DNA of 64,000 bases, taken from a virus. The notes below the pieces were generated by a model. The model saw nothing but the letters and a program-made list of their open reading frames with translations. It ran no database searches and was not told the origin of the DNA. Position numbers and translations under genes: made by a program. Location of the stretch: the IMG/VR virus record IMGVR_UViG_3300042563_002443. The stretch is one strand, 5' to 3'. Positions within the stretch are counted from its first letter, which is position 1. The number at the start of each line of letters is the position of its first letter. Shown here in pieces: positions 1 to 64,000 of this stretch.

Positions 1-57
1 GATATGCAATTAGCAGAGACATTGGATGCAGTAGCATCATTAACACGTAAGCGTAAA

Positions 58-78
58 TAATAACCCTAAAAAAAGAGA
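58..78 (+). repeat. 21-bp intergenic direct repeat, copy 1 (TAATAACCCTAAAAAAAGAGA)
   Basis: Identical to 300-320; both copies span a stop codon and lie just before ATGACAA starts. Confidence 0.85.
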
Positions 79-80
79 AC

Positions 81-302
81 ATGACAAAGAAAGAAATGAT
101 TGCCGCAATCCAATTAATTGAAGCTCAAGAATTTTTAAAGCTTAAAGAGTATGATAGCGAGTATGGATGGAAAGACGCATTAACTGATAGAGCTCGTATC
201 AGATTTGTAGCAGTATCTGACTTGATGGAATCATTGGGTATTAAACCGGACATAAAACTAAAGGAGTCGGAACAAGCATTGAACATAATATTAAACATGT
301 AA
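81..302 (+). CDS. hypothetical protein (73 aa)
   Basis: ORF between the two junction repeats. Confidence 0.7.
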   Translation: MTKKEMIAAIQLIEAQEFLKLKEYDSEYGWKDALTDRARIRFVAVSDLMESLGIKPDIKLKESEQALNIILNM

Positions 303-320
303 TAACCCTAAAAAAAGAGA
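300..320 (+). repeat. 21-bp intergenic direct repeat, copy 2
   Basis: Identical to 58-78. Confidence 0.85.
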
Positions 321-324
321 GACA

Positions 325-780
325 ATGACAAGAGACCAAAGAGAAGCTGCAAAGCAAAGATTATGGAATTTAGAATTAAGATTGAATGGCATCAATGCAT
401 TAACAGAGAATATGTCAGACAAAGGTGGCGCAGAGATTGCTAGCATACTTGAGGAGACGGCAGCAGAGATTGCTAGCATACTTAAGGAGACAGCAGCAGA
501 TGTAATTGCAGCAATTGCAAAAAACAAAGCAGCACTCACTGCAGCCATTAGCAAGAGGTTAAAAAACGATGAAGACACATCTGCATATGAAGCTGTAGAA
601 TCCTTAATCATTAAGACGGCTATTGAGGCAGGAGTACCTAAGAAGTATGCAGAGGATGCCCCGTGGATGGAAACTTATGCAGTACCGGGTGAAAGTACTG
701 TTAAGAGTGATCTTGAAGGACTTGAAGGAGAGCTTATTGATATGATTGATAATCCAAATTCAGAGGTGACATTCTATTAA
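325..780 (+). CDS. hypothetical helical protein with 11-aa tandem repeat
   Basis: AEIASILEETA/AEIASILKETA encoded by a 33-bp tandem repeat at 430-495; followed by a terminator. Confidence 0.75.
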   Translation: MTRDQREAAKQRLWNLELRLNGINALTENMSDKGGAEIASILEETAAEIASILKETAADVIAAIAKNKAALTAAISKRLKNDEDTSAYEAVESLIIKTAIEAGVPKKYAEDAPWMETYAVPGESTVKSDLEGLEGELIDMIDNPNSEVTFY

Positions 781-807
781 GTAACGTCACTAGGGTATAG
801 GGTTAAT

Positions 808-835
808 GGGGGGTGTAATAGCCCCCCTTTTTTTT
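808..835 (+). terminator. intrinsic terminator
   Basis: GGGGGG-tgtaatag-CCCCCC followed by T8. Confidence 0.8.
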
Positions 836-1097
836 ATGGGGTAGGGGGGTGGTGTATATGGGGGGATGCCCCCTTAAGAACAGGGGGGTGGGGTGGGTTT
901 CGTTATAGGGGTAGATGCCCCCATCTAGATAAGGAAGGTTATATATGCGTTTCTAGCGCTGAAGAAATTTTTGCGGGGGAAGTAGCCTCTTTATTGTATA
1001 TGCCATGGCATAGAGGCTATTATAATATATTAGTACGTCTCGGACCTGCCCTACGGTCAATCCTCACCTACGCCTTCACCATTATGCCATGTCCCCC
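836..1097. other. G-rich non-coding block with G-runs and inverted repeats
   Basis: Multiple G4-G6 runs, GGGGGATGCCCCC, and TAGCCTCT...AGAGGCTA enclosing the palindrome TATGCCATGGCATA, in an otherwise AT-rich genome. Confidence 0.7.
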
Positions 1098-1105
1098 ATA
1101 TTTAT
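1098..1105 (+). promoter_or_regulatory. putative late promoter box ATATTTAT
   Basis: Recurrent intergenic motif; 4 nt before ATG 1110. Confidence 0.6.
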
Positions 1106-1109
1106 CATT

Positions 1110-1658
1110 ATGATACGATTAAAAACCCTGTTAACGGAAATTACCTTAAGTGGTGTAGCACCATATGCCACCCAATTCGTCTGGCAAGAAACTGGCAGTG
1201 ATCGTAACGACATTGAATTTGTTGAGGCCCGTGTTACATGTGATGGTGTATTAATGGCATTCAATTTTGATAAACATTGGAGCAATAGTGACGAATTCAA
1301 TTGGGGATTCAGCATAATAGCAACAAGCACCGATACTGCCTCGGATCGATTCAGTTGGACCATATCACATGAACGAAGCGATGCAACCGGTAAAATATCA
1401 TATCTTCGGCTCATGAGCACGGCGCTTGAAGCTGTACTTGATTTTATTCGTATATACGATGTTACATCCATCGATGTTACCGGGTCTGATAATCTACCTG
1501 CAAAGGATGAACAAAAGACTAGAATATATCGAGCACTGCTTGCTGCTAACAAGGGAGAAATTACTACTGCTGGGTTTACGGTATTGGACCGAGCCGGCAA
1601 ATTGTGGCTTGTACGAAGAAGCAGAGCAGACTCAACAGGAATACGAGATACACCATGA
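1110..1658 (+). CDS. hypothetical protein with MIRLKTLLTE leader (putative capsid-internal protein)
   Basis: Start reassigned from 1089 to 1110 on the basis of the shared leader and the promoter box. Confidence 0.7.
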   Translation: MIRLKTLLTEITLSGVAPYATQFVWQETGSDRNDIEFVEARVTCDGVLMAFNFDKHWSNSDEFNWGFSIIATSTDTASDRFSWTISHERSDATGKISYLRLMSTALEAVLDFIRIYDVTSIDVTGSDNLPAKDEQKTRIYRALLAANKGEITTAGFTVLDRAGKLWLVRRSRADSTGIRDTP

Positions 1659-2227
1659 TTAAGCTTAAAGCCTTGTTAACGGAAATGCCCATACACAAAC
1701 TAGTATATGGTCAAATTGGTGCAACGGATCGCATCATCATGTCCGCGGAACCCACAATAACACCACGTGATACCATGCAACCCATTAAAGCTGCATGGAA
1801 GCCTAGAGGGCTTTGGTATGCAATTGGTACGGAGTGGATTGATTGGACACGTGATAACATGCCCGAATGGGAGACGGATTATGCACACCGTGCACTAGTA
1901 GATACATCTAAGATTCTGCGTTTAGGACATGACATGACCATACAAGAATTTGAAAACCTGTTTGGAGCAGAATATGCAACCATTGAAACTGCACCGGTAT
2001 GTCTTGCTATCCATTGGCAGAAAGTTAAAGCATATAAAGGCGCCAAATATGCTGGTATCGAAGTTGTGCATCCATGGGGCGGCATAGGAAGCTGGCTGCG
2101 CACTTGGGACATTTCGAGTGGGTGCATATGGAATCCTGCAGCCATCAAGTCAATCGACATGATCACACTTACAAAAACGCCGGCTACCACTGACGGTATT
2201 GATACACCCGATGATCCGCACATGTAA
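1655..2227 (+). CDS. putative ADP-ribosyltransferase-like protein with MIKLKALLTE leader
   Basis: ATGA overlap with the upstream stop; KPRGLWYA, YAGIEV and GCIWNPAAIKSI resemble the ART-fold GxYx(S/T)...GYDGI...VF.P.QIK pattern; function is inferred. Confidence 0.45.
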   Translation: MIKLKALLTEMPIHKLVYGQIGATDRIIMSAEPTITPRDTMQPIKAAWKPRGLWYAIGTEWIDWTRDNMPEWETDYAHRALVDTSKILRLGHDMTIQEFENLFGAEYATIETAPVCLAIHWQKVKAYKGAKYAGIEVVHPWGGIGSWLRTWDISSGCIWNPAAIKSIDMITLTKTPATTDGIDTPDDPHM

Positions 2228-2305
2228 CTTGTGCGGTCCTGGAAGGACGCACTTAGACTCAAGCAACTTGCGTTCTACAACGTACTAATGTTTTGATATC
2301 AAGTT

Positions 2306-2313
2306 ATATTTAT
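2306..2313 (+). promoter_or_regulatory. putative late promoter box ATATTTAT
   Basis: Followed by AAGGA and ATG 2334. Confidence 0.65.
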
Positions 2314-2333
2314 TGTTATAAAACAAGGAAACC

Positions 2334-2861
2334 ATGATAAAATTAAAAAACATATTAAGTGAAGCATATGCTTGGGAACGTCAAACCGGAAAAGCTTTAC
2401 CTACGTTAGCAGAAGTTCAAGCAGCATATCAAGCAAAAATGCGAGAAGATGCTAACCTAGATCCAGAAGATGATGATCACGAGTATACAGATGACGCAGA
2501 TCTGCCAGAACCATATGATCCGGATGAAGATGACATGTTTGAATCAGCTAAACCTGATTTTTTAGATTTAGATAACGACAACAATAAAACGGAGCCAATG
2601 AAAAAAGCGGCTGCTGATTCTACTGCTGATGGAAACTATGTTAATAAATCTCGAGCAAAAGCACATTTAACTAAGAAAGACTGCACTGTATATGGTATTG
2701 ATGGTTCTGGTAAAGGACATGAAATAACTAGTGCATCGGGTCTAGACAAATACACAAAATTTACAGTTAAATCTAAATCTGTAAAAGAATCATTAAATTC
2801 TAGAATTTTAAATAATCTACGAGGTTCAGAATATATTTTATCAGAAACATTTAAAAAGTAA
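2334..2861 (+). CDS. acidic protein with MIKLKNILSE leader (putative head-internal protein)
   Basis: Shared leader; acidic tract; KPDFLDLDNDNNKTEPMKKA DxDxD-like motif; AAGGA SD. Confidence 0.7.
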   Translation: MIKLKNILSEAYAWERQTGKALPTLAEVQAAYQAKMREDANLDPEDDDHEYTDDADLPEPYDPDEDDMFESAKPDFLDLDNDNNKTEPMKKAAADSTADGNYVNKSRAKAHLTKKDCTVYGIDGSGKGHEITSASGLDKYTKFTVKSKSVKESLNSRILNNLRGSEYILSETFKK

Positions 2862-2865
2862 TATT

Positions 2866-3240
2866 ATGTTTGAAAAATTAATATCGACGCTAATGGCGTC
2901 TAGAGACCAAGCACATGTTTTCCATTGGCAAACAATTGGTGCAGGTTCATTTGCTATGCATACAGCGCTAAATGCATATTATGATGCAATTCCAGGATTA
3001 ACTGATGTATTAGTTGAATCATATCAAGGAAAGCATGGCATTGTTAGAGGATATACTCCAGCTGAACAATTTGATGAATTTGATAAAACAACTGTTATTA
3101 AATACTTTAAAGGTTTATCAATGTATGTAGAACGTGCTTATGATAAATTAGATGCAAAAGATACTTACATATTAAATCAACTTGACAATGTTAAAGAATT
3201 GATTTATTCAACAATTTACAAGCTAGAAAATTTACAATAA
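2866..3240 (+). CDS. ferritin/Dps-like protein (DUF5856-like)
   Basis: AHVFHWQT...HTALNAYYD...DVLVESYQG four-helix metal-ligand pattern. Confidence 0.75.
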   Translation: MFEKLISTLMASRDQAHVFHWQTIGAGSFAMHTALNAYYDAIPGLTDVLVESYQGKHGIVRGYTPAEQFDEFDKTTVIKYFKGLSMYVERAYDKLDAKDTYILNQLDNVKELIYSTIYKLENLQ

Positions 3241-3272
3241 TAAAAAGCGTCTGCTACCTTAGACGGTATAGG

Positions 3273-3309
3273 AAAAACTCGGGGTGTAATGTCCCGGGTT
3301 TTTTTACTG
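3273..3309 (+). terminator. intrinsic terminator with TTTTACTG tail
   Basis: AAAAACTCGGGG...TCCCGGGTTTTTTTACTG. Confidence 0.8.
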
Positions 3310-3325
3310 TTTAATATTTATTAAT

Positions 3326-3448
3326 ATGATGAATAGGTTATTTGCTTTTATTGCGGGATCATTAATGATGATGGTAGCTGGGTTATATTGTATAACAATT
3401 GAAATGTTTTTAATATTAAAGGGTAACAATGTCAAAAGTAAAAGTTAA
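3326..3448 (+). CDS. small hydrophobic membrane peptide (40 aa; not in ORF track)
   Basis: MMNRLFAFIAGSLMMMVAGLYCITIEMFLILKGNNVKSKS; ATATTTAT box at 3314-3321. Confidence 0.45.
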   Translation: MMNRLFAFIAGSLMMMVAGLYCITIEMFLILKGNNVKSKS

Positions 3449-3572
3449 TGTAGCAAAAACTCATTTAGCAAAACCAAAAGTTAAACGACCTGGAGTTCAT
3501 GCTAAAACAAAAATTAGTAGAAGTAAAAATGCAACTAATTATGTAAAGTCTTATATAGCACAAGGAAAATGA
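3429..3572 (+). CDS. small basic protein (47 aa; not in ORF track)
   Basis: MSKVKVNVAKTHLAKPKVKRPGVHAKTKISRSKNATNYVKSYIAQGK; stop overlaps the next ATG (ATGA). Confidence 0.65.
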   Translation: MSKVKVNVAKTHLAKPKVKRPGVHAKTKISRSKNATNYVKSYIAQGK

Positions 3573-4807
3573 TAAAATTAAAACATATATTAACAGAGGC
3601 GACTGACAATTTGCTGCAAACATTTCCTATAGGATCTAAAAATTTCAATATTGGATATGATTCATCAATGAAAGATCCTGAAACGGGTCTTAATCGCGAT
3701 ACTGTTATTCAGAATTCTGATTACGGAGATGGCGATGCTGCTCATAGATCGCGAGGCGGCCATTTAGGCATTGATATTTTTGCGCCAAACGGTGAACCCG
3801 TAGTAGCACCAGTTACTGGTATAGTAATTAAGTCATCTAATCAAGACCGTGGTGCAGGAGGCAAATTTGTTACTATTGATAAAAATGGAATTAGTTTTTA
3901 TCACGCACATTTAGATCAAACATATGTTGAAGACGGTCAAGAGGTAAAAGCTGGCCAATTAATTGGAACATGCGGCAATACAGGAAATGCAGCTGGCACA
4001 CATCCACATGTACATTTTAGTATATTTCGTACAAAAGAAGGATATAGTCGTGGATCTATTAATCCATGGCCTAGTTTGCAAAATGTAATGTATAATGTAA
4101 CAAAATCAGATAAAAATTTAGATGTTTTACATAAAAAATTGCAAAAATTAGGATTTGATTTAGGCAATGAGCAAAAATTTGGTATTAATGGGCCTAAAAC
4201 TCAAACTGCATTGATTAAATTAAATAAAACATACGATCAAAAACAGCAAACAGGCGGACTTACTAGCAAAATTGCATCATTTTTGTCAAGTATTATTAAT
4301 TCTGATATTGCACAATCAGTATTAGGCAATAACAAATCAAAAGATAAGTCAAGCATACAAAATAATGATGTTGCAACCACCGATATGCCATCGCGTGTTA
4401 TTTCATTCTTAAAAAATAAAGGTTTAACTACATCGCAAGCATCAGGAATTGCTGGTAATATGGCAGTTGAGTCCGGATTCGAACCTGATGCAGTTGGCGA
4501 TAATGGCACTTCATATGGATTAGTGCAATGGCACGCTGATAGATGGACTAAATTAAAACAATATTGTGCTAAAAATGATTACGATGTATCGTCTGTTAGC
4601 GGACAATTGGAATATTTATGGTATGAATTAAAATCTAACTCTAGATTAGGATATGCTGAATTGATCAAACAAACAAATCCAAGAGATGCAGCGGAAATAT
4701 TTGCTAAATATTTTGAGAGACCCGCTAATATTTCAGTAAAGCGCATGGATAATGCAGAAAACTATTATAACGAATATACAAAAAATGCAGCAGACAAAAT
4801 TGCATAA
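3569..4807 (+). CDS. peptidoglycan hydrolase: M23 peptidase + PG-binding-like linker + phage tail-lysozyme domain, with MIKLKHILTE leader
   Basis: HLGID and HPHVHF M23 zinc motifs; LQKLGFDLG...GINGPKT; GIAGNMAVESG...GLVQW...FERP lysozyme motifs. Confidence 0.85.
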   Translation: MIKLKHILTEATDNLLQTFPIGSKNFNIGYDSSMKDPETGLNRDTVIQNSDYGDGDAAHRSRGGHLGIDIFAPNGEPVVAPVTGIVIKSSNQDRGAGGKFVTIDKNGISFYHAHLDQTYVEDGQEVKAGQLIGTCGNTGNAAGTHPHVHFSIFRTKEGYSRGSINPWPSLQNVMYNVTKSDKNLDVLHKKLQKLGFDLGNEQKFGINGPKTQTALIKLNKTYDQKQQTGGLTSKIASFLSSIINSDIAQSVLGNNKSKDKSSIQNNDVATTDMPSRVISFLKNKGLTTSQASGIAGNMAVESGFEPDAVGDNGTSYGLVQWHADRWTKLKQYCAKNDYDVSSVSGQLEYLWYELKSNSRLGYAELIKQTNPRDAAEIFAKYFERPANISVKRMDNAENYYNEYTKNAADKIA

Positions 4808-4818
4808 CAAAGGAAACA

Positions 4819-5343
4819 ATGAATTTATTTAATATTAACAATCCAAAACACAAACAAATTTTGCGTGAAGAACTAGCACGTGCTAAACGCATTTTACGCG
4901 AAGGTTACTCGGCTGATATAATTTGGGATAAGATGACCAAAGAAGATCGCGAAACTGCATTATACGTTGCCAAAGCAACTAATCCTGAACAATTAATTGA
5001 CATAACATGGGATGAAGTTCCTGCAGATATTCAAGATTTAATTGATCTATCAGACTTTGAACTTGCAAAAGATGATCGAGAGGGTAGAAATTTATTAAGT
5101 GGTATTGATACTGCATTAAAAACTCCCGGGAACAAACAATTTGCAGACAAATTTTTAAAAAAAATAGGTCGCACTTCTTTGCGAGATATTACAATAAAAC
5201 AAGCAACTCAATTGAATCTAGGAATAGGGCAATATATTGCTAGCAAAAATAAAAATTCCGGCATCGATGTTACCAATATTGATTGGAAAGATTATGATGG
5301 TACACCAAATACAAGAGATTGGCGCGGCGGCCGCATAAGTTAG
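4819..5343 (+). CDS. hypothetical protein
   Basis: 174-aa ORF with AAGGA SD; ILRE motifs near the N-terminus. Confidence 0.7.
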   Translation: MNLFNINNPKHKQILREELARAKRILREGYSADIIWDKMTKEDRETALYVAKATNPEQLIDITWDEVPADIQDLIDLSDFELAKDDREGRNLLSGIDTALKTPGNKQFADKFLKKIGRTSLRDITIKQATQLNLGIGQYIASKNKNSGIDVTNIDWKDYDGTPNTRDWRGGRIS

Positions 5344-5344
5344 T

Positions 5345-5563
5345 ATGATTTGGTATAGAAACTATAATGCTATGAATAATTTAAATTTTATTTTGTTGAA
5401 TGTAACTGATAAAAATGCAAATATTATTCCAATGTATGTAAATAAAAATCATATAGTAAGAATATGGGAACGAGATACCAAAATTATAATTGAACTAACA
5501 GATTATACAGAATTAGAAATTTGCAACGAGAACATAAACATATTTATGGACCGTTTTATGTAA
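5345..5563 (+). CDS. small hypothetical protein
   Basis: ORF fills the gap between neighbours. Confidence 0.55.
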   Translation: MIWYRNYNAMNNLNFILLNVTDKNANIIPMYVNKNHIVRIWERDTKIIIELTDYTELEICNENINIFMDRFM

Positions 5564-5598
5564 TGCAAATATTTATATATAAATAAAAAAAGGTTAAT

Positions 5599-5784
5599 AT
5601 GACATCACAAGAAATTTATGAAGCAATGGAAGCACATTGGTTAACATTTAAAGAAAACCATGATCGTTTTCAAGAAAAACAAGTTAAAGCTGCAGGCGTT
5701 AGAGCTAGAAAATCAATTAATGAATTGAAAAAACTAGTTAGCAAATATCGTTCAACACAATTAGCTGAAGCAAAAGCCGCATAA
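5599..5784 (+). CDS. histone H1-like (Hc1-family, Bacteroidota-type) small DNA-binding protein
   Basis: KAAGVRARKSINELKKL matches the KAAGxRARK family motif; late box at 5569-5576. Confidence 0.7.
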   Translation: MTSQEIYEAMEAHWLTFKENHDRFQEKQVKAAGVRARKSINELKKLVSKYRSTQLAEAKAA

Positions 5785-7259
5785 TGAAAAAACTAGAATA
5801 TATAATTAAACATGCATTAAAAAGTCTTAAGGAACAGGCAGAGCCCGTTGCAAAAGAAACTGATAATGCAAAATCAGACGCTGAAGACTCACCATTCACT
5901 CCAGCAGAAGAGAAATTTCTCGGAAAGTTTGATGCATATGGGACAACCCATATTGGAATTATATATTCACTATCAGATATTGGTATTAGGGAATTTATAA
6001 CGCGAAGCGGCGCAGATCTTAATATTAGTCCTGATATTTTAATTAGTTTATTGCGCAAAAAAACAATTAAATTGGTTCCTTATACCGGATGGGGCAGAAA
6101 CAATGATTATACAATTGAATTGCAATTATCATTGGATGATGTTAAAGGATTAGGAGCACAAGATAAAGCAAAAGTAGAAACAGGAAGTACTGCAAGTGGT
6201 GCCGCTTCATCACCTTCAGCAACACCTGAGCCACCAATACCCGGGCCTGAAGTTTCATGGGTTATTCCGTACGGTGAATTAATCAAAGAATCTACAACAA
6301 TTGCAAAACAATTAATTGTTGAAAAGTCTAAAAAGAAAAGTCCTGATGCAACCATATATGTTGATAAGTCTCGCATATTAAAACGATTGCCTAAGGGATA
6401 TATAACCCAATTAGAACGCATTATCGATATGATGGGCAAACGCGCACATACCGCACACGAAAAACAGCGATTGGTTGCTGACATTCTTGACAACTTAGCA
6501 GTTAACTTGAATTTAACAGATAAACAAATACGCAAATCTTTTGAATTTTATAAAAATCAAAACAAACTTAAATCAGTTATTGATGATTTAAATGAAAATA
6601 CAAATTTAATGTTAGAATCATATGTAATTGTAGAATCAACAGAACATATAGATTATTTAACAAAAAAAGGATTTGCTCCATATATTAATAATGCATTTGC
6701 GTTTTGGAATAAAATGCCCGGAGCAATTGATAACGGCATGGTCATGACAAATTATTCGGAAGATGTATTTTTCAAAGTTATTAATACATATTTAATTAAC
6801 AGTAATGTTGCAGACAAACGAAAACAAGCAATTACAATTGATGCAATAGCTTATATTAATCAACAAGCCGGCAAATTACAAGGACAAGGATTTAATCAAT
6901 CTGCTAAGGATTTTTGTAAAGACTGGTTTGAAGAATGGTATTTTTTAGAAATACCATTAATGGTTGCTGGCCAAAGTATTGCTACGTTTGATCAACTGCT
7001 TAATTGTGAGTTAATATATAATTATGTTATAAAATCTTCAACTGATTATGATTCTACTAAACAAACAAAAGCCTTAAAGGATTCATTAAATAAATTGCGT
7101 ATCGGGTATTTAGAAATATCAGATTTACAAACCGGCGCCGGCAAGGATCCATTTTATCCAACATATAATACATCAGATATTCAAAAACTAGTCGCTGAAC
7201 TATTAGCTCCATATAAATCAAAAGTCGCAAAAAATGTTGTAAGACATAAAACGTTATAA
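5784..7259 (+). CDS. hypothetical protein (491 aa, possible virion protein)
   Basis: Long ORF with a Pro/Ser linker and several (L/I)xE sites. Confidence 0.75.
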   Translation: MKKLEYIIKHALKSLKEQAEPVAKETDNAKSDAEDSPFTPAEEKFLGKFDAYGTTHIGIIYSLSDIGIREFITRSGADLNISPDILISLLRKKTIKLVPYTGWGRNNDYTIELQLSLDDVKGLGAQDKAKVETGSTASGAASSPSATPEPPIPGPEVSWVIPYGELIKESTTIAKQLIVEKSKKKSPDATIYVDKSRILKRLPKGYITQLERIIDMMGKRAHTAHEKQRLVADILDNLAVNLNLTDKQIRKSFEFYKNQNKLKSVIDDLNENTNLMLESYVIVESTEHIDYLTKKGFAPYINNAFAFWNKMPGAIDNGMVMTNYSEDVFFKVINTYLINSNVADKRKQAITIDAIAYINQQAGKLQGQGFNQSAKDFCKDWFEEWYFLEIPLMVAGQSIATFDQLLNCELIYNYVIKSSTDYDSTKQTKALKDSLNKLRIGYLEISDLQTGAGKDPFYPTYNTSDIQKLVAELLAPYKSKVAKNVVRHKTL

Positions 7260-7299
7260 CTTTTAAATTAAAAAATAATGCGATAGGTAGCATACTATA

Positions 7300-7328
7300 T
7301 TGGAATTACAAATAATTTTTCTTATAAT
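7300..7328 (+). promoter_or_regulatory. sigma70-like promoter TTGGAA-N17-TATAAT
   Basis: Exact 17-bp spacer; heads the accessory cluster 7365-10410. Confidence 0.7.
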
Positions 7329-7364
7329 ATCAATAAGTTATAATAATTAAAAACAAATAAAAAA

Positions 7365-7574
7365 ATGAGTTATTACACAGCAAAAGTCCAACTAACGGAC
7401 GAAGTAGACACTCCTAAGGGTGTAAAAATCAAAAAAACTACAGAAACATATCTTGTAGAAGCATTATCGGTAACAGAAGCCGAAGCTAAAGTTATTAAAG
7501 ATTTTACCGGGTACATGTTTGATTTTGAAGTAAAATCAGTGAATGCCAGTAAAATTGTTAAAATTTTAGAATAA
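7365..7574 (+). CDS. DUF4494-like protein (Bacteroidota family)
   Basis: KKTTETYLVEALSVTEAEAKV...FEVKSV motif. Confidence 0.7.
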   Translation: MSYYTAKVQLTDEVDTPKGVKIKKTTETYLVEALSVTEAEAKVIKDFTGYMFDFEVKSVNASKIVKILE

Positions 7575-7873
7575 TGGGATATGTAGAAGGAAACACGGTA
7601 ATTGTCACAACAGAAGGCAAAAACCAAGTAGCAGTCGTATTAGATCGACGAGTTATCAATAAAGTATCCGTATACGATGTTTTATTAGAAAGTCGCACAG
7701 CACTAGTTATGATGACTACTAATTCTAGCAATAGAAACTATATCAATAAATTATTAACTGCAAAGCTTTGTGATACGGATGCAATTCAAACAACTATTCC
7801 ATACAAGGAATTGGTAGCAAATGATTTGATTCCACATCTAGATGCAAATTCAGCAGGTAAAGCTTCTTGGTAA
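7574..7873 (+). CDS. hypothetical protein
   Basis: Translationally coupled ORF (TAATG). Confidence 0.7.
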   Translation: MGYVEGNTVIVTTEGKNQVAVVLDRRVINKVSVYDVLLESRTALVMMTTNSSNRNYINKLLTAKLCDTDAIQTTIPYKELVANDLIPHLDANSAGKASW

Positions 7874-8160
7874 TGAAATCTATTGATTCTATACAAAAAC
7901 ATGTTAATAAATATTATCCTGGGGCGATGCTTAATATGTCGCCTAAGGGTCAATATTATGTAGGGTGGCACGATCAAAATTTAAATGACATATTTCTATT
8001 TGACGATTGTGATACAATAGAAGAAGCATGGAATAATGCACTTTTAACTATGCGCACCGAACGTAACATGAACCGTACACATCCTTTAAAGAAAATGATG
8101 TCGGACGAAAAAAAAATGCAAAATAAAGAACGTATTGCTAATCGAATTCATAAACGATAA
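7873..8160 (+). CDS. hypothetical protein
   Basis: TAATG coupling; ATG at 7873. Confidence 0.7.
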   Translation: MKSIDSIQKHVNKYYPGAMLNMSPKGQYYVGWHDQNLNDIFLFDDCDTIEEAWNNALLTMRTERNMNRTHPLKKMMSDEKKMQNKERIANRIHKR

Positions 8161-8816
8161 TGGAACAACAAAACTTACAAGACAAAATTTTAGGTATCAT
8201 TGATACCGCAACGGAAGAAAAACAGCGTTGGGATGAATTAACACCAACAGACCCGGATTACATGATGCATAGTCCAAAATCAGTTGGCTATCATGAAACA
8301 AATGAACAATTGTATTTGTTCCAAAATTTACTAGTAGGATTCACTCCTTCGCAATCTATTTTAGATATAGGAAGTGGTCGTGGTGATATGTGTAATTTCA
8401 TCACGGAATTTTTTGGAGAACCAGCACCATGGACAGGAATTGATCATAATCCAATCATGGCTGATCTAGCTAAAGAAAAATATGGCTATGATACAACCAT
8501 CGGAGCATTTGAAACCGCAAAATTAAACAAACATGATTGGGTAGTAGCATCAGGAGTCTTTACTCAACGAAGATGTGAAACTGAAGACAAAGATTTGCAA
8601 AAGCTATTTGATGATATTGATATCATGTATGAGGCATCTAATACAGTAGTAGCATTTAATTTATTATCGCCTATAGGCACCAAACACCACGAAGGCTTTT
8701 TTTATGTACATCCAGGACTTATGATGGACCTGCTTATTGAAAAGTATCGATATGTGACAGTCCGACACAATTATTCAAAAGACGTATATACAATATTAAT
8801 TTATAAATTCCAATAA
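8160..8816 (+). CDS. class I SAM-dependent methyltransferase
   Basis: Motif I SILDIGSGRG, motif II TGID, DWVVASGVF. Confidence 0.85.
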   Translation: MEQQNLQDKILGIIDTATEEKQRWDELTPTDPDYMMHSPKSVGYHETNEQLYLFQNLLVGFTPSQSILDIGSGRGDMCNFITEFFGEPAPWTGIDHNPIMADLAKEKYGYDTTIGAFETAKLNKHDWVVASGVFTQRRCETEDKDLQKLFDDIDIMYEASNTVVAFNLLSPIGTKHHEGFFYVHPGLMMDLLIEKYRYVTVRHNYSKDVYTILIYKFQ

Positions 8817-8818
8817 CA

Positions 8819-9214
8819 ATGACAACAAAAAGTATTAATCATCCATGGGGCGTAAGCGACGAATTTAGAACTCGCTATGGAAATACATGGGCAGATTTAG
8901 ATTTCGTATTCGAAGCTAAGATTTCAGCCGAAAATTTTAGTGATGATCCAATGAACACAACAATTGGAGAATTGCATATTGCAGGACAACATATTTTAAT
9001 GCGATACAAAGATTTAATTGCATATGCAAAATTATATAATACATTGTCTGATAATTTGTATGCTGAAAAACTAAGCAAGGATACTACTATGGAAATTTCC
9101 ATTAAAGGACGCAATTTCATGTTAAATAAACAAGAAATTGGCAAATTATCTACAACGTTAGATGATGCAGTAAAAACAACAATAAAGGGATATCAGTTAG
9201 GTTTATATATATAA
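8819..9214 (+). CDS. hypothetical protein
   Basis: ORF in operon-like run. Confidence 0.7.
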   Translation: MTTKSINHPWGVSDEFRTRYGNTWADLDFVFEAKISAENFSDDPMNTTIGELHIAGQHILMRYKDLIAYAKLYNTLSDNLYAEKLSKDTTMEISIKGRNFMLNKQEIGKLSTTLDDAVKTTIKGYQLGLYI

Positions 9215-9218
9215 TAAA

Positions 9219-9404
9219 ATGCCTATATCAACGTACGTATTTTATTATAAAGCAGATAGTACTTGCGAACCCGTAGGTCGCGTTAAGGCAACTAGTTTGT
9301 CTGAAGCGCAACATTTTATTATGGAATTGAAGCAGTTACCAAAAGATGTGATAACTGAATTATTTGAAATAAAACAGGTATTAACTTATGAAACCAATAT
9401 TTGA
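9219..9404 (+). CDS. small hypothetical protein
   Basis: ORF in operon-like run. Confidence 0.6.
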   Translation: MPISTYVFYYKADSTCEPVGRVKATSLSEAQHFIMELKQLPKDVITELFEIKQVLTYETNI

Positions 9405-9828
9405 TTTAATGACTGTTAACTATGCAGAATATAGTTACTTCAAGCAATTACCAAAAAAAGAACGAATATTATTTTTCATGGAATTATATGAAGCTGCGTT
9501 ATATCGATATTCTAATAATAACTTGGATCTAGGTAAATTTTTTGCAACATTAAAAGATCAAATTTTAGAGTCAAACGAACTTGATACAGAATCTGTTTCG
9601 ATGCCTAGGGGTTCTGATCATATTGAAGTTTTGATTGATGACGAAAATTTAATGATTGAATCAAACAGTTTAAAAGCAGTTCGGCACATCGTATATAAAT
9701 TCATCGAATCGGGATATATTCTTCAACGCGACAAAAACATGGAAAAAGCATTTAAGCGCGACAAAATTACAAGATATATGAGGGTCTTTAAAATTATAGA
9801 TCAGATATCATGTATATGTACTAACTAA
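9388..9828 (+). CDS. hypothetical protein
   Basis: ORF in operon-like run. Confidence 0.7.
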   Translation: MKPIFDLMTVNYAEYSYFKQLPKKERILFFMELYEAALYRYSNNNLDLGKFFATLKDQILESNELDTESVSMPRGSDHIEVLIDDENLMIESNSLKAVRHIVYKFIESGYILQRDKNMEKAFKRDKITRYMRVFKIIDQISCICTN

Positions 9829-9834
9829 TATATA

Positions 9835-10410
9835 ATGGCAAAACAAAAAATATCAGAAGCTATTCAAAAACAATTTGACAAAGTGCATTTTCAAATAGAA
9901 ACACCAGTCTTTTTTTCTTGGTTGGGGTATAAACAAGTAGGTTATGTTAAAAAATTTAAAAAAGCTGGTTGGGGAATTCAATATACTGTGGAATCGCCTG
10001 CAGGTGCTAAGTATCCGTGCGGCATTGAAATTAAGGGGCAAAAGACTCAGTATAACACAGGATGCATCTACCTTGAAGACACTAGATCCATTGGGCAAGA
10101 ATCTCTTATCAAACGCTTCCAAAACGATGCTAAGCCCAGAACAACTACAACAGTTCCTCTCGTCATCGATCGGTCAACGAATAAAAGCTCGAGCAATAGT
10201 AACTTACTCAGAAGAAATAATGATGAAGCTAGTAGAAAAGATTCAAACAGTGGATCCGCAAGAAACAGCACAAATTTGGACGTTAAACTTGGCATTGATG
10301 GAGACAATAAACACGATACACCAAAACGAAGAGTTTCTAAACCCAAACAGTTAGATATAGCAATACAACGTCAACGAGATTTTTTAAGTGGATTTGTAAA
10401 AAAAGATTAA
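9835..10410 (+). CDS. hypothetical protein (beta-rich N-terminus, low-complexity C-terminus)
   Basis: 191-aa ORF. Confidence 0.65.
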   Translation: MAKQKISEAIQKQFDKVHFQIETPVFFSWLGYKQVGYVKKFKKAGWGIQYTVESPAGAKYPCGIEIKGQKTQYNTGCIYLEDTRSIGQESLIKRFQNDAKPRTTTTVPLVIDRSTNKSSSNSNLLRRNNDEASRKDSNSGSARNSTNLDVKLGIDGDNKHDTPKRRVSKPKQLDIAIQRQRDFLSGFVKKD

Positions 10411-10428
10411 ACTTTTTTTGCGTTCTGG

Positions 10429-10457
10429 TTGGATATTAATATTATATATCTTATTAT
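10429..10457 (+). promoter_or_regulatory. sigma70-like promoter TTGGAT-N17-TATTAT
   Basis: Same motif and spacing as the other six copies. Confidence 0.6.
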
Positions 10458-10489
10458 ATAGTATAATTAACCACTTAAAAATTTATATC

Positions 10490-10912
10490 ATGAAAAATTT
10501 AATTCTTTCCGCAATTTTTGCAGTAGTAGCATTTTCAAATAATGCTCAAGTAGTTACCATTACTGTATTTCAAACAGCGGATGCTGTCGGATCAAATGAT
10601 AGATCACTATCTGAGATTTTAAATCACCCGGATATAGAACTACCGATTGATTTACCACTTACATTTTCATATAAACTTGATTTTACACATAATGTGTGTA
10701 TTTTTAAAACTGCAGGCGGCGAACTAATTCGAGTTAATTTTATTGTTAACAATAAAAAATCAGATAAAGATTTTGAAATTGAATTTACAGACCCTAATAA
10801 TGAATTTGATTTCATATATGGAATTGTAGTTTGCAATAGCAACGCTGCCTATTTTGAAAATAATGGAAGTATAACTGAATTATTAGTATTTAAAGCTTTT
10901 ACAATTTTTTAA
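10490..10912 (+). CDS. secreted/periplasmic protein with signal peptide
   Basis: MKNLILSAIFAVVAFSNNA|Q signal peptide with Gln after the cleavage site, typical of Bacteroidota; start moved to ATG 10490. Confidence 0.7.
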   Translation: MKNLILSAIFAVVAFSNNAQVVTITVFQTADAVGSNDRSLSEILNHPDIELPIDLPLTFSYKLDFTHNVCIFKTAGGELIRVNFIVNNKKSDKDFEIEFTDPNNEFDFIYGIVVCNSNAAYFENNGSITELLVFKAFTIF

Positions 10913-10926
10913 ATTGTTTTTATGAA

Positions 10927-10958
10927 CAGTAAAAAAGCCCATCTCTGCAGGTGGGCTT
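10927..10958 (-). terminator. intrinsic terminator with TTTTACTG tail (minus strand)
   Basis: Reverse complement AAGCCCAC-ctgcagag-ATGGGCTTTTTTACTG, downstream of the minus-strand gene. Confidence 0.8.
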
Positions 10959-10975
10959 ACTACTTTAATATATTT

Positions 10976-11605
10976 TTAATTTTTAACAGGGGGAGCTGGT
11001 TTCACAGGAGTTGCTGCTTTAGGAACTATTAATGCTGTCTTAGCTGCAACTATTGGAACTAGATATACGTTTCGAAAATGATCCCAATATGGTATTTGTT
11101 TAGCTTTATTTTCAGGATCTGGTGCAATCATTTTTTGCCAATCTTTAATTCTACTTTGAAAATCACTTAATCCCATTGAAAAATTAGTATCTGCACTAGA
11201 ATTATATGCTTTACTAAGGACTGGTGCTGACTTGGCTAAAATTCCAACAACATCTGTGTATTTTAACGAATTTAAAAATTTCGGCGTATATCCTTGGTGT
11301 GCCATGGCCAACATGATACATTTCATTAAATTAAATCGTTCAGTGCTCCATTTTGCTCCAGCAGCTGCTCTGTTAGCTTCAGGCGCTCCATAAACCCATG
11401 GTGGCGTTGCACCGACAGTTTGCGGAAAATTTGTAACGTACGTGTCAAACGCGAATTGATCTTTAAAGTTTAATGCATATGTAATACCGTCTTGTCCTTT
11501 AAAGCCTTCTGTTAACAGTGACGATTCATTAATTTTTTTAACATCTGACTTGGATAAATTCTTTACGCCAAATCGAAGCATATTTTCAGCTAATGTATTT
11601 TTCAT
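10976..11605 (-). CDS. hypothetical protein; the only well-supported minus-strand gene
   Basis: Has its own minus-strand ATATTTAT box, AAGGA SD and terminator; LLTE site near the N-terminus. Confidence 0.8.
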   Translation of the reverse strand: MKNTLAENMLRFGVKNLSKSDVKKINESSLLTEGFKGQDGITYALNFKDQFAFDTYVTNFPQTVGATPPWVYGAPEANRAAAGAKWSTERFNLMKCIMLAMAHQGYTPKFLNSLKYTDVVGILAKSAPVLSKAYNSSADTNFSMGLSDFQSRIKDWQKMIAPDPENKAKQIPYWDHFRNVYLVPIVAAKTALIVPKAATPVKPAPPVKN

Positions 11606-11630
11606 TCGTATTCCTTTTAGTTTCTTTTAT

Positions 11631-11638
11631 ATAAATAT
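11631..11638 (-). promoter_or_regulatory. putative late promoter box ATATTTAT (minus strand)
   Basis: Reverse complement ATATTTATATAAAAGAAACTAAAAGGAATACGAATG; motif orientation follows gene orientation. Confidence 0.7.
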
Positions 11639-11672
11639 AAGCAAAAAAAAAATAAAAGAAAAATAAAAAATA

Positions 11673-11701
11673 TTTGATTTTCCAAATAAATTTCATATTA
11701 T
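11673..11701 (+). promoter_or_regulatory. sigma70-like promoter TTTGAT-N17-TATTAT
   Basis: Upstream of uvsE. Confidence 0.55.
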
Positions 11702-11714
11702 ATATAAAAATACT

Positions 11715-12740
11715 ATGATTAGAACGGGATATGCATGTATTAATATGGAGCTTGGACAGCAAGGCATCCGTACGGGTCGCTCTTTAATTGATCGCAAGTT
11801 TAAACAAGGCGGCTTACAATTAGCATCTGACATTGCGTTAGCAAATGCTCGAGATTTGATAACTATACTAGAATGGAATGAGGCACATGATATTCGTCTG
11901 TTCCGTCTAGGATCAGAACTCTTTCCTCGGTGGAATCATTACGAGTTACATGATTTACCTGGCATTGCAGAAATTACCACACATCTTCGTGCTGCCGGCG
12001 ACTATGCAAAATTGCATGGCCATCGCATTACAACACATCCTGGTCCTTTCCATATACTAGGTAGTCCCGATGCTGTAGTTGTTGATAATAGCATTGTTAG
12101 CCTAGAAAGACATTCTGAACTATTTGATCTTATGGGCTTTGCTCCTAGCTTTGAAAACAAGATAAATATTCATGTAGGTGCTACTTATAATGATAAGCCC
12201 GGTACTATTGCAAGATGGTTGCATAATTGGGATCGTTTATCAGATTCTTGCAAATCGCGACTAGTTATTGAAAATGATGACAAGGCCTCCATGTATTCCG
12301 TACGAGACTTATATGAGATGCTTTATCAAGAAATTGCAATTCCCGTTACATTTGACTATTGGCATCACACTTTCAATACTGGTGACTTATCCGAACGCGA
12401 AGCCTTCTTTTTAGCACGAGAGACTTGGGATCGACATAATGTAACCCAATGTACCCATTATTCAGAATCACGCCGTAGAGAGTCCCAAACCCTTATAGAA
12501 CGCATGTTTGCACATCATGGCATCTCATTGGAAGATTTGCCAAAGTGGCCAACCTTTCAAAAACAATACAAAGAATTTACAAAAATACGTGAGGCAGCAC
12601 ATGCAGATTATATTTTAACTACACCAAACACATATGGTGTTGATTCATTGGATATTATGGTTGAAGCCAAAGCAAAAGAGCAGGCACTATTAAATATCAA
12701 TGTTGAGTGTTGCAAAAAATCACCAATAATTTTAATATAA
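11715..12740 (+). CDS. uvsE: UV-damage endonuclease (UvsE/UVDE family)
   Basis: GYACIN, IRLFRLGSELFP, HPGPF, INIHVG, RLVIENDD, FDYWHH, AHADY, MVEAKAKE. Confidence 0.95.
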   Translation: MIRTGYACINMELGQQGIRTGRSLIDRKFKQGGLQLASDIALANARDLITILEWNEAHDIRLFRLGSELFPRWNHYELHDLPGIAEITTHLRAAGDYAKLHGHRITTHPGPFHILGSPDAVVVDNSIVSLERHSELFDLMGFAPSFENKINIHVGATYNDKPGTIARWLHNWDRLSDSCKSRLVIENDDKASMYSVRDLYEMLYQEIAIPVTFDYWHHTFNTGDLSEREAFFLARETWDRHNVTQCTHYSESRRRESQTLIERMFAHHGISLEDLPKWPTFQKQYKEFTKIREAAHADYILTTPNTYGVDSLDIMVEAKAKEQALLNINVECCKKSPIILI

Positions 12741-12771
12741 TATATTTATAATAAATAAAGAAAGGTTACAT

Positions 12772-12942
12772 ATGAAAAGCAAAAACAAAATTACAGATGA
12801 CATTGAAGATGCAAGAAACATCATTCAAATGGTAGGCAAAGCACTCAGAGAAGGCACAACCGACAAAAATTCAGCACTAGACAATTTAGCACGTGCAATG
12901 ACAAAATTAGATTCAGCTCGCTATCATTTAGATAGAGAATAA
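12772..12942 (+). CDS. small helical protein (56 aa; not in ORF track)
   Basis: MKSKNKITDDIEDARNIIQMVGKALREG...; late box at 12742-12749 and AAAGG upstream. Confidence 0.7.
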   Translation: MKSKNKITDDIEDARNIIQMVGKALREGTTDKNSALDNLARAMTKLDSARYHLDRE

Positions 12943-12958
12943 TCAAAAAAACAATGTT

Positions 12959-13123
12959 ATGACAAACTCCAAAAGTACTCCTCCACCAAAAGGATATAAA
13001 AAATTACAATGCAAATATTGCAACAATGTGTCAACCCGGGTTGATGCAAAGGCTACAGCAATTACATGTTGGGAATGCACATCCAAGCTAGTTAATGGCC
13101 AGGTATTGGAAATTAGAAAATAA
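12959..13123 (+). CDS. small zinc-ribbon protein (54 aa; not in ORF track)
   Basis: CKYC...CWEC pair. Confidence 0.65.
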   Translation: MTNSKSTPPPKGYKKLQCKYCNNVSTRVDAKATAITCWECTSKLVNGQVLEIRK

Positions 13124-13134
13124 TTCATTATATT
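13106..13134 (+). promoter_or_regulatory. sigma70-like promoter TTGGAA-N17-TATATT
   Basis: Shares AATAATTCATTATATTA with the promoter at 32729. Confidence 0.65.
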
Positions 13135-13151
13135 ATTAGTAAAACTAATTT

Positions 13152-13946
13152 ATGTTAACAGCAGAAAAAATTAAATCTAATTGGGAAGATTATCGCAATA
13201 GTGTAAACACATTGTTTCCGTCTCGTAAAGATGCATTAAATAAAATGTATGATGAATTAGAAGATCGCATGGTATTTATGCCGGCTTCTTCCATGGAACA
13301 TTTTCATAATGCATTTGCCGGCGGCTATGTTGATCATGTACTTCGAGTTATGGATTGTGTTAAAACTTTGCATGAAGCTTGGGCAGGTATGGGTGCTAAT
13401 ATGGCAGGCTATACGGTTGAAGAAATGATGTTTGCAGCAATGCATCATGATTTAGGCAAGGCAGGATTTCCAGGTAACGGCAATGAAGTATATCAAACAG
13501 AAACTTCAGATTGGCATCGAAAGAATCAAGGAAAGCTTTACAAAACAAATGCAGCAATTCCATTTGCAATGGTACCAGACCTATCAGTTTGGTTGTTGCA
13601 AGAATATGATGTTAAACTGTCTTGGACAGAATATCAAGCAATCAAGATTCATGATGGAATGTATGATGAAGCAAATAAACCATATTTTGTTTCTAGATCA
13701 CCTCAATCAAAACTAAAAACAAATTTACCAATTATATTGCATCATGCAGATCATATGGCATCTACAATTGAATATGAGCGTTGGAAACAATTTAAAGATG
13801 GTACACCTACTCCAGTTGTTGAAAAATCAAAAATTACAAAAAGTAATGGGTTGAAAAATTTAGCAGAATCAAACCCAAATGTAGGACAAACATTAACTGA
13901 CATATCAAATATATTTAATTCATTTAACACCTCTGATTCATTATGA
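13152..13946 (+). CDS. HD-domain phosphohydrolase
   Basis: GGYVDHV...MHHDLGK...IHDG...HHAD metal-binding motifs. Confidence 0.85.
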   Translation: MLTAEKIKSNWEDYRNSVNTLFPSRKDALNKMYDELEDRMVFMPASSMEHFHNAFAGGYVDHVLRVMDCVKTLHEAWAGMGANMAGYTVEEMMFAAMHHDLGKAGFPGNGNEVYQTETSDWHRKNQGKLYKTNAAIPFAMVPDLSVWLLQEYDVKLSWTEYQAIKIHDGMYDEANKPYFVSRSPQSKLKTNLPIILHHADHMASTIEYERWKQFKDGTPTPVVEKSKITKSNGLKNLAESNPNVGQTLTDISNIFNSFNTSDSL

Positions 13947-14239
13947 TATTTTTATCAATTTTATCTGTATTATTATTTGCTGCAATAGTATATTGTGGTT
14001 ATAGGGCTTATTATTTAGCCGGAATGTTAGCAGAAGCACAAGAATATATTGAAGAATTAGAAATGACTAATGAATACATGTATAGCCGAATTTCACAATC
14101 ATATGATGTAATGCAAGAAATAGACCGGTTAGGTGCATTTGAAGCAGAAGATGAGGCAGGGACTACATTCCAAATGTTAAAAGAAACAATCACCGAACTA
14201 AAAGACGTATTTAATGACGAGACAGAAGAAAAAAAGTAA
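13943..14239 (+). CDS. membrane-anchored hypothetical protein
   Basis: N-terminal TM helix followed by a coiled coil. Confidence 0.7.
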   Translation: MIFLSILSVLLFAAIVYCGYRAYYLAGMLAEAQEYIEELEMTNEYMYSRISQSYDVMQEIDRLGAFEAEDEAGTTFQMLKETITELKDVFNDETEEKK

Positions 14240-14915
14240 TGTTTACTTTACCAAAATAACAGACCTTGCTATATCGGCTTATAATCGAAGTGATAGTAGT
14301 CAAATTTTACGAGAAAAGATTTATAGAAGATTTATATATCCTGCGTTCATGAAGATGGCAGAAAATCTTATTAATAAAGTTAAACCAACTTATATTGATT
14401 CAACGTTTGTAGATCTGCAAACAGATTTAGTTACTTATCTAACTGAGCGATTAAACAAATTTAATCCTAATTCAGGTAAAGCATATTCTTATTATACTAG
14501 AACATCGTTTAATTATTTAATTGCTGAGAATCAAAAGGCTTATAGTAAATTGAAATCAAATGCATTAGAAATAAATGTAGATGATCAACGAAATATCATT
14601 ACAGAAATGCATAATGATGATATGCGTGAAACATTGAAATATTTTATGGATGCGTATATTGATTATTGCTATGAAAATTTAAATTATATTTTTAATAGCT
14701 CTGTAGATATTCATGTAGCTGACTCAGTTTTGCATATTTTTGAAGAACGAGAAAATATTGAAGATTTCAATAAAAAAGCACTTTATATTTTTATTCGAGA
14801 ACGTACGGGATTGGAAACAAATAATATCACTCGAGTAATTAAAACATTAAAACAAATATACACTGACAAGTTTCGCGAGTATGAACAACAAAACTTCGTA
14901 AAATTGCCTTTTTGA
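14214..14915 (+). CDS. phage late-transcription sigma factor (T4 gp55-like)
   Basis: FMKMAENLI...LNKFNPNSGKAYSYYTRTSFNYLIAENQK resembles the gp55 region-2 signature. Confidence 0.7.
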   Translation: MTRQKKKSNVYFTKITDLAISAYNRSDSSQILREKIYRRFIYPAFMKMAENLINKVKPTYIDSTFVDLQTDLVTYLTERLNKFNPNSGKAYSYYTRTSFNYLIAENQKAYSKLKSNALEINVDDQRNIITEMHNDDMRETLKYFMDAYIDYCYENLNYIFNSSVDIHVADSVLHIFEERENIEDFNKKALYIFIRERTGLETNNITRVIKTLKQIYTDKFREYEQQNFVKLPF

Positions 14916-14940
14916 TATTTATATTAAAGGATTTTACGAT

Positions 14941-15375
14941 ATGGACAAGAATGATGAATTATTCAAAGGGACTACCTTTGCAGACTTGATGTCCGATGTC
15001 TATCACAATTCTAAAAAAAAAGATAGACAAATTAATCAATTGATAGCACAATTGCAACCGTTGATTCGCAATGCATCTGATGCTACTGTTATAGTTCCAC
15101 TAATCAAAGAATATCTAGACGTTGCAGTTAAGAATGACGATCACCTTGTTAAATTAACTGCAATCGTTCAAAGATTTATATCAACCAAACAAACTATTGC
15201 GGGAGCTGATGGTCTTTTAAGTGATGAAGAAAAACAGCAACTCATGAAAATTGCTGAAAAAACTTTATCGGCTGAATTAGAAGATGAACTAGAATCTATA
15301 ACCTCTGAAGATACTGCATTAAACGAACGTATTTCAATGGTTAAAAGCAAAATAGAAAAGGACGTCGATGGATAA
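14941..15375 (+). CDS. hypothetical helical protein (late)
   Basis: Late box at 14915-14922; AAGGA upstream. Confidence 0.75.
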   Translation: MDKNDELFKGTTFADLMSDVYHNSKKKDRQINQLIAQLQPLIRNASDATVIVPLIKEYLDVAVKNDDHLVKLTAIVQRFISTKQTIAGADGLLSDEEKQQLMKIAEKTLSAELEDELESITSEDTALNERISMVKSKIEKDVDG

Positions 15376-16351
15376 TGTTCAATTTCATATTGCAGAAGTT
15401 ATTGCCGATCCGCATTCAACTACATATGAGTATGATACCCGGAACAATTATGAAATTACTGTAAGCACATATACTGATTTTTATAATCGTCAGGAACTTC
15501 AAGTAATTCCATTTAATAATAACATCAAACAAATTCCGCTAGTAGGCGAGCATGTATTAATTGTACAAGGTTTTTCTGCGGAAAATAAAGCAGACACAAT
15601 ATATACACAATGGTATTATTTGGCATCATTTTCTTTAAATTCAAATGTTAATGCTAATCTATTACCAGGAATTTCACCATCAAATAGTCCATATGTACCT
15701 AAAACTAGTTTTGGAGAAAAAGAAATATCATTGCTTCAGGCATATGAAGGTGATACATTAATAGAAGGCCGATTTTCAAATAGTATCAGACTTAGCAGCA
15801 CAATTAAAGGAGGCGTGTATTCAACACAACCTAGTTGGCTTGGAACACAATCAGGTGATCCTATTATAATATTGTCTAATGGTAAATCATATAAAAAAGA
15901 TTCATACGTAGTAGAAAGTATACGAGATGACAAATCGTCTATATATTTAACTAGCACACAAAAGATATCAATGTTGTTGGGTGATACACGCAATAAGAAT
16001 CCGTTATCTTGTTATCTGCCGGCCGAATCACAATTTGATAAATCACAGTTTATTGGCACAGCTGATCGAGTTATTTTAAAAGCAAAAACAGATATTGCTA
16101 TAATTGATTCGCCAAAAGCTATTGTATTAAATACTAGTGGAGAAATTAAATTAGGATCTGATACTGCTGATCGCCCCATGGTACATGGCGATGTATTATT
16201 AAACGTACTACAAAAAATATTAAATCAATTAAATATACCAATTCAGTGCGGTACTATGTCGGGCACATTCTTAGATCGATCTAATATAACAGCAGCACAA
16301 CGAGAGTTACAAAAATTATTAAGTAAAAAATATTACATAAAGAAAACATAA
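15368..16351 (+). CDS. baseplate hub/spike-like protein (gp5/gpV-like)
   Basis: N-terminal OB-type PLVGEHVLI motif, beta-rich C-terminus with PMVHGD, located upstream of gp25/gp6. Confidence 0.6.
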   Translation: MDNVQFHIAEVIADPHSTTYEYDTRNNYEITVSTYTDFYNRQELQVIPFNNNIKQIPLVGEHVLIVQGFSAENKADTIYTQWYYLASFSLNSNVNANLLPGISPSNSPYVPKTSFGEKEISLLQAYEGDTLIEGRFSNSIRLSSTIKGGVYSTQPSWLGTQSGDPIIILSNGKSYKKDSYVVESIRDDKSSIYLTSTQKISMLLGDTRNKNPLSCYLPAESQFDKSQFIGTADRVILKAKTDIAIIDSPKAIVLNTSGEIKLGSDTADRPMVHGDVLLNVLQKILNQLNIPIQCGTMSGTFLDRSNITAAQRELQKLLSKKYYIKKT

Positions 16352-16358
16352 GGAAGTT

Positions 16359-17222
16359 ATGAGTGCAATTGTTCCACCATTAGACATTATACCAAAGTTA
16401 CCAGCAAAAGCAGTTACTCTAGTTATTAAACAAATAGATACACAGACAGATAGATTGCTTGATACCGTAACAAAAACGGTTCAAGATACTGTTAAATTAC
16501 CAGTTAATATAAAATGTGATGATCCTAGGATCACACAAATCAAAAAACAATTGGCTGACATACAAAAACAAATAACAACAGTACAGGAAACTATTCCTAA
16601 AATACAAACAACGATTAACACTGTTAGGCAACTAATAGGAGTAGCAGCAGGTATTAAAACAGCATTATCAGTTGCACAATTAGCTAATCCAGTAACAGCG
16701 CCGTTATTTATTGCACAACAATTAACGGCTATACAAGATGCTACAATTGTAAATGCAATATCTTCATTATCACAATTTTCATCAGTTCCAGCAACATTGA
16801 CTTCAAAGTTGCAGACAATAACTACGCCATTATTAGGCGCTATTGCTAAAGTGTCAAATGTATGTAATGGAGATGTTGAAACATTAACTATATCACAAGA
16901 TGCTTTAAGCAATGATGCTTTAACCAATATTGGATTACAAACTGGAACTGACTACAATGATTTAGTTGATACTAAGTTTTATAATGAAGAAAACGTTTCA
17001 GACGATGATTTACAACATAGATCTGATACTATACAGCAACTTTTAGAGCAACAACAAAATTTGCTTACATCGTTACAAGAAGCTCCTAGTAAAGTATATC
17101 AAGCATCCGGTGCTCCATCAAATACCTTGGGTAAACTAGGCGATTATTACATTAATTTAGATAATCAATCAATATATGGACCAAAGCTCCGGGCTGATGA
17201 TTGGGGACAACCCGTAAATTAA
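16359..17222 (+). CDS. hypothetical structural protein
   Basis: Coiled coil; C-terminal GAPSNTLGKLGDYYIN...IYGPK fibre-type motif. Confidence 0.7.
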   Translation: MSAIVPPLDIIPKLPAKAVTLVIKQIDTQTDRLLDTVTKTVQDTVKLPVNIKCDDPRITQIKKQLADIQKQITTVQETIPKIQTTINTVRQLIGVAAGIKTALSVAQLANPVTAPLFIAQQLTAIQDATIVNAISSLSQFSSVPATLTSKLQTITTPLLGAIAKVSNVCNGDVETLTISQDALSNDALTNIGLQTGTDYNDLVDTKFYNEENVSDDDLQHRSDTIQQLLEQQQNLLTSLQEAPSKVYQASGAPSNTLGKLGDYYINLDNQSIYGPKLRADDWGQPVN

Positions 17223-17252
17223 TAACTACAATATTTATATAAAAATGATATA

Positions 17253-17753
17253 ATGGATACAAATACACTTATAAAAGCACTTAAAGTTGCCGTACGACAG
17301 GTTGTAAAAGAAGAATTAACAGAAATTCTTCGCGAAGGATTACAATCAACACTTGCAGAAATGAAACAACCTGTTAATAAAACAAAAATAATATCTCAAA
17401 AACCACAGCAACCTCCAGCAAAAAAGAAACCTTTATTTGAAGATAATAAATGGGCGAACATATTAAATGATACAGATGCATTAGTTGAAAATCAACCGTT
17501 AGTTATGAATAGCTATAAAGATGCAATGACTGAAAGCATGCAAGAAATTAAAATGACTTCGCGAGATGCACAAGGCTTTGGTATGTCTAGACAAAATATG
17601 CAACAAGCAATGGGTTTATCACCTAGTGCTCCACAAATAATGGAAGATCCTGAATCAGGTAGATCATATGAAGTTGCCCCAGAAGTTCAACAAGCCCTTA
17701 CAAGAGATTACTCAGCATTAATGAAAGCAATTGATGCTAAGAAAGGAAGATAA
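17253..17753 (+). CDS. hypothetical protein (late)
   Basis: Late box at 17231-17238. Confidence 0.75.
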   Translation: MDTNTLIKALKVAVRQVVKEELTEILREGLQSTLAEMKQPVNKTKIISQKPQQPPAKKKPLFEDNKWANILNDTDALVENQPLVMNSYKDAMTESMQEIKMTSRDAQGFGMSRQNMQQAMGLSPSAPQIMEDPESGRSYEVAPEVQQALTRDYSALMKAIDAKKGR

Positions 17754-18208
17754 TGGCATATCAAATAATAAATATCAATGAAATAAATGATCAGGACGGT
17801 AATATACCAATTGGTATACAATTACCATTTAATGGACAATCCGGATTATTTACATCGACATTTACTTCGATTGACCAAGCTATTAGCAATTTGAAAAATT
17901 TGTTATTAACTAATAAAGGTGAACGAGTTATGCAACCTGCGTTTGGAACTGATTTATCTAGAATATTATTTGAACCAAATACATCAGAACTTAAAGCCAT
18001 GGTAGATAATGCAATTACCGAACCGGTAAATTATTGGCTGCCATATATTAATATAACAGAAATTGAAACTACTACTGCTGACGATGATCCTACATTGGAT
18101 TATAATATAATAGTAAAAATTTCATTTCAAATAGTTAATTCAACAACAGATGATGCATTGAATACAATTACTATTTTTGTAAACGATAATCAATTAACGG
18201 TACAATAA
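17753..18208 (+). CDS. baseplate wedge protein gp25-like
   Basis: NLKNLLLTNKGERVMQPAFGTDL...LFEP...WLPYI GPW/gp25 signature. Confidence 0.92.
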   Translation: MAYQIININEINDQDGNIPIGIQLPFNGQSGLFTSTFTSIDQAISNLKNLLLTNKGERVMQPAFGTDLSRILFEPNTSELKAMVDNAITEPVNYWLPYINITEIETTTADDDPTLDYNIIVKISFQIVNSTTDDALNTITIFVNDNQLTVQ

Positions 18209-18209
18209 T

Positions 18210-20090
18210 ATGGAAACTAAAAAAGATATATCATATTTAGGAAAAGACTTTGGTCAGTTTAGGAAAGGGCTAATTGATTTTACTAAACAATATTTTCCAG
18301 ATACATATGTAGACTTCAATGAATCATCGCCAGGAATGGTATTCTTAGAATTAGCTGCGTATGTAGGCGATGTGTTATCATACTATGCAGATTCAAACTT
18401 AAAAGAGTCTATGTTAGAACAAGCATCGGAACGAGCTAATATATTTGATATTGCAAAATCATTGGGATATAATCCTAATAATGTTGTCCCGGCATATGTA
18501 ACATTGGATGTATTTCATATTATACCATCGATTGGAGCAGGAGCTGCAGTAGCACCGGATTTTAATTATGCATTATCAATTAAACCTGGTATGCGCGTTA
18601 AACAAAATAATGGTGCTGCAATATTTAGAACATTGGATAGCATAGATTTTGCATATTCATCGTCGACTAGTCCTACCGAAATAACCATATATGAAAGTAA
18701 TGCTACAACAAAATTACCAACATATTATTTGCTTAAAAAACAAGTGCGTGCAGTGTCAGGAGACGTTAAAACAGCAACATACAGTTTTACAACACCATTA
18801 GCATATGATAAAATAGTATTACCTGATACAAATATTTCGGAAATTATTTCAGTTGTTGAATCTGATGGAGATAATTGGTATCAAGTACCATACTTGGCTC
18901 AAGATACTATTTTTGAAGATGTTCCAAATTTGGCAGAAAACGACCCAGATCTGGCACAATATCGATCATCATCTCCTAGTTTATTAAAATTAAAGAAAAC
19001 TGCAAAACGTTATATAACACGTTTACGTAGCGATAACAAATTAGAATTACAATTTGGAGCAGGCATCTCAGATAATAATGATGAAGAAATAGTTCCAAAT
19101 CCAGATAATGTAGGAAATGGATTAGCAGGATTTCGTCGTAATGTTGATGTTGATATTGACCCATCAAATTTTTTATATACTAGAACATATGGACAAGCAC
19201 CATCTAATACTACATTAACAATAACATATACTATAGGAAATGGAATTGTAGATAATGTCCCTGCAAATGTATTAACACTAGTTAATTTTGTTGAATATAA
19301 TGATGATATTAATACATCAACCAGTGGCAATCTAGTTAATTTTGTTAAATCAACAATTGCTGTTAATAATAGTGGGCCTGCTTCTGGAGCTAAAACTTCT
19401 GATACTTTGCAAGACATTAAAAATAATGCGTTAGCTAATTTTGCAACTCAGAATCGTTTAGTAACAAGAGAAGATTATATAATTCGCGCATATTCAATGC
19501 CAGCAAAATTTGGTAGTGTTGCAAAAGCATATATTGTACCAGATGATCAAATAACACAAACAAATTATCAACAATCTAGAATTGCTAATCCATTAGCAAT
19601 GAACATGTATGTTTTAGGATTTAATGATTCAAAACAATTATTTGAATTAAATCAAGCAGTAAAAGAAAATTTAAAAACATATCTTAACTATTATCGTATT
19701 TTAACAGATGCTGTTAATATTAAAGATGCATTTATTATTAATTTAGGTATTGATTTCGAAATTTCGGTTTTGCCAAATTATAATAGCAATGAAGTTTTAT
19801 TGAAATGCATTAATGCATTAAAATCAATGTTTAATGTTGATCGATGGCAAATTAATCAACCAATCATAAAATCAGATATAACTACTACGTTAGCTAATAT
19901 AAAAGGAGTTCAGACAGTAGTCGGAGCAACAATTTCAAATCTATATGATATTACATTTGGATATTCTGGCAATGTTTATGATATAAATTCTGCTACTAAA
20001 AATGGAGTAATATATCCTTCATTAGATCCTAGTATATTTGAAGTAAAATTTCCAAATCGAGACATTAAAGGTCGCGTAGTAAATCAGTAA
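18210..20090 (+). CDS. baseplate wedge protein gp6-like
   Basis: DFNESSPG...LAAYVGDVLSYY, LQFGAG, QNRLVTREDY. Confidence 0.9.
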   Translation: METKKDISYLGKDFGQFRKGLIDFTKQYFPDTYVDFNESSPGMVFLELAAYVGDVLSYYADSNLKESMLEQASERANIFDIAKSLGYNPNNVVPAYVTLDVFHIIPSIGAGAAVAPDFNYALSIKPGMRVKQNNGAAIFRTLDSIDFAYSSSTSPTEITIYESNATTKLPTYYLLKKQVRAVSGDVKTATYSFTTPLAYDKIVLPDTNISEIISVVESDGDNWYQVPYLAQDTIFEDVPNLAENDPDLAQYRSSSPSLLKLKKTAKRYITRLRSDNKLELQFGAGISDNNDEEIVPNPDNVGNGLAGFRRNVDVDIDPSNFLYTRTYGQAPSNTTLTITYTIGNGIVDNVPANVLTLVNFVEYNDDINTSTSGNLVNFVKSTIAVNNSGPASGAKTSDTLQDIKNNALANFATQNRLVTREDYIIRAYSMPAKFGSVAKAYIVPDDQITQTNYQQSRIANPLAMNMYVLGFNDSKQLFELNQAVKENLKTYLNYYRILTDAVNIKDAFIINLGIDFEISVLPNYNSNEVLLKCINALKSMFNVDRWQINQPIIKSDITTTLANIKGVQTVVGATISNLYDITFGYSGNVYDINSATKNGVIYPSLDPSIFEVKFPNRDIKGRVVNQ

Positions 20091-20100
20091 AGGAATATAA

Positions 20101-21219
20101 ATGTTTAGAATATTTTATGCAGCAAAAGACGCAACGTTATATGAATCAATACCAGCATATAATACTGGTCTAGACGAAATTTTAGAAGTTGGTAAACGAT
20201 TGGGCACTGACGGTGCTACTTTGTTAAAGTCTAGAAGTGCTATTAAATTTGATATGACTGAAATTTCTGCATCATTATCTACATATGGAAAGTCAGTTAC
20301 TGATTGTAAATTTGTATTGCAATTATTTACATCTGATGCAAAAAATCTTCCTGCAGAATATTCGGTTCATGCAAAATTAGCTGGCCAGGATTGGACTAAT
20401 GGCACTGGATATCAATCTGCGTTAACAACAAATGGTGTAACATGGAACGGTCCTTATAGTGGCTCTTCTTGGATTTCATCAAGTCAAAACATAAAAATTG
20501 GAACTAGCACATTGTATGTATCAGGAAGTGGTACTGGTGGCTCTTGGTTGTTTCAATCTAGTTCGGTTGGATCTACTGCAGGACTAATATCATCTGAATC
20601 ATTTTCTTATCGTACCACTGATATTAATATGGATGTTACAAATGCATTAAAAGTATGGTTAAGCGGAAGTGGTGGTGCCTCAATAACCAATAATGGATTC
20701 TTAATTCAATTTTCTGATACTGATGAATTAAATGATACAGTAACTGGATTTGTTAGATATTTTAGTCGAGAAACACATACCATATATGTTCCTAAATTAA
20801 CAATGTATTTTGATAATAGTGCATTTGTTACTGGATCATTGACAGCATCTAATTTAGAATCATATATAGTTTATACTAAAATTAAACCGCAGTATAAAGA
20901 TACTGAGATTGCTAAAATTAGAATATATGCACGAGACAAATTTCCTCAAAAATCACCAACAAATTTATTTCCTATAGAAACAATTAAATATTTGCCGTCA
21001 ACTACTACGTATGCGGTATTTGATGCTCAAACAGATGAAGCTATAATTCCATATGATGATATTTATAATAAAGTAAGTTGTGATAGTACCAGTAATTATA
21101 TCTATATAGACATGAATGGGTTTATGCCAGAACGTTATTATCGGTTAGAGCTAAAAATCAAAGAAGGATTTACTGAACAGTATATCAACGACAAAATTAA
21201 TTTTAAAGTAGTTAGATAA
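20101..21219 (+). CDS. virion structural protein (DNRLRE-like N-terminal domain)
   Basis: KDATLYE...NTGLDEILEV...RSAIKFD...NNGFLI...FSRET...PKL pattern; within the baseplate cluster. Confidence 0.6.
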   Translation: MFRIFYAAKDATLYESIPAYNTGLDEILEVGKRLGTDGATLLKSRSAIKFDMTEISASLSTYGKSVTDCKFVLQLFTSDAKNLPAEYSVHAKLAGQDWTNGTGYQSALTTNGVTWNGPYSGSSWISSSQNIKIGTSTLYVSGSGTGGSWLFQSSSVGSTAGLISSESFSYRTTDINMDVTNALKVWLSGSGGASITNNGFLIQFSDTDELNDTVTGFVRYFSRETHTIYVPKLTMYFDNSAFVTGSLTASNLESYIVYTKIKPQYKDTEIAKIRIYARDKFPQKSPTNLFPIETIKYLPSTTTYAVFDAQTDEAIIPYDDIYNKVSCDSTSNYIYIDMNGFMPERYYRLELKIKEGFTEQYINDKINFKVVR

Positions 21220-22451
21220 TGGCAATGCAGGATCAAGCTCGGTATTATTCTTTAGGGATGACATATATGTCAGACAATCAATCAATTATACCTAGAGATT
21301 TAGCCGGAAATATATTATTTGAAGAATCTGCCTTAGTTAAGCCGTTATTAATTATTGAACCGGTAGCAGAACAAATAACTACAATATCAACATTACGTGT
21401 TTTAGATACTGCATTTCAATATTATAAATTTCCCGTATCAGTTAATATTACATCTTCTAATGTTGATGTTAATGTTGATTTTGAAATTCAGGCACAAGAA
21501 ATTGAAGAACAAGATTTAATTTCTACTCGTTATACGATACCTCCTATATTTGATACACAAAATCAGCCACAGACCTATTTAAGAATTAATACATCAGCCT
21601 TCAGTACTTGGTTTAAACAGGATGGGAATGGAGCTCTTGACGCTGGACCTAGAAGATTACCATTTGTTGGACCGGAGCAACAAGAACTAGGCACATATAC
21701 AATCACACAAAATACATTAGATACATTACGTGCTAAAAATCAAACTCTCAAATTTACTATAAAAACTCAGTTTACATCTCAAAACAAATCAGGCAACGTT
21801 GGCTTTAGGATGATTATTGGACGAGCAACGCCAGAAACTTTTCGATCATCCGGATTTTTATATGAATTATATTCAGAAACAAAAGGAGATTTTGGAACAA
21901 ATGAATATCCTGTATTAGAATTAGAATATGTGCTTGATATAATCAACGAGGCAGCATATGATAATTATGAAATTAATGTAGTTGCTGGAGATAATGCCTG
22001 GGTATTAACTGACAACTGTTATTGGCGAATTGATGTTATTGATATTCCTACAACACCATCATTAACTGGTACAATTGGCCATGGCGTATATTCATTTGGT
22101 GGTAACTCGAGATTAAGCGAAATTCAACTTTACGGCACAACATACCCAATATTTGAACAAGTTAATGGTCAAATAGAGGCATTAGGATATTATGCGCTTC
22201 CGGGAACGACAAGTACGACAACACCAAGTTCAGATAATACTAGTACCCCGCCACCTGCGTATAACTTTCCAGATGATGGTACAGGTTACTTGATTACTGG
22301 TGAGTACTTTCCGTTTGGCTTCCCTGGATTTGAAAATGAGGTGCGAAATTTATTAACTGTTAACACCGGTCAAATACTTGGTTCATGGTCATTTTATAAC
22401 AATGTATGGTACGAGATATACGAGAATGAAGATAATTGGGGTCAAGGCTAA
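21219..22451 (+). CDS. hypothetical structural protein
   Basis: Coupled ORF within the baseplate cluster. Confidence 0.7.
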   Translation: MAMQDQARYYSLGMTYMSDNQSIIPRDLAGNILFEESALVKPLLIIEPVAEQITTISTLRVLDTAFQYYKFPVSVNITSSNVDVNVDFEIQAQEIEEQDLISTRYTIPPIFDTQNQPQTYLRINTSAFSTWFKQDGNGALDAGPRRLPFVGPEQQELGTYTITQNTLDTLRAKNQTLKFTIKTQFTSQNKSGNVGFRMIIGRATPETFRSSGFLYELYSETKGDFGTNEYPVLELEYVLDIINEAAYDNYEINVVAGDNAWVLTDNCYWRIDVIDIPTTPSLTGTIGHGVYSFGGNSRLSEIQLYGTTYPIFEQVNGQIEALGYYALPGTTSTTTPSSDNTSTPPPAYNFPDDGTGYLITGEYFPFGFPGFENEVRNLLTVNTGQILGSWSFYNNVWYEIYENEDNWGQG

Positions 22452-25400
22452 ATGATAACACAATACAAAAATATTGACCAAATAAATAGTGCAACTAAAT
22501 CTGTTTCAGCAACACGTTTAGACAAATCAGTAACTGAATTTTTAAGCTATTCTGCAGATAATCGCTTTACACTCATTCCTGCAATTTCTAAGCAAAAAGA
22601 CCCAAGTTGTGTTGAATTACATGTTTATTCGGGTGGTGTTTGGCAAACCGGTAATCATAAAATTCAATTACAAACAAAAATACCAACATATGTAGATAAA
22701 ACTACTGGCCGGACTATTACGTTTCCAACTGACCCGATTGCAATCAATTTATATGATGAATTTAATAAATTAAAATTAACAGCAGGAAATTTTAAAATTG
22801 CGGTTAATTTCTTTAAAAATTTAATTGGTAGTTATGACCAGCAACATTTAAGAATTGATGAAATATCTCCAGATAGAACCGAAATACGTTTACGGGCTAT
22901 TGATGATACAAATCCAGCATTTTTAGCGCAGATAACAGATTATATAAACACAGTACGACACACATCGTCATCGTTTTATAAAACATATTTATTAAACTTT
23001 AGTAGAAATCAAACTGCGTTAGTTGTAAATAGCGTCGTTATTGGCGAGTATGTTTACGTTAAACTTTACGAACCATTAGCTGATATATTTGATATAAATT
23101 TTAAATGCTGGGTCGTAGAAGAACTTAAACCAGCATATATTGATAATGTTGCTTTTGTATTAGCAGCTGCATTATCAAAATCATATAAATTAGCAAACCC
23201 AAATTGGAATGCTAACGCAATACATAATGTATCATCAGAAACTAGTATGCAAACATGGCATGATTTATTAGGATCATCCGTACAAACATCGCAACAAATT
23301 GTTGATACATATTTCTCCGGAAGCTTATCCGGAATGACATTAAACGTTGATTATTCTGATTTTAACAATTTTATATTTTATAGCTCAGCAACTGAACGAT
23401 TAGAAAACTTTAAATACAAATTAGAATTACTAGAATATTATACATCACAAAGTTTAGTTGTAGCACAATTATCTGGAAGTGTTGCTACAACAAATGTCGC
23501 AGATTATGCTTCTAGCAAAACTAGTTTAATTAGTGGATTTGATTCTTTTGAAAAATATTTATATTATCAATCATCATCAATTTTATCAACAAATCCAATT
23601 CCACACGAATCTCCTATAGTTGCACAAGTTACGGGAAGCTATATTAGTCCAATTCCTAAAACTAATTCAACAGTACCATATACATTGGCTAATACAACAG
23701 GCAGTCAATTTAAAACATGGTACCAAAATGTATATGATTCTGCATCATTATATGATACATTAAATTATAATGCATTAGTATATGCTATTCCAGAATTTAT
23801 TCGATATGATGCAATGAATGATGGTATAACAACATTTGCTAACATGTTAGGACATCATTATGACATATTGTATACTTACATTAGTAATATGTCTAGAATT
23901 AACAATCGAGATGAAAATCCTAATTTAGGTATGCCAAATGAATTGCTATATTCAGTAGCAAAACAATTTGGTTGGCATTTAACTGAAGGTAATCAATATC
24001 AGGATTTATGGCAATATGTTCTAGGAACAAATGAAGCCGGAATTCCGTTAACGGGGTCTAATACAGTTGGGGAACCATCAGTTCCGGGTCGCGATATGAC
24101 TTATGCAGTATGGAGACGTATTGTAAATAACTTGCCGTTATTATTAAAAAGTAAAGGCACCAAACGAAGTGTGCAAGCATTATTATCTTGTTATGGTATT
24201 CCACAATCAATGATATCAATCAATGAATATGGAGGTCCTAGATTAGATAGAGCACCAGTATATGAAAAATTAAATTTTGATTATGCATTAGATTCAATTG
24301 CCAATTCTGCAGGTACGGTTACTGTAAATTATTCACAATCAATTAATACAGTTGAACTTCGTTTCCGTACAGACAATGTAATTACTAATCCTAGTATATC
24401 AAGTACCATGAATTTGTTTAACGTGGGTTCAAATGCAGTTACTTTAAAATATACATCTGGGACATTAGGTAAAATACAAATTAATGGTACTGGATCTGCT
24501 AACATTGAAATGTTTGACGGCGGTTGGATAAACATGATGCTTAAAACATCTGGAGCTAATTTGCAAGTAGTAGCCGCTCGTTCTAAATACGGAAAAATTG
24601 TAGCGGAAGTATCAGCATCAGCAACAGCATCATTTGACAATTCAGGATCTGTTGTATTGGGTAGTACTAGCGCCGGCTATACTCGTTTGAAAGGCGAACT
24701 TCAAGAATTAAGATTATGGAGTTCAAGTTTAGACACTTCTTATTTTGAAAATCATACGAAATCGCCGGCGGCATATAATAGTTTAGATCCTTACAATGAC
24801 CTAGTATTTAGATTACCATTGACTCAAAAGATTAATCATACATTAACAAGTTCATTAACAGGCGTACAACCTAAGTTGTCTACAATATCAGCATCATTCG
24901 CTGGTTGGTCTTCTGCTACTCCATATGATTCAATTGAAGAAACATATTATTATGATGCACCTTCTTTAGGAATGGGCACATTTGATGATAATAAAATTCG
25001 GTTGGAAGACAATGATTTGGTTGGAACGCTAGATGTTAAAACTAGAGCCGAACGCAGTCAGTTTGATAAAGCGCCATTAGACAGCAAACGTTTAGGAATT
25101 TATTTTTCTCCACAAACAATGATTGATGAAGATATCATTGCACAACTAGGATTTACAGAATTAGATCAATATATTGGAGATCCAGGAAACAATGAATCTA
25201 GATCATATCCTGGATTAATACAAGCTGCTCAAAACTATTGGAAAAAATATTCAACTAGCAATGACTTTAATGCTTATATTAACATGTTTACATTGTTTGA
25301 TTTATCATTCTTTAAACAATTAGAACAATTATTACCTGCACGTGCTGACAAATTAACTGGTATATTAATACAACCAAATTTATTAGAACGTAGTAAAGAT

Positions 25401-25931
25401 GCAGTATTACCAACAATTAAACGTGAAGATGTTAGTTATTCAATTGAAATATTTGATACAGCCCCAACTGCATCGGGTGATTATTTGCAATATGTTGGCA
25501 GCATTTCTAACAAAATATTATCAATCAATGCAATCGATGATGACCAATGGCAAGCATATTTAACGTCTCCGCGGGCTGCATCTAAATCAGGTACTATATA
25601 TTCACATGATTATTTAATATTATCAGGTAGCCGATATATAACAGGATCTTCGCCGTATTGGAGTAGTGAAGCTGAATTACCTGTTATAACATCTGCAGTT
25701 ACTTCTGAATTCAGATTTGCGTCAAAGTCAATATTAGCGCAAGTACAAGATTATCTACCAACAGGTATTAACAATCAAAGATATAATGGATCAAAACTTA
25801 CTTCGCCTGGATTTAATATAAATTCAACCCAAACAGTTGATGGTGGCCCAGTAGTCGAATACCGAAGAGCTAATCCAAATCAATTAATAATTCAAAATGG
25901 CGGCACACAAGGTAGTTTTGTATTAGTTTAG
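22452..25931 (+). CDS. large baseplate/tail protein with LamG-like domain
   Basis: LLKSKGTKRSVQALLSCYG wedge-type motif; LKGELQELRLWS LamG-like motif. Confidence 0.7.
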   Translation: MITQYKNIDQINSATKSVSATRLDKSVTEFLSYSADNRFTLIPAISKQKDPSCVELHVYSGGVWQTGNHKIQLQTKIPTYVDKTTGRTITFPTDPIAINLYDEFNKLKLTAGNFKIAVNFFKNLIGSYDQQHLRIDEISPDRTEIRLRAIDDTNPAFLAQITDYINTVRHTSSSFYKTYLLNFSRNQTALVVNSVVIGEYVYVKLYEPLADIFDINFKCWVVEELKPAYIDNVAFVLAAALSKSYKLANPNWNANAIHNVSSETSMQTWHDLLGSSVQTSQQIVDTYFSGSLSGMTLNVDYSDFNNFIFYSSATERLENFKYKLELLEYYTSQSLVVAQLSGSVATTNVADYASSKTSLISGFDSFEKYLYYQSSSILSTNPIPHESPIVAQVTGSYISPIPKTNSTVPYTLANTTGSQFKTWYQNVYDSASLYDTLNYNALVYAIPEFIRYDAMNDGITTFANMLGHHYDILYTYISNMSRINNRDENPNLGMPNELLYSVAKQFGWHLTEGNQYQDLWQYVLGTNEAGIPLTGSNTVGEPSVPGRDMTYAVWRRIVNNLPLLLKSKGTKRSVQALLSCYGIPQSMISINEYGGPRLDRAPVYEKLNFDYALDSIANSAGTVTVNYSQSINTVELRFRTDNVITNPSISSTMNLFNVGSNAVTLKYTSGTLGKIQINGTGSANIEMFDGGWINMMLKTSGANLQVVAARSKYGKIVAEVSASATASFDNSGSVVLGSTSAGYTRLKGELQELRLWSSSLDTSYFENHTKSPAAYNSLDPYNDLVFRLPLTQKINHTLTSSLTGVQPKLSTISASFAGWSSATPYDSIEETYYYDAPSLGMGTFDDNKIRLEDNDLVGTLDVKTRAERSQFDKAPLDSKRLGIYFSPQTMIDEDIIAQLGFTELDQYIGDPGNNESRSYPGLIQAAQNYWKKYSTSNDFNAYINMFTLFDLSFFKQLEQLLPARADKLTGILIQPNLLERSKDAVLPTIKREDVSYSIEIFDTAPTASGDYLQYVGSISNKILSINAIDDDQWQAYLTSPRAASKSGTIYSHDYLILSGSRYITGSSPYWSSEAELPVITSAVTSEFRFASKSILAQVQDYLPTGINNQRYNGSKLTSPGFNINSTQTVDGGPVVEYRRANPNQLIIQNGGTQGSFVLV

Positions 25932-25980
25932 CATCAAAATTAACAACATGTATATTTATATTAAATAAGGTTAAAACAAT

Positions 25981-26631
25981 ATGGGATATTTAGATAATAC
26001 AAGCGTAACTATAGACGCTATATTAACAATCAAAGGACGAGAGTTGCTAGCAAGAGGCGGCAATGCATTTAATATTACTCAATTTGCTGTAGGCGATGAT
26101 GAAGTAGATTATTCATTATGGAATCCAGATCATCCGCTCGGAACAAACTATTATGGTACTATTATAGAAAATATGCCGGTAACTGAAGCAATACCGGATG
26201 AGACACAGGCATTAAAATACAAATTAATTTCATTGCCAAAACAAACGATAAACATACCGGTTATAACTGTTGGTAATACATCGATAACGTTGGCTGCTCC
26301 TGGAAATAGTGCTATTATTTCTCCTAATACAAGCAATTTCCAAGGCGGAAATGCAACATTAGGATATACAGCAATATTATCTGATTCAACTGCAGCTGAT
26401 ATACAAGTTACTAGAGCATTACAAAACTCCGTTGTTCCAACTACTCCTAGATTTATTGGAGATAATGAAGATGCACAAAGTGTAGCAGTATCAGGATTTG
26501 AATTCCGTATTGTAGGAAAAACTCAAATGCTTGCTGATAAAACTGCTAGTATTACAATTATTGCAAATGAAACGGGTGGTAGTATTACAATTAATTTAAC
26601 AGTTAAACGCGTAACGACTGCAACTCAGTAA
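25981..26631 (+). CDS. tail/baseplate structural protein
   Basis: ILTIKGRELLA...ITQFAVGD tail-collar-like N-terminus; late box at 25952. Confidence 0.65.
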   Translation: MGYLDNTSVTIDAILTIKGRELLARGGNAFNITQFAVGDDEVDYSLWNPDHPLGTNYYGTIIENMPVTEAIPDETQALKYKLISLPKQTINIPVITVGNTSITLAAPGNSAIISPNTSNFQGGNATLGYTAILSDSTAADIQVTRALQNSVVPTTPRFIGDNEDAQSVAVSGFEFRIVGKTQMLADKTASITIIANETGGSITINLTVKRVTTATQ

Positions 26632-26645
26632 ATAGAAATAAAAAT

Positions 26646-27923
26646 ATGAATACATCGATATTAATTGATCAATTAAAAAAACAATCTAGACAAGGAATAA
26701 CTCCTGCAAGAACAAATATGGCAGGCCAACTTCCAGATACTAGATCAGGCGCACCACAGACAGCCGCTGCGGCTGTAAGTCAACAAGTTCAACAATTAGC
26801 TCAGCAATTAGCAAATCAAATGGTTGCAGAACAGCAACAAGCACAAATTACAGCAAGAAATGGTCGTGTATATACTAAATTTGATATGGTAAATGATGTT
26901 ATTTCTAATCAGACTGAAATTGTTACTGCAGGTTTATGGAGCGATAATGTAGCTGGGTTAAAAACTTACTTTACATCATCAACTCAAACAAACACGCAAC
27001 GAGCATATTATGTAGATGTATTACAATCTAATCCAAGTGTGTCAGGATCAGCAACTCAATTTTCAATAGCTTGGGGACATGCATTAGGTAGTGGATCTGA
27101 TTCACAAGGGCAACTTAATGATTCTCCTAGTAAAGCAATTTATTCTCAATATCGGCAATTATTATTGAATCCAACTGATACTCGGTTTACAACAAAAGGA
27201 TCGGGTAGCACTGACTACATATACGTTGTTAACTTTAAACGTAATCGTTTGAAAGAACGTATGGATCCAGGAAATTTTGAATTACCATTAAGTAAAATTA
27301 ATACAAGAACATCAAATGCAACAGGTTCTGTAACAACAGCCTCTGGTGTTTTTACATTGATTGATGATTCATCTATTGCTTCTGCAACATTAGTGGGCTC
27401 AGGCAAAGTATTTAATATAGTATCAGGCTCGATTAATTCAGGAGTTTATAATCCTACAGCGCCTGTTTATTATGGATTAATGTATCCGGATTATGGAACT
27501 TTGATATTAGATGGCAAAATGATGGATCAACAATTAGGATTTAAAACTGTATCTGGATCAAGTGTTGAAGGAAATAATCATTTTGTATTATATCATTCAA
27601 TTTCAGGTTCATCTCTAACAACTAATCCATCAACAGGTGATCCTTATAGTTTCCTAGCAAGAAATTCAGAAAAAATTACAAGTACACATTATTTTGTACG
27701 AATTAAAAATGCAGAATATAATTTTTCAAATAATCCATCATATGTTACCGGAAGTGTAGGGCAAATTGCACAAAGTTCATTTATTGGTGATCCTAAAACA
27801 TATATAACTACAATTGGGTTGTATAGTAATAGTCAAGAATTATTAGCAGTTGCAAAATTAAGTAAGCCATTATTAAAATCTTTCCAAAGAGAAGCTCTTA
27901 TACGAGTGAAGTTAGATTACTAA
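26646..27923 (+). CDS. tail/baseplate structural protein
   Basis: C-terminal YITTIGLY...ELLAVAKLSKP domain shared with the next gene. Confidence 0.7.
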   Translation: MNTSILIDQLKKQSRQGITPARTNMAGQLPDTRSGAPQTAAAAVSQQVQQLAQQLANQMVAEQQQAQITARNGRVYTKFDMVNDVISNQTEIVTAGLWSDNVAGLKTYFTSSTQTNTQRAYYVDVLQSNPSVSGSATQFSIAWGHALGSGSDSQGQLNDSPSKAIYSQYRQLLLNPTDTRFTTKGSGSTDYIYVVNFKRNRLKERMDPGNFELPLSKINTRTSNATGSVTTASGVFTLIDDSSIASATLVGSGKVFNIVSGSINSGVYNPTAPVYYGLMYPDYGTLILDGKMMDQQLGFKTVSGSSVEGNNHFVLYHSISGSSLTTNPSTGDPYSFLARNSEKITSTHYFVRIKNAEYNFSNNPSYVTGSVGQIAQSSFIGDPKTYITTIGLYSNSQELLAVAKLSKPLLKSFQREALIRVKLDY

Positions 27924-27942
27924 AATAATACACTGAATTAGG

Positions 27943-27982
27943 CCCTGTTATATTTATATTAAATGTAGCAGGGTTTTTACTG
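27943..27982 (+). terminator. terminator hairpin containing a late promoter box, with TTTTACTG tail
   Basis: CCCTGTTATATTTA-tat-TAAATGTAGCAGGG (14 bp, 2 G:U) then TTTTTACTG; ATATTTAT at 27950-27957. Confidence 0.75.
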
Positions 27983-27985
27983 ATT

Positions 27986-29560
27986 ATGGCAGAATCTAGA
28001 ATTATAAATACAGAAACGTATCAAGGATTATATCCTACGGTCTTCAAAAAAATTGACAGTTCAGACGTATCTGTCAATCCGTTTAAGGCATATAAATCTT
28101 GGTCTATTTATTCAGGCAGTTCTACTTCTAGCGCATTACCATTAAATGGTGTATATACCGACATCAATAATTTACCGGCACTCGGATCTGAATTAACATA
28201 CAATGATTTGATGAATATTGATGGAACATTGCAATCAATAACATATTATTCAATCAATCATTTATATTACAAATATAAAGATCAGCCAGCAAAAACATTT
28301 GGTCCGACCAATTTAAATCGCACAAAAAAAGCTTTGTATCAATCGGCATCAATTATTGCAATTCCACAATTAAAAATTGGAGAAGCAATTAAACCGGCTT
28401 CATTTGCATTAACAACAACTGGTTATTCATTAGCATCTGATGTATATAGCAATGTATATGATACTGCATTTAATACTAGTTCAATCGTTGGTGGCGAAAC
28501 ATTGTATGAAGGATTCAATGAATATTTTGATACAAGCAGAATTAAATATACATCGGAAAACGTAACATATGTGCCTGGCGTTAAAACTAGCACGGGGTCA
28601 ACACTATCAATTGGTTTAGCTGCTAAATTTAATCTTAAAGGATATATTGATATTCCAATTGATGGATATTATGATCGTGATCATGATTATGCAATTTCAT
28701 TGTTTATAAGTTCTTCTGCACATGGGTCTAGCGATAATCAATTGATACTAGCAAAAGCATCAGGTTCTTCACAAGCACAATATCCATTTAAAATTGAATT
28801 AAGTGGTAGTAATAGTATTGTATTTTCTGCAGCAGGAAGCACATCATTTAAAACACAAGTTACTAGTTCAGTATTATCTGGAGATTGGAATCATGTTGTT
28901 TGCCAAAAATCAGGCAGTTTATTAAAAATACATGTTAATGGAACATTGAATAATTCAGTAACCGATTCGTTATTAATAAATACAATGTCTCCGTTTACTG
29001 CTAGCGCCAGAATTGATAATACTAGCACAGTAAAAATAGGCGGTTATGCCAGCGGATATTCAGGTCTAAGTGCTGTACTAGATGAAATTAGAGTCTTTAA
29101 TAAGTCGCTTACAACTGCCAATATAAGTGCGTTATCCGACCGTAGCGAGGGTGGTACATTTTTGCAAACAGCAAATGTAGGCAACGTATTTGGCAAACAT
29201 GGCGTAGTTGTAATATCAACTCCGGATTATCGATATAACGGCCTTTTGTCTAGTCCATATACTGCAAGTTATCGTAGTACAGTTACTATACATGAATTAA
29301 GTGCTATTGCCCGTTTAGATGCTGGTGATTTTAATATGTCGACCAATTTATCATTGACACAAGATGATGATCAAACATATTTTCCATTTGTTAGTGGCAG
29401 TGATTTTGCTCCGTATATAACTACAATTGGTTTATATGATGATGCAGGACAACTAGTTGCAATTGGAAAATTAGCTCAACCAATTAAAAAAAGAAATGAT
29501 GTTGATATGAATTTTTTGATTCGCATTGACTTGGATACAAATATTGCGTTTAAAGGATAA
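27986..29560 (+). CDS. LamG-domain tail/baseplate structural protein
   Basis: WNHVVCQKSG...LDEIRVFNKSL LamG motifs; C-terminal YITTIGLYDD...AIGKLAQP paralogous to the previous gene. Confidence 0.75.
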   Translation: MAESRIINTETYQGLYPTVFKKIDSSDVSVNPFKAYKSWSIYSGSSTSSALPLNGVYTDINNLPALGSELTYNDLMNIDGTLQSITYYSINHLYYKYKDQPAKTFGPTNLNRTKKALYQSASIIAIPQLKIGEAIKPASFALTTTGYSLASDVYSNVYDTAFNTSSIVGGETLYEGFNEYFDTSRIKYTSENVTYVPGVKTSTGSTLSIGLAAKFNLKGYIDIPIDGYYDRDHDYAISLFISSSAHGSSDNQLILAKASGSSQAQYPFKIELSGSNSIVFSAAGSTSFKTQVTSSVLSGDWNHVVCQKSGSLLKIHVNGTLNNSVTDSLLINTMSPFTASARIDNTSTVKIGGYASGYSGLSAVLDEIRVFNKSLTTANISALSDRSEGGTFLQTANVGNVFGKHGVVVISTPDYRYNGLLSSPYTASYRSTVTIHELSAIARLDAGDFNMSTNLSLTQDDDQTYFPFVSGSDFAPYITTIGLYDDAGQLVAIGKLAQPIKKRNDVDMNFLIRIDLDTNIAFKG

Positions 29561-29562
29561 TC

Positions 29563-30105
29563 ATGATACGATTAAAATCATTATTGGAAATAGTAGATAC
29601 AGATTTAAAGCGTTTATTAGATAAAATTAAAAATAAGCAATTTAGATTTATTGGTGCTGGAGATAACGGTCGTGTTTATGAAATAGATGGCGAAGATCGT
29701 TGTTTTAAAATTACACAAGAACGAGATGAGTTTGACGTTGCTACGGTAATAGTAGGTAGGTGGTCTGAATTTACAACGTTTATTCCAATTTATTATGTTG
29801 ATAAAAAACAACATATGTACATAATGGCAAACGCGGAATCGTTGCCACAGGCGGATAAAATAATGATTGATAAATTCATGAACAAATTTGCTCAATATGC
29901 ACGTGCAGAAGGCGGAGAAGTTACTATTTTTGAATTTCTAGATAATGATGGAGCAAGAAATGTTAATCAAAAACTAGTTAATTTTTTACGGGCTTTGCAA
30001 CAAGACATTAACAAAACCGGAATTGAAGATTTAGATTTAGATTTAGATTTTAATTCCAGCAATATCATGTTATGGGATGGTAACATGGTAATGGTTGATT
30101 GGTGA
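29563..30105 (+). CDS. minimal protein-kinase-like (ePK/APH fold) enzyme with MIRLKSLLE leader
   Basis: Gly loop IGAGDNGRVY, FKIT lysine, helix-C Glu, catalytic DFNSSN, terminal MVDW. Confidence 0.75.
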   Translation: MIRLKSLLEIVDTDLKRLLDKIKNKQFRFIGAGDNGRVYEIDGEDRCFKITQERDEFDVATVIVGRWSEFTTFIPIYYVDKKQHMYIMANAESLPQADKIMIDKFMNKFAQYARAEGGEVTIFEFLDNDGARNVNQKLVNFLRALQQDINKTGIEDLDLDLDFNSSNIMLWDGNMVMVDW

Positions 30106-30129
30106 TACATATTTATATAAAATGGAATA

Positions 30130-31326
30130 ATGATGAGTAAATTATTAGAACAAATAATTCGTAATATATTAACAGAGGATAGTATGGTTTTAGGGATAGA
30201 ACCATTACAAGCTGAGGATTTAACTTTTATTAATTCGCAAATTCGAACGCCGTTAGGAATTGCGTCAAAAGATATGAATTTCTATAACTTAGGAGGAACG
30301 CGGATTACGTTGAAACGTGTTGGCTTACGTGATAAAGATGACGTAACAGGAAAACGTAGCAGGGAAATAACGCCAATTGAATTTCAAACAAATGTAGTAT
30401 TAAAATTAAATGGACTTCGAGGTGGTTATTTACCAATGACAGGGCCAGATTATGTTTGGATAATTACTGGAGATTTAAAAACTGATGCAAAGCGAGATGC
30501 CCGGAATCCTAAATCGGATCGTATAATTGCAAATTATTATTCAGTTGCAACATATGTTAAAACATCATTAATTCCAAAAACATTAATAAACACCATGGAA
30601 GGATATATTAATAAGTTATCTGGGGGCGCACTAGTATTTAATTTAGAAGATGTTAATTTTAATGAATGGACACGCGAAATTAATATAGAACCAGTAACGT
30701 TAGCAAATGCTCCATATGTTACTGTATCATATGGCGATGAAAGTCGTGTCGTACGAGAATTATATGCATATTTTAATTTAGAATCATCATTATTTAACTA
30801 TACAGTACAAAATAAATTTGGATGTGAATTAAAAGGAGCAATTCAACAATTTCAAACTGAAAATGGTCTTACTGTTACAGGAGATTATGATAATGCTACC
30901 ATGAAATTTGCAACTAGTTTAAAGAAAAACATATATGTATTTAAGGATCAATTCGGTGTTAAACAATTTGTTGGACAATGTCAAATAGCAAATCGACAAG
31001 TAATTGATGTAGTTACTAATATAAAAGTTCCGGAAGGTGGATTTACGTACGGAATTAAAGGCGATGTTGAATTTTACCGAGTACAACAGTTGATGATAGA
31101 ATATTTTGAAAACTTATTAAAAATACCAAAAGCTGAAAAAGCATTAAAAGCTTCTCCACATTATAAAACTTATACAACATTGAAAAAAGCGTTAGCAACT
31201 CAAGCAAATCATGGAAATTATGGCGATGGTACACAAAAAATGGTTAAGTTTTTAAAGGATGGGTTTAAAATGACTACATCAGATAAAGTTGTAGACGCCG
31301 AGTTTGTTAACAAATTAAAATTATAA
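30130..31326 (+). CDS. protein with peptidoglycan-binding domain
   Basis: AIQQFQTENGLTVTGDYDNAT; late box at 30109; ILTE near the N-terminus. Confidence 0.65.
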   Translation: MMSKLLEQIIRNILTEDSMVLGIEPLQAEDLTFINSQIRTPLGIASKDMNFYNLGGTRITLKRVGLRDKDDVTGKRSREITPIEFQTNVVLKLNGLRGGYLPMTGPDYVWIITGDLKTDAKRDARNPKSDRIIANYYSVATYVKTSLIPKTLINTMEGYINKLSGGALVFNLEDVNFNEWTREINIEPVTLANAPYVTVSYGDESRVVRELYAYFNLESSLFNYTVQNKFGCELKGAIQQFQTENGLTVTGDYDNATMKFATSLKKNIYVFKDQFGVKQFVGQCQIANRQVIDVVTNIKVPEGGFTYGIKGDVEFYRVQQLMIEYFENLLKIPKAEKALKASPHYKTYTTLKKALATQANHGNYGDGTQKMVKFLKDGFKMTTSDKVVDAEFVNKLKL

Positions 31327-31331
31327 TTCAT

Positions 31332-32087
31332 ATGAAAATACTATTAGAACAAGATTTTGACTTAGATGCTGCTTTAAGTGGCGGGAAAACAACAACACCA
31401 TTGGATGTACGTACTACCGTAGTTACAAAACCTAAGGATAAGCCCATTCCTCCACCGGTAGTTAAACTAGATCCAAAAATACATAATGATGATACACAAA
31501 CTACATTTGGAAAACAGTTAGCTGAGCATGGTGAGTTAATTGGCAAATTAATAATAAACGCAATTTATTTTAATAGAGAAATTGCAAAACAGGTAAAAAC
31601 TTTAGATATCGATGAAAATGCAGTTTATCGTATTTGCACTAAACGGTTAAGCACAGCTATTAAAGCATGTTATGTCGATGTTATATTAAGATTAATATAT
31701 CCAAATGCAACCATGCAAAAATTAATTGCTAGCAATAAAGATGCATATCAATATTTTTTTAGTAGAAATTATTCAACTATAACATTAAAATCACAACAGT
31801 TTCAAGAAATTGACCCAGAAAATAGTAGCGGAACGATTGTACGTGGTATTAATCAAATATTTAACAGTAATACTAGGCCTGGAAATTGGTTTGATTGGGA
31901 TAGTAAACAAGGAATACAAGTACTTAATAATTTAACAGGCGGGTCTGCAGCATTTAAATTAGCTAGTCCAGCAAACAATAAGTTTATATTAAATATGCAA
32001 TTTACTGATTCGCAAATACACGAACGTGTTATGGCTATATGGCAAGAACAAATTAAACTGTTTAAAATTAAACCTAAAACAAAATAA
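31332..32087 (+). CDS. hypothetical protein
   Basis: 251-aa ORF starting MKILLE. Confidence 0.7.
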   Translation: MKILLEQDFDLDAALSGGKTTTPLDVRTTVVTKPKDKPIPPPVVKLDPKIHNDDTQTTFGKQLAEHGELIGKLIINAIYFNREIAKQVKTLDIDENAVYRICTKRLSTAIKACYVDVILRLIYPNATMQKLIASNKDAYQYFFSRNYSTITLKSQQFQEIDPENSSGTIVRGINQIFNSNTRPGNWFDWDSKQGIQVLNNLTGGSAAFKLASPANNKFILNMQFTDSQIHERVMAIWQEQIKLFKIKPKTK

Positions 32088-32103
32088 ATATAAACAACAA
32101 GTT

Positions 32104-32583
32104 ATGGCTAAAAATCATTGGCATAGTGCAGGAAGCTCTAAACGAGCTGAAGCATATAAATACGGTTATAAATCAGGTTTAGAACATACAGTTGCTGATC
32201 AAATAAAAAACACTGAATATGATTTGAATTATGAGACAGAAACATTAAATTACGTAGTTCCAGAACGCAAAGCAAAATATACACCTGATTTTATTTTTAC
32301 AAAAAAAGATGGCAATATTATGTACATTGAAACTAAAGGACGATGGACTAGTATTGATCGACTTAAAATGAAACATGTTTTAGCTTCGAATCCAGGCATT
32401 GATATTCGCCTAGTATTTCAAACACCTACACAAAAAATTTCAAAAGGTAGCAAAACAACATATGAATCATATGCATTAAAGCTAGGAATTAAACATGTAG
32501 CAAAAAAAGATATTCCCATGGAGTGGCTCACGGAATGTATTAAAACCGGTGAAGAATTAAAAAAACCTAAAACTTTTTTCTAA
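32104..32583 (+). CDS. T7 endonuclease I-like Holliday junction resolvase
   Basis: YKSGLE...YTPDF...IETKGR...DIRLVF; start at ATG 32104. Confidence 0.9.
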   Translation: MAKNHWHSAGSSKRAEAYKYGYKSGLEHTVADQIKNTEYDLNYETETLNYVVPERKAKYTPDFIFTKKDGNIMYIETKGRWTSIDRLKMKHVLASNPGIDIRLVFQTPTQKISKGSKTTYESYALKLGIKHVAKKDIPMEWLTECIKTGEELKKPKTFF

Positions 32584-32588
32584 TTAGG

Positions 32589-32617
32589 TTTGATTCGTAA
32601 AATATTTTTAATATATT
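32589..32617 (+). promoter_or_regulatory. sigma70-like promoter TTTGAT-N17-TATATT facing non-coding DNA
   Basis: Same spacing as the other copies; no credible ORF before the next promoter. Confidence 0.5.
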
Positions 32618-32728
32618 CATGATAATTAATTTATTTAATTAATAGATTGATTCTTTTATTGAATCGATCGTTAGACCAGGAATGTAATGTATGTGTCTAA
32701 CTAATATTATTTATATTATTATATTTAA

Positions 32729-32757
32729 TTGGAAAAGAACTAATAATTCATTATATT
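32729..32757 (+). promoter_or_regulatory. sigma70-like promoter TTGGAA-N17-TATATT
   Basis: Immediately upstream of the primase ATG. Confidence 0.65.
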
Positions 32758-32764
32758 ATATATA

Positions 32765-33709
32765 ATGAAGAATCTTAAGTTATTACAGTTACTGGAATCA
32801 GTATTAGGTAAAGGTAAATCTACTTCCGGGAATAACATTGCATTTTTCTCTCCTTTTATTTCTCACTACAAGCCAAAATTAGAAATTGATATCAATACTA
32901 ATCATAACGGCGAAAATCCATGGCATTGTTGGATATCTGAAAAAAAAGGTCGAAGCATTGTTTCATTGTTTAAACAATTAAATTTATCAAAAGAAAAGTT
33001 TGAACAATTAGCCCGTATCATTGAAACTTCAAAGTATCGTAATCATGATACTACAACAGAAAAAAGTGTTGCAATACAATTGCCGGACGATTATCGACCA
33101 TTATGGATAAAAAAATTAACTCCTGATTATAGAAATGCAATTTATTATTTAGAATCTCGAGGAATTACTATTTTTGATATTATTAAATATCGAATTGGAT
33201 ATTGCGAGAATGGAGAATATTCCGGCAAAATTATTATTCCAAGTTATGATGGAAATGGTCAATTAAATTATTTTGTATCTAGAGCATTTTATAAGAATGA
33301 CAAACAAAAACATAAAAATCCTAAAATATCAAAAGATATTATTGGGTTCGAACTGTTTATAAATTGGGCAGAACCTATTATACTTTGCGAAGGTTCATTT
33401 GATGCAATTTCTATTAAAAGAAATGCAATTCCATTATTTGGAAAAATAATACAACCACAACTTCAAAAAAAAATTATTCAAGAGCGTGTACGAAACATTT
33501 ATATATGTTTAGATGCAGATGCATTAAAAAATGCACTTCAAATTGCTGAGCGATTTATGGGAGAAGGATTAAATGTATATTTTGTAGAATTAAAAAGTGA
33601 AGATGCATCAGAATTAGGATTTAAAAAAATTACAAATATATTAGCAGATATCGATGTTTTAACATTTGAACGATTAATGCAATTAAAAATGGGAATGATA
33701 TGGGCATAA
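32765..33709 (+). CDS. DNA primase (DnaG/TOPRIM)
   Basis: WHCW, YLESRGI, IIIP, ILCEGSFDA, CLDADA. Confidence 0.9.
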   Translation: MKNLKLLQLLESVLGKGKSTSGNNIAFFSPFISHYKPKLEIDINTNHNGENPWHCWISEKKGRSIVSLFKQLNLSKEKFEQLARIIETSKYRNHDTTTEKSVAIQLPDDYRPLWIKKLTPDYRNAIYYLESRGITIFDIIKYRIGYCENGEYSGKIIIPSYDGNGQLNYFVSRAFYKNDKQKHKNPKISKDIIGFELFINWAEPIILCEGSFDAISIKRNAIPLFGKIIQPQLQKKIIQERVRNIYICLDADALKNALQIAERFMGEGLNVYFVELKSEDASELGFKKITNILADIDVLTFERLMQLKMGMIWA

Positions 33710-36700
33710 AAAAGATTGATATTGGTATTGATAAGATTGATAAAATTTTTCACGTATCAGATATTCATATCCGAACATTAAAACGACATAAAGAATATCG
33801 CGAAGTATTTCAAAACATGTTTGACCATATTAATTGTCATTCAACTAAAAATAGTATTGCAGTTGTTACTGGAGATATTGTGCACAGCAAATTAGATATG
33901 TCTCCGGAGCTAATTCAGATGCTAGTAGAATTTTTTAATGGATTTACAATACCTACAATTGTTATTCTAGGAAACCATGACATGAATTTGAATAATATGC
34001 AGAGAATTGATGCTGTTAGTCCTATTCTAGATGTTATCAATAATAAAAATATCATCTTTATTAAAGATAACGGATTGTTTGAATGCGGCGGAATTACATG
34101 GAACCATATGGCGGTTGATGTTGCACCAACTGAATACATTATGGCAAAAGATTTTACTGCATCTTATAAAATTGCAATGCACCATGGTGCTGTAAATACT
34201 GCTAAGACTGATATAGGATACCAAATATCAAACGAACATGTAACTACAGAATTATTTGCAGGACATGATTTAACATTGTTAGGAGATATTCATAAACCTG
34301 CACAATTTTTAGATGCTGCCCAAACAATTGCTTATCCAGGTTCATTGATTCAACAAAATCATGGCGAAGCATTAGACCATGGAATTTTAGTTTGGGATAT
34401 TGAATCTAAAAGTGCTAAGTTTGTTGAAATTCAAAATGATTATGGTTATGTTACAATAGAAGTTGATGGGACTACAATTGTCAAGTCTCCACATCGAATG
34501 CCAAACAAACCTAGAGTCAGAATAAAATTTCATGAAACTAGTGCAGCTGACATGAAACGGTTGATTGCAACAATTCGTAAAAAATATGATGTTCAGGACA
34601 TTACAATACAACGTAGTACATCAGGACCAGATTCTAATGCAACAGCATCATTTACAATTGGCAATGTACGAGATGTAGAATATCAAAACACGTTAATTAC
34701 TGATTATATTTCAATTAATCATCCACAAGCAACTGCTGAAGAAACTGATGCAATTAGATATATTAATCGAACAATTAATTCAAAATTACCAGCAGTAGAA
34801 TCAATACGACATACAACATGGCATCCTATATCATTTGAATTCGATAACATGTTTTCATATGGCGAAGGCAATGTTATTAATTTTGAAAAGTTATCAGATG
34901 TATGTGGTTTATTTGCGGCAAATACCTCAGGTAAATCATCACTATTAGATGCAATTACATATACTATATTTGATAAATGTAGTAAAACAGGTAAAGCAAA
35001 TGAAGTTTTGAACAACAAAAAAACTACATTTAATGGCATTTTTAAATTTGAAATGAATGGCATTCAATATACAATTGAAAGGCGCGGCACCAAGAAAAAA
35101 GAAAAACATGTTAAGGTAGATGTAGATTTTTATACTGACACTGAAAATTTAAATGGTGAAGAACGAAGTGATACAAACAAATCAATTCGTCGTTATTTAG
35201 GCACATATGATGATTTTATTTTAACTGCATTTTCACTTCAAGCTGATAATAATAATTTTATTGAAAAGTCTCAAAAAGAACGCAAAGATTTGCTTTCACA
35301 GTTTTTAGATATTACAGTATTTGAACAACTATATCAACTTGCAGCTGACGAAATTAAAGAAACTGCCGGAAAATTAAAAACATATAAAAAAACAGATTTC
35401 GATATCATTATCAATGATGCTGATACTATTATTACAAATAATCAACAAGATATTACTAACCTAGAAAAAAAGGAAGATGTATATCAAGAATCTAGAAATG
35501 ATCTACAAACTAAAATGTTGCAACTTATTGAGACAAAACAGCCAACAACATATAACGGTCCAGACATTGATGATTTAATACAAGTAGAAACAACACTTAC
35601 AAAAAAAGTTACACAATTACAAACAGACATTGAATTAGCAGAAATAAATTTAGAAACGGTTGTTAGTAAATATTTAATAATCAAACGAGATATACGAGCA
35701 TTTAATGAAAATAAACTAGTTACAGAATTAAGATCACTAGAAAAATTTGAAACTGAATTAGAACAAATTGAGTTAACTGTTAAAAAACAACAAGGAATTA
35801 TAAATGCAAAGCAAGAAAAAATTAATCATCTTTCCGACCATGAATATGATCCGGAATGCAAATACTGTACATCTAACGTTTTCGTACAAGATGCAATTGC
35901 GGCTCAAAATACGATTGATACAGATCGATCAATATTAGACGAATTACAACTTAATCAAAAAACTTTAAACAATACAATATTAGAATATGATGCTGTACGT
36001 GTGGAGTTGTCGACATTGAACAATTTAAAACAACTACATGAAACAAATCGGTTATCGATAGAAAAACAAGAATTGCAAATTCAAATTTTAGAAAATGATT
36101 TACAAACTCGTGAATCTGAATTAGAAACATGTTTAGAGCGACAAGAATTATTTCGTGCTAATGAATCGGCAATTATACATAATAAAACGGTAGATTCGGA
36201 AATTGCAACTTGCAAAGAAACAATTGATTCATTAACAAAATTAATAAAACAAACTACAGATACAATTCGAAGTAAACATGGCAAAATTGAAGTTGCTAAA
36301 ACTACAAAGAAAACAGCAATCGAATCTTTAGACACCTACAAACAATTAGAAACTGAATATAAAGCTTATGAATATTATTTAGATTCAGTTAAACGTGATG
36401 GCGTCCCGTATGAATTAATTGCAAAAGCAATGCCAAAGATTGAAGCTGAAATTAACAATGTATTGAATCAAGTAGTTGATTTTAATATGGTGCTTCAAAG
36501 TGACGGCAAAAATATCAATGGATATATTATTTATGATGAAGACAATTTTTGGCCTCTAGAATTAACAAGTGGAATGGAACGATTTATTAGCTCATTAGCA
36601 ATACGCATTGCATTAATCAATGTTTCCGCATTACCTCGTCCTAATTTTATTGCAATTGACGAAGGTTGGGGAAGTTTAGATGCAGAACATATCTCAGCAG

Positions 36701-36840
36701 TAGTAAATTTGTTTGATTATTTTCGCACTAAGTTTGATTTTTCAATTATCATATCACATGTAGATACAATGCGAGATATGGTTGATAATTTAATTGAAGT
36801 TAACAAAATAAATAATTTTAGCTGTATTCAACACAATTGA
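33700..36840 (+). CDS. fused Mre11/SbcD nuclease - Rad50/SbcC ATPase (gp47-gp46 fusion)
   Basis: SDIH, GDIVH, GNHD, GDIH, YPGS; Walker A NTSGKSS; coiled coil with CKYC hook; SGMERF signature; Walker B IAIDEG; ISH. Confidence 0.92.
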   Translation: MGIKKIDIGIDKIDKIFHVSDIHIRTLKRHKEYREVFQNMFDHINCHSTKNSIAVVTGDIVHSKLDMSPELIQMLVEFFNGFTIPTIVILGNHDMNLNNMQRIDAVSPILDVINNKNIIFIKDNGLFECGGITWNHMAVDVAPTEYIMAKDFTASYKIAMHHGAVNTAKTDIGYQISNEHVTTELFAGHDLTLLGDIHKPAQFLDAAQTIAYPGSLIQQNHGEALDHGILVWDIESKSAKFVEIQNDYGYVTIEVDGTTIVKSPHRMPNKPRVRIKFHETSAADMKRLIATIRKKYDVQDITIQRSTSGPDSNATASFTIGNVRDVEYQNTLITDYISINHPQATAEETDAIRYINRTINSKLPAVESIRHTTWHPISFEFDNMFSYGEGNVINFEKLSDVCGLFAANTSGKSSLLDAITYTIFDKCSKTGKANEVLNNKKTTFNGIFKFEMNGIQYTIERRGTKKKEKHVKVDVDFYTDTENLNGEERSDTNKSIRRYLGTYDDFILTAFSLQADNNNFIEKSQKERKDLLSQFLDITVFEQLYQLAADEIKETAGKLKTYKKTDFDIIINDADTIITNNQQDITNLEKKEDVYQESRNDLQTKMLQLIETKQPTTYNGPDIDDLIQVETTLTKKVTQLQTDIELAEINLETVVSKYLIIKRDIRAFNENKLVTELRSLEKFETELEQIELTVKKQQGIINAKQEKINHLSDHEYDPECKYCTSNVFVQDAIAAQNTIDTDRSILDELQLNQKTLNNTILEYDAVRVELSTLNNLKQLHETNRLSIEKQELQIQILENDLQTRESELETCLERQELFRANESAIIHNKTVDSEIATCKETIDSLTKLIKQTTDTIRSKHGKIEVAKTTKKTAIESLDTYKQLETEYKAYEYYLDSVKRDGVPYELIAKAMPKIEAEINNVLNQVVDFNMVLQSDGKNINGYIIYDEDNFWPLELTSGMERFISSLAIRIALINVSALPRPNFIAIDEGWGSLDAEHISAVVNLFDYFRTKFDFSIIISHVDTMRDMVDNLIEVNKINNFSCIQHN

Positions 36841-36868
36841 TATTTATATAAAAGAATATTAAGGTGTA

Positions 36869-39800
36869 ATGCAACGTAAAAAAACAGTCTATAAGGGTTT
36901 ACAGTTTATCGATGTATGGTATACTGATACATCATTAACTTCGCCTGATTATTTTCAAATTTCTGAATTTCCAACTAGATTAACTGCCGGCAAAAATTTA
37001 TTTAAATTGCTAGGAAACCCAACAACGTTAAAAGTCGGCGGATATCTTAACCTTGAAATTTTAGATTATAATGGCGATCCAATTTATTATGAAGTTGTTA
37101 ATTATATTGATGAAGACACGAGCCGAGTAATTGCAATTTATATTTATGAAGATACACCTCCGGGCGACTGCACAATAACATTAACTGCTGAATCAGTAAA
37201 TGCACCACCGGAATGGCAAGGTCGTGCAAACATCAAATGGACGCGCACCGTACAAGTTAATCCTACAGTACCAAATGATTCAGAAATTATTTTTGAAACA
37301 TTGCCGTCAATAACATTATCAGAACAAATTGGTCCGCATTTAGATCGAACATATACAACAGACCAATTTCCTATATATACAACCGGAAAAATTAAATATT
37401 TTTTATTGAATAATCAACCTGCTATTGAAATTAGTGGTGGATCATTTATAAATGATATGACTGCTGGAACAGTTACTGTTGCTGCCCCTCAAAATGCAGC
37501 CCCATTGCCAACATATACTCCGTCTACGACGGCATATACATCGAGCATTAAAAAAGTATTATCTTCAACTACCGCATTGTTAGATACAGCATATACGGTA
37601 TACAGTAGTAAAACTATTTTTCCACATATTTACACAAATTTTGCAAATTCATCATTTTCATTAACATATGAATCAACCCCAACATATACAGAAACACAAA
37701 ATTCTGAATCATATGCATTAATACAAATTTCAGGGTTGCAACCAGCAACAGGTGATGTTTCTAGAATTAAAACGTTCATGAACAATAACGGTACCGTTGG
37801 AACATGGGAGTTGATCAATGATGTAGAATTGGCAGAGACGGAAATATTTGTAACCGATACAGCATCATTATTCCCGGATACATCTATAGGATCATTTACA
37901 TCACAAGATATTATTGATGCATATTGGTCAAGAAATGCTTACCGAGGCAAGACTACATTAACAGCACCAACGTTGGTATGGAGTACTGCATCTATTGATA
38001 ATGCAATGAAAATATCTAGTGCACTTAATTTAGATGCAAAAGATACTGTTTTAAAAATACGATCTGATATAAACGGTATATTCCAGGAAAATGCATCATA
38101 TAAAATAACAATAGATGCATTAGGTACTAGATCAGGAAGTGTAGCCCCGGTATTAGCTATATATATGTCAGGTAGTTCATTTTATCAAGATCCAACAGAT
38201 TATTTTAATCAGGAATTTTCTACAAAATTTGGAAAACGAATAGGAGAATTACGTGTAACTAGTAATAATCAACGTTTTGACGATTATGTAGTAAATTTTA
38301 ATTCTGACTATACTGGTACCGGTATTTTACAATTAGTTGTTGAATCAGGCAATTGGCAAGTTGCTAACATTAGAACTACATCAGATAATGATGCTGGATA
38401 TACACCTGATTATACCAGAATAAAAAGTTTAGTACCAACCGCACATAAATCAAACAATCAACTTTCATTTAAGATTGAATATTATAATGTTGCTGGAGTT
38501 AAAAGTAAACAAATTAATTATAGTTTAAACAACAATTGGCAAGGAGGCAACCGTTACGTAGACGGTGATTTTTCAATGCTTACGGGTTCATTGTATGTTG
38601 CAGATTCGTTAGGTAGTGGTATTGAAATAGCCGGCAATACCAGTACTGGTTATATTAGAACTTTAGGATATCAAGGTTTTGACTATGGCGCGTCCGGATT
38701 CCTAATGTGGTCGGGATCAGCACTACCTGGAAAAACATCTAAAGGAAATCCATATTCAGGTGTCGGCCTAGAATTATATCAAGATACTAACAACTATTTT
38801 AGATATTCAACATCAGACAGTGAATTAGATATACACACATCAAAATTCTTTTTGGGTGGCACAAATCAATACATAAGTGGTAGCGGCGGCAAACTTGCAA
38901 TATCATCTTCTAATTTTTATTTAAGTGCCTCTGGTGATGTAACAATGACCGGAAAAATAACTGCAACATCAGGTAGAATTGGCGGATTTGAAATAACTCA
39001 AGATGCAATTACAGGATCAGGATTTTATTTGTCAGGTTCTGCAACTGGTAATGGTTTCTTTATAAGTTCAAGCAAATTCAATGTAAAAGCAAATGGCGAT
39101 ATAACAGGAAGCAATGTGTTGTTTACTGGAGGCAAAATAGCCGGATTTACAATTAGTGATAATACTTTATCCAACGCAAACAATTTTTATATATCAGGTG
39201 CTGCCTCTGGAAATGATTTCTTTATTTCATCTTCGAAGTTTAATGTTAAAGCTTCAGGGGATGTTACTGGTTCGCAAGTATTGTTTACCGGCGGCAAAAT
39301 TGGATCATTTACATTAACTAACAACGCATTAAGTGCAGGATCTACATTTTTAATATCAAGTTCAGTCGATGTAGGTAATTTAAGTACAGCATTTTTTATA
39401 AGTTCAAGCAAATTCAATGTTCGACAAGATGGCACAATATCTGGGTCTCAAGTATTGTTTGACGGAGGCAAAGTTGGCGGATTTACAATTAATTCTTCAA
39501 AAATTACTGGCACAAACATTGTAATAGATAGTGCAGGCTCAATTCAAACGTCTGATTATGCATCTGATTTAAAAGGATGGAAAATTTCTGCCGCAGGAAA
39601 TGGATCTGCAGAATTTGAAAATGCAAAAATTCGAGGAACGTTAGCAACCACTGTATTTGAAAAAACATCAGTTAATGCAGTTGGAGGACAATTATATGTT
39701 GCAAATTCAACTACATTAACAGGATCAAGTTTTGCAGGAGCAAGTCCAAATGGTAATTATACTCCTACGCAAACAACAATGTCTGTAGAAAATGTTACAG

Positions 39801-40900
39801 GATTCGAGACTGGAGAAATACTTACTGCTAAAAAGTTTAGTGGTACCGGATTTGCAACAGAATATTTATATGTAAATTCAGCATCTCGAGATGGAGTAGG
39901 CGACACAGATTTAACGGGTAGACTATATGTAACTAGAGCATATGGAAATGGACTTACAGGAAATTCGGCATCATTAGGAGAATCACCTAGCGCAGCTCAA
40001 AGTTATTCAGGCTCGCAAGTAATTGTGTCAACCGGTAAATTAAATACTGGATTCATTCGTATTAATGCTAATCCAAATGATACAGCAACTCCATATATTG
40101 ACATTGTTGAAAGAACCGGTAGTGGAATTTATGATGTTGCACTAAAAGCTCGTTTAGGTGATTTATCCGGATTAGCAAATAGCAGTTATGTGTTTGGAAA
40201 ATCTAATCCTGGTTTTGGTTTAGCTACCGATAATGTATTTTTGCAAGGTGGTATTATTGCTAATACGGGTAGTATCGGCGGCATCAACATGACTTCAAGC
40301 AAATTATTTACAGGCACAGGTACATTTAATAATTCTAATACTGGATTTTATTTAGACAATGCCGGCCAATTTTCTTTAAAAGACAAACTTTCATGGAATG
40401 GTACCACATTAATAGTTTCAGGCACCATAAACGCAACCACCGGAAATATTGGAGGGTTTGCAATTACGCAGAATGCAATAACAGGTTCAGGATTTTACTT
40501 ATCAGGATCTGCCACCGGAAATGAATTTTTTATATCATCATCAAAATTCAATGTAAAAGCAAATGGCGATGTAACTGCATCAAATGCAAATATTGGAGGA
40601 CGAATTGAAGCTTTATCGTTTGTGCAATCTCATATTAAATTGTTAGATTCAAACTCCGGGTCATATCAAACAGCCGGCTCTACTGTAGCTAGCAAAAATT
40701 TAGTTTTTGACGGATCAGCTGGTGGCAATCCAATTGGTGCAATGACAATAGCAACAACCACCGGATTTCAAATTAGTGGAATAACAACCGCCGGCGGCTC
40801 CGACCAATTAACAGACGTAACATTATTTATAAGCACCCCTGGAGTTACTTTAATAAACACAATAGCTGACGCTCCAATTGCTGAAGGAACTAAATCATAA
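36869..40900 (+). CDS. large tail fibre/adhesin-like protein with internal repeats
   Basis: Repeated G(K/R)IGGFxI...FFISSSKFNVKAxGD units; late box at 36840. Confidence 0.75.
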   Translation: MQRKKTVYKGLQFIDVWYTDTSLTSPDYFQISEFPTRLTAGKNLFKLLGNPTTLKVGGYLNLEILDYNGDPIYYEVVNYIDEDTSRVIAIYIYEDTPPGDCTITLTAESVNAPPEWQGRANIKWTRTVQVNPTVPNDSEIIFETLPSITLSEQIGPHLDRTYTTDQFPIYTTGKIKYFLLNNQPAIEISGGSFINDMTAGTVTVAAPQNAAPLPTYTPSTTAYTSSIKKVLSSTTALLDTAYTVYSSKTIFPHIYTNFANSSFSLTYESTPTYTETQNSESYALIQISGLQPATGDVSRIKTFMNNNGTVGTWELINDVELAETEIFVTDTASLFPDTSIGSFTSQDIIDAYWSRNAYRGKTTLTAPTLVWSTASIDNAMKISSALNLDAKDTVLKIRSDINGIFQENASYKITIDALGTRSGSVAPVLAIYMSGSSFYQDPTDYFNQEFSTKFGKRIGELRVTSNNQRFDDYVVNFNSDYTGTGILQLVVESGNWQVANIRTTSDNDAGYTPDYTRIKSLVPTAHKSNNQLSFKIEYYNVAGVKSKQINYSLNNNWQGGNRYVDGDFSMLTGSLYVADSLGSGIEIAGNTSTGYIRTLGYQGFDYGASGFLMWSGSALPGKTSKGNPYSGVGLELYQDTNNYFRYSTSDSELDIHTSKFFLGGTNQYISGSGGKLAISSSNFYLSASGDVTMTGKITATSGRIGGFEITQDAITGSGFYLSGSATGNGFFISSSKFNVKANGDITGSNVLFTGGKIAGFTISDNTLSNANNFYISGAASGNDFFISSSKFNVKASGDVTGSQVLFTGGKIGSFTLTNNALSAGSTFLISSSVDVGNLSTAFFISSSKFNVRQDGTISGSQVLFDGGKVGGFTINSSKITGTNIVIDSAGSIQTSDYASDLKGWKISAAGNGSAEFENAKIRGTLATTVFEKTSVNAVGGQLYVANSTTLTGSSFAGASPNGNYTPTQTTMSVENVTGFETGEILTAKKFSGTGFATEYLYVNSASRDGVGDTDLTGRLYVTRAYGNGLTGNSASLGESPSAAQSYSGSQVIVSTGKLNTGFIRINANPNDTATPYIDIVERTGSGIYDVALKARLGDLSGLANSSYVFGKSNPGFGLATDNVFLQGGIIANTGSIGGINMTSSKLFTGTGTFNNSNTGFYLDNAGQFSLKDKLSWNGTTLIVSGTINATTGNIGGFAITQNAITGSGFYLSGSATGNEFFISSSKFNVKANGDVTASNANIGGRIEALSFVQSHIKLLDSNSGSYQTAGSTVASKNLVFDGSAGGNPIGAMTIATTTGFQISGITTAGGSDQLTDVTLFISTPGVTLINTIADAPIAEGTKS

Positions 40901-40918
40901 CAATAAAAGAAAAATAAT

Positions 40919-41707
40919 ATGCCAAACATACCATTATCATCAGGCGAAACTTTTGTATTATCCAAAAAAAACAACGTTGCATATATTAAATCATCAACTG
41001 ATTCTGCAGAACAAAATTTGTTTATAAGAAATGATATACAATTAACCGGTTCAGCTGGCGCGGGAACTACTATTTTCAACACTGGTTATATTGAATTAAC
41101 AAACACAAACGCCGGTTCAGACTCATATATTGTGTTTAAGCCTAGCACTGTAGCCCTACAAAATTTTGTGTTAGGATATGACGATAGCCAAAACCGATTT
41201 GCTTTAGGTACCGGCAATACTCTAGCTAGCACAACCGCCACCCGGGTAGTATTCCATGTTCATTCAGGTTCGCGCATATTACATGTAAATGAAGGATTAA
41301 CGGTTACCGGTAGCATTAATGTTAGTAGTAGTGGCGACATTAATTCTGGCATTGTAAATAATAATTTTGTTTTTTACAATACTAGTGACTCCAATTTAAC
41401 AGTCGATGCTGCTGTAACTCAATCATTAGCATGGGTGGTTGAGTTTACAGCAGATAGAGCGTTATTTATTACTAACTTAACAAAGGGAAGAAAGTTTGAA
41501 GCCTATATTCAAAACACCAACGCAGCATCACGCACAATAACATTTAGTGGAAGTGCCGGAACTGCCGGAGGTGTAGGGTTAGCATTAGCAAAATACACCG
41601 GAGCTTGGGGCAGTTCAAAAACTATTGATGCAGATTATGGCGCAGCTTATATTCATGTACAAAACTTTGGCACTGCCACTAATTCAATTTTTGGTTCAAT
41701 AACATAA
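40919..41707 (+). CDS. tail fibre-associated protein
   Basis: G/S/T-rich beta protein following the fibre gene. Confidence 0.6.
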   Translation: MPNIPLSSGETFVLSKKNNVAYIKSSTDSAEQNLFIRNDIQLTGSAGAGTTIFNTGYIELTNTNAGSDSYIVFKPSTVALQNFVLGYDDSQNRFALGTGNTLASTTATRVVFHVHSGSRILHVNEGLTVTGSINVSSSGDINSGIVNNNFVFYNTSDSNLTVDAAVTQSLAWVVEFTADRALFITNLTKGRKFEAYIQNTNAASRTITFSGSAGTAGGVGLALAKYTGAWGSSKTIDADYGAAYIHVQNFGTATNSIFGSIT

Positions 41708-41787
41708 AATATTTTATATTCGTCAAAAAAATAAATTTATATAATATATTCTAATCATATTTATTAAAATAACATGTTAACTATCAT

Positions 41788-44316
41788 ATGCAAACAACTA
41801 AAACAACAATACTTTTCCCAGGCGGGTTCAAACCATTAACTGGAGCACATTTAGCATTAGCACAACGATATGCTGAAGATCCTGCAGTTGACCAAGTAAT
41901 TTTGTTGATTGGACCAACAGAGCGAGAAGGAATTACTAGAAGCAAAACAATTGAAATATTCAATCTATTAAATTCCGATCCAAACATTGAAATACAGGCA
42001 ACTGAATTTAATTCTCCAATAACAGCCGCATATGAATATCTTTTTGCATTACCAAAAGATGCAACGGGACGGTATGCAATGGCAGCTTCAACTAAAGGCA
42101 ATGATTATGTTCGCGCTAAAGACTTTGTTCCAAATGTAGATAAGTATGCTACAATTGGCGATAAAAAAGGCCGTACGATTCCTAGCGGTATTGATGCAAT
42201 TGAATTAAATGTTAATGTTGATCCATTAACATATAATAACGGAGAACCAATATCAGCAACAATTGTTCGACAATCAATTCAAGATAATGATTATGATACA
42301 TTTCGTTTATCATATCCACAATTTGAAGATGCACTAGTTAAAAATGCATGGCAAACACTTAAAGGAGTTCAGGAAGCAACCGTATTTAGTAAAGATTGGT
42401 GGACTTCATCATTGCAAGAAGAAGTAGATGAAGTTTTTGAAGCAATAATGAATCCCAAGGAAAAAGATCGGCATGAATCAAAAATTAATCATTTGCGTTC
42501 ATTCTTAGAAAAACATCGAGGAGAATCATTTGTATATGATTTTGATAATTTTGCTAAAACAGTTGTTGGTGCTAAATTAATAGAATCAATAATTGTAGAA
42601 AATTATATTACACGAGATGAATTAAAACAAATAGAACCAGTAATTGATAGATTTTTTAAACGTTTTGGTATCGATGTAGATTTTCAAGGTAAATTTACTC
42701 ACTTTATTGAACGTTTAAATGATCCTAGAAATGAAGGAACTATTAGATTAGATGATTTAGAAAACTTATTCAAAGACTTATCAGACGAATACGGCGAAAA
42801 AATTGTACAACAATTCCAATCTGGCAATCCTACTGCGGTAGAATCTGATTATCAATTCGATGTTCCATTACATATGCCATTCCAATTAGAGTTTGATCGT
42901 CAGTTAGGTCAGATTAAATTGATTCCTCGCACTATTAAAGCACAACGTAAACAATGGCAACCAAATAATCCTAATGATGTAATTTATAAAATTGAATCAG
43001 TGATGCCTAGAAGTAATAATAGAATTCAATCTGAATCTAAACTTATTACTGAAGGTGGCGCGGCGGGACATATGGCGCATCCATGGGACGATCACGGATT
43101 ATCATTTAATGATATGAAAGAAATTGTGTCTAGAGCATTAGAAGGACGTTTAGATATTGAACAAGCAGTAACTGAAAAGACTGATGGACAAAATATTTTT
43201 GTAACTTGGAAAAACAATGAAATTGGATTTGCCCGAGGATCTGGAACTATAATTAATCCAATGACAACGTCTGAAATTATTGCAGATTTCCAACGCAAAC
43301 AACAAAAAGCAATTGCAGAAAAAGGAGCTGAAGCGGGAGCAAATTATCAACCGGTAGTAGATGCATATCAGGCCTGCGCTGAAGATTTAACAGAAGCATT
43401 TAATGCAATTGCTGAAAATACATTGAATCAAATATTTAAAAATGGCAGAGTATTTGCTAACATGGAAATTATTTATCCAGCAACTAAAAATGTAATTGCA
43501 TATGATAAAGCTCATTTACAATTTCATAATTTGGTTGAATATGATGAAAAAGGAAAAGTAATTGAAACTGATTTAACCGGCGGGGCAACCATGCAAAAAA
43601 TCATTCAAGATGCAAATTCACATATGCAAAAAACATTTTCATTTATTCCACCACAACGTATTAAATTGGGTCGAGTATATGATTTTGAAGATCAACAAGC
43701 AGCATTCTTTAATGAGATTGCACAATTACAAACAAAATTTAATCTTAAAGAGACAGATTTAATCAGCGAATATCACAAATCATGGTGGCGAGATGTTATC
43801 AAATCAAAAGCCCAACAATTGGGATATGATATTACAGACGAGTTGGTTGATACATTGATGTATCGATGGTCATTTAATGATAAATCAACAAATATATCCA
43901 TACTTAAAAAACAAATTGCAAATCCTGAATTTTTAGCATGGGTTGATGAGTTTGATAAAAAAGATTTCAAACAATACAAAAAACAAAATTTAGAACCATT
44001 TGAATCAATCTTTTTGCGTCTAGGAGTTTTGGTATTACAAAATGCAACCAATTATCTAGCAGCAAATCCAGACCAAACGGTTCAAGAAATAAAAACAGAA
44101 TTAGCTCAACTTATTAAAGATTTGCAAGCCAAAGGCGATGCTGCTACAATACAAAAATTAGAACATGAACTAAGACGCATACAAAAACTAGGCGGTTTTG
44201 ATGCAATTGTACCAACTGAAGGAGTTGTATTTACATTTCAAGGAAATACATATAAAATGACAGGAGCATTTGCTCCGGTTAATCAACTACTAGGGGTATT
44301 GAAATATACACGATAA
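41788..44316 (+). CDS. three-domain protein: HIGH-family nucleotidyltransferase + RNase-like middle domain + RNA-ligase-like (DUF6267-like) domain
   Basis: PGGFKPLTGAH and ISATIVR; HFIERLNDPRN; GGAAGHMAHPWDD, TEKTDGQN, EGVVF, YKMTG; late box at 41757. Confidence 0.7.
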   Translation: MQTTKTTILFPGGFKPLTGAHLALAQRYAEDPAVDQVILLIGPTEREGITRSKTIEIFNLLNSDPNIEIQATEFNSPITAAYEYLFALPKDATGRYAMAASTKGNDYVRAKDFVPNVDKYATIGDKKGRTIPSGIDAIELNVNVDPLTYNNGEPISATIVRQSIQDNDYDTFRLSYPQFEDALVKNAWQTLKGVQEATVFSKDWWTSSLQEEVDEVFEAIMNPKEKDRHESKINHLRSFLEKHRGESFVYDFDNFAKTVVGAKLIESIIVENYITRDELKQIEPVIDRFFKRFGIDVDFQGKFTHFIERLNDPRNEGTIRLDDLENLFKDLSDEYGEKIVQQFQSGNPTAVESDYQFDVPLHMPFQLEFDRQLGQIKLIPRTIKAQRKQWQPNNPNDVIYKIESVMPRSNNRIQSESKLITEGGAAGHMAHPWDDHGLSFNDMKEIVSRALEGRLDIEQAVTEKTDGQNIFVTWKNNEIGFARGSGTIINPMTTSEIIADFQRKQQKAIAEKGAEAGANYQPVVDAYQACAEDLTEAFNAIAENTLNQIFKNGRVFANMEIIYPATKNVIAYDKAHLQFHNLVEYDEKGKVIETDLTGGATMQKIIQDANSHMQKTFSFIPPQRIKLGRVYDFEDQQAAFFNEIAQLQTKFNLKETDLISEYHKSWWRDVIKSKAQQLGYDITDELVDTLMYRWSFNDKSTNISILKKQIANPEFLAWVDEFDKKDFKQYKKQNLEPFESIFLRLGVLVLQNATNYLAANPDQTVQEIKTELAQLIKDLQAKGDAATIQKLEHELRRIQKLGGFDAIVPTEGVVFTFQGNTYKMTGAFAPVNQLLGVLKYTR

Positions 44317-44343
44317 CATATTTATATAAAATAGGATATTATA

Positions 44344-45141
44344 ATGGCTGAAAAACATAAAAGCAAATACAAAAAACCAGAAAACAAAAAACCTACATAT
44401 CGTAAAGATATAAAAGATTATACATTGGATGACAAAGATGGCAAATCAAATCCAAAATCTTCAGGTGAAAAATTACCTATCATTTTGCGTAAAACAGACA
44501 AAGAAGTAATAGATAATGGAAATCTAGTTCCTAAGTATGAAGCAGATGATCGTTTATATAAAGATCTAGAAGATGCTGATTATGATTCTAAAACAGCATT
44601 AAAACGTTTAACAAAGCGTCAAAATGATGAAGCTAAAGATGTTAAAGATGTCATTAAAGATAAAATTGAAAACTTAACGAGAGAACAAAAAGAACGTTTA
44701 GTTAGAGAATATATTCGTAGGAAGATTGAAAAAGTTTTATACGAGCAAGAAGAAAAGCCAGAAGATGCTCCTGCAGAAGAAGCACCTGAAGCTCCAACAC
44801 CAGAAGCACCAGCTCCTGAAACAACACCGACTGCACCAGAGGCAGCCGCAGAAACTCCTGCACCAGAAACACCAACTGAAGAGCCAGCCCCAACTGAAGA
44901 ACCTGCAGCAGATAACGCTGAAAAAGAATTAGATCCTGAAGCAAAAGAAGCGTTAGCTGTACAAAGATTTGTTGATCACTTAAAAAGTGAAACAGGAAAT
45001 ATTGCTAGGATTAAAGCAATATCAAAAGTTATTAATGCAACAATGCGTGAAGCAGAACCAGAAGATTATACTAATTTTTATGAGTTACTTCGTTCATTAG
45101 CAATTAATAAACTTTCAACGGGAAATAAATCTAAAAAATAA
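44344..45141 (+). CDS. hypothetical protein with Pro/Glu/Ala/Thr-rich linker
   Basis: EAPTPEAPAPETTP low-complexity tract; late box at 44318. Confidence 0.75.
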   Translation: MAEKHKSKYKKPENKKPTYRKDIKDYTLDDKDGKSNPKSSGEKLPIILRKTDKEVIDNGNLVPKYEADDRLYKDLEDADYDSKTALKRLTKRQNDEAKDVKDVIKDKIENLTREQKERLVREYIRRKIEKVLYEQEEKPEDAPAEEAPEAPTPEAPAPETTPTAPEAAAETPAPETPTEEPAPTEEPAADNAEKELDPEAKEALAVQRFVDHLKSETGNIARIKAISKVINATMREAEPEDYTNFYELLRSLAINKLSTGNKSKK

Positions 45142-45144
45142 ATA

Positions 45145-45795
45145 ATGTCTAAAAAGTTACAAAATGTTAAAGCTGTACAACAAATGTTGGATGGCACCCA
45201 CAAGTTTCAAACAAAAAAAACTGTAGGATTTTCCGATGTTGCATCGGTTGCAAAGAAAAATGATCGTCATGAAATTGGCGACATATGGGAAGAAACAAAT
45301 TCATCAACAGGAATCACACACATCATTGAGCAAAAAGACGGCTTTCGTATACGCAAGTCAAAAGGCACAGATGTATTGCAATCAGTCCGAGATGAATTAA
45401 AATCATTTCCTAATTGTAGAAAAGATACATGTACATGTTTAGGTACACATCATATAGATCAAAAAATGCGTAAAGTGCATGGAATGTGTTTTGATTGTAC
45501 AATTGATATGGAACATGAATTAAAAAAAGCTGGAACATATGAAGAATATGAGCAAAATAAAATTCGCGAAAATGCACTTGCATGGTTAGAATCCGCAGAG
45601 CGAGATGTTAAAATGTTAAAAGACGCATATACAACCGCAGCACAATTTGTTACAAATTCCGAAGGCGAACAAGAATCTTGGTCCGCAAAAATGACTCCAG
45701 AAGAATTTGAAGATACAATACAAAAACAATTTGATATTTTTAAAGAAAATTTTTTAAACAAACTAAATAACAAGGAAACAAATGAAAACAATTAA
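45145..45795 (+). CDS. hypothetical protein with Cys cluster
   Basis: CRKDTCTC...CFDC. Confidence 0.75.
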   Translation: MSKKLQNVKAVQQMLDGTHKFQTKKTVGFSDVASVAKKNDRHEIGDIWEETNSSTGITHIIEQKDGFRIRKSKGTDVLQSVRDELKSFPNCRKDTCTCLGTHHIDQKMRKVHGMCFDCTIDMEHELKKAGTYEEYEQNKIRENALAWLESAERDVKMLKDAYTTAAQFVTNSEGEQESWSAKMTPEEFEDTIQKQFDIFKENFLNKLNNKETNENN

Positions 45796-46120
45796 AAAAT
45801 ATTGGGCATTTATAGTAGGAGCAATAGTTGCTATTATAGGTATTTTTGCAGTAACATCATCAAAACTTACTAGTAAAAAATTAAGAAAAACTGCAAAACA
45901 AATTGATGATAATGATTCGTCAATTGATAAATTGCAAGGCAAAATAGAAGTAGTAGAAGAAACAAGAATTAAAACAAAACAAGATTTAGTAGAACAAACA
46001 GCAGCAATTGCTGATTTGCAAGAAGCTAAAGACAATTTAATTGTTGAAGAAGTTCCAATTGAAGATGCCAAACAAAATATTTTAAAAAATGTGCGTCGAG
46101 CAAAAAAACAAACAAAATGA
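45782..46120 (+). CDS. N-terminally anchored coiled-coil membrane protein (possible lysis/spanin-like)
   Basis: TM WAFIVGAIVAIIGIFAV followed by a coiled coil. Confidence 0.6.
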   Translation: MKTIKKYWAFIVGAIVAIIGIFAVTSSKLTSKKLRKTAKQIDDNDSSIDKLQGKIEVVEETRIKTKQDLVEQTAAIADLQEAKDNLIVEEVPIEDAKQNILKNVRRAKKQTK

Positions 46121-46506
46121 AAAAGCTATTAATTATATTATTGTTTCCGCTAATATCATTTACTCAAACAAAAAAGCAATTACCTGATACATGTTTTACT
46201 CAACAAGAACTTGCTGATATATCATTTGTATTAGATTCACTTTGGACAGCTGATGATATTAATAACAATTTAATTAAATCATATGATACAGCATTTCGCA
46301 CACAAAGTACTTTGATTAAATTAGATTCAGTACAATTACAATATAAAAACAATCAAATTAAATTGTTGCAAGAAAATATTGATTTATATGTAAGTAGAGA
46401 AAAATTATTACAACCAAAATGGTATGATAAAAAAGGTTTATGGTATGGCGCAGGATTTCTATCAGCATTAGGCACCGGCATATTAATAAATCAACTTATA
46501 AAATAA
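46117..46506 (+). CDS. signal-peptide + coiled-coil + C-terminal TM protein (possible lysis/spanin-like)
   Basis: MKKLLIILLFPLISFT|Q; C-terminal LWYGAGFLSALGTGILI. Confidence 0.6.
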   Translation: MKKLLIILLFPLISFTQTKKQLPDTCFTQQELADISFVLDSLWTADDINNNLIKSYDTAFRTQSTLIKLDSVQLQYKNNQIKLLQENIDLYVSREKLLQPKWYDKKGLWYGAGFLSALGTGILINQLIK

Positions 46507-46511
46507 ATACA

Positions 46512-48089
46512 ATGTCTGCAAACATAAAACAAATAATACAGCAACAGTACATGATGTGTGCTAAAGATCCTGTATTTTTTATGCGTAATTATTGTTATAT
46601 ACAACATCCTAAACGAGGAAAGATTAAATTTAATCTATTCCCTTTCCAGGAAGATTCATTAACTGAATTGCGTGATAATCGTTACAATGTAATATTGAAA
46701 TCACGACAGTTAGGTATATCAACATTGGCAGCTGGATTTGCTTTATGGAGCATGTTATTCAACGAAGACTTTAACGTATTAGTTATTGCAACAACACAAG
46801 AAGTAGCAAAAAACTTGGTAACAAAAGTTCGTGTCATGCATGACAATTTGCCTAGTTGGTTAAAAGGTACAGTTGATGCAGACAATAAACTATCATTAAA
46901 ATTTAAAAACGGTTCGCAGATTAAAGCAGTATCGTCTGCCGGGACAGGAGCACGATCTGAAGCATTATCATTATTAATAGTTGATGAGGCTGCATTTATT
47001 CGAAACATTGAAGAGATATGGATTGCATCTCAAGCAACATTATCTACGGGTGGTGGAGCAATAGTATTATCTACTCCAAACGGAGTTGGTAATTGGTTTC
47101 ATCAAACATGGGCTGACGCAGAAGCAGACATTAATGGATTTCATACAGTTAAACTACATTGGACAGTTCATCCAGAACGCGACCAAGATTGGCGAGATGA
47201 ACAAACTCGTTTATTAGGTGAACGTGGCGCAGCACAAGAATGTGATTGTGACTTTGTTAGTTCAGGTCATACTGTAGTTGATGGCCCATTATTATTAGAA
47301 TATGATGCAATAACTGAAGATCCAATTGAACGTAGAGGCTTTGACGGAAACTATTGGGTATGGGAATATCCGGACTATACTAGAGACTATTTAGTAGTAG
47401 CTGACGTTGCGCGAGGAGATGGCGCAGATTATTCTGCATTCCATGTTTTTGATGTACAAGATGTACGTCAGGTTGCTGAGTACAAAGGAAAAATTCCTCC
47501 TAATGAATTTGGCAACATGCTAGTAACGGTTGCAACAGAATGGAACAATGCATTATTAGCAATTGAAAATGCAAATATTGGTTGGGCAGCAATTCAACCG
47601 GCATTAGATAGAGGATATCAAAATCTACATTATACATATAAAGATGATGGATACACAGATGCAGATGTACAATTGAAAAAAGGATATGATATGAAAGATA
47701 AGGGCCAAATGGTTCCTGGAGTATCAACTACAACTCGTACAAGGCCATTAATGATTTCTGCATTAGAAATGTATATGCGTGAACGAACTCCTATAATTCG
47801 TAGTAAAAGACTTATACAAGAACTACTAGTATTTATTTGGCTTAATGGTAAAGCCCAATCACAAAATGGATATAATGATGACTTAGTAATGTCATTTTGT
47901 ATTGGTCTTTGGTTGCGCGATTCAACTCTTAAATTACGACAACAAGGAATTGAGCTCAATAAAAAAGCACTTTCATCATTTCAAAAAACAAGTCCAGTTA
48001 TATATACAGGCAACAAAAATAACACCGATAATGGATGGTCGTGGAACAACGGCCGAGATGATGAATCACTAACATGGCTTATCAAATAA
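46512..48089 (+). CDS. terL: terminase large subunit (gp17-like)
   Basis: KSRQLGIST, LIVDEAAF, STPNG, DVARG...DYS, NDDLVM; start moved to ATG 46512. Confidence 0.95.
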   Translation: MSANIKQIIQQQYMMCAKDPVFFMRNYCYIQHPKRGKIKFNLFPFQEDSLTELRDNRYNVILKSRQLGISTLAAGFALWSMLFNEDFNVLVIATTQEVAKNLVTKVRVMHDNLPSWLKGTVDADNKLSLKFKNGSQIKAVSSAGTGARSEALSLLIVDEAAFIRNIEEIWIASQATLSTGGGAIVLSTPNGVGNWFHQTWADAEADINGFHTVKLHWTVHPERDQDWRDEQTRLLGERGAAQECDCDFVSSGHTVVDGPLLLEYDAITEDPIERRGFDGNYWVWEYPDYTRDYLVVADVARGDGADYSAFHVFDVQDVRQVAEYKGKIPPNEFGNMLVTVATEWNNALLAIENANIGWAAIQPALDRGYQNLHYTYKDDGYTDADVQLKKGYDMKDKGQMVPGVSTTTRTRPLMISALEMYMRERTPIIRSKRLIQELLVFIWLNGKAQSQNGYNDDLVMSFCIGLWLRDSTLKLRQQGIELNKKALSSFQKTSPVIYTGNKNNTDNGWSWNNGRDDESLTWLIK

Positions 48090-48139
48090 AAAAACATACA
48101 TGGTTCTATCGATAGTTATATTTATATAAAAAAGATAAT

Positions 48140-49984
48140 ATGGCGTCATTAAGAAAACGTTTACAGAATTTATTTAGTACCAATGTGGTTGTTAGAGCAT
48201 ATGGTAAAGATCAGCTACGAGTAGTTGATACAAACCGATTACAATCAGTAGGTAATTTAAGTCAAAGTAAAGTTGCAGATAGATATACTCGTCTGCACGG
48301 AGCAAATAAACATCGTGTCGGCGGAAATGGCGGGTATGATTCAAATTATTATATGCATCAAAATCGTCTGCAATTATATGCTGACTATGAAATGATGGAT
48401 AAAGATCCAATTATATCTTCAGCATTAGATATATATTCAGATGAATCTACATTAGCTGATCAATTTGGTGATATTTTAACTATCAGAACTAATAAAACAC
48501 AAATACAAAAAATACTTTATAATTTATTTTATGATGTTTTGAATATTGAGTTCAATTTATGGACTTGGATTCGTAACATGACAAAATATGGTGATTTCTT
48601 TTTAAAGTTGGATATTGCTGAAGAAATTGGAATTTTAAATGCACGTCCATTTTCAAGTTATGAAATGGAAAGATGGGAAGAATATAACCAATCTACTGGA
48701 GAATATGAAATCAAATTCAAAAACGTTGCGTCAGAACAAATGACATACGATGTGTTTGAAGTAGCACATTTCCGCATGTTATCAGATTCTAACTTTTTAC
48801 CATATGGTAGATCCATGTTAGAAGGAGCTAGAAAAGAATTTCAAAAATTGATGATGATGGAAGATGCAATGCTTATTCATAGAATAATGCGCGCACCTGA
48901 AAAACGTATTTTTAAAATTGATATTGGTAATATTCCTACAAATGAAGTAGATTCATTCATGGAACAAATTATCAATAAAATGAAAAAGATTCCACACATT
49001 GATCCGCAAACTGGAAATTACAATTTAAAGTTTAATATTAACAACATGTTGGAAGATTATTATCTACCAGTTCGCGGAGGTCAATCATCTACAACAATTG
49101 ATACATTACCGGGTATGACATTTACAGGAATGGATGACATTGAATATATTAGAACAAAGATGATGTCAGCCCTAAAAATTCCAGCACCATTCTTAGGGTA
49201 TTCAGAGGCAGTTGAAGGTAAATCTACATTAGCATCAATGGATATTCGTTTTGCTAGAACAATTGAACGTGTACAAAAAATTGTATGTTCTGAGCTTGTT
49301 AAAATTGCAATTATACATTTATATGCTCAAGGATTTGAAGGAGAAGATTTAGTAGGATTTGAATTAGAATTAACAGCACCGTCAATTATTTATGATCAAC
49401 AAAAAGTTGCATTAATGAATGAAAAAATAACTTTAGCAAATGCAATGAAAGATTCAAAATTAGTTTCTGATAAATACATATATGAGTATATTTTTAATAT
49501 GTCTGAAGATCAATGGTTGCAAGAAAGAACAAATGTTGTTGAAGATTTAAAACTTAGATTCCGTCAAAATCAAATTGAACAAGAAGGAAATGATCCAGCA
49601 ATCACAGGAACATCATTTGGAACACCACATGATTTAGCATCAATACATATGAGTAGCAACGATGTTGGAGAAAAAGATAAGGGTGGCCGTCCAAAAGAAG
49701 GAATTAAATTTGGACAACATAAAAATGAATTTGGTTGGGATCCTACCGGAATCAAAGGAATTAAACAAGAAATTAATCCTGAGCACCAAAAAACAACATT
49801 CCAACCTGATACTAATTTTAAAAATAGAGCAGGCGCAGTTGCAGTAGAACATCATGATATATTAAAACAAATAAAGTCAAAAAATAAAGGTGCGTCAATT
49901 ATTACAGAATCATTAAAATCTAATAAGATAAGTGAAACAGATACCGATGCAGGTACATTATTAGATGAAAACAACATTTTGTAA
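48140..49984 (+). CDS. portal protein (gp20-like)
   Basis: MEDAMLIHRIMRAPEKRIFKIDIGN, EDYYLPVRGG, IDTLPG; late box at 48118. Confidence 0.95.
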   Translation: MASLRKRLQNLFSTNVVVRAYGKDQLRVVDTNRLQSVGNLSQSKVADRYTRLHGANKHRVGGNGGYDSNYYMHQNRLQLYADYEMMDKDPIISSALDIYSDESTLADQFGDILTIRTNKTQIQKILYNLFYDVLNIEFNLWTWIRNMTKYGDFFLKLDIAEEIGILNARPFSSYEMERWEEYNQSTGEYEIKFKNVASEQMTYDVFEVAHFRMLSDSNFLPYGRSMLEGARKEFQKLMMMEDAMLIHRIMRAPEKRIFKIDIGNIPTNEVDSFMEQIINKMKKIPHIDPQTGNYNLKFNINNMLEDYYLPVRGGQSSTTIDTLPGMTFTGMDDIEYIRTKMMSALKIPAPFLGYSEAVEGKSTLASMDIRFARTIERVQKIVCSELVKIAIIHLYAQGFEGEDLVGFELELTAPSIIYDQQKVALMNEKITLANAMKDSKLVSDKYIYEYIFNMSEDQWLQERTNVVEDLKLRFRQNQIEQEGNDPAITGTSFGTPHDLASIHMSSNDVGEKDKGGRPKEGIKFGQHKNEFGWDPTGIKGIKQEINPEHQKTTFQPDTNFKNRAGAVAVEHHDILKQIKSKNKGASIITESLKSNKISETDTDAGTLLDENNIL

Positions 49985-50025
49985 TTATAAACATATTTAT
50001 TAAAAACACAAGGCATCGTATATAC

Positions 50026-50874
50026 ATGAAGAAATTAAAACATTCAAAATATAAAAATACGGGTATACTATTTGAAATGTTGGTTAGGAAACTAACATCT
50101 GAAACATTAACATCAAATAAATCAGTAACTATTGATATTATTAAAAAATATTTTGGCCGAAATACTGAATTATCTAAAGAATTACAATTATACAATTCAT
50201 TAGTTAAAGAACAGTTTCGAAGTGAAGCTCAAGCATTAGATTATATACGGACTGTTAAAGGCGCATATGATAAATTGAATCAAAGTGTGTTAAAACGACA
50301 ACGTTACAATTTAGTAAAAGAAATTTCAGATAAGTTTGTATTTCCGGATATGTCAAAAATGCATATCAATAACTATAAAGTATTAGCGTCTATTAACATG
50401 ATATTTGAATATGCAGAAAATGAAAATCCTAAACAGTTATTGGAATGTAAAAATGTAATAATTGATCATAATTTAATTACAGAACGAGTTGCACCAAAAA
50501 AAGATGAATTAATTGAATCATTTACATCGCAGCCAAAAGATATGCGTTTATTAACATATAAAATATTAGTTGATAAATTTAACGAAAAATATTCAGGATT
50601 AGATGAGTCGCAAAAACAATTATTAAACAAATATATTACTCATGTAAATGATACAAATGCATTGCGTGAATATATTAAAAAAATAATTCCAGGAATTAAA
50701 TCTGATTTAGCAAATCAATCAAAATCTATAACAGACGCAGCAACTAAAATTAAAGTAGCAAAATTATCAGAAATGCTTTGTAATGTTGAATCAATGAAAA
50801 CTATTAAAGAATCACATGTATTATCATTGTTACGTTATTTTGATTTAGTTCGCGAATTACAAGGGATGCATTAA
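50026..50874 (+). CDS. head-module hypothetical protein
   Basis: Between portal and protease; late box at 49993. Confidence 0.75.
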   Translation: MKKLKHSKYKNTGILFEMLVRKLTSETLTSNKSVTIDIIKKYFGRNTELSKELQLYNSLVKEQFRSEAQALDYIRTVKGAYDKLNQSVLKRQRYNLVKEISDKFVFPDMSKMHINNYKVLASINMIFEYAENENPKQLLECKNVIIDHNLITERVAPKKDELIESFTSQPKDMRLLTYKILVDKFNEKYSGLDESQKQLLNKYITHVNDTNALREYIKKIIPGIKSDLANQSKSITDAATKIKVAKLSEMLCNVESMKTIKESHVLSLLRYFDLVRELQGMH

Positions 50875-51557
50875 TGAGATCATTTTTAAAAGAAATTGAA
50901 GACAAATTTTTAGATCTTGAAGAGTCATGTGATAAATGCGACACACCTAAGTCTCAATGTGCATGTGATGACGAGATTGATGAACAAAATGTTACTGGTG
51001 CAATTGCAGGATATAATATACCAGCAGCGTTTGCTAAGCCAGGAAAATGGAAACAAAAAAATGCACAGTATGAATCAAAAACACGAAATCAAGGCCAGTA
51101 CCAGGTTCCAGAGTTTGATGAAGAAGTGCAAGCCGATAAATTTCCATTTGCAATGGATGATGACATTTGGTTAAACAAAGATATGGAATATCCATCTAAA
51201 GATAAAACAAAGACCCCAGGTACGGCTCATAAAAAAGATTTAGATATGGCAAATCGAAAAACTAAACTTCAAGTTGAAGATGTATTAGAAAACAAGTACC
51301 AACAATTAATTGAAAGTTATCGTAATTTTTCTGTAGACGATCCAAAAATATCTCCGGAACGCAAAGTAAAAAATACAATTCAAGAAATTGCAAAAAAGCT
51401 TCAAGAAATTGAAACTATGGTGAATTACAATACTAGATTAAAAACAGAATCTGGAGTGACTTCATCAAACTACGGACCAGGAACACAAAAAGCATTAACA
51501 AAAATATCAGAGAGATTGATTAAAATTTCAGAACGAGTAAGATCACTAGGAGAATAA
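50874..51557 (+). CDS. head-module hypothetical protein (possible prohead core)
   Basis: Coupled ORF with several (L/I)xE sites. Confidence 0.7.
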   Translation: MRSFLKEIEDKFLDLEESCDKCDTPKSQCACDDEIDEQNVTGAIAGYNIPAAFAKPGKWKQKNAQYESKTRNQGQYQVPEFDEEVQADKFPFAMDDDIWLNKDMEYPSKDKTKTPGTAHKKDLDMANRKTKLQVEDVLENKYQQLIESYRNFSVDDPKISPERKVKNTIQEIAKKLQEIETMVNYNTRLKTESGVTSSNYGPGTQKALTKISERLIKISERVRSLGE

Positions 51558-51559
51558 CA

Positions 51560-52189
51560 ATGTCAAAACAACTAATATTAGAATATATACCATTTAAGCC
51601 ATTTGAGTCATTATCAGAATCTTCTGGTGCTGCATATGGTGTACCTGGGGGTGTTGTTGTACAAGGTGTTTTACAAAGAGCAGGCGCAAAAAATCAAAAT
51701 GGTAGAATATATCCTAGAACAATTTTAGAACGAGAATGCAACCGATATCAACAAGAATATATAGATCAACATAGGGCATTAGGTGAATTAGATCACCCAG
51801 AATCATCCGTAGTTAATTTAAACAATGTTTCACACAATGTTTTAAAGATATGGTGGAAAGGCGATGATTTATGCGGAGCAGTACAAATCTTAGAAACACC
51901 AAGTGGTAAAATTCTTAAAGAACTTTTTAAAGCTGGAATAACATTGGGTATTTCTAGTAGAGGTCTAGGCTCAGTTAAAGAACTGCGTAGTGAAGGCACC
52001 GTTGAAGTACAAGAAGACTTTGAATTAATATGTTGGGACTTCGTATCTAATCCATCAACCCAAGGCGCTTTTATGCGTCCTACGCACATGAACGAATCGG
52101 TAGGTAAACAATCTACCGCAAATAAATATAATAAAGTAAACAGTATCATTACATCGATTTTATGTGATGACGGTAAATGCAGGATATAA
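51560..52189 (+). CDS. prohead protease (gp21-like)
   Basis: NQNGRIYP, ALGELDHP, VSH, GISSRGLGS, DFVSNPS. Confidence 0.95.
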   Translation: MSKQLILEYIPFKPFESLSESSGAAYGVPGGVVVQGVLQRAGAKNQNGRIYPRTILERECNRYQQEYIDQHRALGELDHPESSVVNLNNVSHNVLKIWWKGDDLCGAVQILETPSGKILKELFKAGITLGISSRGLGSVKELRSEGTVEVQEDFELICWDFVSNPSTQGAFMRPTHMNESVGKQSTANKYNKVNSIITSILCDDGKCRI

Positions 52190-52190
52190 T

Positions 52191-52568
52191 ATGAACTCAC
52201 CAAATTTAAAAAGAATTTTAGAAATGATCACTGAAGATCAACCACAGCCATTAACTAAACAAGAAAAACAAGAATTTACAAATCAAGTTAAACGGTTTAG
52301 TGAAATGAATCAATCAGTTTACGGAAATGGTGATCTTCAATCTTTAACGGATCGTGTTAAAGACATGATCAACAAAGCTGAACAAATTACAACAGAAGCT
52401 GGAGATTGGTTTGATAATGTAACAATTAAACGTCACATGAAAAACTTGAATGATTCATATCGTGTATTTGAATCAACAGCAAAAGAAATGAGCCAGCTGC
52501 AACAACGTTTAAGTGCAGCTTATGAAGATATTGCACAAGGATTAAATAAATATTTTGATGTTAATTAA
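52191..52568 (+). CDS. hypothetical coiled-coil protein
   Basis: ATG 52191 after AGGA; LKRILEMITE leader-like N-terminus. Confidence 0.7.
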   Translation: MNSPNLKRILEMITEDQPQPLTKQEKQEFTNQVKRFSEMNQSVYGNGDLQSLTDRVKDMINKAEQITTEAGDWFDNVTIKRHMKNLNDSYRVFESTAKEMSQLQQRLSAAYEDIAQGLNKYFDVN

Positions 52569-52569
52569 T

Positions 52570-52598
52570 TTGGATTTTTAAATAAAAAATATTATAAT
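52570..52598 (+). promoter_or_regulatory. sigma70-like promoter TTGGAT-N17-TATAAT
   Basis: Inside the head cluster, upstream of ORF 52610 and bS21. Confidence 0.7.
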
Positions 52599-52609
52599 AT
52601 ATAGGTAAA

Positions 52610-53599
52610 ATGATGAATCGAATCAAACAAATGTATAAAGACTTTTTTGGCTATCGACTTAATGAAGCTGCATATGTTCCATACAACATAATGGATTTTG
52701 CTAAAAATAAAGGACCTTATGCAGTAGCGCTTGTTAAGAAAGCAGCAACATGGGCAGAAAAGTCCGGCAAAAGAATCAGCGGCGGAACGGCTATTGGTAA
52801 AAATTATAGCACTATTATCTTAGATATGAAACATCAAGGAGCTGAAATTTATATTAATCTAGATAATGAAACTATTGAATTGTTTGGTGAAGAAGTTTAT
52901 GATGCAAAATCATTTGCTCAAGTATTTAAAACTATGTCTGATACTAACAATATTATATTTTCAATTAATGACGAAAAATTAGATGATATATTGCAAGCAA
53001 ATCATCGTAGAGAATTAGAATATAGAAAAGATGTAACGGGTGATGTATATTATATATTACCAATAAAAGAGTTTGATCGATTTATTGGTTATGCAGATTC
53101 TGCAGGATATGATGTAGATTATGAAAACTCAGAAAATTCAGTAATTTATGTTGCAGACGCTGAAATTAAATTACGTGAACAAAACACCGGAACAATTTCA
53201 ACTAAAGATCCAAAGCAAGCTGAAGAACTTGCAAAAAAAGGAATCAACGTTAGTTTGTCAGAAGATGAATTAGACGAAGCTCAGCTTATTAATCATATGA
53301 CTGATTATCGTGGAGGAGTTGAATATGTAGTACGTGATGTAGCAGAAGCACAATCAGTTTCACAAAATATTCAACAATGGGCTGAGAAAAAAGGATTTAC
53401 TGTTGTTAACAAGAAAATTTCAAAATCAGGTCGAGTTGGATATTTTTATTTTAGACTAGGCGAAAACCCATCACAAGAATCACAAAAGATACAAGGATAT
53501 ATTTCACAAATGCCAAGTATTAAACATTTTAGATTTCGCGTAAGATCACAAAATTCTAGACCAACACAACCAGCACAACCAACGCCAGATATGGTATAA
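52610..53599 (+). CDS. hypothetical multi-module protein
   Basis: 329 aa; segments separated by LNE/LRE/LDE sites. Confidence 0.7.
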   Translation: MMNRIKQMYKDFFGYRLNEAAYVPYNIMDFAKNKGPYAVALVKKAATWAEKSGKRISGGTAIGKNYSTIILDMKHQGAEIYINLDNETIELFGEEVYDAKSFAQVFKTMSDTNNIIFSINDEKLDDILQANHRRELEYRKDVTGDVYYILPIKEFDRFIGYADSAGYDVDYENSENSVIYVADAEIKLREQNTGTISTKDPKQAEELAKKGINVSLSEDELDEAQLINHMTDYRGGVEYVVRDVAEAQSVSQNIQQWAEKKGFTVVNKKISKSGRVGYFYFRLGENPSQESQKIQGYISQMPSIKHFRFRVRSQNSRPTQPAQPTPDMV

Positions 53600-53620
53600 A
53601 CAATTTATTAAACAAGTTAT

Positions 53621-53866
53621 ATGAGTAAAAAACAAAAACAACATCAAGCAATTGTCCCAGGCAATACATTAGCAGTAAAAGTTACCGGATCATCGCGAGA
53701 AGATTTAGCATATGCCCTTAAAGCATGGAAACGCAAAATAAAATCATCGGGAATTTTAGAAGAAGTAAAAGAACGAAAAGAATTTATTAAGCCTAGCGTC
53801 AAAAAAAGAAAACAATTACAAAATGCAAAATTTATGCAAATGGTAAGAGATTTACACGCAAATTAA
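53621..53866 (+). CDS. rpsU: phage-encoded 30S ribosomal protein bS21
   Basis: VKV...LAYALKAWKRKIKSSGILEEVKERKEFIKPSVKKR matches bS21; carries an N-terminal extension of about 15 aa. Confidence 0.9.
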   Translation: MSKKQKQHQAIVPGNTLAVKVTGSSREDLAYALKAWKRKIKSSGILEEVKERKEFIKPSVKKRKQLQNAKFMQMVRDLHAN

Positions 53867-53887
53867 AATTTAATTGATTTAAAATAT

Positions 53888-53922
53888 AAGCCCCTTCTTA
53901 AAAAGTTGGGGCTTTTTTACTG
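53888..53922 (+). terminator. intrinsic terminator with TTTTACTG tail
   Basis: AAGCCCC...GGGGCTTTTTTACTG after bS21. Confidence 0.8.
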
Positions 53923-53939
53923 ATTTTTTATTTTTGCTT

Positions 53940-53947
53940 ATATTTAT
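53940..53947 (+). promoter_or_regulatory. putative late promoter box ATATTTAT for scaffold/capsid operon
   Basis: Followed by a ~100-nt hairpin-containing leader and AAGGAG. Confidence 0.65.
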
Positions 53948-54053
53948 TTTAGAATACGCTATTACAACATATATAGCGTTTATAGACAATTAAAATATTC
54001 TATTAAGATTTCAAATAATCTTATTTCCAAAAACAAATTTAAGGAGAAAAACT

Positions 54054-55040
54054 ATGGCAAAATCAGATTTGCTAAAAGAAGCAATTGCCGACGCTCGTGC
54101 TGTTAAAGAAACTGCATTAGCAAACGCAAAAATTGCTTTACAAGAAGCATTCGCTCCCCGCTTAGAAAGAATGTTAGCTACAAAACTAACAAATGAAATT
54201 GAGGGTGAAGAAGAATTGCAAGAACCAAATTTGGATGATATGGGTGACGATGTCCCTGTAGAAGACGAAACAACAGACGGTGCTGTTGATTGGGTTGACA
54301 ATGATATTTCATTCTCAGTAGGTGGAAACACTTATGATGCTGAGATTGATAATTCAATGGAAGACGAACCAGTTGCAGAACCAGAAATGGGTGGTGAAGA
54401 AGAAGCACCAATGTCAAATGACGAAATGTCAGACGAGTACAATGAAAACTATGAGATGGATGAAGATCTAAATCTTGAAGCAATCATTCGCGAGTTAGAA
54501 GGCGATTTAGACGAACCAGAAATGGAAGAACCAGAAATGGAAGAGCCAATGATGGAAGGCGAGGAATATGCTGAAGAAGACGATTCGGATATGAACATTG
54601 ATGAAATCATTGAATCGATCCTACGTGAAGAAGAAGAAGATGTGCCTGCAGCAAAAGCAGACGATGAAGTTGAAGCAGTAAAAGAAGAATTGGAAGAAGC
54701 TTATAATACAGTTCGTCAATTGAAATCTATTATCAACGAAGTTAATCTTTTAAATGCAAAACTTCTTTACACAAACAAATTGTTTCGCAATTTTGAATTG
54801 TCAGAAAATCAAAAAATGAAAGTAATTGAAAATTTTGATAGAGCTGGTAATACAAGAGAAGTGAAATTAGTATTTAGTACGTTAGCTGAATCATTTAAAC
54901 GTCCAACAACAAAGAAACGTGTAGTTAAGGAATCATATGCATCTAAACCAGTTGCAACAACGGCTCCTAAATCTACAAATATTATTAATGAAGGATTTGA
55001 CCAAGCAGAACGATGGAAAAAATTAGCAGGATTGCTATAA
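54054..55040 (+). CDS. prohead core scaffolding protein (gp22-like)
   Basis: Very acidic coiled-coil protein directly upstream of the major capsid gene. Confidence 0.8.
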   Translation: MAKSDLLKEAIADARAVKETALANAKIALQEAFAPRLERMLATKLTNEIEGEEELQEPNLDDMGDDVPVEDETTDGAVDWVDNDISFSVGGNTYDAEIDNSMEDEPVAEPEMGGEEEAPMSNDEMSDEYNENYEMDEDLNLEAIIRELEGDLDEPEMEEPEMEEPMMEGEEYAEEDDSDMNIDEIIESILREEEEDVPAAKADDEVEAVKEELEEAYNTVRQLKSIINEVNLLNAKLLYTNKLFRNFELSENQKMKVIENFDRAGNTREVKLVFSTLAESFKRPTTKKRVVKESYASKPVATTAPKSTNIINEGFDQAERWKKLAGLL

Positions 55041-55068
55041 ACATTTTAAAAAAAAAGGAAAACAAAAA

Positions 55069-56730
55069 ATGAGTATTTCAAATTTATTACAAACTAACGA
55101 TTTCGTTCAAAGAAACAATGCTAAATTAGCAGTTTCTAAATGGGAGAAGACAGGTTTGTTAGAAGGTCTTAGAACCGAAACAGAAAAAGCCGGTATGGCT
55201 CAATTGCTTGAGAACCAAGCAAGACAACTAGTAAAAGAAGCATCATCTACAGGAACAACTGCAGGATCAGAAGAATGGGCAGGAGTTGCTCTTCCATTGG
55301 TTCGTCGTATTTTTGCTGAATTTGCTGCAAAAGAATTCGTATCAGTTCAACCAATGAACTTGCCATCAGGTCTAGTATTTTACTTAGACTTTAAATATGG
55401 TACAGCTCAACCAGGATTTGATAATGACAACAACAGCAGATCAGGTGATCCATTTGGTTCTCCTAACGCTGACGATTCATTGTTTGGTGTAACAAGCACA
55501 ACGTTGGATCCATCAGGTGGTTTATATGGCGCAGGCCGATTTGGTTATTCAATCAATGAAACTTCAAGTGTAGTATTAGCAACAACGGCATCTGCCGCAA
55601 CTGCTGGTTCAGGATCTGTTAACTTTGATGCTAGCTATACAGGAACATTGTCAGGTTACAGCGTTGTTTATGTAGCAGCAACCGCTTTATCAAGCTCTGA
55701 TTTAACTGCAGTAAGATCATTTGTATTAACATCTGGTTCAAATATTACAGCAGCAATGAACGTTCCTGCATTTACAAAATACAATGCATCATCAGGTAAT
55801 GTTGAATTCTTTATTTCAAAATCAGCAGGGATGAATGGTACAACAGGATATACTGTATCGTATAGCAAACAACCGCTTGATTATGCTAGAGGTGATTTTG
55901 AAGACAACAAAGGATCAGCAGGCGCAGGAACATCAGGCTTGAATGCTGATATTGACATTCCAGAAATCAACTTGGAAATGCAATCAGATCCAATCGTTGC
56001 CAAGACTCGTAAGTTGAAAGCAGTTTGGACTCCAGAATTTGCTCAAGATTTAAATGCTTACCATTCAATTGATGCTGAAGCTGAATTAACTTCAATGTTG
56101 TCTGAGTATGTATCCATGGAAATCGATTTAGAGATCTTAGATATGTTAATCTCTGCAGCACCAACAACTGAATATTGGTCAGCATTGAACAACAACTTCT
56201 TCAACTCAGCAACTAACACATTCGTTCAATCGGGCGCAGGTGCAGCAACATCTTTAGGTGATGGATATTACAACACACAAGGTGGTTGGTTTCAAACATT
56301 AGGTACAAAACTTCAAAAAGTATCTAATAAGATTCACCAAAAAACTTTAAGAGGTGGTGCGAACTTCTTAGTAACTAGTCCAGCAGTAGCAACAATCCTT
56401 GAGTCTATCCCAGGATTTGCAGCTGAAACAGATGGCACTAAGATGGAATTTGCAGCAGGTGTACAAAAAATTGGTGCAATTAATAACCGATACACTGTAT
56501 ACAAAAACCCATACATGACAGAAAACATAATCTTAATGGGATTCAGAGGAGCACAGTTCTTAGAAACAGGAGCAGTATTTAGTCCTTATATTCCATTAAT
56601 TATGACTCCGTTAGTATACGATCCAGTTAACTTCACTCCACGTAAAGGTGTTATGACACGTTACGCGAAGAAAGTAGTTCGTCCAGAATTCTACGGAAAA
56701 GTATATGTTCATGGTTTAAATGCAATTTAA
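55069..56730 (+). CDS. major capsid protein (gp23-like)
   Basis: LLENQ, PLVRR, VQPMNLPSGLVF, AKTRKLKAVWTPEFAQDL, PYIPL, GVMTRYA. Confidence 0.97.
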   Translation: MSISNLLQTNDFVQRNNAKLAVSKWEKTGLLEGLRTETEKAGMAQLLENQARQLVKEASSTGTTAGSEEWAGVALPLVRRIFAEFAAKEFVSVQPMNLPSGLVFYLDFKYGTAQPGFDNDNNSRSGDPFGSPNADDSLFGVTSTTLDPSGGLYGAGRFGYSINETSSVVLATTASAATAGSGSVNFDASYTGTLSGYSVVYVAATALSSSDLTAVRSFVLTSGSNITAAMNVPAFTKYNASSGNVEFFISKSAGMNGTTGYTVSYSKQPLDYARGDFEDNKGSAGAGTSGLNADIDIPEINLEMQSDPIVAKTRKLKAVWTPEFAQDLNAYHSIDAEAELTSMLSEYVSMEIDLEILDMLISAAPTTEYWSALNNNFFNSATNTFVQSGAGAATSLGDGYYNTQGGWFQTLGTKLQKVSNKIHQKTLRGGANFLVTSPAVATILESIPGFAAETDGTKMEFAAGVQKIGAINNRYTVYKNPYMTENIILMGFRGAQFLETGAVFSPYIPLIMTPLVYDPVNFTPRKGVMTRYAKKVVRPEFYGKVYVHGLNAI

Positions 56731-56776
56731 TAGTTAGTTAATTAATTTAATTACTAGTTAAATAATTAAAGGAATG

Positions 56777-56810
56777 AAAAGGGGTGGCTTCGGTCATCCC
56801 TTTTTTACTG
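56777..56810 (+). terminator. intrinsic terminator (UUCG loop) with TTTTACTG tail
   Basis: GGGGTGGC-TTCG-GTCATCCC-TTTTTTACTG. Confidence 0.9.
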
Positions 56811-56841
56811 TACAAATATTTATAATAAAGGAAAAATATAT

Positions 56842-57117
56842 ATGGCAGTTCCAAGAAATAAATATTCAATGCAAGCTATCATTCGTTATGACGGACGTTT
56901 GGTTGATGTTCTAGATCGAATTCGAGCAATCCGTTTAGTACTTATGGTGCATATTGAACAAGATTTAGGAAAAAATAAAGAATTAATTACAATCAAAGTT
57001 ATGACTCCTTATCCAGCCCGCGAAACATTTAAAGCAATTCGACAAATGGCCTTAGGAAAAATTGAAACATGTAAAGACATAACTTTACAAGAATCTACAC
57101 TTACAAAATTATCTTAA
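56842..57117 (+). CDS. small hypothetical protein (late)
   Basis: Late box at 56816-56823; AAGGA SD. Confidence 0.7.
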   Translation: MAVPRNKYSMQAIIRYDGRLVDVLDRIRAIRLVLMVHIEQDLGKNKELITIKVMTPYPARETFKAIRQMALGKIETCKDITLQESTLTKLS

Positions 57118-57129
57118 TTAAATTAAATT

Positions 57130-57789
57130 ATGGCTACACTAAACAAGGAAAAAACTCCACCGAAAACTGAAATTAAATTTTCAATTACATTATCTGAAGA
57201 ACAAAAATTAGCAAAAGCAAAAATCATTGAAACACCTTTTAATTTTATTTTAGGAGCAGCTGGTTCAGGCAAAACATTGTTAGCAGTTCAAATAGCATTG
57301 GACATGTTTTTTAAACGAAGAGTCAATAAAATTATAATAACAAGACCTACAGTATCAAATGAAGATAATGGATTTTTGCCAGGATCACTTAATGAAAAGA
57401 TGGAGCCATGGTTAGTTCCAATTCGTAGTAATATGCGTAAAGTTTACAATAAACCAGAATTACTAGAAAAAATGGAAAAGGAAGAAAATATTGAACTAGT
57501 TTCATTAGCACACTTTCGAGGAAGAACATTTGATAATGCTGTTTGTATAGTAGATGAATTTCAAAACTTGACAAAAGAACAATTAAAAATGGTATTATCT
57601 AGATTAGGTAAAGACAGTATCATGATTTTATGTGGCGACAAATATCAAGTAGATTTAAAATTTAAAAATGATTCTGCAACTCACGAAGTTCCAAAACTAC
57701 GAGATTCAATTTGGGTCAATGAAATTGTTTTATTGGATAATCATCGACATGAAGCTTTACATGATATTTTATCTCGTTTAAATGATTAA
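57130..57789 (+). CDS. phoH: PhoH-family ATPase
   Basis: GAAGSGKT, ITRP, GFLPG, RGRTF, IVDEFQN, RLG, GDKYQVD. Confidence 0.95.
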   Translation: MATLNKEKTPPKTEIKFSITLSEEQKLAKAKIIETPFNFILGAAGSGKTLLAVQIALDMFFKRRVNKIIITRPTVSNEDNGFLPGSLNEKMEPWLVPIRSNMRKVYNKPELLEKMEKEENIELVSLAHFRGRTFDNAVCIVDEFQNLTKEQLKMVLSRLGKDSIMILCGDKYQVDLKFKNDSATHEVPKLRDSIWVNEIVLLDNHRHEALHDILSRLND

Positions 57790-57818
57790 CAACAATATTT
57801 ATATAAAAGGAACAAATA

Positions 57819-59048
57819 ATGGATTACAGCACAAATAAACCAATCTGGCCCGGAAGTTCATCTTTCACAACAGGATCTACGCCTTTTGGATTTTTTGATA
57901 CTGATGCCATGTTCCAAAAACATGCAGATAGCTTCGCAAAATATGCTGCTCAACATATTGGATATCCGATCATGGATATTGAACTTTTAGATATAAACTT
58001 CTATACAGCATTTGAAGCATCTGTAATGGAATATTCAAATCAAGTTAATCAAGTTAACATTGTTAACAATTTGATGAATACATTGGGTATTCAAACAGGC
58101 TCCGGATTTATGTCAGGTTCAAGCTTCACGGGACAACAAATAGGTAATTCATTTGGATACATATCAAAACTATCAAAAGCATATGGCACAGAAGCTGATT
58201 CGGGAGGAACAGCAAAGTGGTATAAAGCTAAAGTAGATATGATTCCGGGACAACAGACATATAGTATTCGAACCGCAGTATCTAAATCTTTAGGAATTAA
58301 TTTAACAAATACTAGTTCAATTGAAATTAAACGAGTGCTTCACAATCCACCGCCAGCAATTGTTAGATATTTTGACCCATTTGTTGGAACTGGATTAGGT
58401 TCTCAACAATTACTTGATTCATTTGGATTTGGTGGAATGTCTCCATCAATTAGTTTCATGATGATGCCAATACATGCAGATTTATTGAGATTACAGGCAA
58501 TTGAATTTAATGATCAAATACGTAAGTCACACTACACTTTTGAAGTACATGGAGATGATATCAAATTTTGGCCGGTACCGACATCAGGAACAGGTTCAGC
58601 ATCGTCAACAATATTTTATGGATCTGTATGGTTTGAATTTTTATTTGAAGAAGATAAAAACAATGATGCACTTTTATTCGGCAATACAGCTCTTATAAAC
58701 GGGGCAGTAAGTGACGCATCAAATATACCATATACATATCAAACATACAGTAGCATTAATGATATGGGGCGTGCGTGGATTATAAAATACGGATCAGCAT
58801 TAGCAAAAGAAATGTTAGGATTTGTACGTGGAAAATATAGTTCAATTCCTATTCCTAATTCAGAAATAACATTAAACGGCTCAGAATTAATATCACAAGG
58901 TCAAACTGAAAAAGGTGAATTAATAACTCAACTACGAGAATTTTTAGATAAAATGACCAAAGAGCAAATGCTAACAAGACAAAATACAGAAGCAACTCAA
59001 ATGAATGAAATTCTTGCAAAAGTTCCATTAAAAATTTATGTTGGATAA
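57819..59048 (+). CDS. neck/head-tail adaptor protein (gp13-like)
   Basis: GYPIMDIEL N-terminus; WIIKYGSALAKEMLG..RGKY...ITLNG C-terminus; late box at 57795. Confidence 0.8.
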   Translation: MDYSTNKPIWPGSSSFTTGSTPFGFFDTDAMFQKHADSFAKYAAQHIGYPIMDIELLDINFYTAFEASVMEYSNQVNQVNIVNNLMNTLGIQTGSGFMSGSSFTGQQIGNSFGYISKLSKAYGTEADSGGTAKWYKAKVDMIPGQQTYSIRTAVSKSLGINLTNTSSIEIKRVLHNPPPAIVRYFDPFVGTGLGSQQLLDSFGFGGMSPSISFMMMPIHADLLRLQAIEFNDQIRKSHYTFEVHGDDIKFWPVPTSGTGSASSTIFYGSVWFEFLFEEDKNNDALLFGNTALINGAVSDASNIPYTYQTYSSINDMGRAWIIKYGSALAKEMLGFVRGKYSSIPIPNSEITLNGSELISQGQTEKGELITQLREFLDKMTKEQMLTRQNTEATQMNEILAKVPLKIYVG

Positions 59049-59060
59049 CGGAGAACACTT

Positions 59061-59582
59061 ATGGCACTATTTGGAGGAATTAGAGATGCTCGATTTTTAG
59101 CTGCAGTTAATTCGGAATTGCTTAATTCAATTATTGATACTGAAATTGAGTTTTTTAAATTAATAGTAGAATCTAGCAATTCAAATATATATGGCGAATC
59201 AGAATCAAAAGCATTCAATGATTCTATTTTGATTCCATGTTTAATTACCAAAGAAACAAAAACAGCAAACATGGATGATTTTGGTCATTCATATACAAGA
59301 ACAGCACAATTTGCAATATCACGAGATATTTTAGAACGAGCTTCATTTTTTCCTGAAGTTGGAGACATTGTATTTTGGGACAATGAATATTATGAATTAG
59401 ACAACATTGATGCAAATCAATACTTTGCAGGAAAGAATCCAGAAACATGGCCAAATGGATCACAACATGGTTACAGTGTTTCTGTATTATGTGAATCTCA
59501 TGCAACAAAACAAACACCGCAAGGAATTAAAGATATACGACGAGGCGGAAATAATAATTCGCCGGCATATAAAGGATATTAA
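59061..59582 (+). CDS. head closure/neck protein (gp14-like)
   Basis: NIYGES, PEVGDIV motifs; position after gp13. Confidence 0.7.
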   Translation: MALFGGIRDARFLAAVNSELLNSIIDTEIEFFKLIVESSNSNIYGESESKAFNDSILIPCLITKETKTANMDDFGHSYTRTAQFAISRDILERASFFPEVGDIVFWDNEYYELDNIDANQYFAGKNPETWPNGSQHGYSVSVLCESHATKQTPQGIKDIRRGGNNNSPAYKGY

Positions 59583-60802
59583 TGCCTAGATTGAATAGAC
59601 AGGATATTGATCGTAAAACCAATAAACCTAATCCAAAACAAACGGAAGGGGTATCTAACGATTCAATTTTAAATCGGGCAGAACAATTGCGACGCGACGA
59701 TGATATAATTCGTACGCCAAAACGTACAACATATGATATTGATCATGCAATTAAATGGTTTATAGAAAATGAAATACAACCACAACTAGAAACCAACAAT
59801 CAAACAATTCCAGTCCCGGTAATATTTGCTGCCGGAGAGAAATGGGATAATGTACGTCGTTTAGGTTATATGCGAGATGAAAAAGGAATGATTCAATCTC
59901 CAATGATCATGTTAAAACGAAACAGTGTATCGGAACGAGACTCAGTTAAATCATTGGATGTGAATCGACCTCAATCTGAAAACGTGCGGATCTATCAAAC
60001 AAAATACAATGAACGCAATCGGTATGAAGATGATTTATTTCCAATACCAACCAATCAACCAAATGAATCTATTAAAGTTTATGTTGTAGACATTCCTAAA
60101 TATGTAACAATTGAATATGATATGATGTTGTGGTGTGATTTTACAACACAAATGAATTCATTGGTTGATCAAATTTTACCATACGGTCGATTTGCTTGGG
60201 GAAATGAACAAAATCGTTTTACTACTACAATTGGAAGCATAAGTTTCGAAACAGTTAATACGGTGGGAGAAGATAGATTGGTTCGAGCAACTATTCCATT
60301 AACTGTATTAGGAACATTGTTATCAGAACAAGAAGCACGACGTTCAACTTTAAAGAAAATGTATTCAATTAAAAAATTAACATTTGAACAAGTGATTGAT
60401 ATTGAATCAGATATATTTAGCACAACAATTGTGCCAGCACAAATAATTCAAGCACAAAATATTATTAATAGTGGCGGAACTGTTATTGTTAGTGGTGGAG
60501 GAAGCTCTACTACAATTGATTCTGCAGTATTATTATATTTAACAGAATTATCAGATAAACAAGCAACATGGGCAAGTACAACTACAGTTACTATACCATA
60601 CGCAGTAGGATTAAACCCAGCAACAATGTTAGCAGCAACTAAAAATGAATTCAATGTTTATGTTAACGGTCAATATATTGATAAAGCAGTATATGCATGG
60701 ACACCAACTTTAACAACACAATCAATTGTATTTGATACCAGCATATTAGGATACACACTAGATGCTACAGACACAATAATTGTAAATGGGAGATGGGCAT
60801 AA
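59582..60802 (+). CDS. tail terminator/sheath stabiliser (gp15-like) with C-terminal extension
   Basis: VPVIFAAGEKW...P.YVTIEY...QMNSLVDQILP. Confidence 0.7.
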   Translation: MPRLNRQDIDRKTNKPNPKQTEGVSNDSILNRAEQLRRDDDIIRTPKRTTYDIDHAIKWFIENEIQPQLETNNQTIPVPVIFAAGEKWDNVRRLGYMRDEKGMIQSPMIMLKRNSVSERDSVKSLDVNRPQSENVRIYQTKYNERNRYEDDLFPIPTNQPNESIKVYVVDIPKYVTIEYDMMLWCDFTTQMNSLVDQILPYGRFAWGNEQNRFTTTIGSISFETVNTVGEDRLVRATIPLTVLGTLLSEQEARRSTLKKMYSIKKLTFEQVIDIESDIFSTTIVPAQIIQAQNIINSGGTVIVSGGGSSTTIDSAVLLYLTELSDKQATWASTTTVTIPYAVGLNPATMLAATKNEFNVYVNGQYIDKAVYAWTPTLTTQSIVFDTSILGYTLDATDTIIVNGRWA

Positions 60803-62613
60803 TGGCAAGACAATTTAAACCAGGTCAATTACAAACCGGATCCTTATTCAATATATCTTCCTCTTACGCATTAACAGCCTCTTTTGCGTTAAACGGAGGA
60901 AGCGGAGGCAGCTCATTCCCATACACCGGATCAGCAAGAATTACAGGTTCATTAGTAGTTACTGGAAGTGTTAAAGCAACTGCCGGATTTACTGGATCAC
61001 TACAAGGTACTGCAACCTTTGCTAATGCTACAAATACATCCTTCTATGCAGATACAGCAAATAGTGCAGCATTTGCAGCAGCTCCATCAGGTGATTGGGT
61101 TCCTGCAAAACCAGACGGTGGTGGTTTTTCACAATACAATTTAGGATCACCCGAATCCGCATGGAATCATTTATATATCAGAGATCGTACTATATTCTTT
61201 TTGTCAGAAAGTATTGGAGCTCCAACAATATCTAGTAGTCTTAGTGTTGAAGAAGATCCGGATGGATCCTCTCGTTTTATATTAGGTACTAAAGAGCCAG
61301 GTAGTACAAAGAAAAACATAGTTATATCAGATAAAGGAGCATCCTTAGCTATAACTGCTTCATATGCATTAACGGCTTCTTATGCCCAAAATGCACAAAC
61401 TGCATCATTTTTTAGTGGCTCAGCATCAAATGCAGTAAGTGCTTCATATGCATTAACGGCTTCTTATGCCCAAAATGCACAAACTGCATCATTTATTAAC
61501 CCAACGTTTATATCGCAATCTGCAGCTGCTAGCGGATTTGGTGCAGGGGTTACATATGTGTCTGCTAGCAATAATCCATTAAATGAAATTGAAGTAGCTG
61601 ATTATGATAGCAACGTAGCTGTAACATTCGTTAACGGAAGACTTAAATTTATATTTGGAACACCTACAGTACCATCGGCCCCAGTAGCTTCTTTTAATAG
61701 CACATTTGCAACGGATAGATTTAATCAGGTATTCGATGCTTATACGGTTACGGGAACAATAGCAGTAGGTGGATATACTTTAATAAGTGCATCACTATAC
61801 GAAGGTGGTGTTTTATTAACAAGTACTGGATCACTAGCAACTCAATTAGTTTATAACACAACTACAACTGGAAGTCATACATATAGTCTGCAAGTAACTG
61901 CATCAAGTCCGTTAGACAATACGTTGAACATGCAATCAACTACACTTACAGGATCCTTATCAAAAACCAACCCAGGATCACCAACAATTACACCAACAGC
62001 AACTGTTCAACTAGGCTCAACATCAAACCAAATAGAACAAGGAGCTACAGGTAGTATTTCATTTGTATCAGCTTCTGGAACAGCAAATGGTTGGGTTCAT
62101 AATTTTACTTCAACAAATGTAACATCACCTATATTTGTAACTGGTTCTGCAACTGGATCAAGTTCAATAACCGCAACTGCAACATCCTATTATTCCTCAT
62201 CAGGAGTATTAGGATCTGACAATAGTCCAGCATTGACAATAACATCTTCAAACTCATTCACATATACAAAGATTAGAAGTTTAAGATATGGAGCATCAGC
62301 GGCAACAGCGTTTACATCTACAGAGTTAGAAAATTTAGCTACATGGGATACTGCTCTAGGTGGTACAGTTGGAACTATATCGAAAGGAACAACAACAGCA
62401 AGTGGAGCAACATTAACAATAACTTGGACCGGCGACAAGTATCATTATATAGTATATAATAGCTCACTAGCAAGTTTAACAAACATAACAACGGGTGGAT
62501 TTGGTGTACTTGGTTCATTCACACTAACAACAGTAGGTCAATATAAAGTATATAGATCAAACACACTACAAGCCGGCGGAGCAGGAACAAGTATAACATA
62601 CATATTAACATAA
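60802..62613 (+). CDS. fibre/whisker-like structural protein with ASYALTAS repeats
   Basis: S/T/G-rich; repeated SYALTASYA; start at ATG 60802. Confidence 0.7.
   Translation: MARQFKPGQLQTGSLFNISSSYALTASFALNGGSGGSSFPYTGSARITGSLVVTGSVKATAGFTGSLQGTATFANATNTSFYADTANSAAFAAAPSGDWVPAKPDGGGFSQYNLGSPESAWNHLYIRDRTIFFLSESIGAPTISSSLSVEEDPDGSSRFILGTKEPGSTKKNIVISDKGASLAITASYALTASYAQNAQTASFFSGSASNAVSASYALTASYAQNAQTASFINPTFISQSAAASGFGAGVTYVSASNNPLNEIEVADYDSNVAVTFVNGRLKFIFGTPTVPSAPVASFNSTFATDRFNQVFDAYTVTGTIAVGGYTLISASLYEGGVLLTSTGSLATQLVYNTTTTGSHTYSLQVTASSPLDNTLNMQSTTLTGSLSKTNPGSPTITPTATVQLGSTSNQIEQGATGSISFVSASGTANGWVHNFTSTNVTSPIFVTGSATGSSSITATATSYYSSSGVLGSDNSPALTITSSNSFTYTKIRSLRYGASAATAFTSTELENLATWDTALGGTVGTISKGTTTASGATLTITWTGDKYHYIVYNSSLASLTNITTGGFGVLGSFTLTTVGQYKVYRSNTLQAGGAGTSITYILT
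61357..61494 (+). repeat. exact 54-bp direct repeat (61357-61410 and 61441-61494)
   Basis: GCTTCATATGCATTAACGGCTTCTTATGCCCAAAATGCACAAACTGCATCATTT occurs twice. Confidence 0.9.
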
Positions 62614-62621
62614 GATAAAAG

Positions 62622-63137
62622 ATGGCAATTATATTACCTAGTGGGTTTAACATTACTAACGTCGATCCGATTGATGCAAGGTTTTCGGTTTCAAACCAAA
62701 CCGCGCGTCTAGGATTTTCTGCTGCTAATGTCTACGAGGGGTTGGTGGTATATCAACAAGATACGAATGAGCTTTATGTTTTAACAGATACCGGTAGCTA
62801 TAACTCAAACGCAGGATGGACATTAGTTGGTGCAGGAGCCGGAGGTACCTTTATAGCAACCGGAAGTGTTACTGCAAGTGTTGATGTATCCGGAGATATT
62901 TTTATTATTAGATCCGCAAGCTACAATCCATTCACAGTGTCAGGCACTGGGTTGACAACTATATCTGGAAGTGCTGCTAACCTATTCTTAATTAAGAATG
63001 CTAGCAATCAACCCGTATTAACCGTATCACAAAGTGGTGTGTTAACTTTAGCAACGTCATCAGTCGAATTAACCGGAACAGCTCCAAATGGAGCAATATA
63101 TTTCACATCAAACTCATTATTTGTAGGATTAGATTAA
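62622..63137 (+). CDS. structural/fibre-associated protein
   Basis: PIDAR...YEGLVVY...LYVL...W module typical of phage fibre proteins. Confidence 0.65.
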   Translation: MAIILPSGFNITNVDPIDARFSVSNQTARLGFSAANVYEGLVVYQQDTNELYVLTDTGSYNSNAGWTLVGAGAGGTFIATGSVTASVDVSGDIFIIRSASYNPFTVSGTGLTTISGSAANLFLIKNASNQPVLTVSQSGVLTLATSSVELTGTAPNGAIYFTSNSLFVGLD

Positions 63138-63182
63138 AAATTAAACAAGTATCATATTTATTAAAAAAAGGAAAACCATACC

Positions 63183-64000
63183 ATGGCAGAATGGAAAAAA
63201 GTAATAGTCTCGGGTAGTACCGCCCAATTAGCAACATTACAAGTTGGTTCAAACCAACAAATTACAAATTTACAAGCAACTACATTTTTAACAGGATCGT
63301 TTACGGGTTCATTTAAAGGCGATGGATCAGCATTAACAGGCGTTTTAGCAACATCATTAGATATCGATGCATTTGGTTCAGACTTAACAGGTATTACTGT
63401 TGTAGCAACCGACAAATTACCTTTATCAGATGCAGGTACTGAAGGTCGTATTAACGTAGGTCAATTAGCTACTCCATTAGCAGGTACAGGATTAGAAGCC
63501 AATTCTAATACAATTCGTATTGCTGCTGCAGCAGCAGGAAATGGTTTAACCGGTGGAGCTGGATCTGCATTAGCAGTTGGAGCAGGTACACACATTACCG
63601 TTAACACTGATGACATTGCAGTTAATACAGCAACGTTAATACCAGCAATATCTGGTTCAATTTTAACTACAGTATCAGGCGATATCGCAATTACAGCATT
63701 AGGTGTTGCAACGATACAAGCTAACTCAGTAGCATTAGGTACTGATACAACTGGAGATTACGTTGCTAGCATTACATCAGGTGCTGGTTTAACGGGTGGT
63801 GCATCTGGAGAAGGCTCAACACCGACTCTAGCAGTAGGAGCTGGTACGCACATCACTGTCAACGTTGATGATGTAGCAGTTAACACCACAACATTAATAC
63901 CTGCAATTTCAGGATCTATCTTAACAAATATTTCTGGAGATATTACAATTACCGCAGCTGGAGTTTCTTCAATTGGAACGGGAGTAATTGTTAATGCAGA
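63183..64000 (+). CDS. fibre-like structural protein, truncated by the window end (not in ORF track)
   Basis: MAEWKKVIVSGS...; late box at 63154 and AAGGA SD; duplicated LAVGAGTHITVNxDDxAVNTxTLIPAISGSILT unit. Confidence 0.8.
   Translation, partial: MAEWKKVIVSGSTAQLATLQVGSNQQITNLQATTFLTGSFTGSFKGDGSALTGVLATSLDIDAFGSDLTGITVVATDKLPLSDAGTEGRINVGQLATPLAGTGLEANSNTIRIAAAAAGNGLTGGAGSALAVGAGTHITVNTDDIAVNTATLIPAISGSILTTVSGDIAITALGVATIQANSVALGTDTTGDYVASITSGAGLTGGASGEGSTPTLAVGAGTHITVNVDDVAVNTTTLIPAISGSILTNISGDITITAAGVSSIGTGVIVNA

Follow-up and report, generated by a model that had tools for sequence, protein, structure and literature searches.

A short leader at the start of five unrelated proteins of the phage studied here is probably a capsid-targeting propeptide of the T4 kind, judged by analogy with the T4 internal proteins. 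It comprises 9-10 residues, M-I-(K/R)-L-K-x-(L/I)-L-x-E. The DNA analysed, hereafter the window, is a stretch of 64,000 nucleotides (IMG/VR record IMGVR_UViG_3300042563_002443) from a T4-superfamily myovirus, a distant relative of T4. The genes with the strict leader are the following.

1110..1658, plus strand: cargo A, 182 aa; leader MIRLKTLLTE (nt 1110-1139); predicted new N-terminus ITLSG
1655..2227, plus strand: cargo B, 190 aa; leader MIKLKALLTE (nt 1655-1684); possible ART-superfamily fold
2334..2861, plus strand: cargo C, 175 aa; leader MIKLKNILSE (nt 2334-2363); very acidic
3569..4807, plus strand: cargo D, 412 aa; leader MIKLKHILTE (nt 3569-3598); M23 peptidase and Phage_lysozyme2, a dual cell-wall hydrolase
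29563..30105, plus strand: cargo E, 180 aa; leader MIRLKSLLE (nt 29563-29589); last gene of the unit behind the box at 27950

The pattern MI[KR]LK.[LI]L.?E has exactly five matches in the six frames of the window, all on the plus strand and each at the ATG with which an ORF of 175-412 aa begins. When the first 10 residues of every ATG-ORF of the window were grouped by unbiased clustering, the same five formed the only real cluster; random internal 9-mers from the same ORFs (300 draws) gave a largest cluster of at most three. The mature parts of the five tagged proteins fall into five separate BLASTP families, in agreement with the first-pass annotation, which had reported a common leader on five unrelated proteins. 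Because the leader codons differ synonymously (ATA/ATT, CGA/AAA/AAG, TTA/CTT, CTG/TTG/TTA/ATA, GAA/GAG), the leader is conserved at the peptide level. We found no description of the MI(K/R)LKx(L/I)L(x)E tag in the published literature.

The nature of the cargo was analysed from domain and structure comparisons. Cargo D matches two Pfam domains, both above their curated cut-offs (PF01551, 2.3e-23, 82.6 bits with a cut-off of 28.7; PF18013, 1.3e-33, 116.6 bits with a cut-off of 28.2), confirming the dual cell-wall hydrolase initially proposed, and its orthologue in G002, a complete 160-kb relative (53% identity), begins MKLKHILNE. Cargo E has no match in Pfam, and its AF2 model (pLDDT 81.8) gives top Foldseek matches that are all kinase-like (CDC7, PRPK, RIO1, APH; probability 0.9-1.0, E about 1e-3). 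Its 780 homologues are 180-181 aa long; residues G33 D34 N35, K49, E56, D162 to N167 and D179 are invariant, as are the leader residues M1 I2 R3 L4 K5 L8 and E in a sample of 20 sequences. A bilobal fold, a Gly-rich loop, a beta-3 Lys, a D-x4-N motif and a metal-binding Asp are all found in this protein, and the modelled fold supports the earlier kinase assignment in the form of a minimal protein-kinase-like enzyme. The third predicted activity, an ART-like enzyme, is weakly supported. Nearly all of the best 50 VIA-align matches of cargo B have the ART fold (RES, ParT, NatT, MbcT, diphtheria toxin, PARP), with Z of only 5.0-5.7 and a Foldseek E > 0.05, and no catalytic triad was identified, as the invariant residues K49, Y55, E136, D152, S155 and C157 do not map onto the known ART triads (R-S-E or H-Y-E). 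For cargo A the lead is to DUF6934-like viral proteins (ESM Atlas), and the cargo C orthologue in G002 begins MKKLKDILSE.

The head module of the window includes the following genes.

50026..50874, plus strand: conserved head-module protein after the portal; starts MKKLKH, with LFE at residues 15-17
51560..52189, plus strand: prohead maturation protease of the T4 gp21 family (Peptidase_S77; phrog_207 1.2e-55, PF03420 6.5e-32)
52191..52568, plus strand: small head-module protein adjoining the protease; loose leader MNSPNLKRILEMITE
54054..55040, plus strand: scaffold candidate at the gp22 position; starts MAKSDLLKE (T4 gp22, MLKEQLIAE)
55069..56730, plus strand: major capsid protein, gp23-like (phrog_138 3.6e-68)

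The gp21-like protease on which the initial proposal relied is indeed present, with both family matches and 33% identity to T4 gp21. Its ELDHP and GISSRGLGS motifs align with His85 and Ser140 of T4 gp21, which we take to be the catalytic residues, and from the kept His and Ser motifs the enzyme looks active. Its own N-terminus has ILE at residues 6-8 (ILE-8, compared with LIE-9 in T4). The scaffold candidate follows the T4 synteny 20-67-68-21-22-23 and is helical and charged with repeated h-x-E motifs, LLKE-9 corresponding to LIAE-9 of T4. The capsid protein is predicted to be cut after Glu57 (QLVKE|ASS, nt 55237-55239), aligning with FLTE|AEIGG of T4 gp23, and this cut motif is kept in the sister phage immuto, in the cultured phage Mel-JY01, in G002 and in six or seven other lineages. 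The presence of h-x-E at the T4-homologous maturation sites of the capsid protein, scaffold and protease argues for capsid targeting by a tag with the same ending. Orthologues of gene 50026 in G002, immuto, Mel-JY01, G009 and G013 keep KHSKxKNTGhhhE, and its position suggests a core protein. No family assignment was obtained for the 52191 product, whose G002 orthologue keeps PNLKxILE; the 52191 and 54054 products are probably head-core or scaffold proteins.

Tagged units are preceded by an 8-mer box.

1098..1105, plus strand: ATATTTAT box, a presumed promoter of late genes that lies 4 nt upstream of the gene 1110 ATG
2306-2313, 3314-3321 and 27950-27957: further ATATTTAT boxes ahead of tagged units, the one at 2306 belonging to cargo C itself

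Since the first of these boxes falls between the ATG at 1110 and an in-frame ATG at 1089, we placed the start of cargo A at 1110. No 8-mer is more enriched than ATATTTAT in front of plus-strand genes, where it occurs in 16 upstream regions. Portal, neck, baseplate and tail genes have it at a distance of 12-36 nt from their ATG, and these genes suggest that the box is a late one. The earlier statement that the tagged genes lie behind late boxes held insofar as boxes stand ahead of all the units. The association between tagged genes and boxes was not significant when tested within the window alone, and was significant only in G002, where ATATTTAT lies within 60 nt for 6 of 11 tagged genes versus 32/211 (p = 0.004), as capsid targeting of late proteins would predict. 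One tagged G002 gene, on the other strand and without a box, goes against this.

Looser versions of the leader had been listed at 30130, 31332, 52191, 4819 and, on the minus strand, 11605. They are present as written and form a mixed group that is barely above chance as a class: h-h-x-E occurs in the first 17 residues of 11 of the 71 genes versus 6.8 +/- 2.2 for internal windows, and this excess is made up of the strict leaders themselves. Gene 31332 found no support as a tagged gene. A similar loose start, MKNLKLLQLLE, at 32765 heads a Toprim primase. The minus-strand gene carries a leader of a second class.

10976..11605, minus strand: second-class leader MKNxLxENMLRFGxKNLS, with its own ATATTTATA box and with LAE and LLTE motifs

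Its match to the G002 counterparts is limited to the first 28 residues; G002 has three genes with second-class leaders and one hybrid, MIKLKNILAENMRRFGTKNLSE.

Relatives of the window phage carry the tag on many other proteins. In G002 it stands on about 15 ORFs, in favour of the capsid-targeting reading, and Mel-JY01, the only cultured carrier, has three tagged ORFs. Scanning of IMG/VR, which covered part of the database and whose counts are lower bounds, gave at least 143 tagged ORFs of at least 70 cargo families from at least 86 sources. Tagged families elsewhere include ART-PolyVal, CCA-adding enzyme, NUDIX, HD, P-loop kinases and lysozymes. Cargo B homologues are found under at least eight other lineage-specific leaders, each common to unrelated neighbours; their homology starts directly after the Glu, exactly where the leaders are exchanged, and in one cargo B fusion of 330 aa another leader lies internally, where the domains join. 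An S77 protease was present in the eight contigs where it was detectable, covering five leader classes. Contig L003, 92-97% identical to the window, provides the closest comparison: homology stops at nt 1141, at the leader end, and restarts 21 nt before the next leader, so that a cassette has been swapped exactly between two tags and the body of cargo A is replaced by two diverged paralogues. Two cassette genes are of foreign GC (cargo A, 42.6% against a gene mean of 33.2%; cargo B, 45.7%, the highest in the window). Comparison of the relatives shows, at the level of their sequences, turnover of the cargo by cassette exchange at the tag. The proposal of a portable tag is borne out, as the leader recurs on unrelated cargo across relatives and ends in the motif of the phage's own head proteins.

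Among the matches listed for the tagged IMG/VR ORFs, Glu occupies tag position 10 in 136/143 and Leu or Ile position 8 in 139/143, and positions 2-5 are conserved as strongly as the cut site. The residue right after the Glu is L, F, W, Y, R or K in 16 of 125 cases versus a background of 30.8%, a depletion (p = 2e-6) that favours capsid targeting. Proline is absent from this place, and the bias is restricted to that single position. The residues avoided are N-degron residues, which gives indirect support to the creation of a new N-terminus, and the bias could instead reflect a subsite preference of the protease. In AF2 models, the leader is a detached, low-confidence helix outside both modelled folded domains, which likewise speaks for capsid targeting. 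Other observations speak against capsid targeting. The mature cargo is acidic, with a pI of 4.6-5.6 in four of the five window proteins; immuto has the protease, and no tag was found in it; and kinase-like cargo E could be a tail component, because it is a conserved core gene that ends a tail or baseplate unit. In addition, the tagged peptidoglycan hydrolases, including a GH24+LysM protein of G002, could be lysis enzymes instead of head cargo.

We therefore weighed what else the leader could be. That it is a propeptide removed by the protease with no targeting role, holding for example the hydrolases and the kinase latent and unpackaged until the maturation protease is active, appears unlikely. 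The h-x-E motif and the S77 protease fit this equally and several cargoes are potentially self-damaging enzymes, but enzymes this diverse are unlikely all to be inhibited by a free helix of 10 residues that lies outside the fold, and positions 2-5, conserved like the cut site, are dispensable for cutting. Moreover, because the T4 protease works inside the prohead, its substrates must be there (PMC5694885). We give still less credit to a recognition tag for a machine other than the capsid, be it a modifying enzyme, a chaperone or an export route. For a signal peptide the tag has too few residues and too much charge, and it tracks the S77-protease phages rather than a radical-SAM/SPASM enzyme: radical-SAM PF04055 gave no match in Mel-JY01, G009 or G007 and one below the threshold in G002, and the window has no CxxxCxxC motif. 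DnaJ domains in two tagged families would fit such a machine, which leaves unexplained why the tag ends at the Glu, why the residue that follows is biased and why the head proteins of the phage show a parallel motif.

Two further alternatives place the function in the nucleic acid. The conserved start might be an mRNA or translation-initiation element, an A/U-rich opening of late mRNAs perhaps linked to the phage's bS21 or to leaderless transcripts, with the peptide incidental. ATG ATA AAA TTA AAA is A/U-rich, three tagged genes have the box 4 nt upstream of their ATG and the phage encodes bS21; we nevertheless consider this very improbable, given that codons vary synonymously while the amino acids are kept out to Leu8 and Glu10, that one leader is internal at a domain junction, that the position after the Glu is biased and that the leader is missing from the capsid and baseplate genes, the late genes with the highest expression. 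The least probable of the four is that the leader DNA serves mainly as a recombination handle for cassette exchange and the peptide is tolerated without being functional. A stretch of thirty bases whose codons vary is poorly suited to recombination, and distant lineages retain the peptide though the DNA differs; the homology breaks between the window and L003 do fall exactly at leader boundaries, as this explanation requires, but capsid targeting also predicts cassette exchange at the tag.

The capsid-targeting sequence of T4 internal proteins was reportedly described by Mullaney and Black in 1996. The T4 sequences comprise those of IPII and IPIII (MKTYQEFIAE), IPI, Alt and the gp24 propeptide, and are removed by gp21 (PMC9026906, PMC3012670); important for targeting are residues 4 and 7, for processing residues 8 and 10 (PMC9026906). 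We found MKTYQEFIAE twice in T4, and gp24 begins MAKINELLRE. As in T4, the tag here has 10 residues at the N-terminus of unrelated, presumably late proteins, with hydrophobic residues at 4, 7 and 8 and Glu at 10, it ends in (L/I)-x-E, the motif of an S77 protease whose gene lies in a head module ordered as in T4, and cargo sets differ between relatives while the tag is constant. The tags have no sequence similarity, however, MIKLKxLLxE and MKTYQEFIAE sharing only Met1, the hydrophobic spacing and Glu10. Unlike in T4, where the same clustering test gives a pair and the internal proteins are basic, about 15 proteins are tagged per genome, in at least 70 families, and the cargo is more enzymatic and mostly acidic; several tag classes exist, sometimes within one genome, and the system is known from sequence alone. 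In phiKZ, 201phi2-1 and SPN3US, long propeptides of ejection and head proteins are cut at (S/A/G)-x-E by gp21-related proteases (PMC5694885). These giant phages likewise process many head-internal proteins after Glu by a diverged gp21 homologue, and have paralogues with identical N-termini for which a targeting role is inferred, as here; their propeptides are mostly >100 residues with a small P3, whereas the present tag has the length of the T4 one and carries Leu or Ile at P3. Packaging in capsids has also been predicted for polyvalent proteins and solo effector domains (Iyer, Burroughs, Anand, de Souza, Aravind 2017, PMC5512222). Their repertoire overlaps the tagged one (ART-PolyVal, lysozymes, NUDIX, HD, kinases), with a proposed delivery with the DNA in phage-host conflict, but they string domains in one polypeptide, while here the proteins mostly have separate genes and their own address tags.

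If the leader is a capsid-targeting propeptide, the tagged genes would be transcribed late, behind the ATATTTAT boxes, and by analogy the short N-terminal helix would dock each pre-protein on the scaffolding core during prohead assembly. The gp21-family protease would then cut after the Glu, freeing the cargo inside the head, to exit together with the genome when the next cell is infected. These steps of packaging, cleavage and injection are proposed on the T4 model, and the cargo (the kinase-like enzyme, the dual peptidoglycan hydrolase, the protein with a possible ART fold and two proteins of no assigned function) may act in host takeover or anti-defence, as the first-pass annotation suggested. 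The tag being short and autonomous, new genes would therefore join the cargo set by cassette exchange at it. Tentatively, with somewhat less than even confidence, we extend this to aquatic T4-superfamily phages, which may share an address-label system, legible from sequence, with one or a few short N-terminal h-x-E tags per lineage, where genes pass from one lineage to another and swap tags at the Glu and cassettes recombine at the tag. If true, metagenomes alone would suffice to list the proteins that enter with the DNA (ARTs, kinases, tRNA-repair enzymes, NUDIX, HD, wall hydrolases and many unknowns); this set would far exceed the few internal proteins of T4 and would offer a wealth of counter-defence functions.

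When the window is translated in six frames, the strict pattern MI[KR]LK.[LI]L.?E matches five times, always on the plus strand and always at the ATG of a long ORF. The proteins behind this leader, called here cargoes A to E, are encoded as follows.

Genes with the strict leader in the window
1110, plus strand: cargo A, 182 aa
1655, plus strand: cargo B, 190 aa
2334, plus strand: cargo C, 175 aa
3569, plus strand: cargo D, 412 aa
29563, plus strand: cargo E, 180 aa

A blind clustering of all ATG-started ORFs by their first ten residues, with downstream sequence required to be dissimilar, left the same five ORFs as the sole meaningful cluster. In 300 draws of random 9-mers from the interior of all these ATG-started ORFs, no cluster exceeded three, which rules out chance as the origin of the leader cluster. 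The mature parts of the cargoes fall into five separate BLASTP families, and together these results bear out the first-pass annotation, which had described five unrelated proteins with a common leader. Since the leader codons vary synonymously and the residues stay constant, selection acts on the peptide. The looser matches that the annotation had added do not exceed chance as a class; the primase at 32765, a Toprim-type example, bears one and shows that such matches arise easily. Some loose matches have independent support. Those at 50026, 51560, 52191 and 54054 fall on proteins of the head module, and the T4 counterparts of these proteins are known substrates; that at 11605 on the minus strand belongs to a second leader class. 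The N-terminus of this class, MKNxL(S/A)ENMLRFG(T/V)KNLS, is shared by unrelated minus-strand genes with their own ATATTTATA box, and in one protein of G002, a complete IMG/VR relative, it is fused behind a MIKLKNIL leader.

Members of the second leader class (G002 in reverse-complement coordinates)
Window, 10976-11605, minus strand
G002, 30652, 32046 and 33245, minus strand
G002, 97970, plus strand

The window is that of a distant T4-superfamily myovirus, and the gene order of its head module is that of T4.

Structural genes of the window
18210-20090: gp6-like baseplate wedge
46440-48089: large terminase
48140-49984: portal
51560-52189: gp21-like protease
55069-56730: gp23-like capsid protein

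By capsid protein, the closest deposited phages are Microcystis phage Mel-JY01 and Flavobacterium phage immuto (~56% identity), and megablast of the region against GenBank phages gave no match. The G002 genome (159.6 kb) is collinear with the window and holds orthologues for 61 of its 71 genes, the two capsid proteins being 77% identical. The presence of a gp21-like protease, as first proposed, was confirmed: the protein shares 33% identity with T4 gp21, whose His85 and Ser140 fall opposite the segments ELDHP and GISSRGLGS in the alignment. Between the protease and the scaffold, inside the head module, 53621-53866 encodes a bS21 ribosomal protein (PF01165, 4.2e-11). Other head-module genes lie at 50026, 50874, 52191, 52610 and 54054. 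Elsewhere, 33700-36840 is a single 1046-aa ORF joining SbcD-like (residues 13-347) and SbcC-like (372-1042) nuclease subunits, which T4 keeps as separate genes (47 and 46).

Judged by sequence, the specificity of the protease appears conserved with that of T4. The T4 gp23 maturation site FLTE/AEIGG (cuts marked by slashes) aligns with QLVKE/ASS in the window capsid protein, after Glu57, and two upstream capsid propeptide sites, LLE/G and h-h-E/NQ (h, hydrophobic), align with T4 gp23 too. The scaffold candidate starts MAKSDLLKE (MLKEQLIAE in T4 gp22) and the protease itself MSKQLILE (LIE-9 in T4 gp21). An NQAxxLLxE/ site was found again in the capsid proteins of six other lineages, and h-x-E (hydrophobic-any-Glu) sites are kept in all seven lineages whose head modules were compared. 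Among these seven head modules, no clean pairing of leader class with a head-module receptor candidate was found; a head-module protein with an MKITKTQL-type start is present in the lineages G009 and G013.

The leader itself is close to the ten-residue propeptide of T4 gp24, MAKINELLRE. Residues 4 and 7 of the T4 IPIII tag are important in targeting, residues 8 and 10 in processing (PMC9026906); in the sequence logo of the present leader, hydrophobics are conserved at precisely positions 4, 7 and 8, and position 10 is Glu. In a set of 125 distinct leader junctions, L/F/W/Y/R/K follow the Glu in 12.8% of cases against a background of 30.8% (p = 2e-6) and Pro never does, and positions 2 to 10 after the Glu carry L/F/W/Y/R/K at 24-38%. 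This bias hints indirectly at cleavage and fits either a new N-terminus or a subsite preference of the protease.

The nature of the cargoes was largely as first described. Cargo D combines an M23 peptidase with Phage_lysozyme2, confirming the dual cell-wall hydrolase. The kinase call for cargo E holds at the level of the fold, as its model (pLDDT 81.8) matches only kinase-like folds and its invariant residues are consistent with a minimal kinase that stops at the metal-binding Asp. The ART-like call for cargo B stands in part: its model (pLDDT 80.6) matches almost exclusively ART-fold proteins, but weakly (Z 5.0-5.7; Foldseek E >0.05), and no assignment of a catalytic triad was possible. In the AlphaFold models of cargoes B and E, the leader is a detached short helix of low confidence. 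Pfam and PHROGs gave no match for cargoes A, C and E or for most G002 cargoes, and for cargo A the ESM Atlas returned viral hypotheticals and a DUF6934 lead only. A very basic 47-aa ORF (3429-3572, pI 11; 57% identity in G002) overlaps the start of the hydrolase gene by ATGA.

The first-pass annotation had also placed the tagged genes behind late boxes. The most enriched 8-mer upstream of plus-strand genes is ATATTTAT, which stands 12-36 nt ahead of the start codons of portal, neck, baseplate and tail genes, and we infer that it is a late promoter because of the genes downstream of it. Boxes at 1098, 2306, 3314 and 27950 head the units containing all five tagged genes. In G002, a box lies within 60 nt for 6/11 tagged and 32/211 other genes (p = 0.004); taken by itself, the window shows no significant contrast of this kind. 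In three tagged genes, the box stands exactly 4 nt before the ATG (ATATTTATnnnnATG; window 1098-1112, G002 reverse-complement ~19600 and 105710), a gap with no space for a 5' UTR, so that their late transcripts may be leaderless.

The leader is widely distributed among relatives. It is carried by about 15 ORFs scattered across G002, including orthologues of cargoes A, C, D and E together with new cargo, for example a GH24 lysozyme-LysM protein and a DUF5872 protein, and by three ORFs of Mel-JY01, which begin at 60276, 60923 and 62733 of PP395634. Mel-JY01 is the only cultured carrier, and its capsid protein has a predicted cut after QLISE. Phage immuto has none of these leaders, and only two of its proteins share a start, MKKQILSEQFxRMQxLAGIITE. 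An IMG/VR scan with one codon version of the leader matched at least 118 stretches, and among the matches listed there are at least 143 tagged ORFs from at least 86 sources in at least 70 cargo families, the Pfam assignments of those listed including ART-PolyVal, DnaJ, CCA-adding enzyme, NUDIX, HD, P-loop kinase, lysozyme and tRNA-ligase CPD. The gene for cargo E is conserved in the clade (780 homologues, 180-181 aa long), and its leader residues are invariant in a sample of 20 sequences 62-81% identical to the window protein. No usable relative of cargo E or B was found by tblastn against cultured phages, and a literature search found no paper mentioning the leader strings.

Homologues of cargo B occur at 63 viral loci behind at least eight different N-terminal leaders.

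Leaders of cargo B homologues
MIKLKxLLTE
MKLLFENWRKYL..E
MKxhIKxLLRE
MNLQENIQRIKxMMGL
MKSYKSFxNE
MKTEEELIWE
..ELAGIITE
MKTLSPFDEFIAE, T4-like (the T4-CTS-like start of homologue P0014; CTS, capsid-targeting sequence)

Nearly all end in h-x-E, each also heads unrelated genes nearby on its contig (as many as ten within 10 kb), and in alignments of differently tagged versions homology begins directly after the Glu. Peptidase_S77 was found in 8 of the 16 cargo-B contigs, covering five leader classes, the other eight all being incomplete records (9-68% estimated completeness). A 330-aa metagenome protein, P0019, has two modules, the first beginning with MIKLKSLLE and the second, a B domain, preceded at the junction by VKLKDLLLE; by sequence it resembles a fusion of two tagged cargoes with a predicted protease site in its interior. 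On contig IMGVR_UViG_3300025280_000024 (L086/L089; 2800-20300), two leader classes adjoin, with ten MKLLFENWRKYL and five MKITKTQLKQIIKEEL genes; in this lineage and in G013, a head-module protein beside the protease begins with the MKITKTQLKQIIKEEL type.

An exchange can be located in the window itself. Its homology to the near-identical contig L003 (92-97% DNA identity) breaks where the first leader ends (nt 1141) and returns at 1634, 21 nt short of the second; between these breakpoints L003 carries two diverged paralogues of cargo A (38-39% identity). Genes 1110 and 1655 have the two highest GC contents in the window (42.6% and 45.7%; gene mean 33.2 +/- 4.0%), which suggests recent capture under the resident tag. 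A G-run-rich non-coding island (781-1097) lies directly ahead of these genes of foreign composition, and island and genes together (781-2227) look like a recently acquired block.

By analogy with T4, the leader is probably a capsid-targeting tag. Conservation at the peptide level, the internal leader copy of P0019 and the bias after the Glu are left unexplained by a purely mRNA-level element. A latency propeptide with no targeting role is less likely and fits poorly with the free ten-residue helix of the models. A radical-SAM-linked tag was rejected, as Mel-JY01 and the relatives G009 and G007 are without such an enzyme and the window is without a CxxxCxxC motif.

The presence of a CTS on diverse internal proteins is textbook knowledge for T4 (PMC3012670, PMC9026906, PMC5694885). 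The window-type system differs from it in tag sequence, in the number and enzymatic nature of the cargo, in the coexistence and exchange of tag classes, and in host range; the same clustering test on T4 recovered the IPII/IPIII pair only. Should the tag act as its T4 counterpart does, a motif of ten residues would predict the capsid-borne proteins of an uncultured phage, active in the first seconds of infection, and dozens of hypothetical proteins would become defined candidates for host-takeover and anti-defence functions. Tag-bounded cassettes would then give a testable rule for gene capture and exchange, and the new packaging tags could serve to load the capsids of non-coli phages with foreign proteins. 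Known mainly from T-even coliphages, the mechanism would extend, at much larger scale, to Bacteroidota-type freshwater and marine phages.

Follow-up and report, generated by a model that had tools for sequence, protein, structure and literature searches.

Among the ribosomal proteins that viruses encode, bS21 is the commonest and, to our knowledge, the function of a phage copy has never been shown. In freshwater Bacteroidetes myoviruses, phage bS21 was proposed to enter host ribosomes and to favour late-infection phage transcripts, and the aromatic residue that these proteins keep was read as a sign of retained anti-Shine-Dalgarno (anti-SD) blocking (Chen et al., 2022; PMC9723584). Huge phages carry rpS21 with N-terminal extensions (Al-Shayeb et al., 2020; PMC7162821). 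On the host side, the bS21/bS18/bS6 pocket of the Flavobacterium johnsoniae ribosome sequesters the anti-SD (Jha, 2021, PMC7797042; McNutt, 2023, PMC9976891), and a Y54A change, C-terminal truncation or depletion of bS21 raises SD-led translation 3-5 fold (McNutt, 2023; PMC9976891). The authors of the F. johnsoniae work also speculated about an exchange with phage bS21 (PMC7797042; PMC9976891).

How does the present locus compare? The window, a 64,000-nt stretch of IMG/VR virus record IMGVR_UViG_3300042563_002443, is best explained as DNA of a T4-like myophage with a Bacteroidota bacterium as host. A probable host of Bacteroidota type, assumed in an earlier note on this DNA, is supported by the affinity of the phage bS21 and by an early-promoter box held in common with a Flavobacterium phage. 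The head region runs in the order terminase (46440), portal (48140), protease, bS21 and capsid (Table 1). PHROGs named few window genes and most stayed without a name; the scaffold-like protein had no family match in a Pfam search.

Table 1. Features of the bS21 and capsid region, with their positions in the window
Feature	Position	Strand	Basis
SD-like AGGAG ahead of prohead protease gene	51548..51552	+	sequence reading; conservation in relatives
Prohead protease gene	51560..52189	+	Pfam PF03420
Promoter-like region ahead of bS21 unit	52569..52609	+	box layout kept in ~70 relatives; putative function
ORF329, directly 5' of bS21	52610..53599	+	alignment of relatives; AlphaFold
Phage-type ribosomal protein bS21, 81 aa	53621..53866	+	Pfam PF01165; PDB matches
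Intrinsic terminator, interrupted GC stem then TTTTTTACTG	53888..53920	+	folding; conservation in relatives
Late box ATATTTAT, ~110 nt 5' of scaffold gene	53940..53947	+	top intergenic 8-mer
SD-like AAGGAG, 7 nt 5' of scaffold ATG	54041..54046	+	sequence reading; conservation in relatives
Acidic scaffold-like protein, 328 aa	54054..55040	+	between protease and capsid genes; acidic composition
SD-like AAAGGA, 9 nt 5' of capsid ATG	55054..55059	+	sequence reading; conservation in relatives
Gp23-type major capsid protein	55069..56730	+	Pfam PF07068, E=1e-73

That a bS21 gene lies in the head cluster, as the earlier note had it, is borne out by the PF01165 match (42.8 bits, the cut-off being 27; E=4e-11). 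The top 25 PDB matches are bS21 chains, and the best solved relatives are 7JIL_z and 9I5V_9, from the ribosomes of F. johnsoniae and Porphyromonas gingivalis. The nearest cellular loci are Bacteroidota in 77/80 cases, and IMG/VR holds 190 relatives of 79-81 aa; a distant bS21 (P0136) used as a query against IMG/VR gave no matches. In the window, as in 80 relatives, bS21 and the head genes share one strand. The N-terminal extension of the earlier note is also real: it consists of 13 residues, such that about 18 (the family median is 18) precede the conserved core, versus 5 in cellular proteins, and its basic-residue-rich sequence, MSKKQKQHQAIVPG, is kept across the phage family. The C-terminal part is far less basic than that of other phyla, as in Bacteroidota-type bS21 (Jha, 2021). 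The mean net charge beyond the aromatic position is +1.0 in phages versus -0.7 in Bacteroidota cells, and the window tail, QMVRDLHAN, has no Arg/Lys run, unlike the basic tails of a Firmicutes-type phage copy (L272) and of phage Mel-JY01.

Of interest is the residue that contacts the anti-SD. In alignment with F. johnsoniae bS21 (7JIL), Phe71 and Met72 of the phage protein fall on Tyr54 and Ile55, so that the aromatic ring is retained and the hydroxyl is lost. Cellular Bacteroidota have Tyr at this position in 78 sequences and Phe in one; the 59 unique sequences of the phage clade have Phe in 33, Tyr in 25 and Lys in one, and the aromatic that stacks on A1534 is thus present in all phage sequences but one. 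Phe at the Tyr position, as given in the earlier note, stands as an alignment, but not as the key to a switch, because phages with Tyr and with Phe use the motif described below equally (0.35 and 0.38, respectively) and Phe keeps the stacking ring, a point made by Chen et al. (2022). Phe71 was rejected as the switch residue on this ground. A choice of Trp or Phe at position 36 was likewise rejected as a determinant, being unrelated to motif use.

The bS21 gene belongs to a conserved two-gene unit that is closed by a conserved terminator and lies 5' of the late box and the scaffold-capsid operon. Ahead of the unit, at 52569, a non-late, TATAAT-like box (TTATATTA class) stands 17 nt after TTTGGAT and is followed by AGGTAAA and an ATG; the arrangement from TTTGGAT through the box to AGGTA is kept ahead of the upstream ORF in about 70 relatives, nearly all of them, and in the Flavobacterium phage immuto, SSB and QueC are likewise preceded by a box of this class. 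The earlier note had read a non-late promoter at 52570. The conserved box is a putative promoter; a generic sigma-70 scan did not flag it. The terminator, also claimed earlier as closing bS21 ahead of the scaffold-capsid operon, is well founded: the hairpin at 53888-53914 (-14 kcal/mol, z=-2.8) is followed by a T-run, and 41/48 distinct relatives retain it, with stem changes that compensate one another. A rule-based scan missed it because the loop is too long for the rule. The late box, ATATTTAT or TATTTATA, is the most frequent intergenic 8-mer; it lies at -107 to -119 of the scaffold gene in 38/48 relatives, and is common to immuto and Mel-JY01.

The partner of bS21 in the unit, ORF329, has a conserved leader (consensus MNKLKKLYxDFFGLTE; MMNRIKQMYKDFFGYRLNE in the window), a variable middle with a 180-aa insert in the window phage, and a conserved C-terminal ferredoxin-like domain of 95 aa followed by a Pro-rich tail. 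It has no Pfam or PHROG match, and AlphaFold gives a pLDDT of 90-97 over residues 235-311. ORF329 accompanies bS21 in 133 loci, is missing from all bS21-less loci, and is missing as well from deeper bS21 branches, which still use the motif. Could it be a phage bS6? The top fold match is a Leishmania mitoribosome chain (7ane_b, Z=11.4, rmsd 1.8), with S6 (2j5a_A) at Z=10.6 and an F. johnsoniae 70S chain (7jil_k) at Z=10.0 also matching, but all of these are within 1-1.5 Z of ACT, NikR and designed ferredoxin folds and are effectively tied with them. The C-terminal domain had no Ribosomal_S6 match among 41 members at E<=10, and a profile search of PDB with it found nothing relevant. With no sequence support, tied folds and its absence from the deeper motif-using branches, ORF329 was rejected as bS6. 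PF01250 (bS6) had no match in five genomes, and a phage bS6 or bS18 was looked for elsewhere and not found.

A motif of AGGA, GGAG or GAGG within -17..-4 of the start is present at 18/71 window genes (25%), compared with 4-7% at control positions; 1000 shuffles of each gene's own upstream 30 nt averaged 3.8 such genes and never exceeded 10. Positional enrichment is similar in four other genomes. The starts singled out in the earlier note do carry AGGA or GGAG at -6 to -14 (2334, 3569, 4819, 16359, 17753, 20101, 29563, 45782, 51560, 54054, 55069, 56842, 57819, 59061, 59582 and 63183), and AAAAGGAATACGA stands ahead of the ATG of the minus-strand gene that ends at 11605. Inspection of the leaders of the non-late starts 7365, 9835, 11715, 13152 and 32765 found no motif, again as described, and phoH (57130) and bS21 have none. 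The bS21 leader is A/T-rich without an SD, and the motif is missing there in the loci of 80 relatives as well.

Is the motif placed where a ribosome could use it? AAGGA was counted 134 times near starts versus 7 at control positions, the gap between motif and ATG peaks at 5-7 nt, and GG peaks at -11..-8. Matches of at least 5 nt to the complement of the 16S tail number 214, with AAAGGA dominant, the tail being that of F. johnsoniae (PMC7797042), which may not be the host's. The predicted partner of AAAGGA in the 16S 3' tail, by complementarity, is U1537-U1542, and the element is a plausible candidate for a Shine-Dalgarno element acting via the anti-SD. About 60-70 relatives keep the motif 5' of their capsid, scaffold and protease genes; in about 60 of them, the A-rich spacer of the capsid leader varies except for AAAGGA itself, and the scaffold leader is conserved as TTTAAGGAG or TTTAGGGG.

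Genome-wide motif tests were made on the genomes of relatives, as the record closest to the window (G001) spans just 20 kb and has no bS21. AAAGGA characterises the bS21-carrying clade as a whole and is missing from the bS21-less sister clade; early and late promoter boxes are the same in both. This clade-wide signal, its absence from the sister clade and its link to phage bS21 are new here. Five near-complete genomes with bS21 have strict motif fractions of 0.21-0.30, and two complete bS21-less relatives, immuto among them, have 0.03-0.04. A second sample, drawn with the immuto capsid protein and blind to bS21, gave 0.33-0.62 in 7 loci with bS21 and a mean of 0.09 in 65 loci without it. Capsid and scaffold leaders of orthologues differ only by G's, and immuto and G010 have A-rich capsid leaders with no G where AAAGGA would stand. 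A search for bS21 elsewhere in five bS21-less fragments (17-32% complete) found none. In phages that carry a host-type bS21 without the extension (LR745206, LR756502), the motif fraction is 0.02-0.04.

The earlier note had also placed SD motifs on late genes. In the window, 15/35 virion-module genes carry the motif versus 2/33 others (Fisher p=5.6e-4); the contrast between virion homologs and other genes in five relatives was not significant. By promoter class, genes with a late box are enriched over those without (Mantel-Haenszel OR 2.5, p=1e-7), and the motif follows host-type early boxes in 2/31 cases compared with 60/159 for late boxes (p=3e-4). The early box, TTG-N17-23-TAT[AC]TTTA, is common to the window clade, immuto and G010. 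The late bias thus stands, but not as a strict rule: where a late box is lacking, about 20% of genes still have the motif, including SSB-, RecA-like and GroEL genes.

The idea of a translational switch is a hypothesis, plausible and partly supported by these sequence comparisons. Phage bS21 might be made before or together with the late proteins and displace host bS21 on 30S subunits; the 16S 3' tail would then be held less tightly than by the host protein, and AAAGGA-led phage mRNAs would gain an initiation advantage on the remodelled ribosomes. The effect would be quantitative, a boost for abundant proteins (capsid, scaffold, protease, SSB, GroEL) instead of an on/off late switch, and the likelier determinant would be the N-terminal extension, not Phe71. 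As a whole, remodelling of ribosomes by phage bS21 in favour of AAAGGA-led mRNAs appears to be the best explanation, with a probability of roughly 0.4. The more pointed proposal, that the N-extended protein turns SD-blind Bacteroidota ribosomes into SD-reading ones and so opens a private channel for AAAGGA-led phage mRNAs, is put forward tentatively.

Might phage bS21 be ordinary instead, in the sense of Chen et al.? It would then replace host bS21, leave the anti-SD hidden and help translation otherwise, through supply, competition or attraction of mRNA by its N-terminal part; AAAGGA would be an unrelated habit of the clade, read by a minority of bS21-less ribosomes or acting as an unstructured purine-rich enhancer. 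We consider this possible, although doubtful. The aromatic at the Tyr54 position is retained, F. johnsoniae ribosomes lacking bS21 do read SD, and the L300/L301 lineage keeps an N-extended bS21 with a motif fraction of 0.07-0.08. The scaffold motif occurs, moreover, in some bS21-less phages: subclades A and B have the motif at 13-14% of genes, mostly as the TTTAAGGAG of the scaffold gene. An ordinary bS21 leaves unexplained, however, why the motif is ~6-fold commoner in the bS21 clade than in a sister clade with the same promoters, and why early-box genes avoid it. A difference of hosts is another candidate explanation. The presence of bS21 changes just once on the capsid tree; the link between bS21 and motif therefore goes back to a single event in evolution, and a change of host could have carried it along, the bS21 clade infecting bacteria that read SD (non-Bacteroidota or atypical Bacteroidota) and bS21 having nothing to do with the motif. 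Mel-JY01, a member of the clade, is recorded with a Microcystis host, and its bS21 has a basic tail and lacks the aromatic residue. Yet the bS21 of the window's own subclade is of Bacteroidota type, its early box is that of the Flavobacterium phage immuto, AAAGGA fits the UCCUUU part of the tail and not the classical GGAGG, and the sampled Bacteroidota host-like loci have the motif at just 8.4%; a difference of hosts is unlikely as the explanation.

Least probable, and in our judgement very improbable, is a motif that is not read by ribosomes at all, but is part of the late promoter or transcription start, or a site for RNA processing or protein binding. Its enrichment is strongest beside late boxes, and many late-box genes have a GG 5-8 nt 3' of the box. 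In genes proximal to a late box, the box is just 10-20 nt 5' of the ATG, and therefore transcripts may start within the motif and lack some of it, which weighs against the remodelling explanation too. Against a motif that ribosomes do not read, most motif genes are inside operons with no box nearby (e.g. 55069, 51560, 59061, 17753 and 20101), the motif of Mel-JY01 is 25-30 nt downstream of its box, and the position is fixed relative to the ATG.

What would ribosome remodelling by phage bS21 mean? It predicts SD-like leaders in phages with an extended bS21, none in their bS21-less sisters infecting similar hosts, and no motif at the phage genes whose translation must come first. The private channel, if it exists, would be closed to host mRNAs and to the phage's own earliest mRNAs, and no earlier virus is known to us that has revived a mode of rRNA-mRNA recognition lying dormant in its host. 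Should the prediction hold, it would be a clear instance in nature of a virus producing a specialised ribosome. The locus joins phage bS21 and the hiding of the anti-SD in Bacteroidota in one falsifiable prediction.

Compared with the phages of Chen et al. (2022), the window has bS21 within the same terminase-portal-prohead protease-capsid region, and shares the Bacteroidota affinity and the aromatic at the Tyr54 position. It differs in that bS21 is on the strand of the structural genes, whereas theirs is on the opposite one, and in being part of a two-gene unit that has a promoter-like box and a terminator to itself. Phe was seen once there and is the commonest residue here (33/59 unique sequences), and that paper (PMC9723584) has no analysis of ribosome-binding motifs. 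The basic-rich N-terminal extension of the huge-phage proteins is found in the window bS21; in that work (Al-Shayeb et al., 2020; PMC7162821), however, SD usage was related to rpS1, not rpS21. Among huge-phage records that match cellular Bacteroidota bS21, the three examined are all without the extension and two of the three are without an SD signal. With the F. johnsoniae system the locus shares the protein and the bS21/bS18/bS6 pocket, but the SD-led target in the host is rpsU itself, whereas the phage bS21 gene is without an SD and the SD-like motifs are on many other genes; the extended AAAGGAGGT of Flavobacteriales rpsU also differs from the AAAGGA of the phage. The nearest cultured relative, Flavobacterium phage vB_FspM_immuto (NC_055915; capsid protein identity 56%), shares the late and early boxes and a unidirectional genome of ~160 kb. 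It differs in having no bS21 even at E<=1, and its SD-like motifs are depleted at starts, at 3% compared with 14-17% at control positions.

The window is part of a T4-like myophage, with 33% GC and almost all genes on the plus strand. By capsid protein, the closest named phages are Flavobacterium phage vB_FspM_immuto and a record called Microcystis phage Mel-JY01 (56% identity). Genome-wide tests were run on relatives of the phage rather than on its own genome: five carry bS21 (G002, G003, G007, G008 and Mel-JY01), of which G002 is complete (169 kb) and fully syntenic with the window; two complete genomes, immuto and G010, lack it. A 308-nt intergenic region (781-1088), rich in G/C runs (GGGGGG, CCCCCC) despite the 33% GC genome, holds several hairpin and T-run elements and may be a structured RNA or stacked-terminator region.

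Features of the window (start or range, nt)
Feature	Position	Remark
Endonucleases	11715, 32104	non-structural, embedded
Baseplate wedge proteins	17753, 18210	
Primase	32765	non-structural, embedded
SbcCD-like protein	33700	non-structural, embedded
Large terminase	46440	
Portal	48140	
Prohead protease	51560	
ORF329	52610..53599 (+)	directly upstream of bS21
bS21	53621..53866	PF01165, 42.8 bits
Gp23-type capsid	55069	
PhoH	57130	

The Shine-Dalgarno (SD)-like motif AGGA or GGAG is present at every start for which the earlier note had listed it. AGGA, GGAG or GAGG lies at -17 to -4 in 25% of window genes; two control positions give 7% and 4%, and 18 were observed against a mean of 3.8 in shuffled leaders. 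In six bS21-carrying genomes taken together, AAGGA was counted 134 times close to starts versus 7 in a control window. AAAGGA is the most frequent match to the 16S-tail complement, its gap to ATG peaking at 5-7 nt. In about 60 relatives the capsid leader keeps AAAGGA constant while the adjoining A-rich spacer varies, and the scaffold gene leader conserves TTTAAGGAG or TTTAGGGG. Among the relatives compared, the motif was never found before bS21 itself.

Is the motif a mark of late genes, as had been proposed? In the window it precedes 15 of 35 virion-module genes versus 2 of 33 others (p=5.6e-4), portal and terminase being without it; genome-wide in relatives, homologs of the window virion genes are not significantly enriched. 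In each of the five genomes the motif is more frequent at genes with a late box (a promoter-like element) no more than 100 nt away (pooled, 74/185 versus 175/806; Mantel-Haenszel OR 2.5, p=1e-7), and it precedes 2/31 genes that immediately follow host-type early boxes versus 60/159 late-box genes (p=3e-4). The contrast is strong in the window, weaker genome-wide in relatives, and not a clean partition; SSB-, RecA-like and GroEL genes also bear the motif. Enrichment is graded: the earliest genes are bare, and abundant and late genes are rich. In late-box-proximal genes the box lies 10-20 nt from the ATG, and there transcript 5' ends matter to the reading of the motif.

Small early genes each have a host-type promoter and AAAAGAGAGA directly 5' of the ATG (window 60-80, 303-324), an arrangement also seen in G002 at 58-70 kb (L081-L089, reverse complement). 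The AAAAGAGAGA element occurs in 64-69% of early-box genes of G002 and G008 and in 0-4% in bS21-less phages; the final six bases of the 16S tail are a potential pairing partner for AGAGAG. AGAAAGAGAGA is present in some Bacteroidales rpsU leaders (L122, L130).

The contrast between the bS21 clade and bS21-less phages is a new comparative result. Motif-bearing genes make up 21-30% in the five bS21 genomes versus 3-4% in the two bS21-less ones, whose own control level is higher (12-14%). Among 72 usable loci sampled with the immuto capsid protein as query, blind to bS21, seven bS21 loci score 0.33-0.62 and 65 without it average 0.09 (Mann-Whitney p=1e-5). In both clades the leaders of orthologous capsid and scaffold genes are rich in A, the difference being the presence of G's. 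Of 1019 genes at Bacteroidota chromosomal loci around rpsU, 8.4% have the motif (control 4.7%), and the rpsU gene of Flavobacteriales has the known extended SD; in huge phages LR745206 and LR756502, with host-type bS21 lacking the extension described below, the figure is 2-4%. Phage bS21 has been proposed to substitute late in infection of Bacteroidetes, with no analysis of ribosome-binding motifs (Chen 2022, PMC9723584); SD usage was linked to rpS1 only (Al-Shayeb 2020, PMC7162821), and phage-driven exchange of bS21 was speculated upon (McNutt 2023, PMC9976891). No paper tying phage bS21 to SD-like leaders was found in the literature searched, which did not cover all journals.

How might bS21 act? 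In F. johnsoniae, bS21 Y54A, C-terminal loss or depletion raises SD-led translation 3-5 fold and little affects SD-less mRNAs (PMC9976891), so a bS21 variant seated on the platform but with a weaker grip on the 3' tail would suffice. That phage bS21 holds the 16S 3' tail less well, favouring SD-led mRNAs, is given a probability of about 0.4. Somewhat less probable is that it works without freeing the anti-SD. The association is one evolutionary event, since one branch of the capsid tree (support 98) has all 36 bS21 rows on the same side. Within the clade, L300 and L301 (IMG/VR contigs 3300026097_000227 and 3300007609_000072) are a natural counter-example: they keep extended bS21 and ORF329 and have lost nearly all AAAGGA (0.07-0.08), the capsid leader being AAAAAGAAAAC and only the scaffold gene retaining TTTAAGGAG. 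The scaffold motif is older than bS21 or independent of it, because phages without bS21 keep it: subclades A and B (motif 13-14%) have mostly scaffold TTTAAGGAG, and L241, L250-L252, L242, L261 and L264 retain TTTAAGGAG or TTTAAGGAAAAA.

A difference in hosts between the clades could also produce the contrast, but seems rather improbable, and at phylum level is unlikely, because immuto infects Flavobacterium and the two clades have the late box in common, as well as the early box TTG-N17-23-TAT[AC]TTTA. This early box resembles the Bacteroidota -33/-7 promoter type. A non-ribosomal role of the motif is very improbable.

The earlier layout of the bS21 unit (a non-late promoter ahead of it and a terminator before the scaffold-capsid operon) is borne out. 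A TTATATTA-class box, with TTTGGAT ahead of it, lies 5' of ORF329, an arrangement found again in about 70 relatives; it is probably non-late by association, since the same class precedes the immuto SSB and QueC genes. It was missed by a generic sigma-70 scan. The hairpin and T-run 3' of bS21 (-14 kcal/mol by folding) is conserved in 41 of 48 distinct relatives with compensatory stem changes, and late box ATATTTAT, about 110 nt upstream of the scaffold gene, in 38 of 48. Read-through from late units upstream is possible. ORF329 begins with a conserved leader (family consensus MNKLKKLYxDFFGLTE; window copy MMNRIKQMYKDFFGYRLNE) resembling MI(K/R)LKxLLxE leaders, and ends in a ferredoxin-like domain, confidently folded in prediction, with an RNP1-like GYFYF strand; its best fold matches are tied, bS6 chains among them. 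The primase leader (32700-32767) has a TTGGAA-N17-TATATT box ending 7 nt from the ATG, suggesting an mRNA with little or no leader; similarly tight spacing occurs at 11715 and 52610.

Among proteins of solved structure, the two closest to the window bS21 are its counterparts in the ribosomes of F. johnsoniae (7JIL) and P. gingivalis (9I5V). Bacteroidota supply 77 of the 80 nearest cellular loci in a pattern scan, supportive rather than decisive since the pattern was partly built from Bacteroidota-like sequences. Tyr54 and Ile55, the two F. johnsoniae residues contacting the 16S 3' tail (PMC7797042), align with window Phe71 and Met72. The Tyr54 position is Tyr in 78/79 cellular Bacteroidota sequences; 59 unique phage sequences have Phe (33), Tyr (25) or Lys (1). 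Phe71 as determinant was rejected, motif use not tracking it (0.38 with Phe versus 0.35 with Tyr). A basic N-terminal extension (MxKKQKxHQxIVPG), seen previously in huge-phage rpS21 (PMC7162821), is present in all phage-type sequences. Mel-JY01 (PP395634; L092/W02), recorded as a Microcystis phage, shares the window's capsid clade and late box; its bS21 (22183-22410) has a basic tail and neither the MxKKQK motif of the extension nor the aromatic residue, so host or mechanism may be different in this deepest branch. A 735-kb phage (L270, LR756501) carries a host-type bS21 gene at 19970-20201 with its own strong AAAGGAGG leader. This leader resembles that of the autoregulated rpsU of Flavobacteriales; the bS21 genes of the extended phage type are always without one of this kind.
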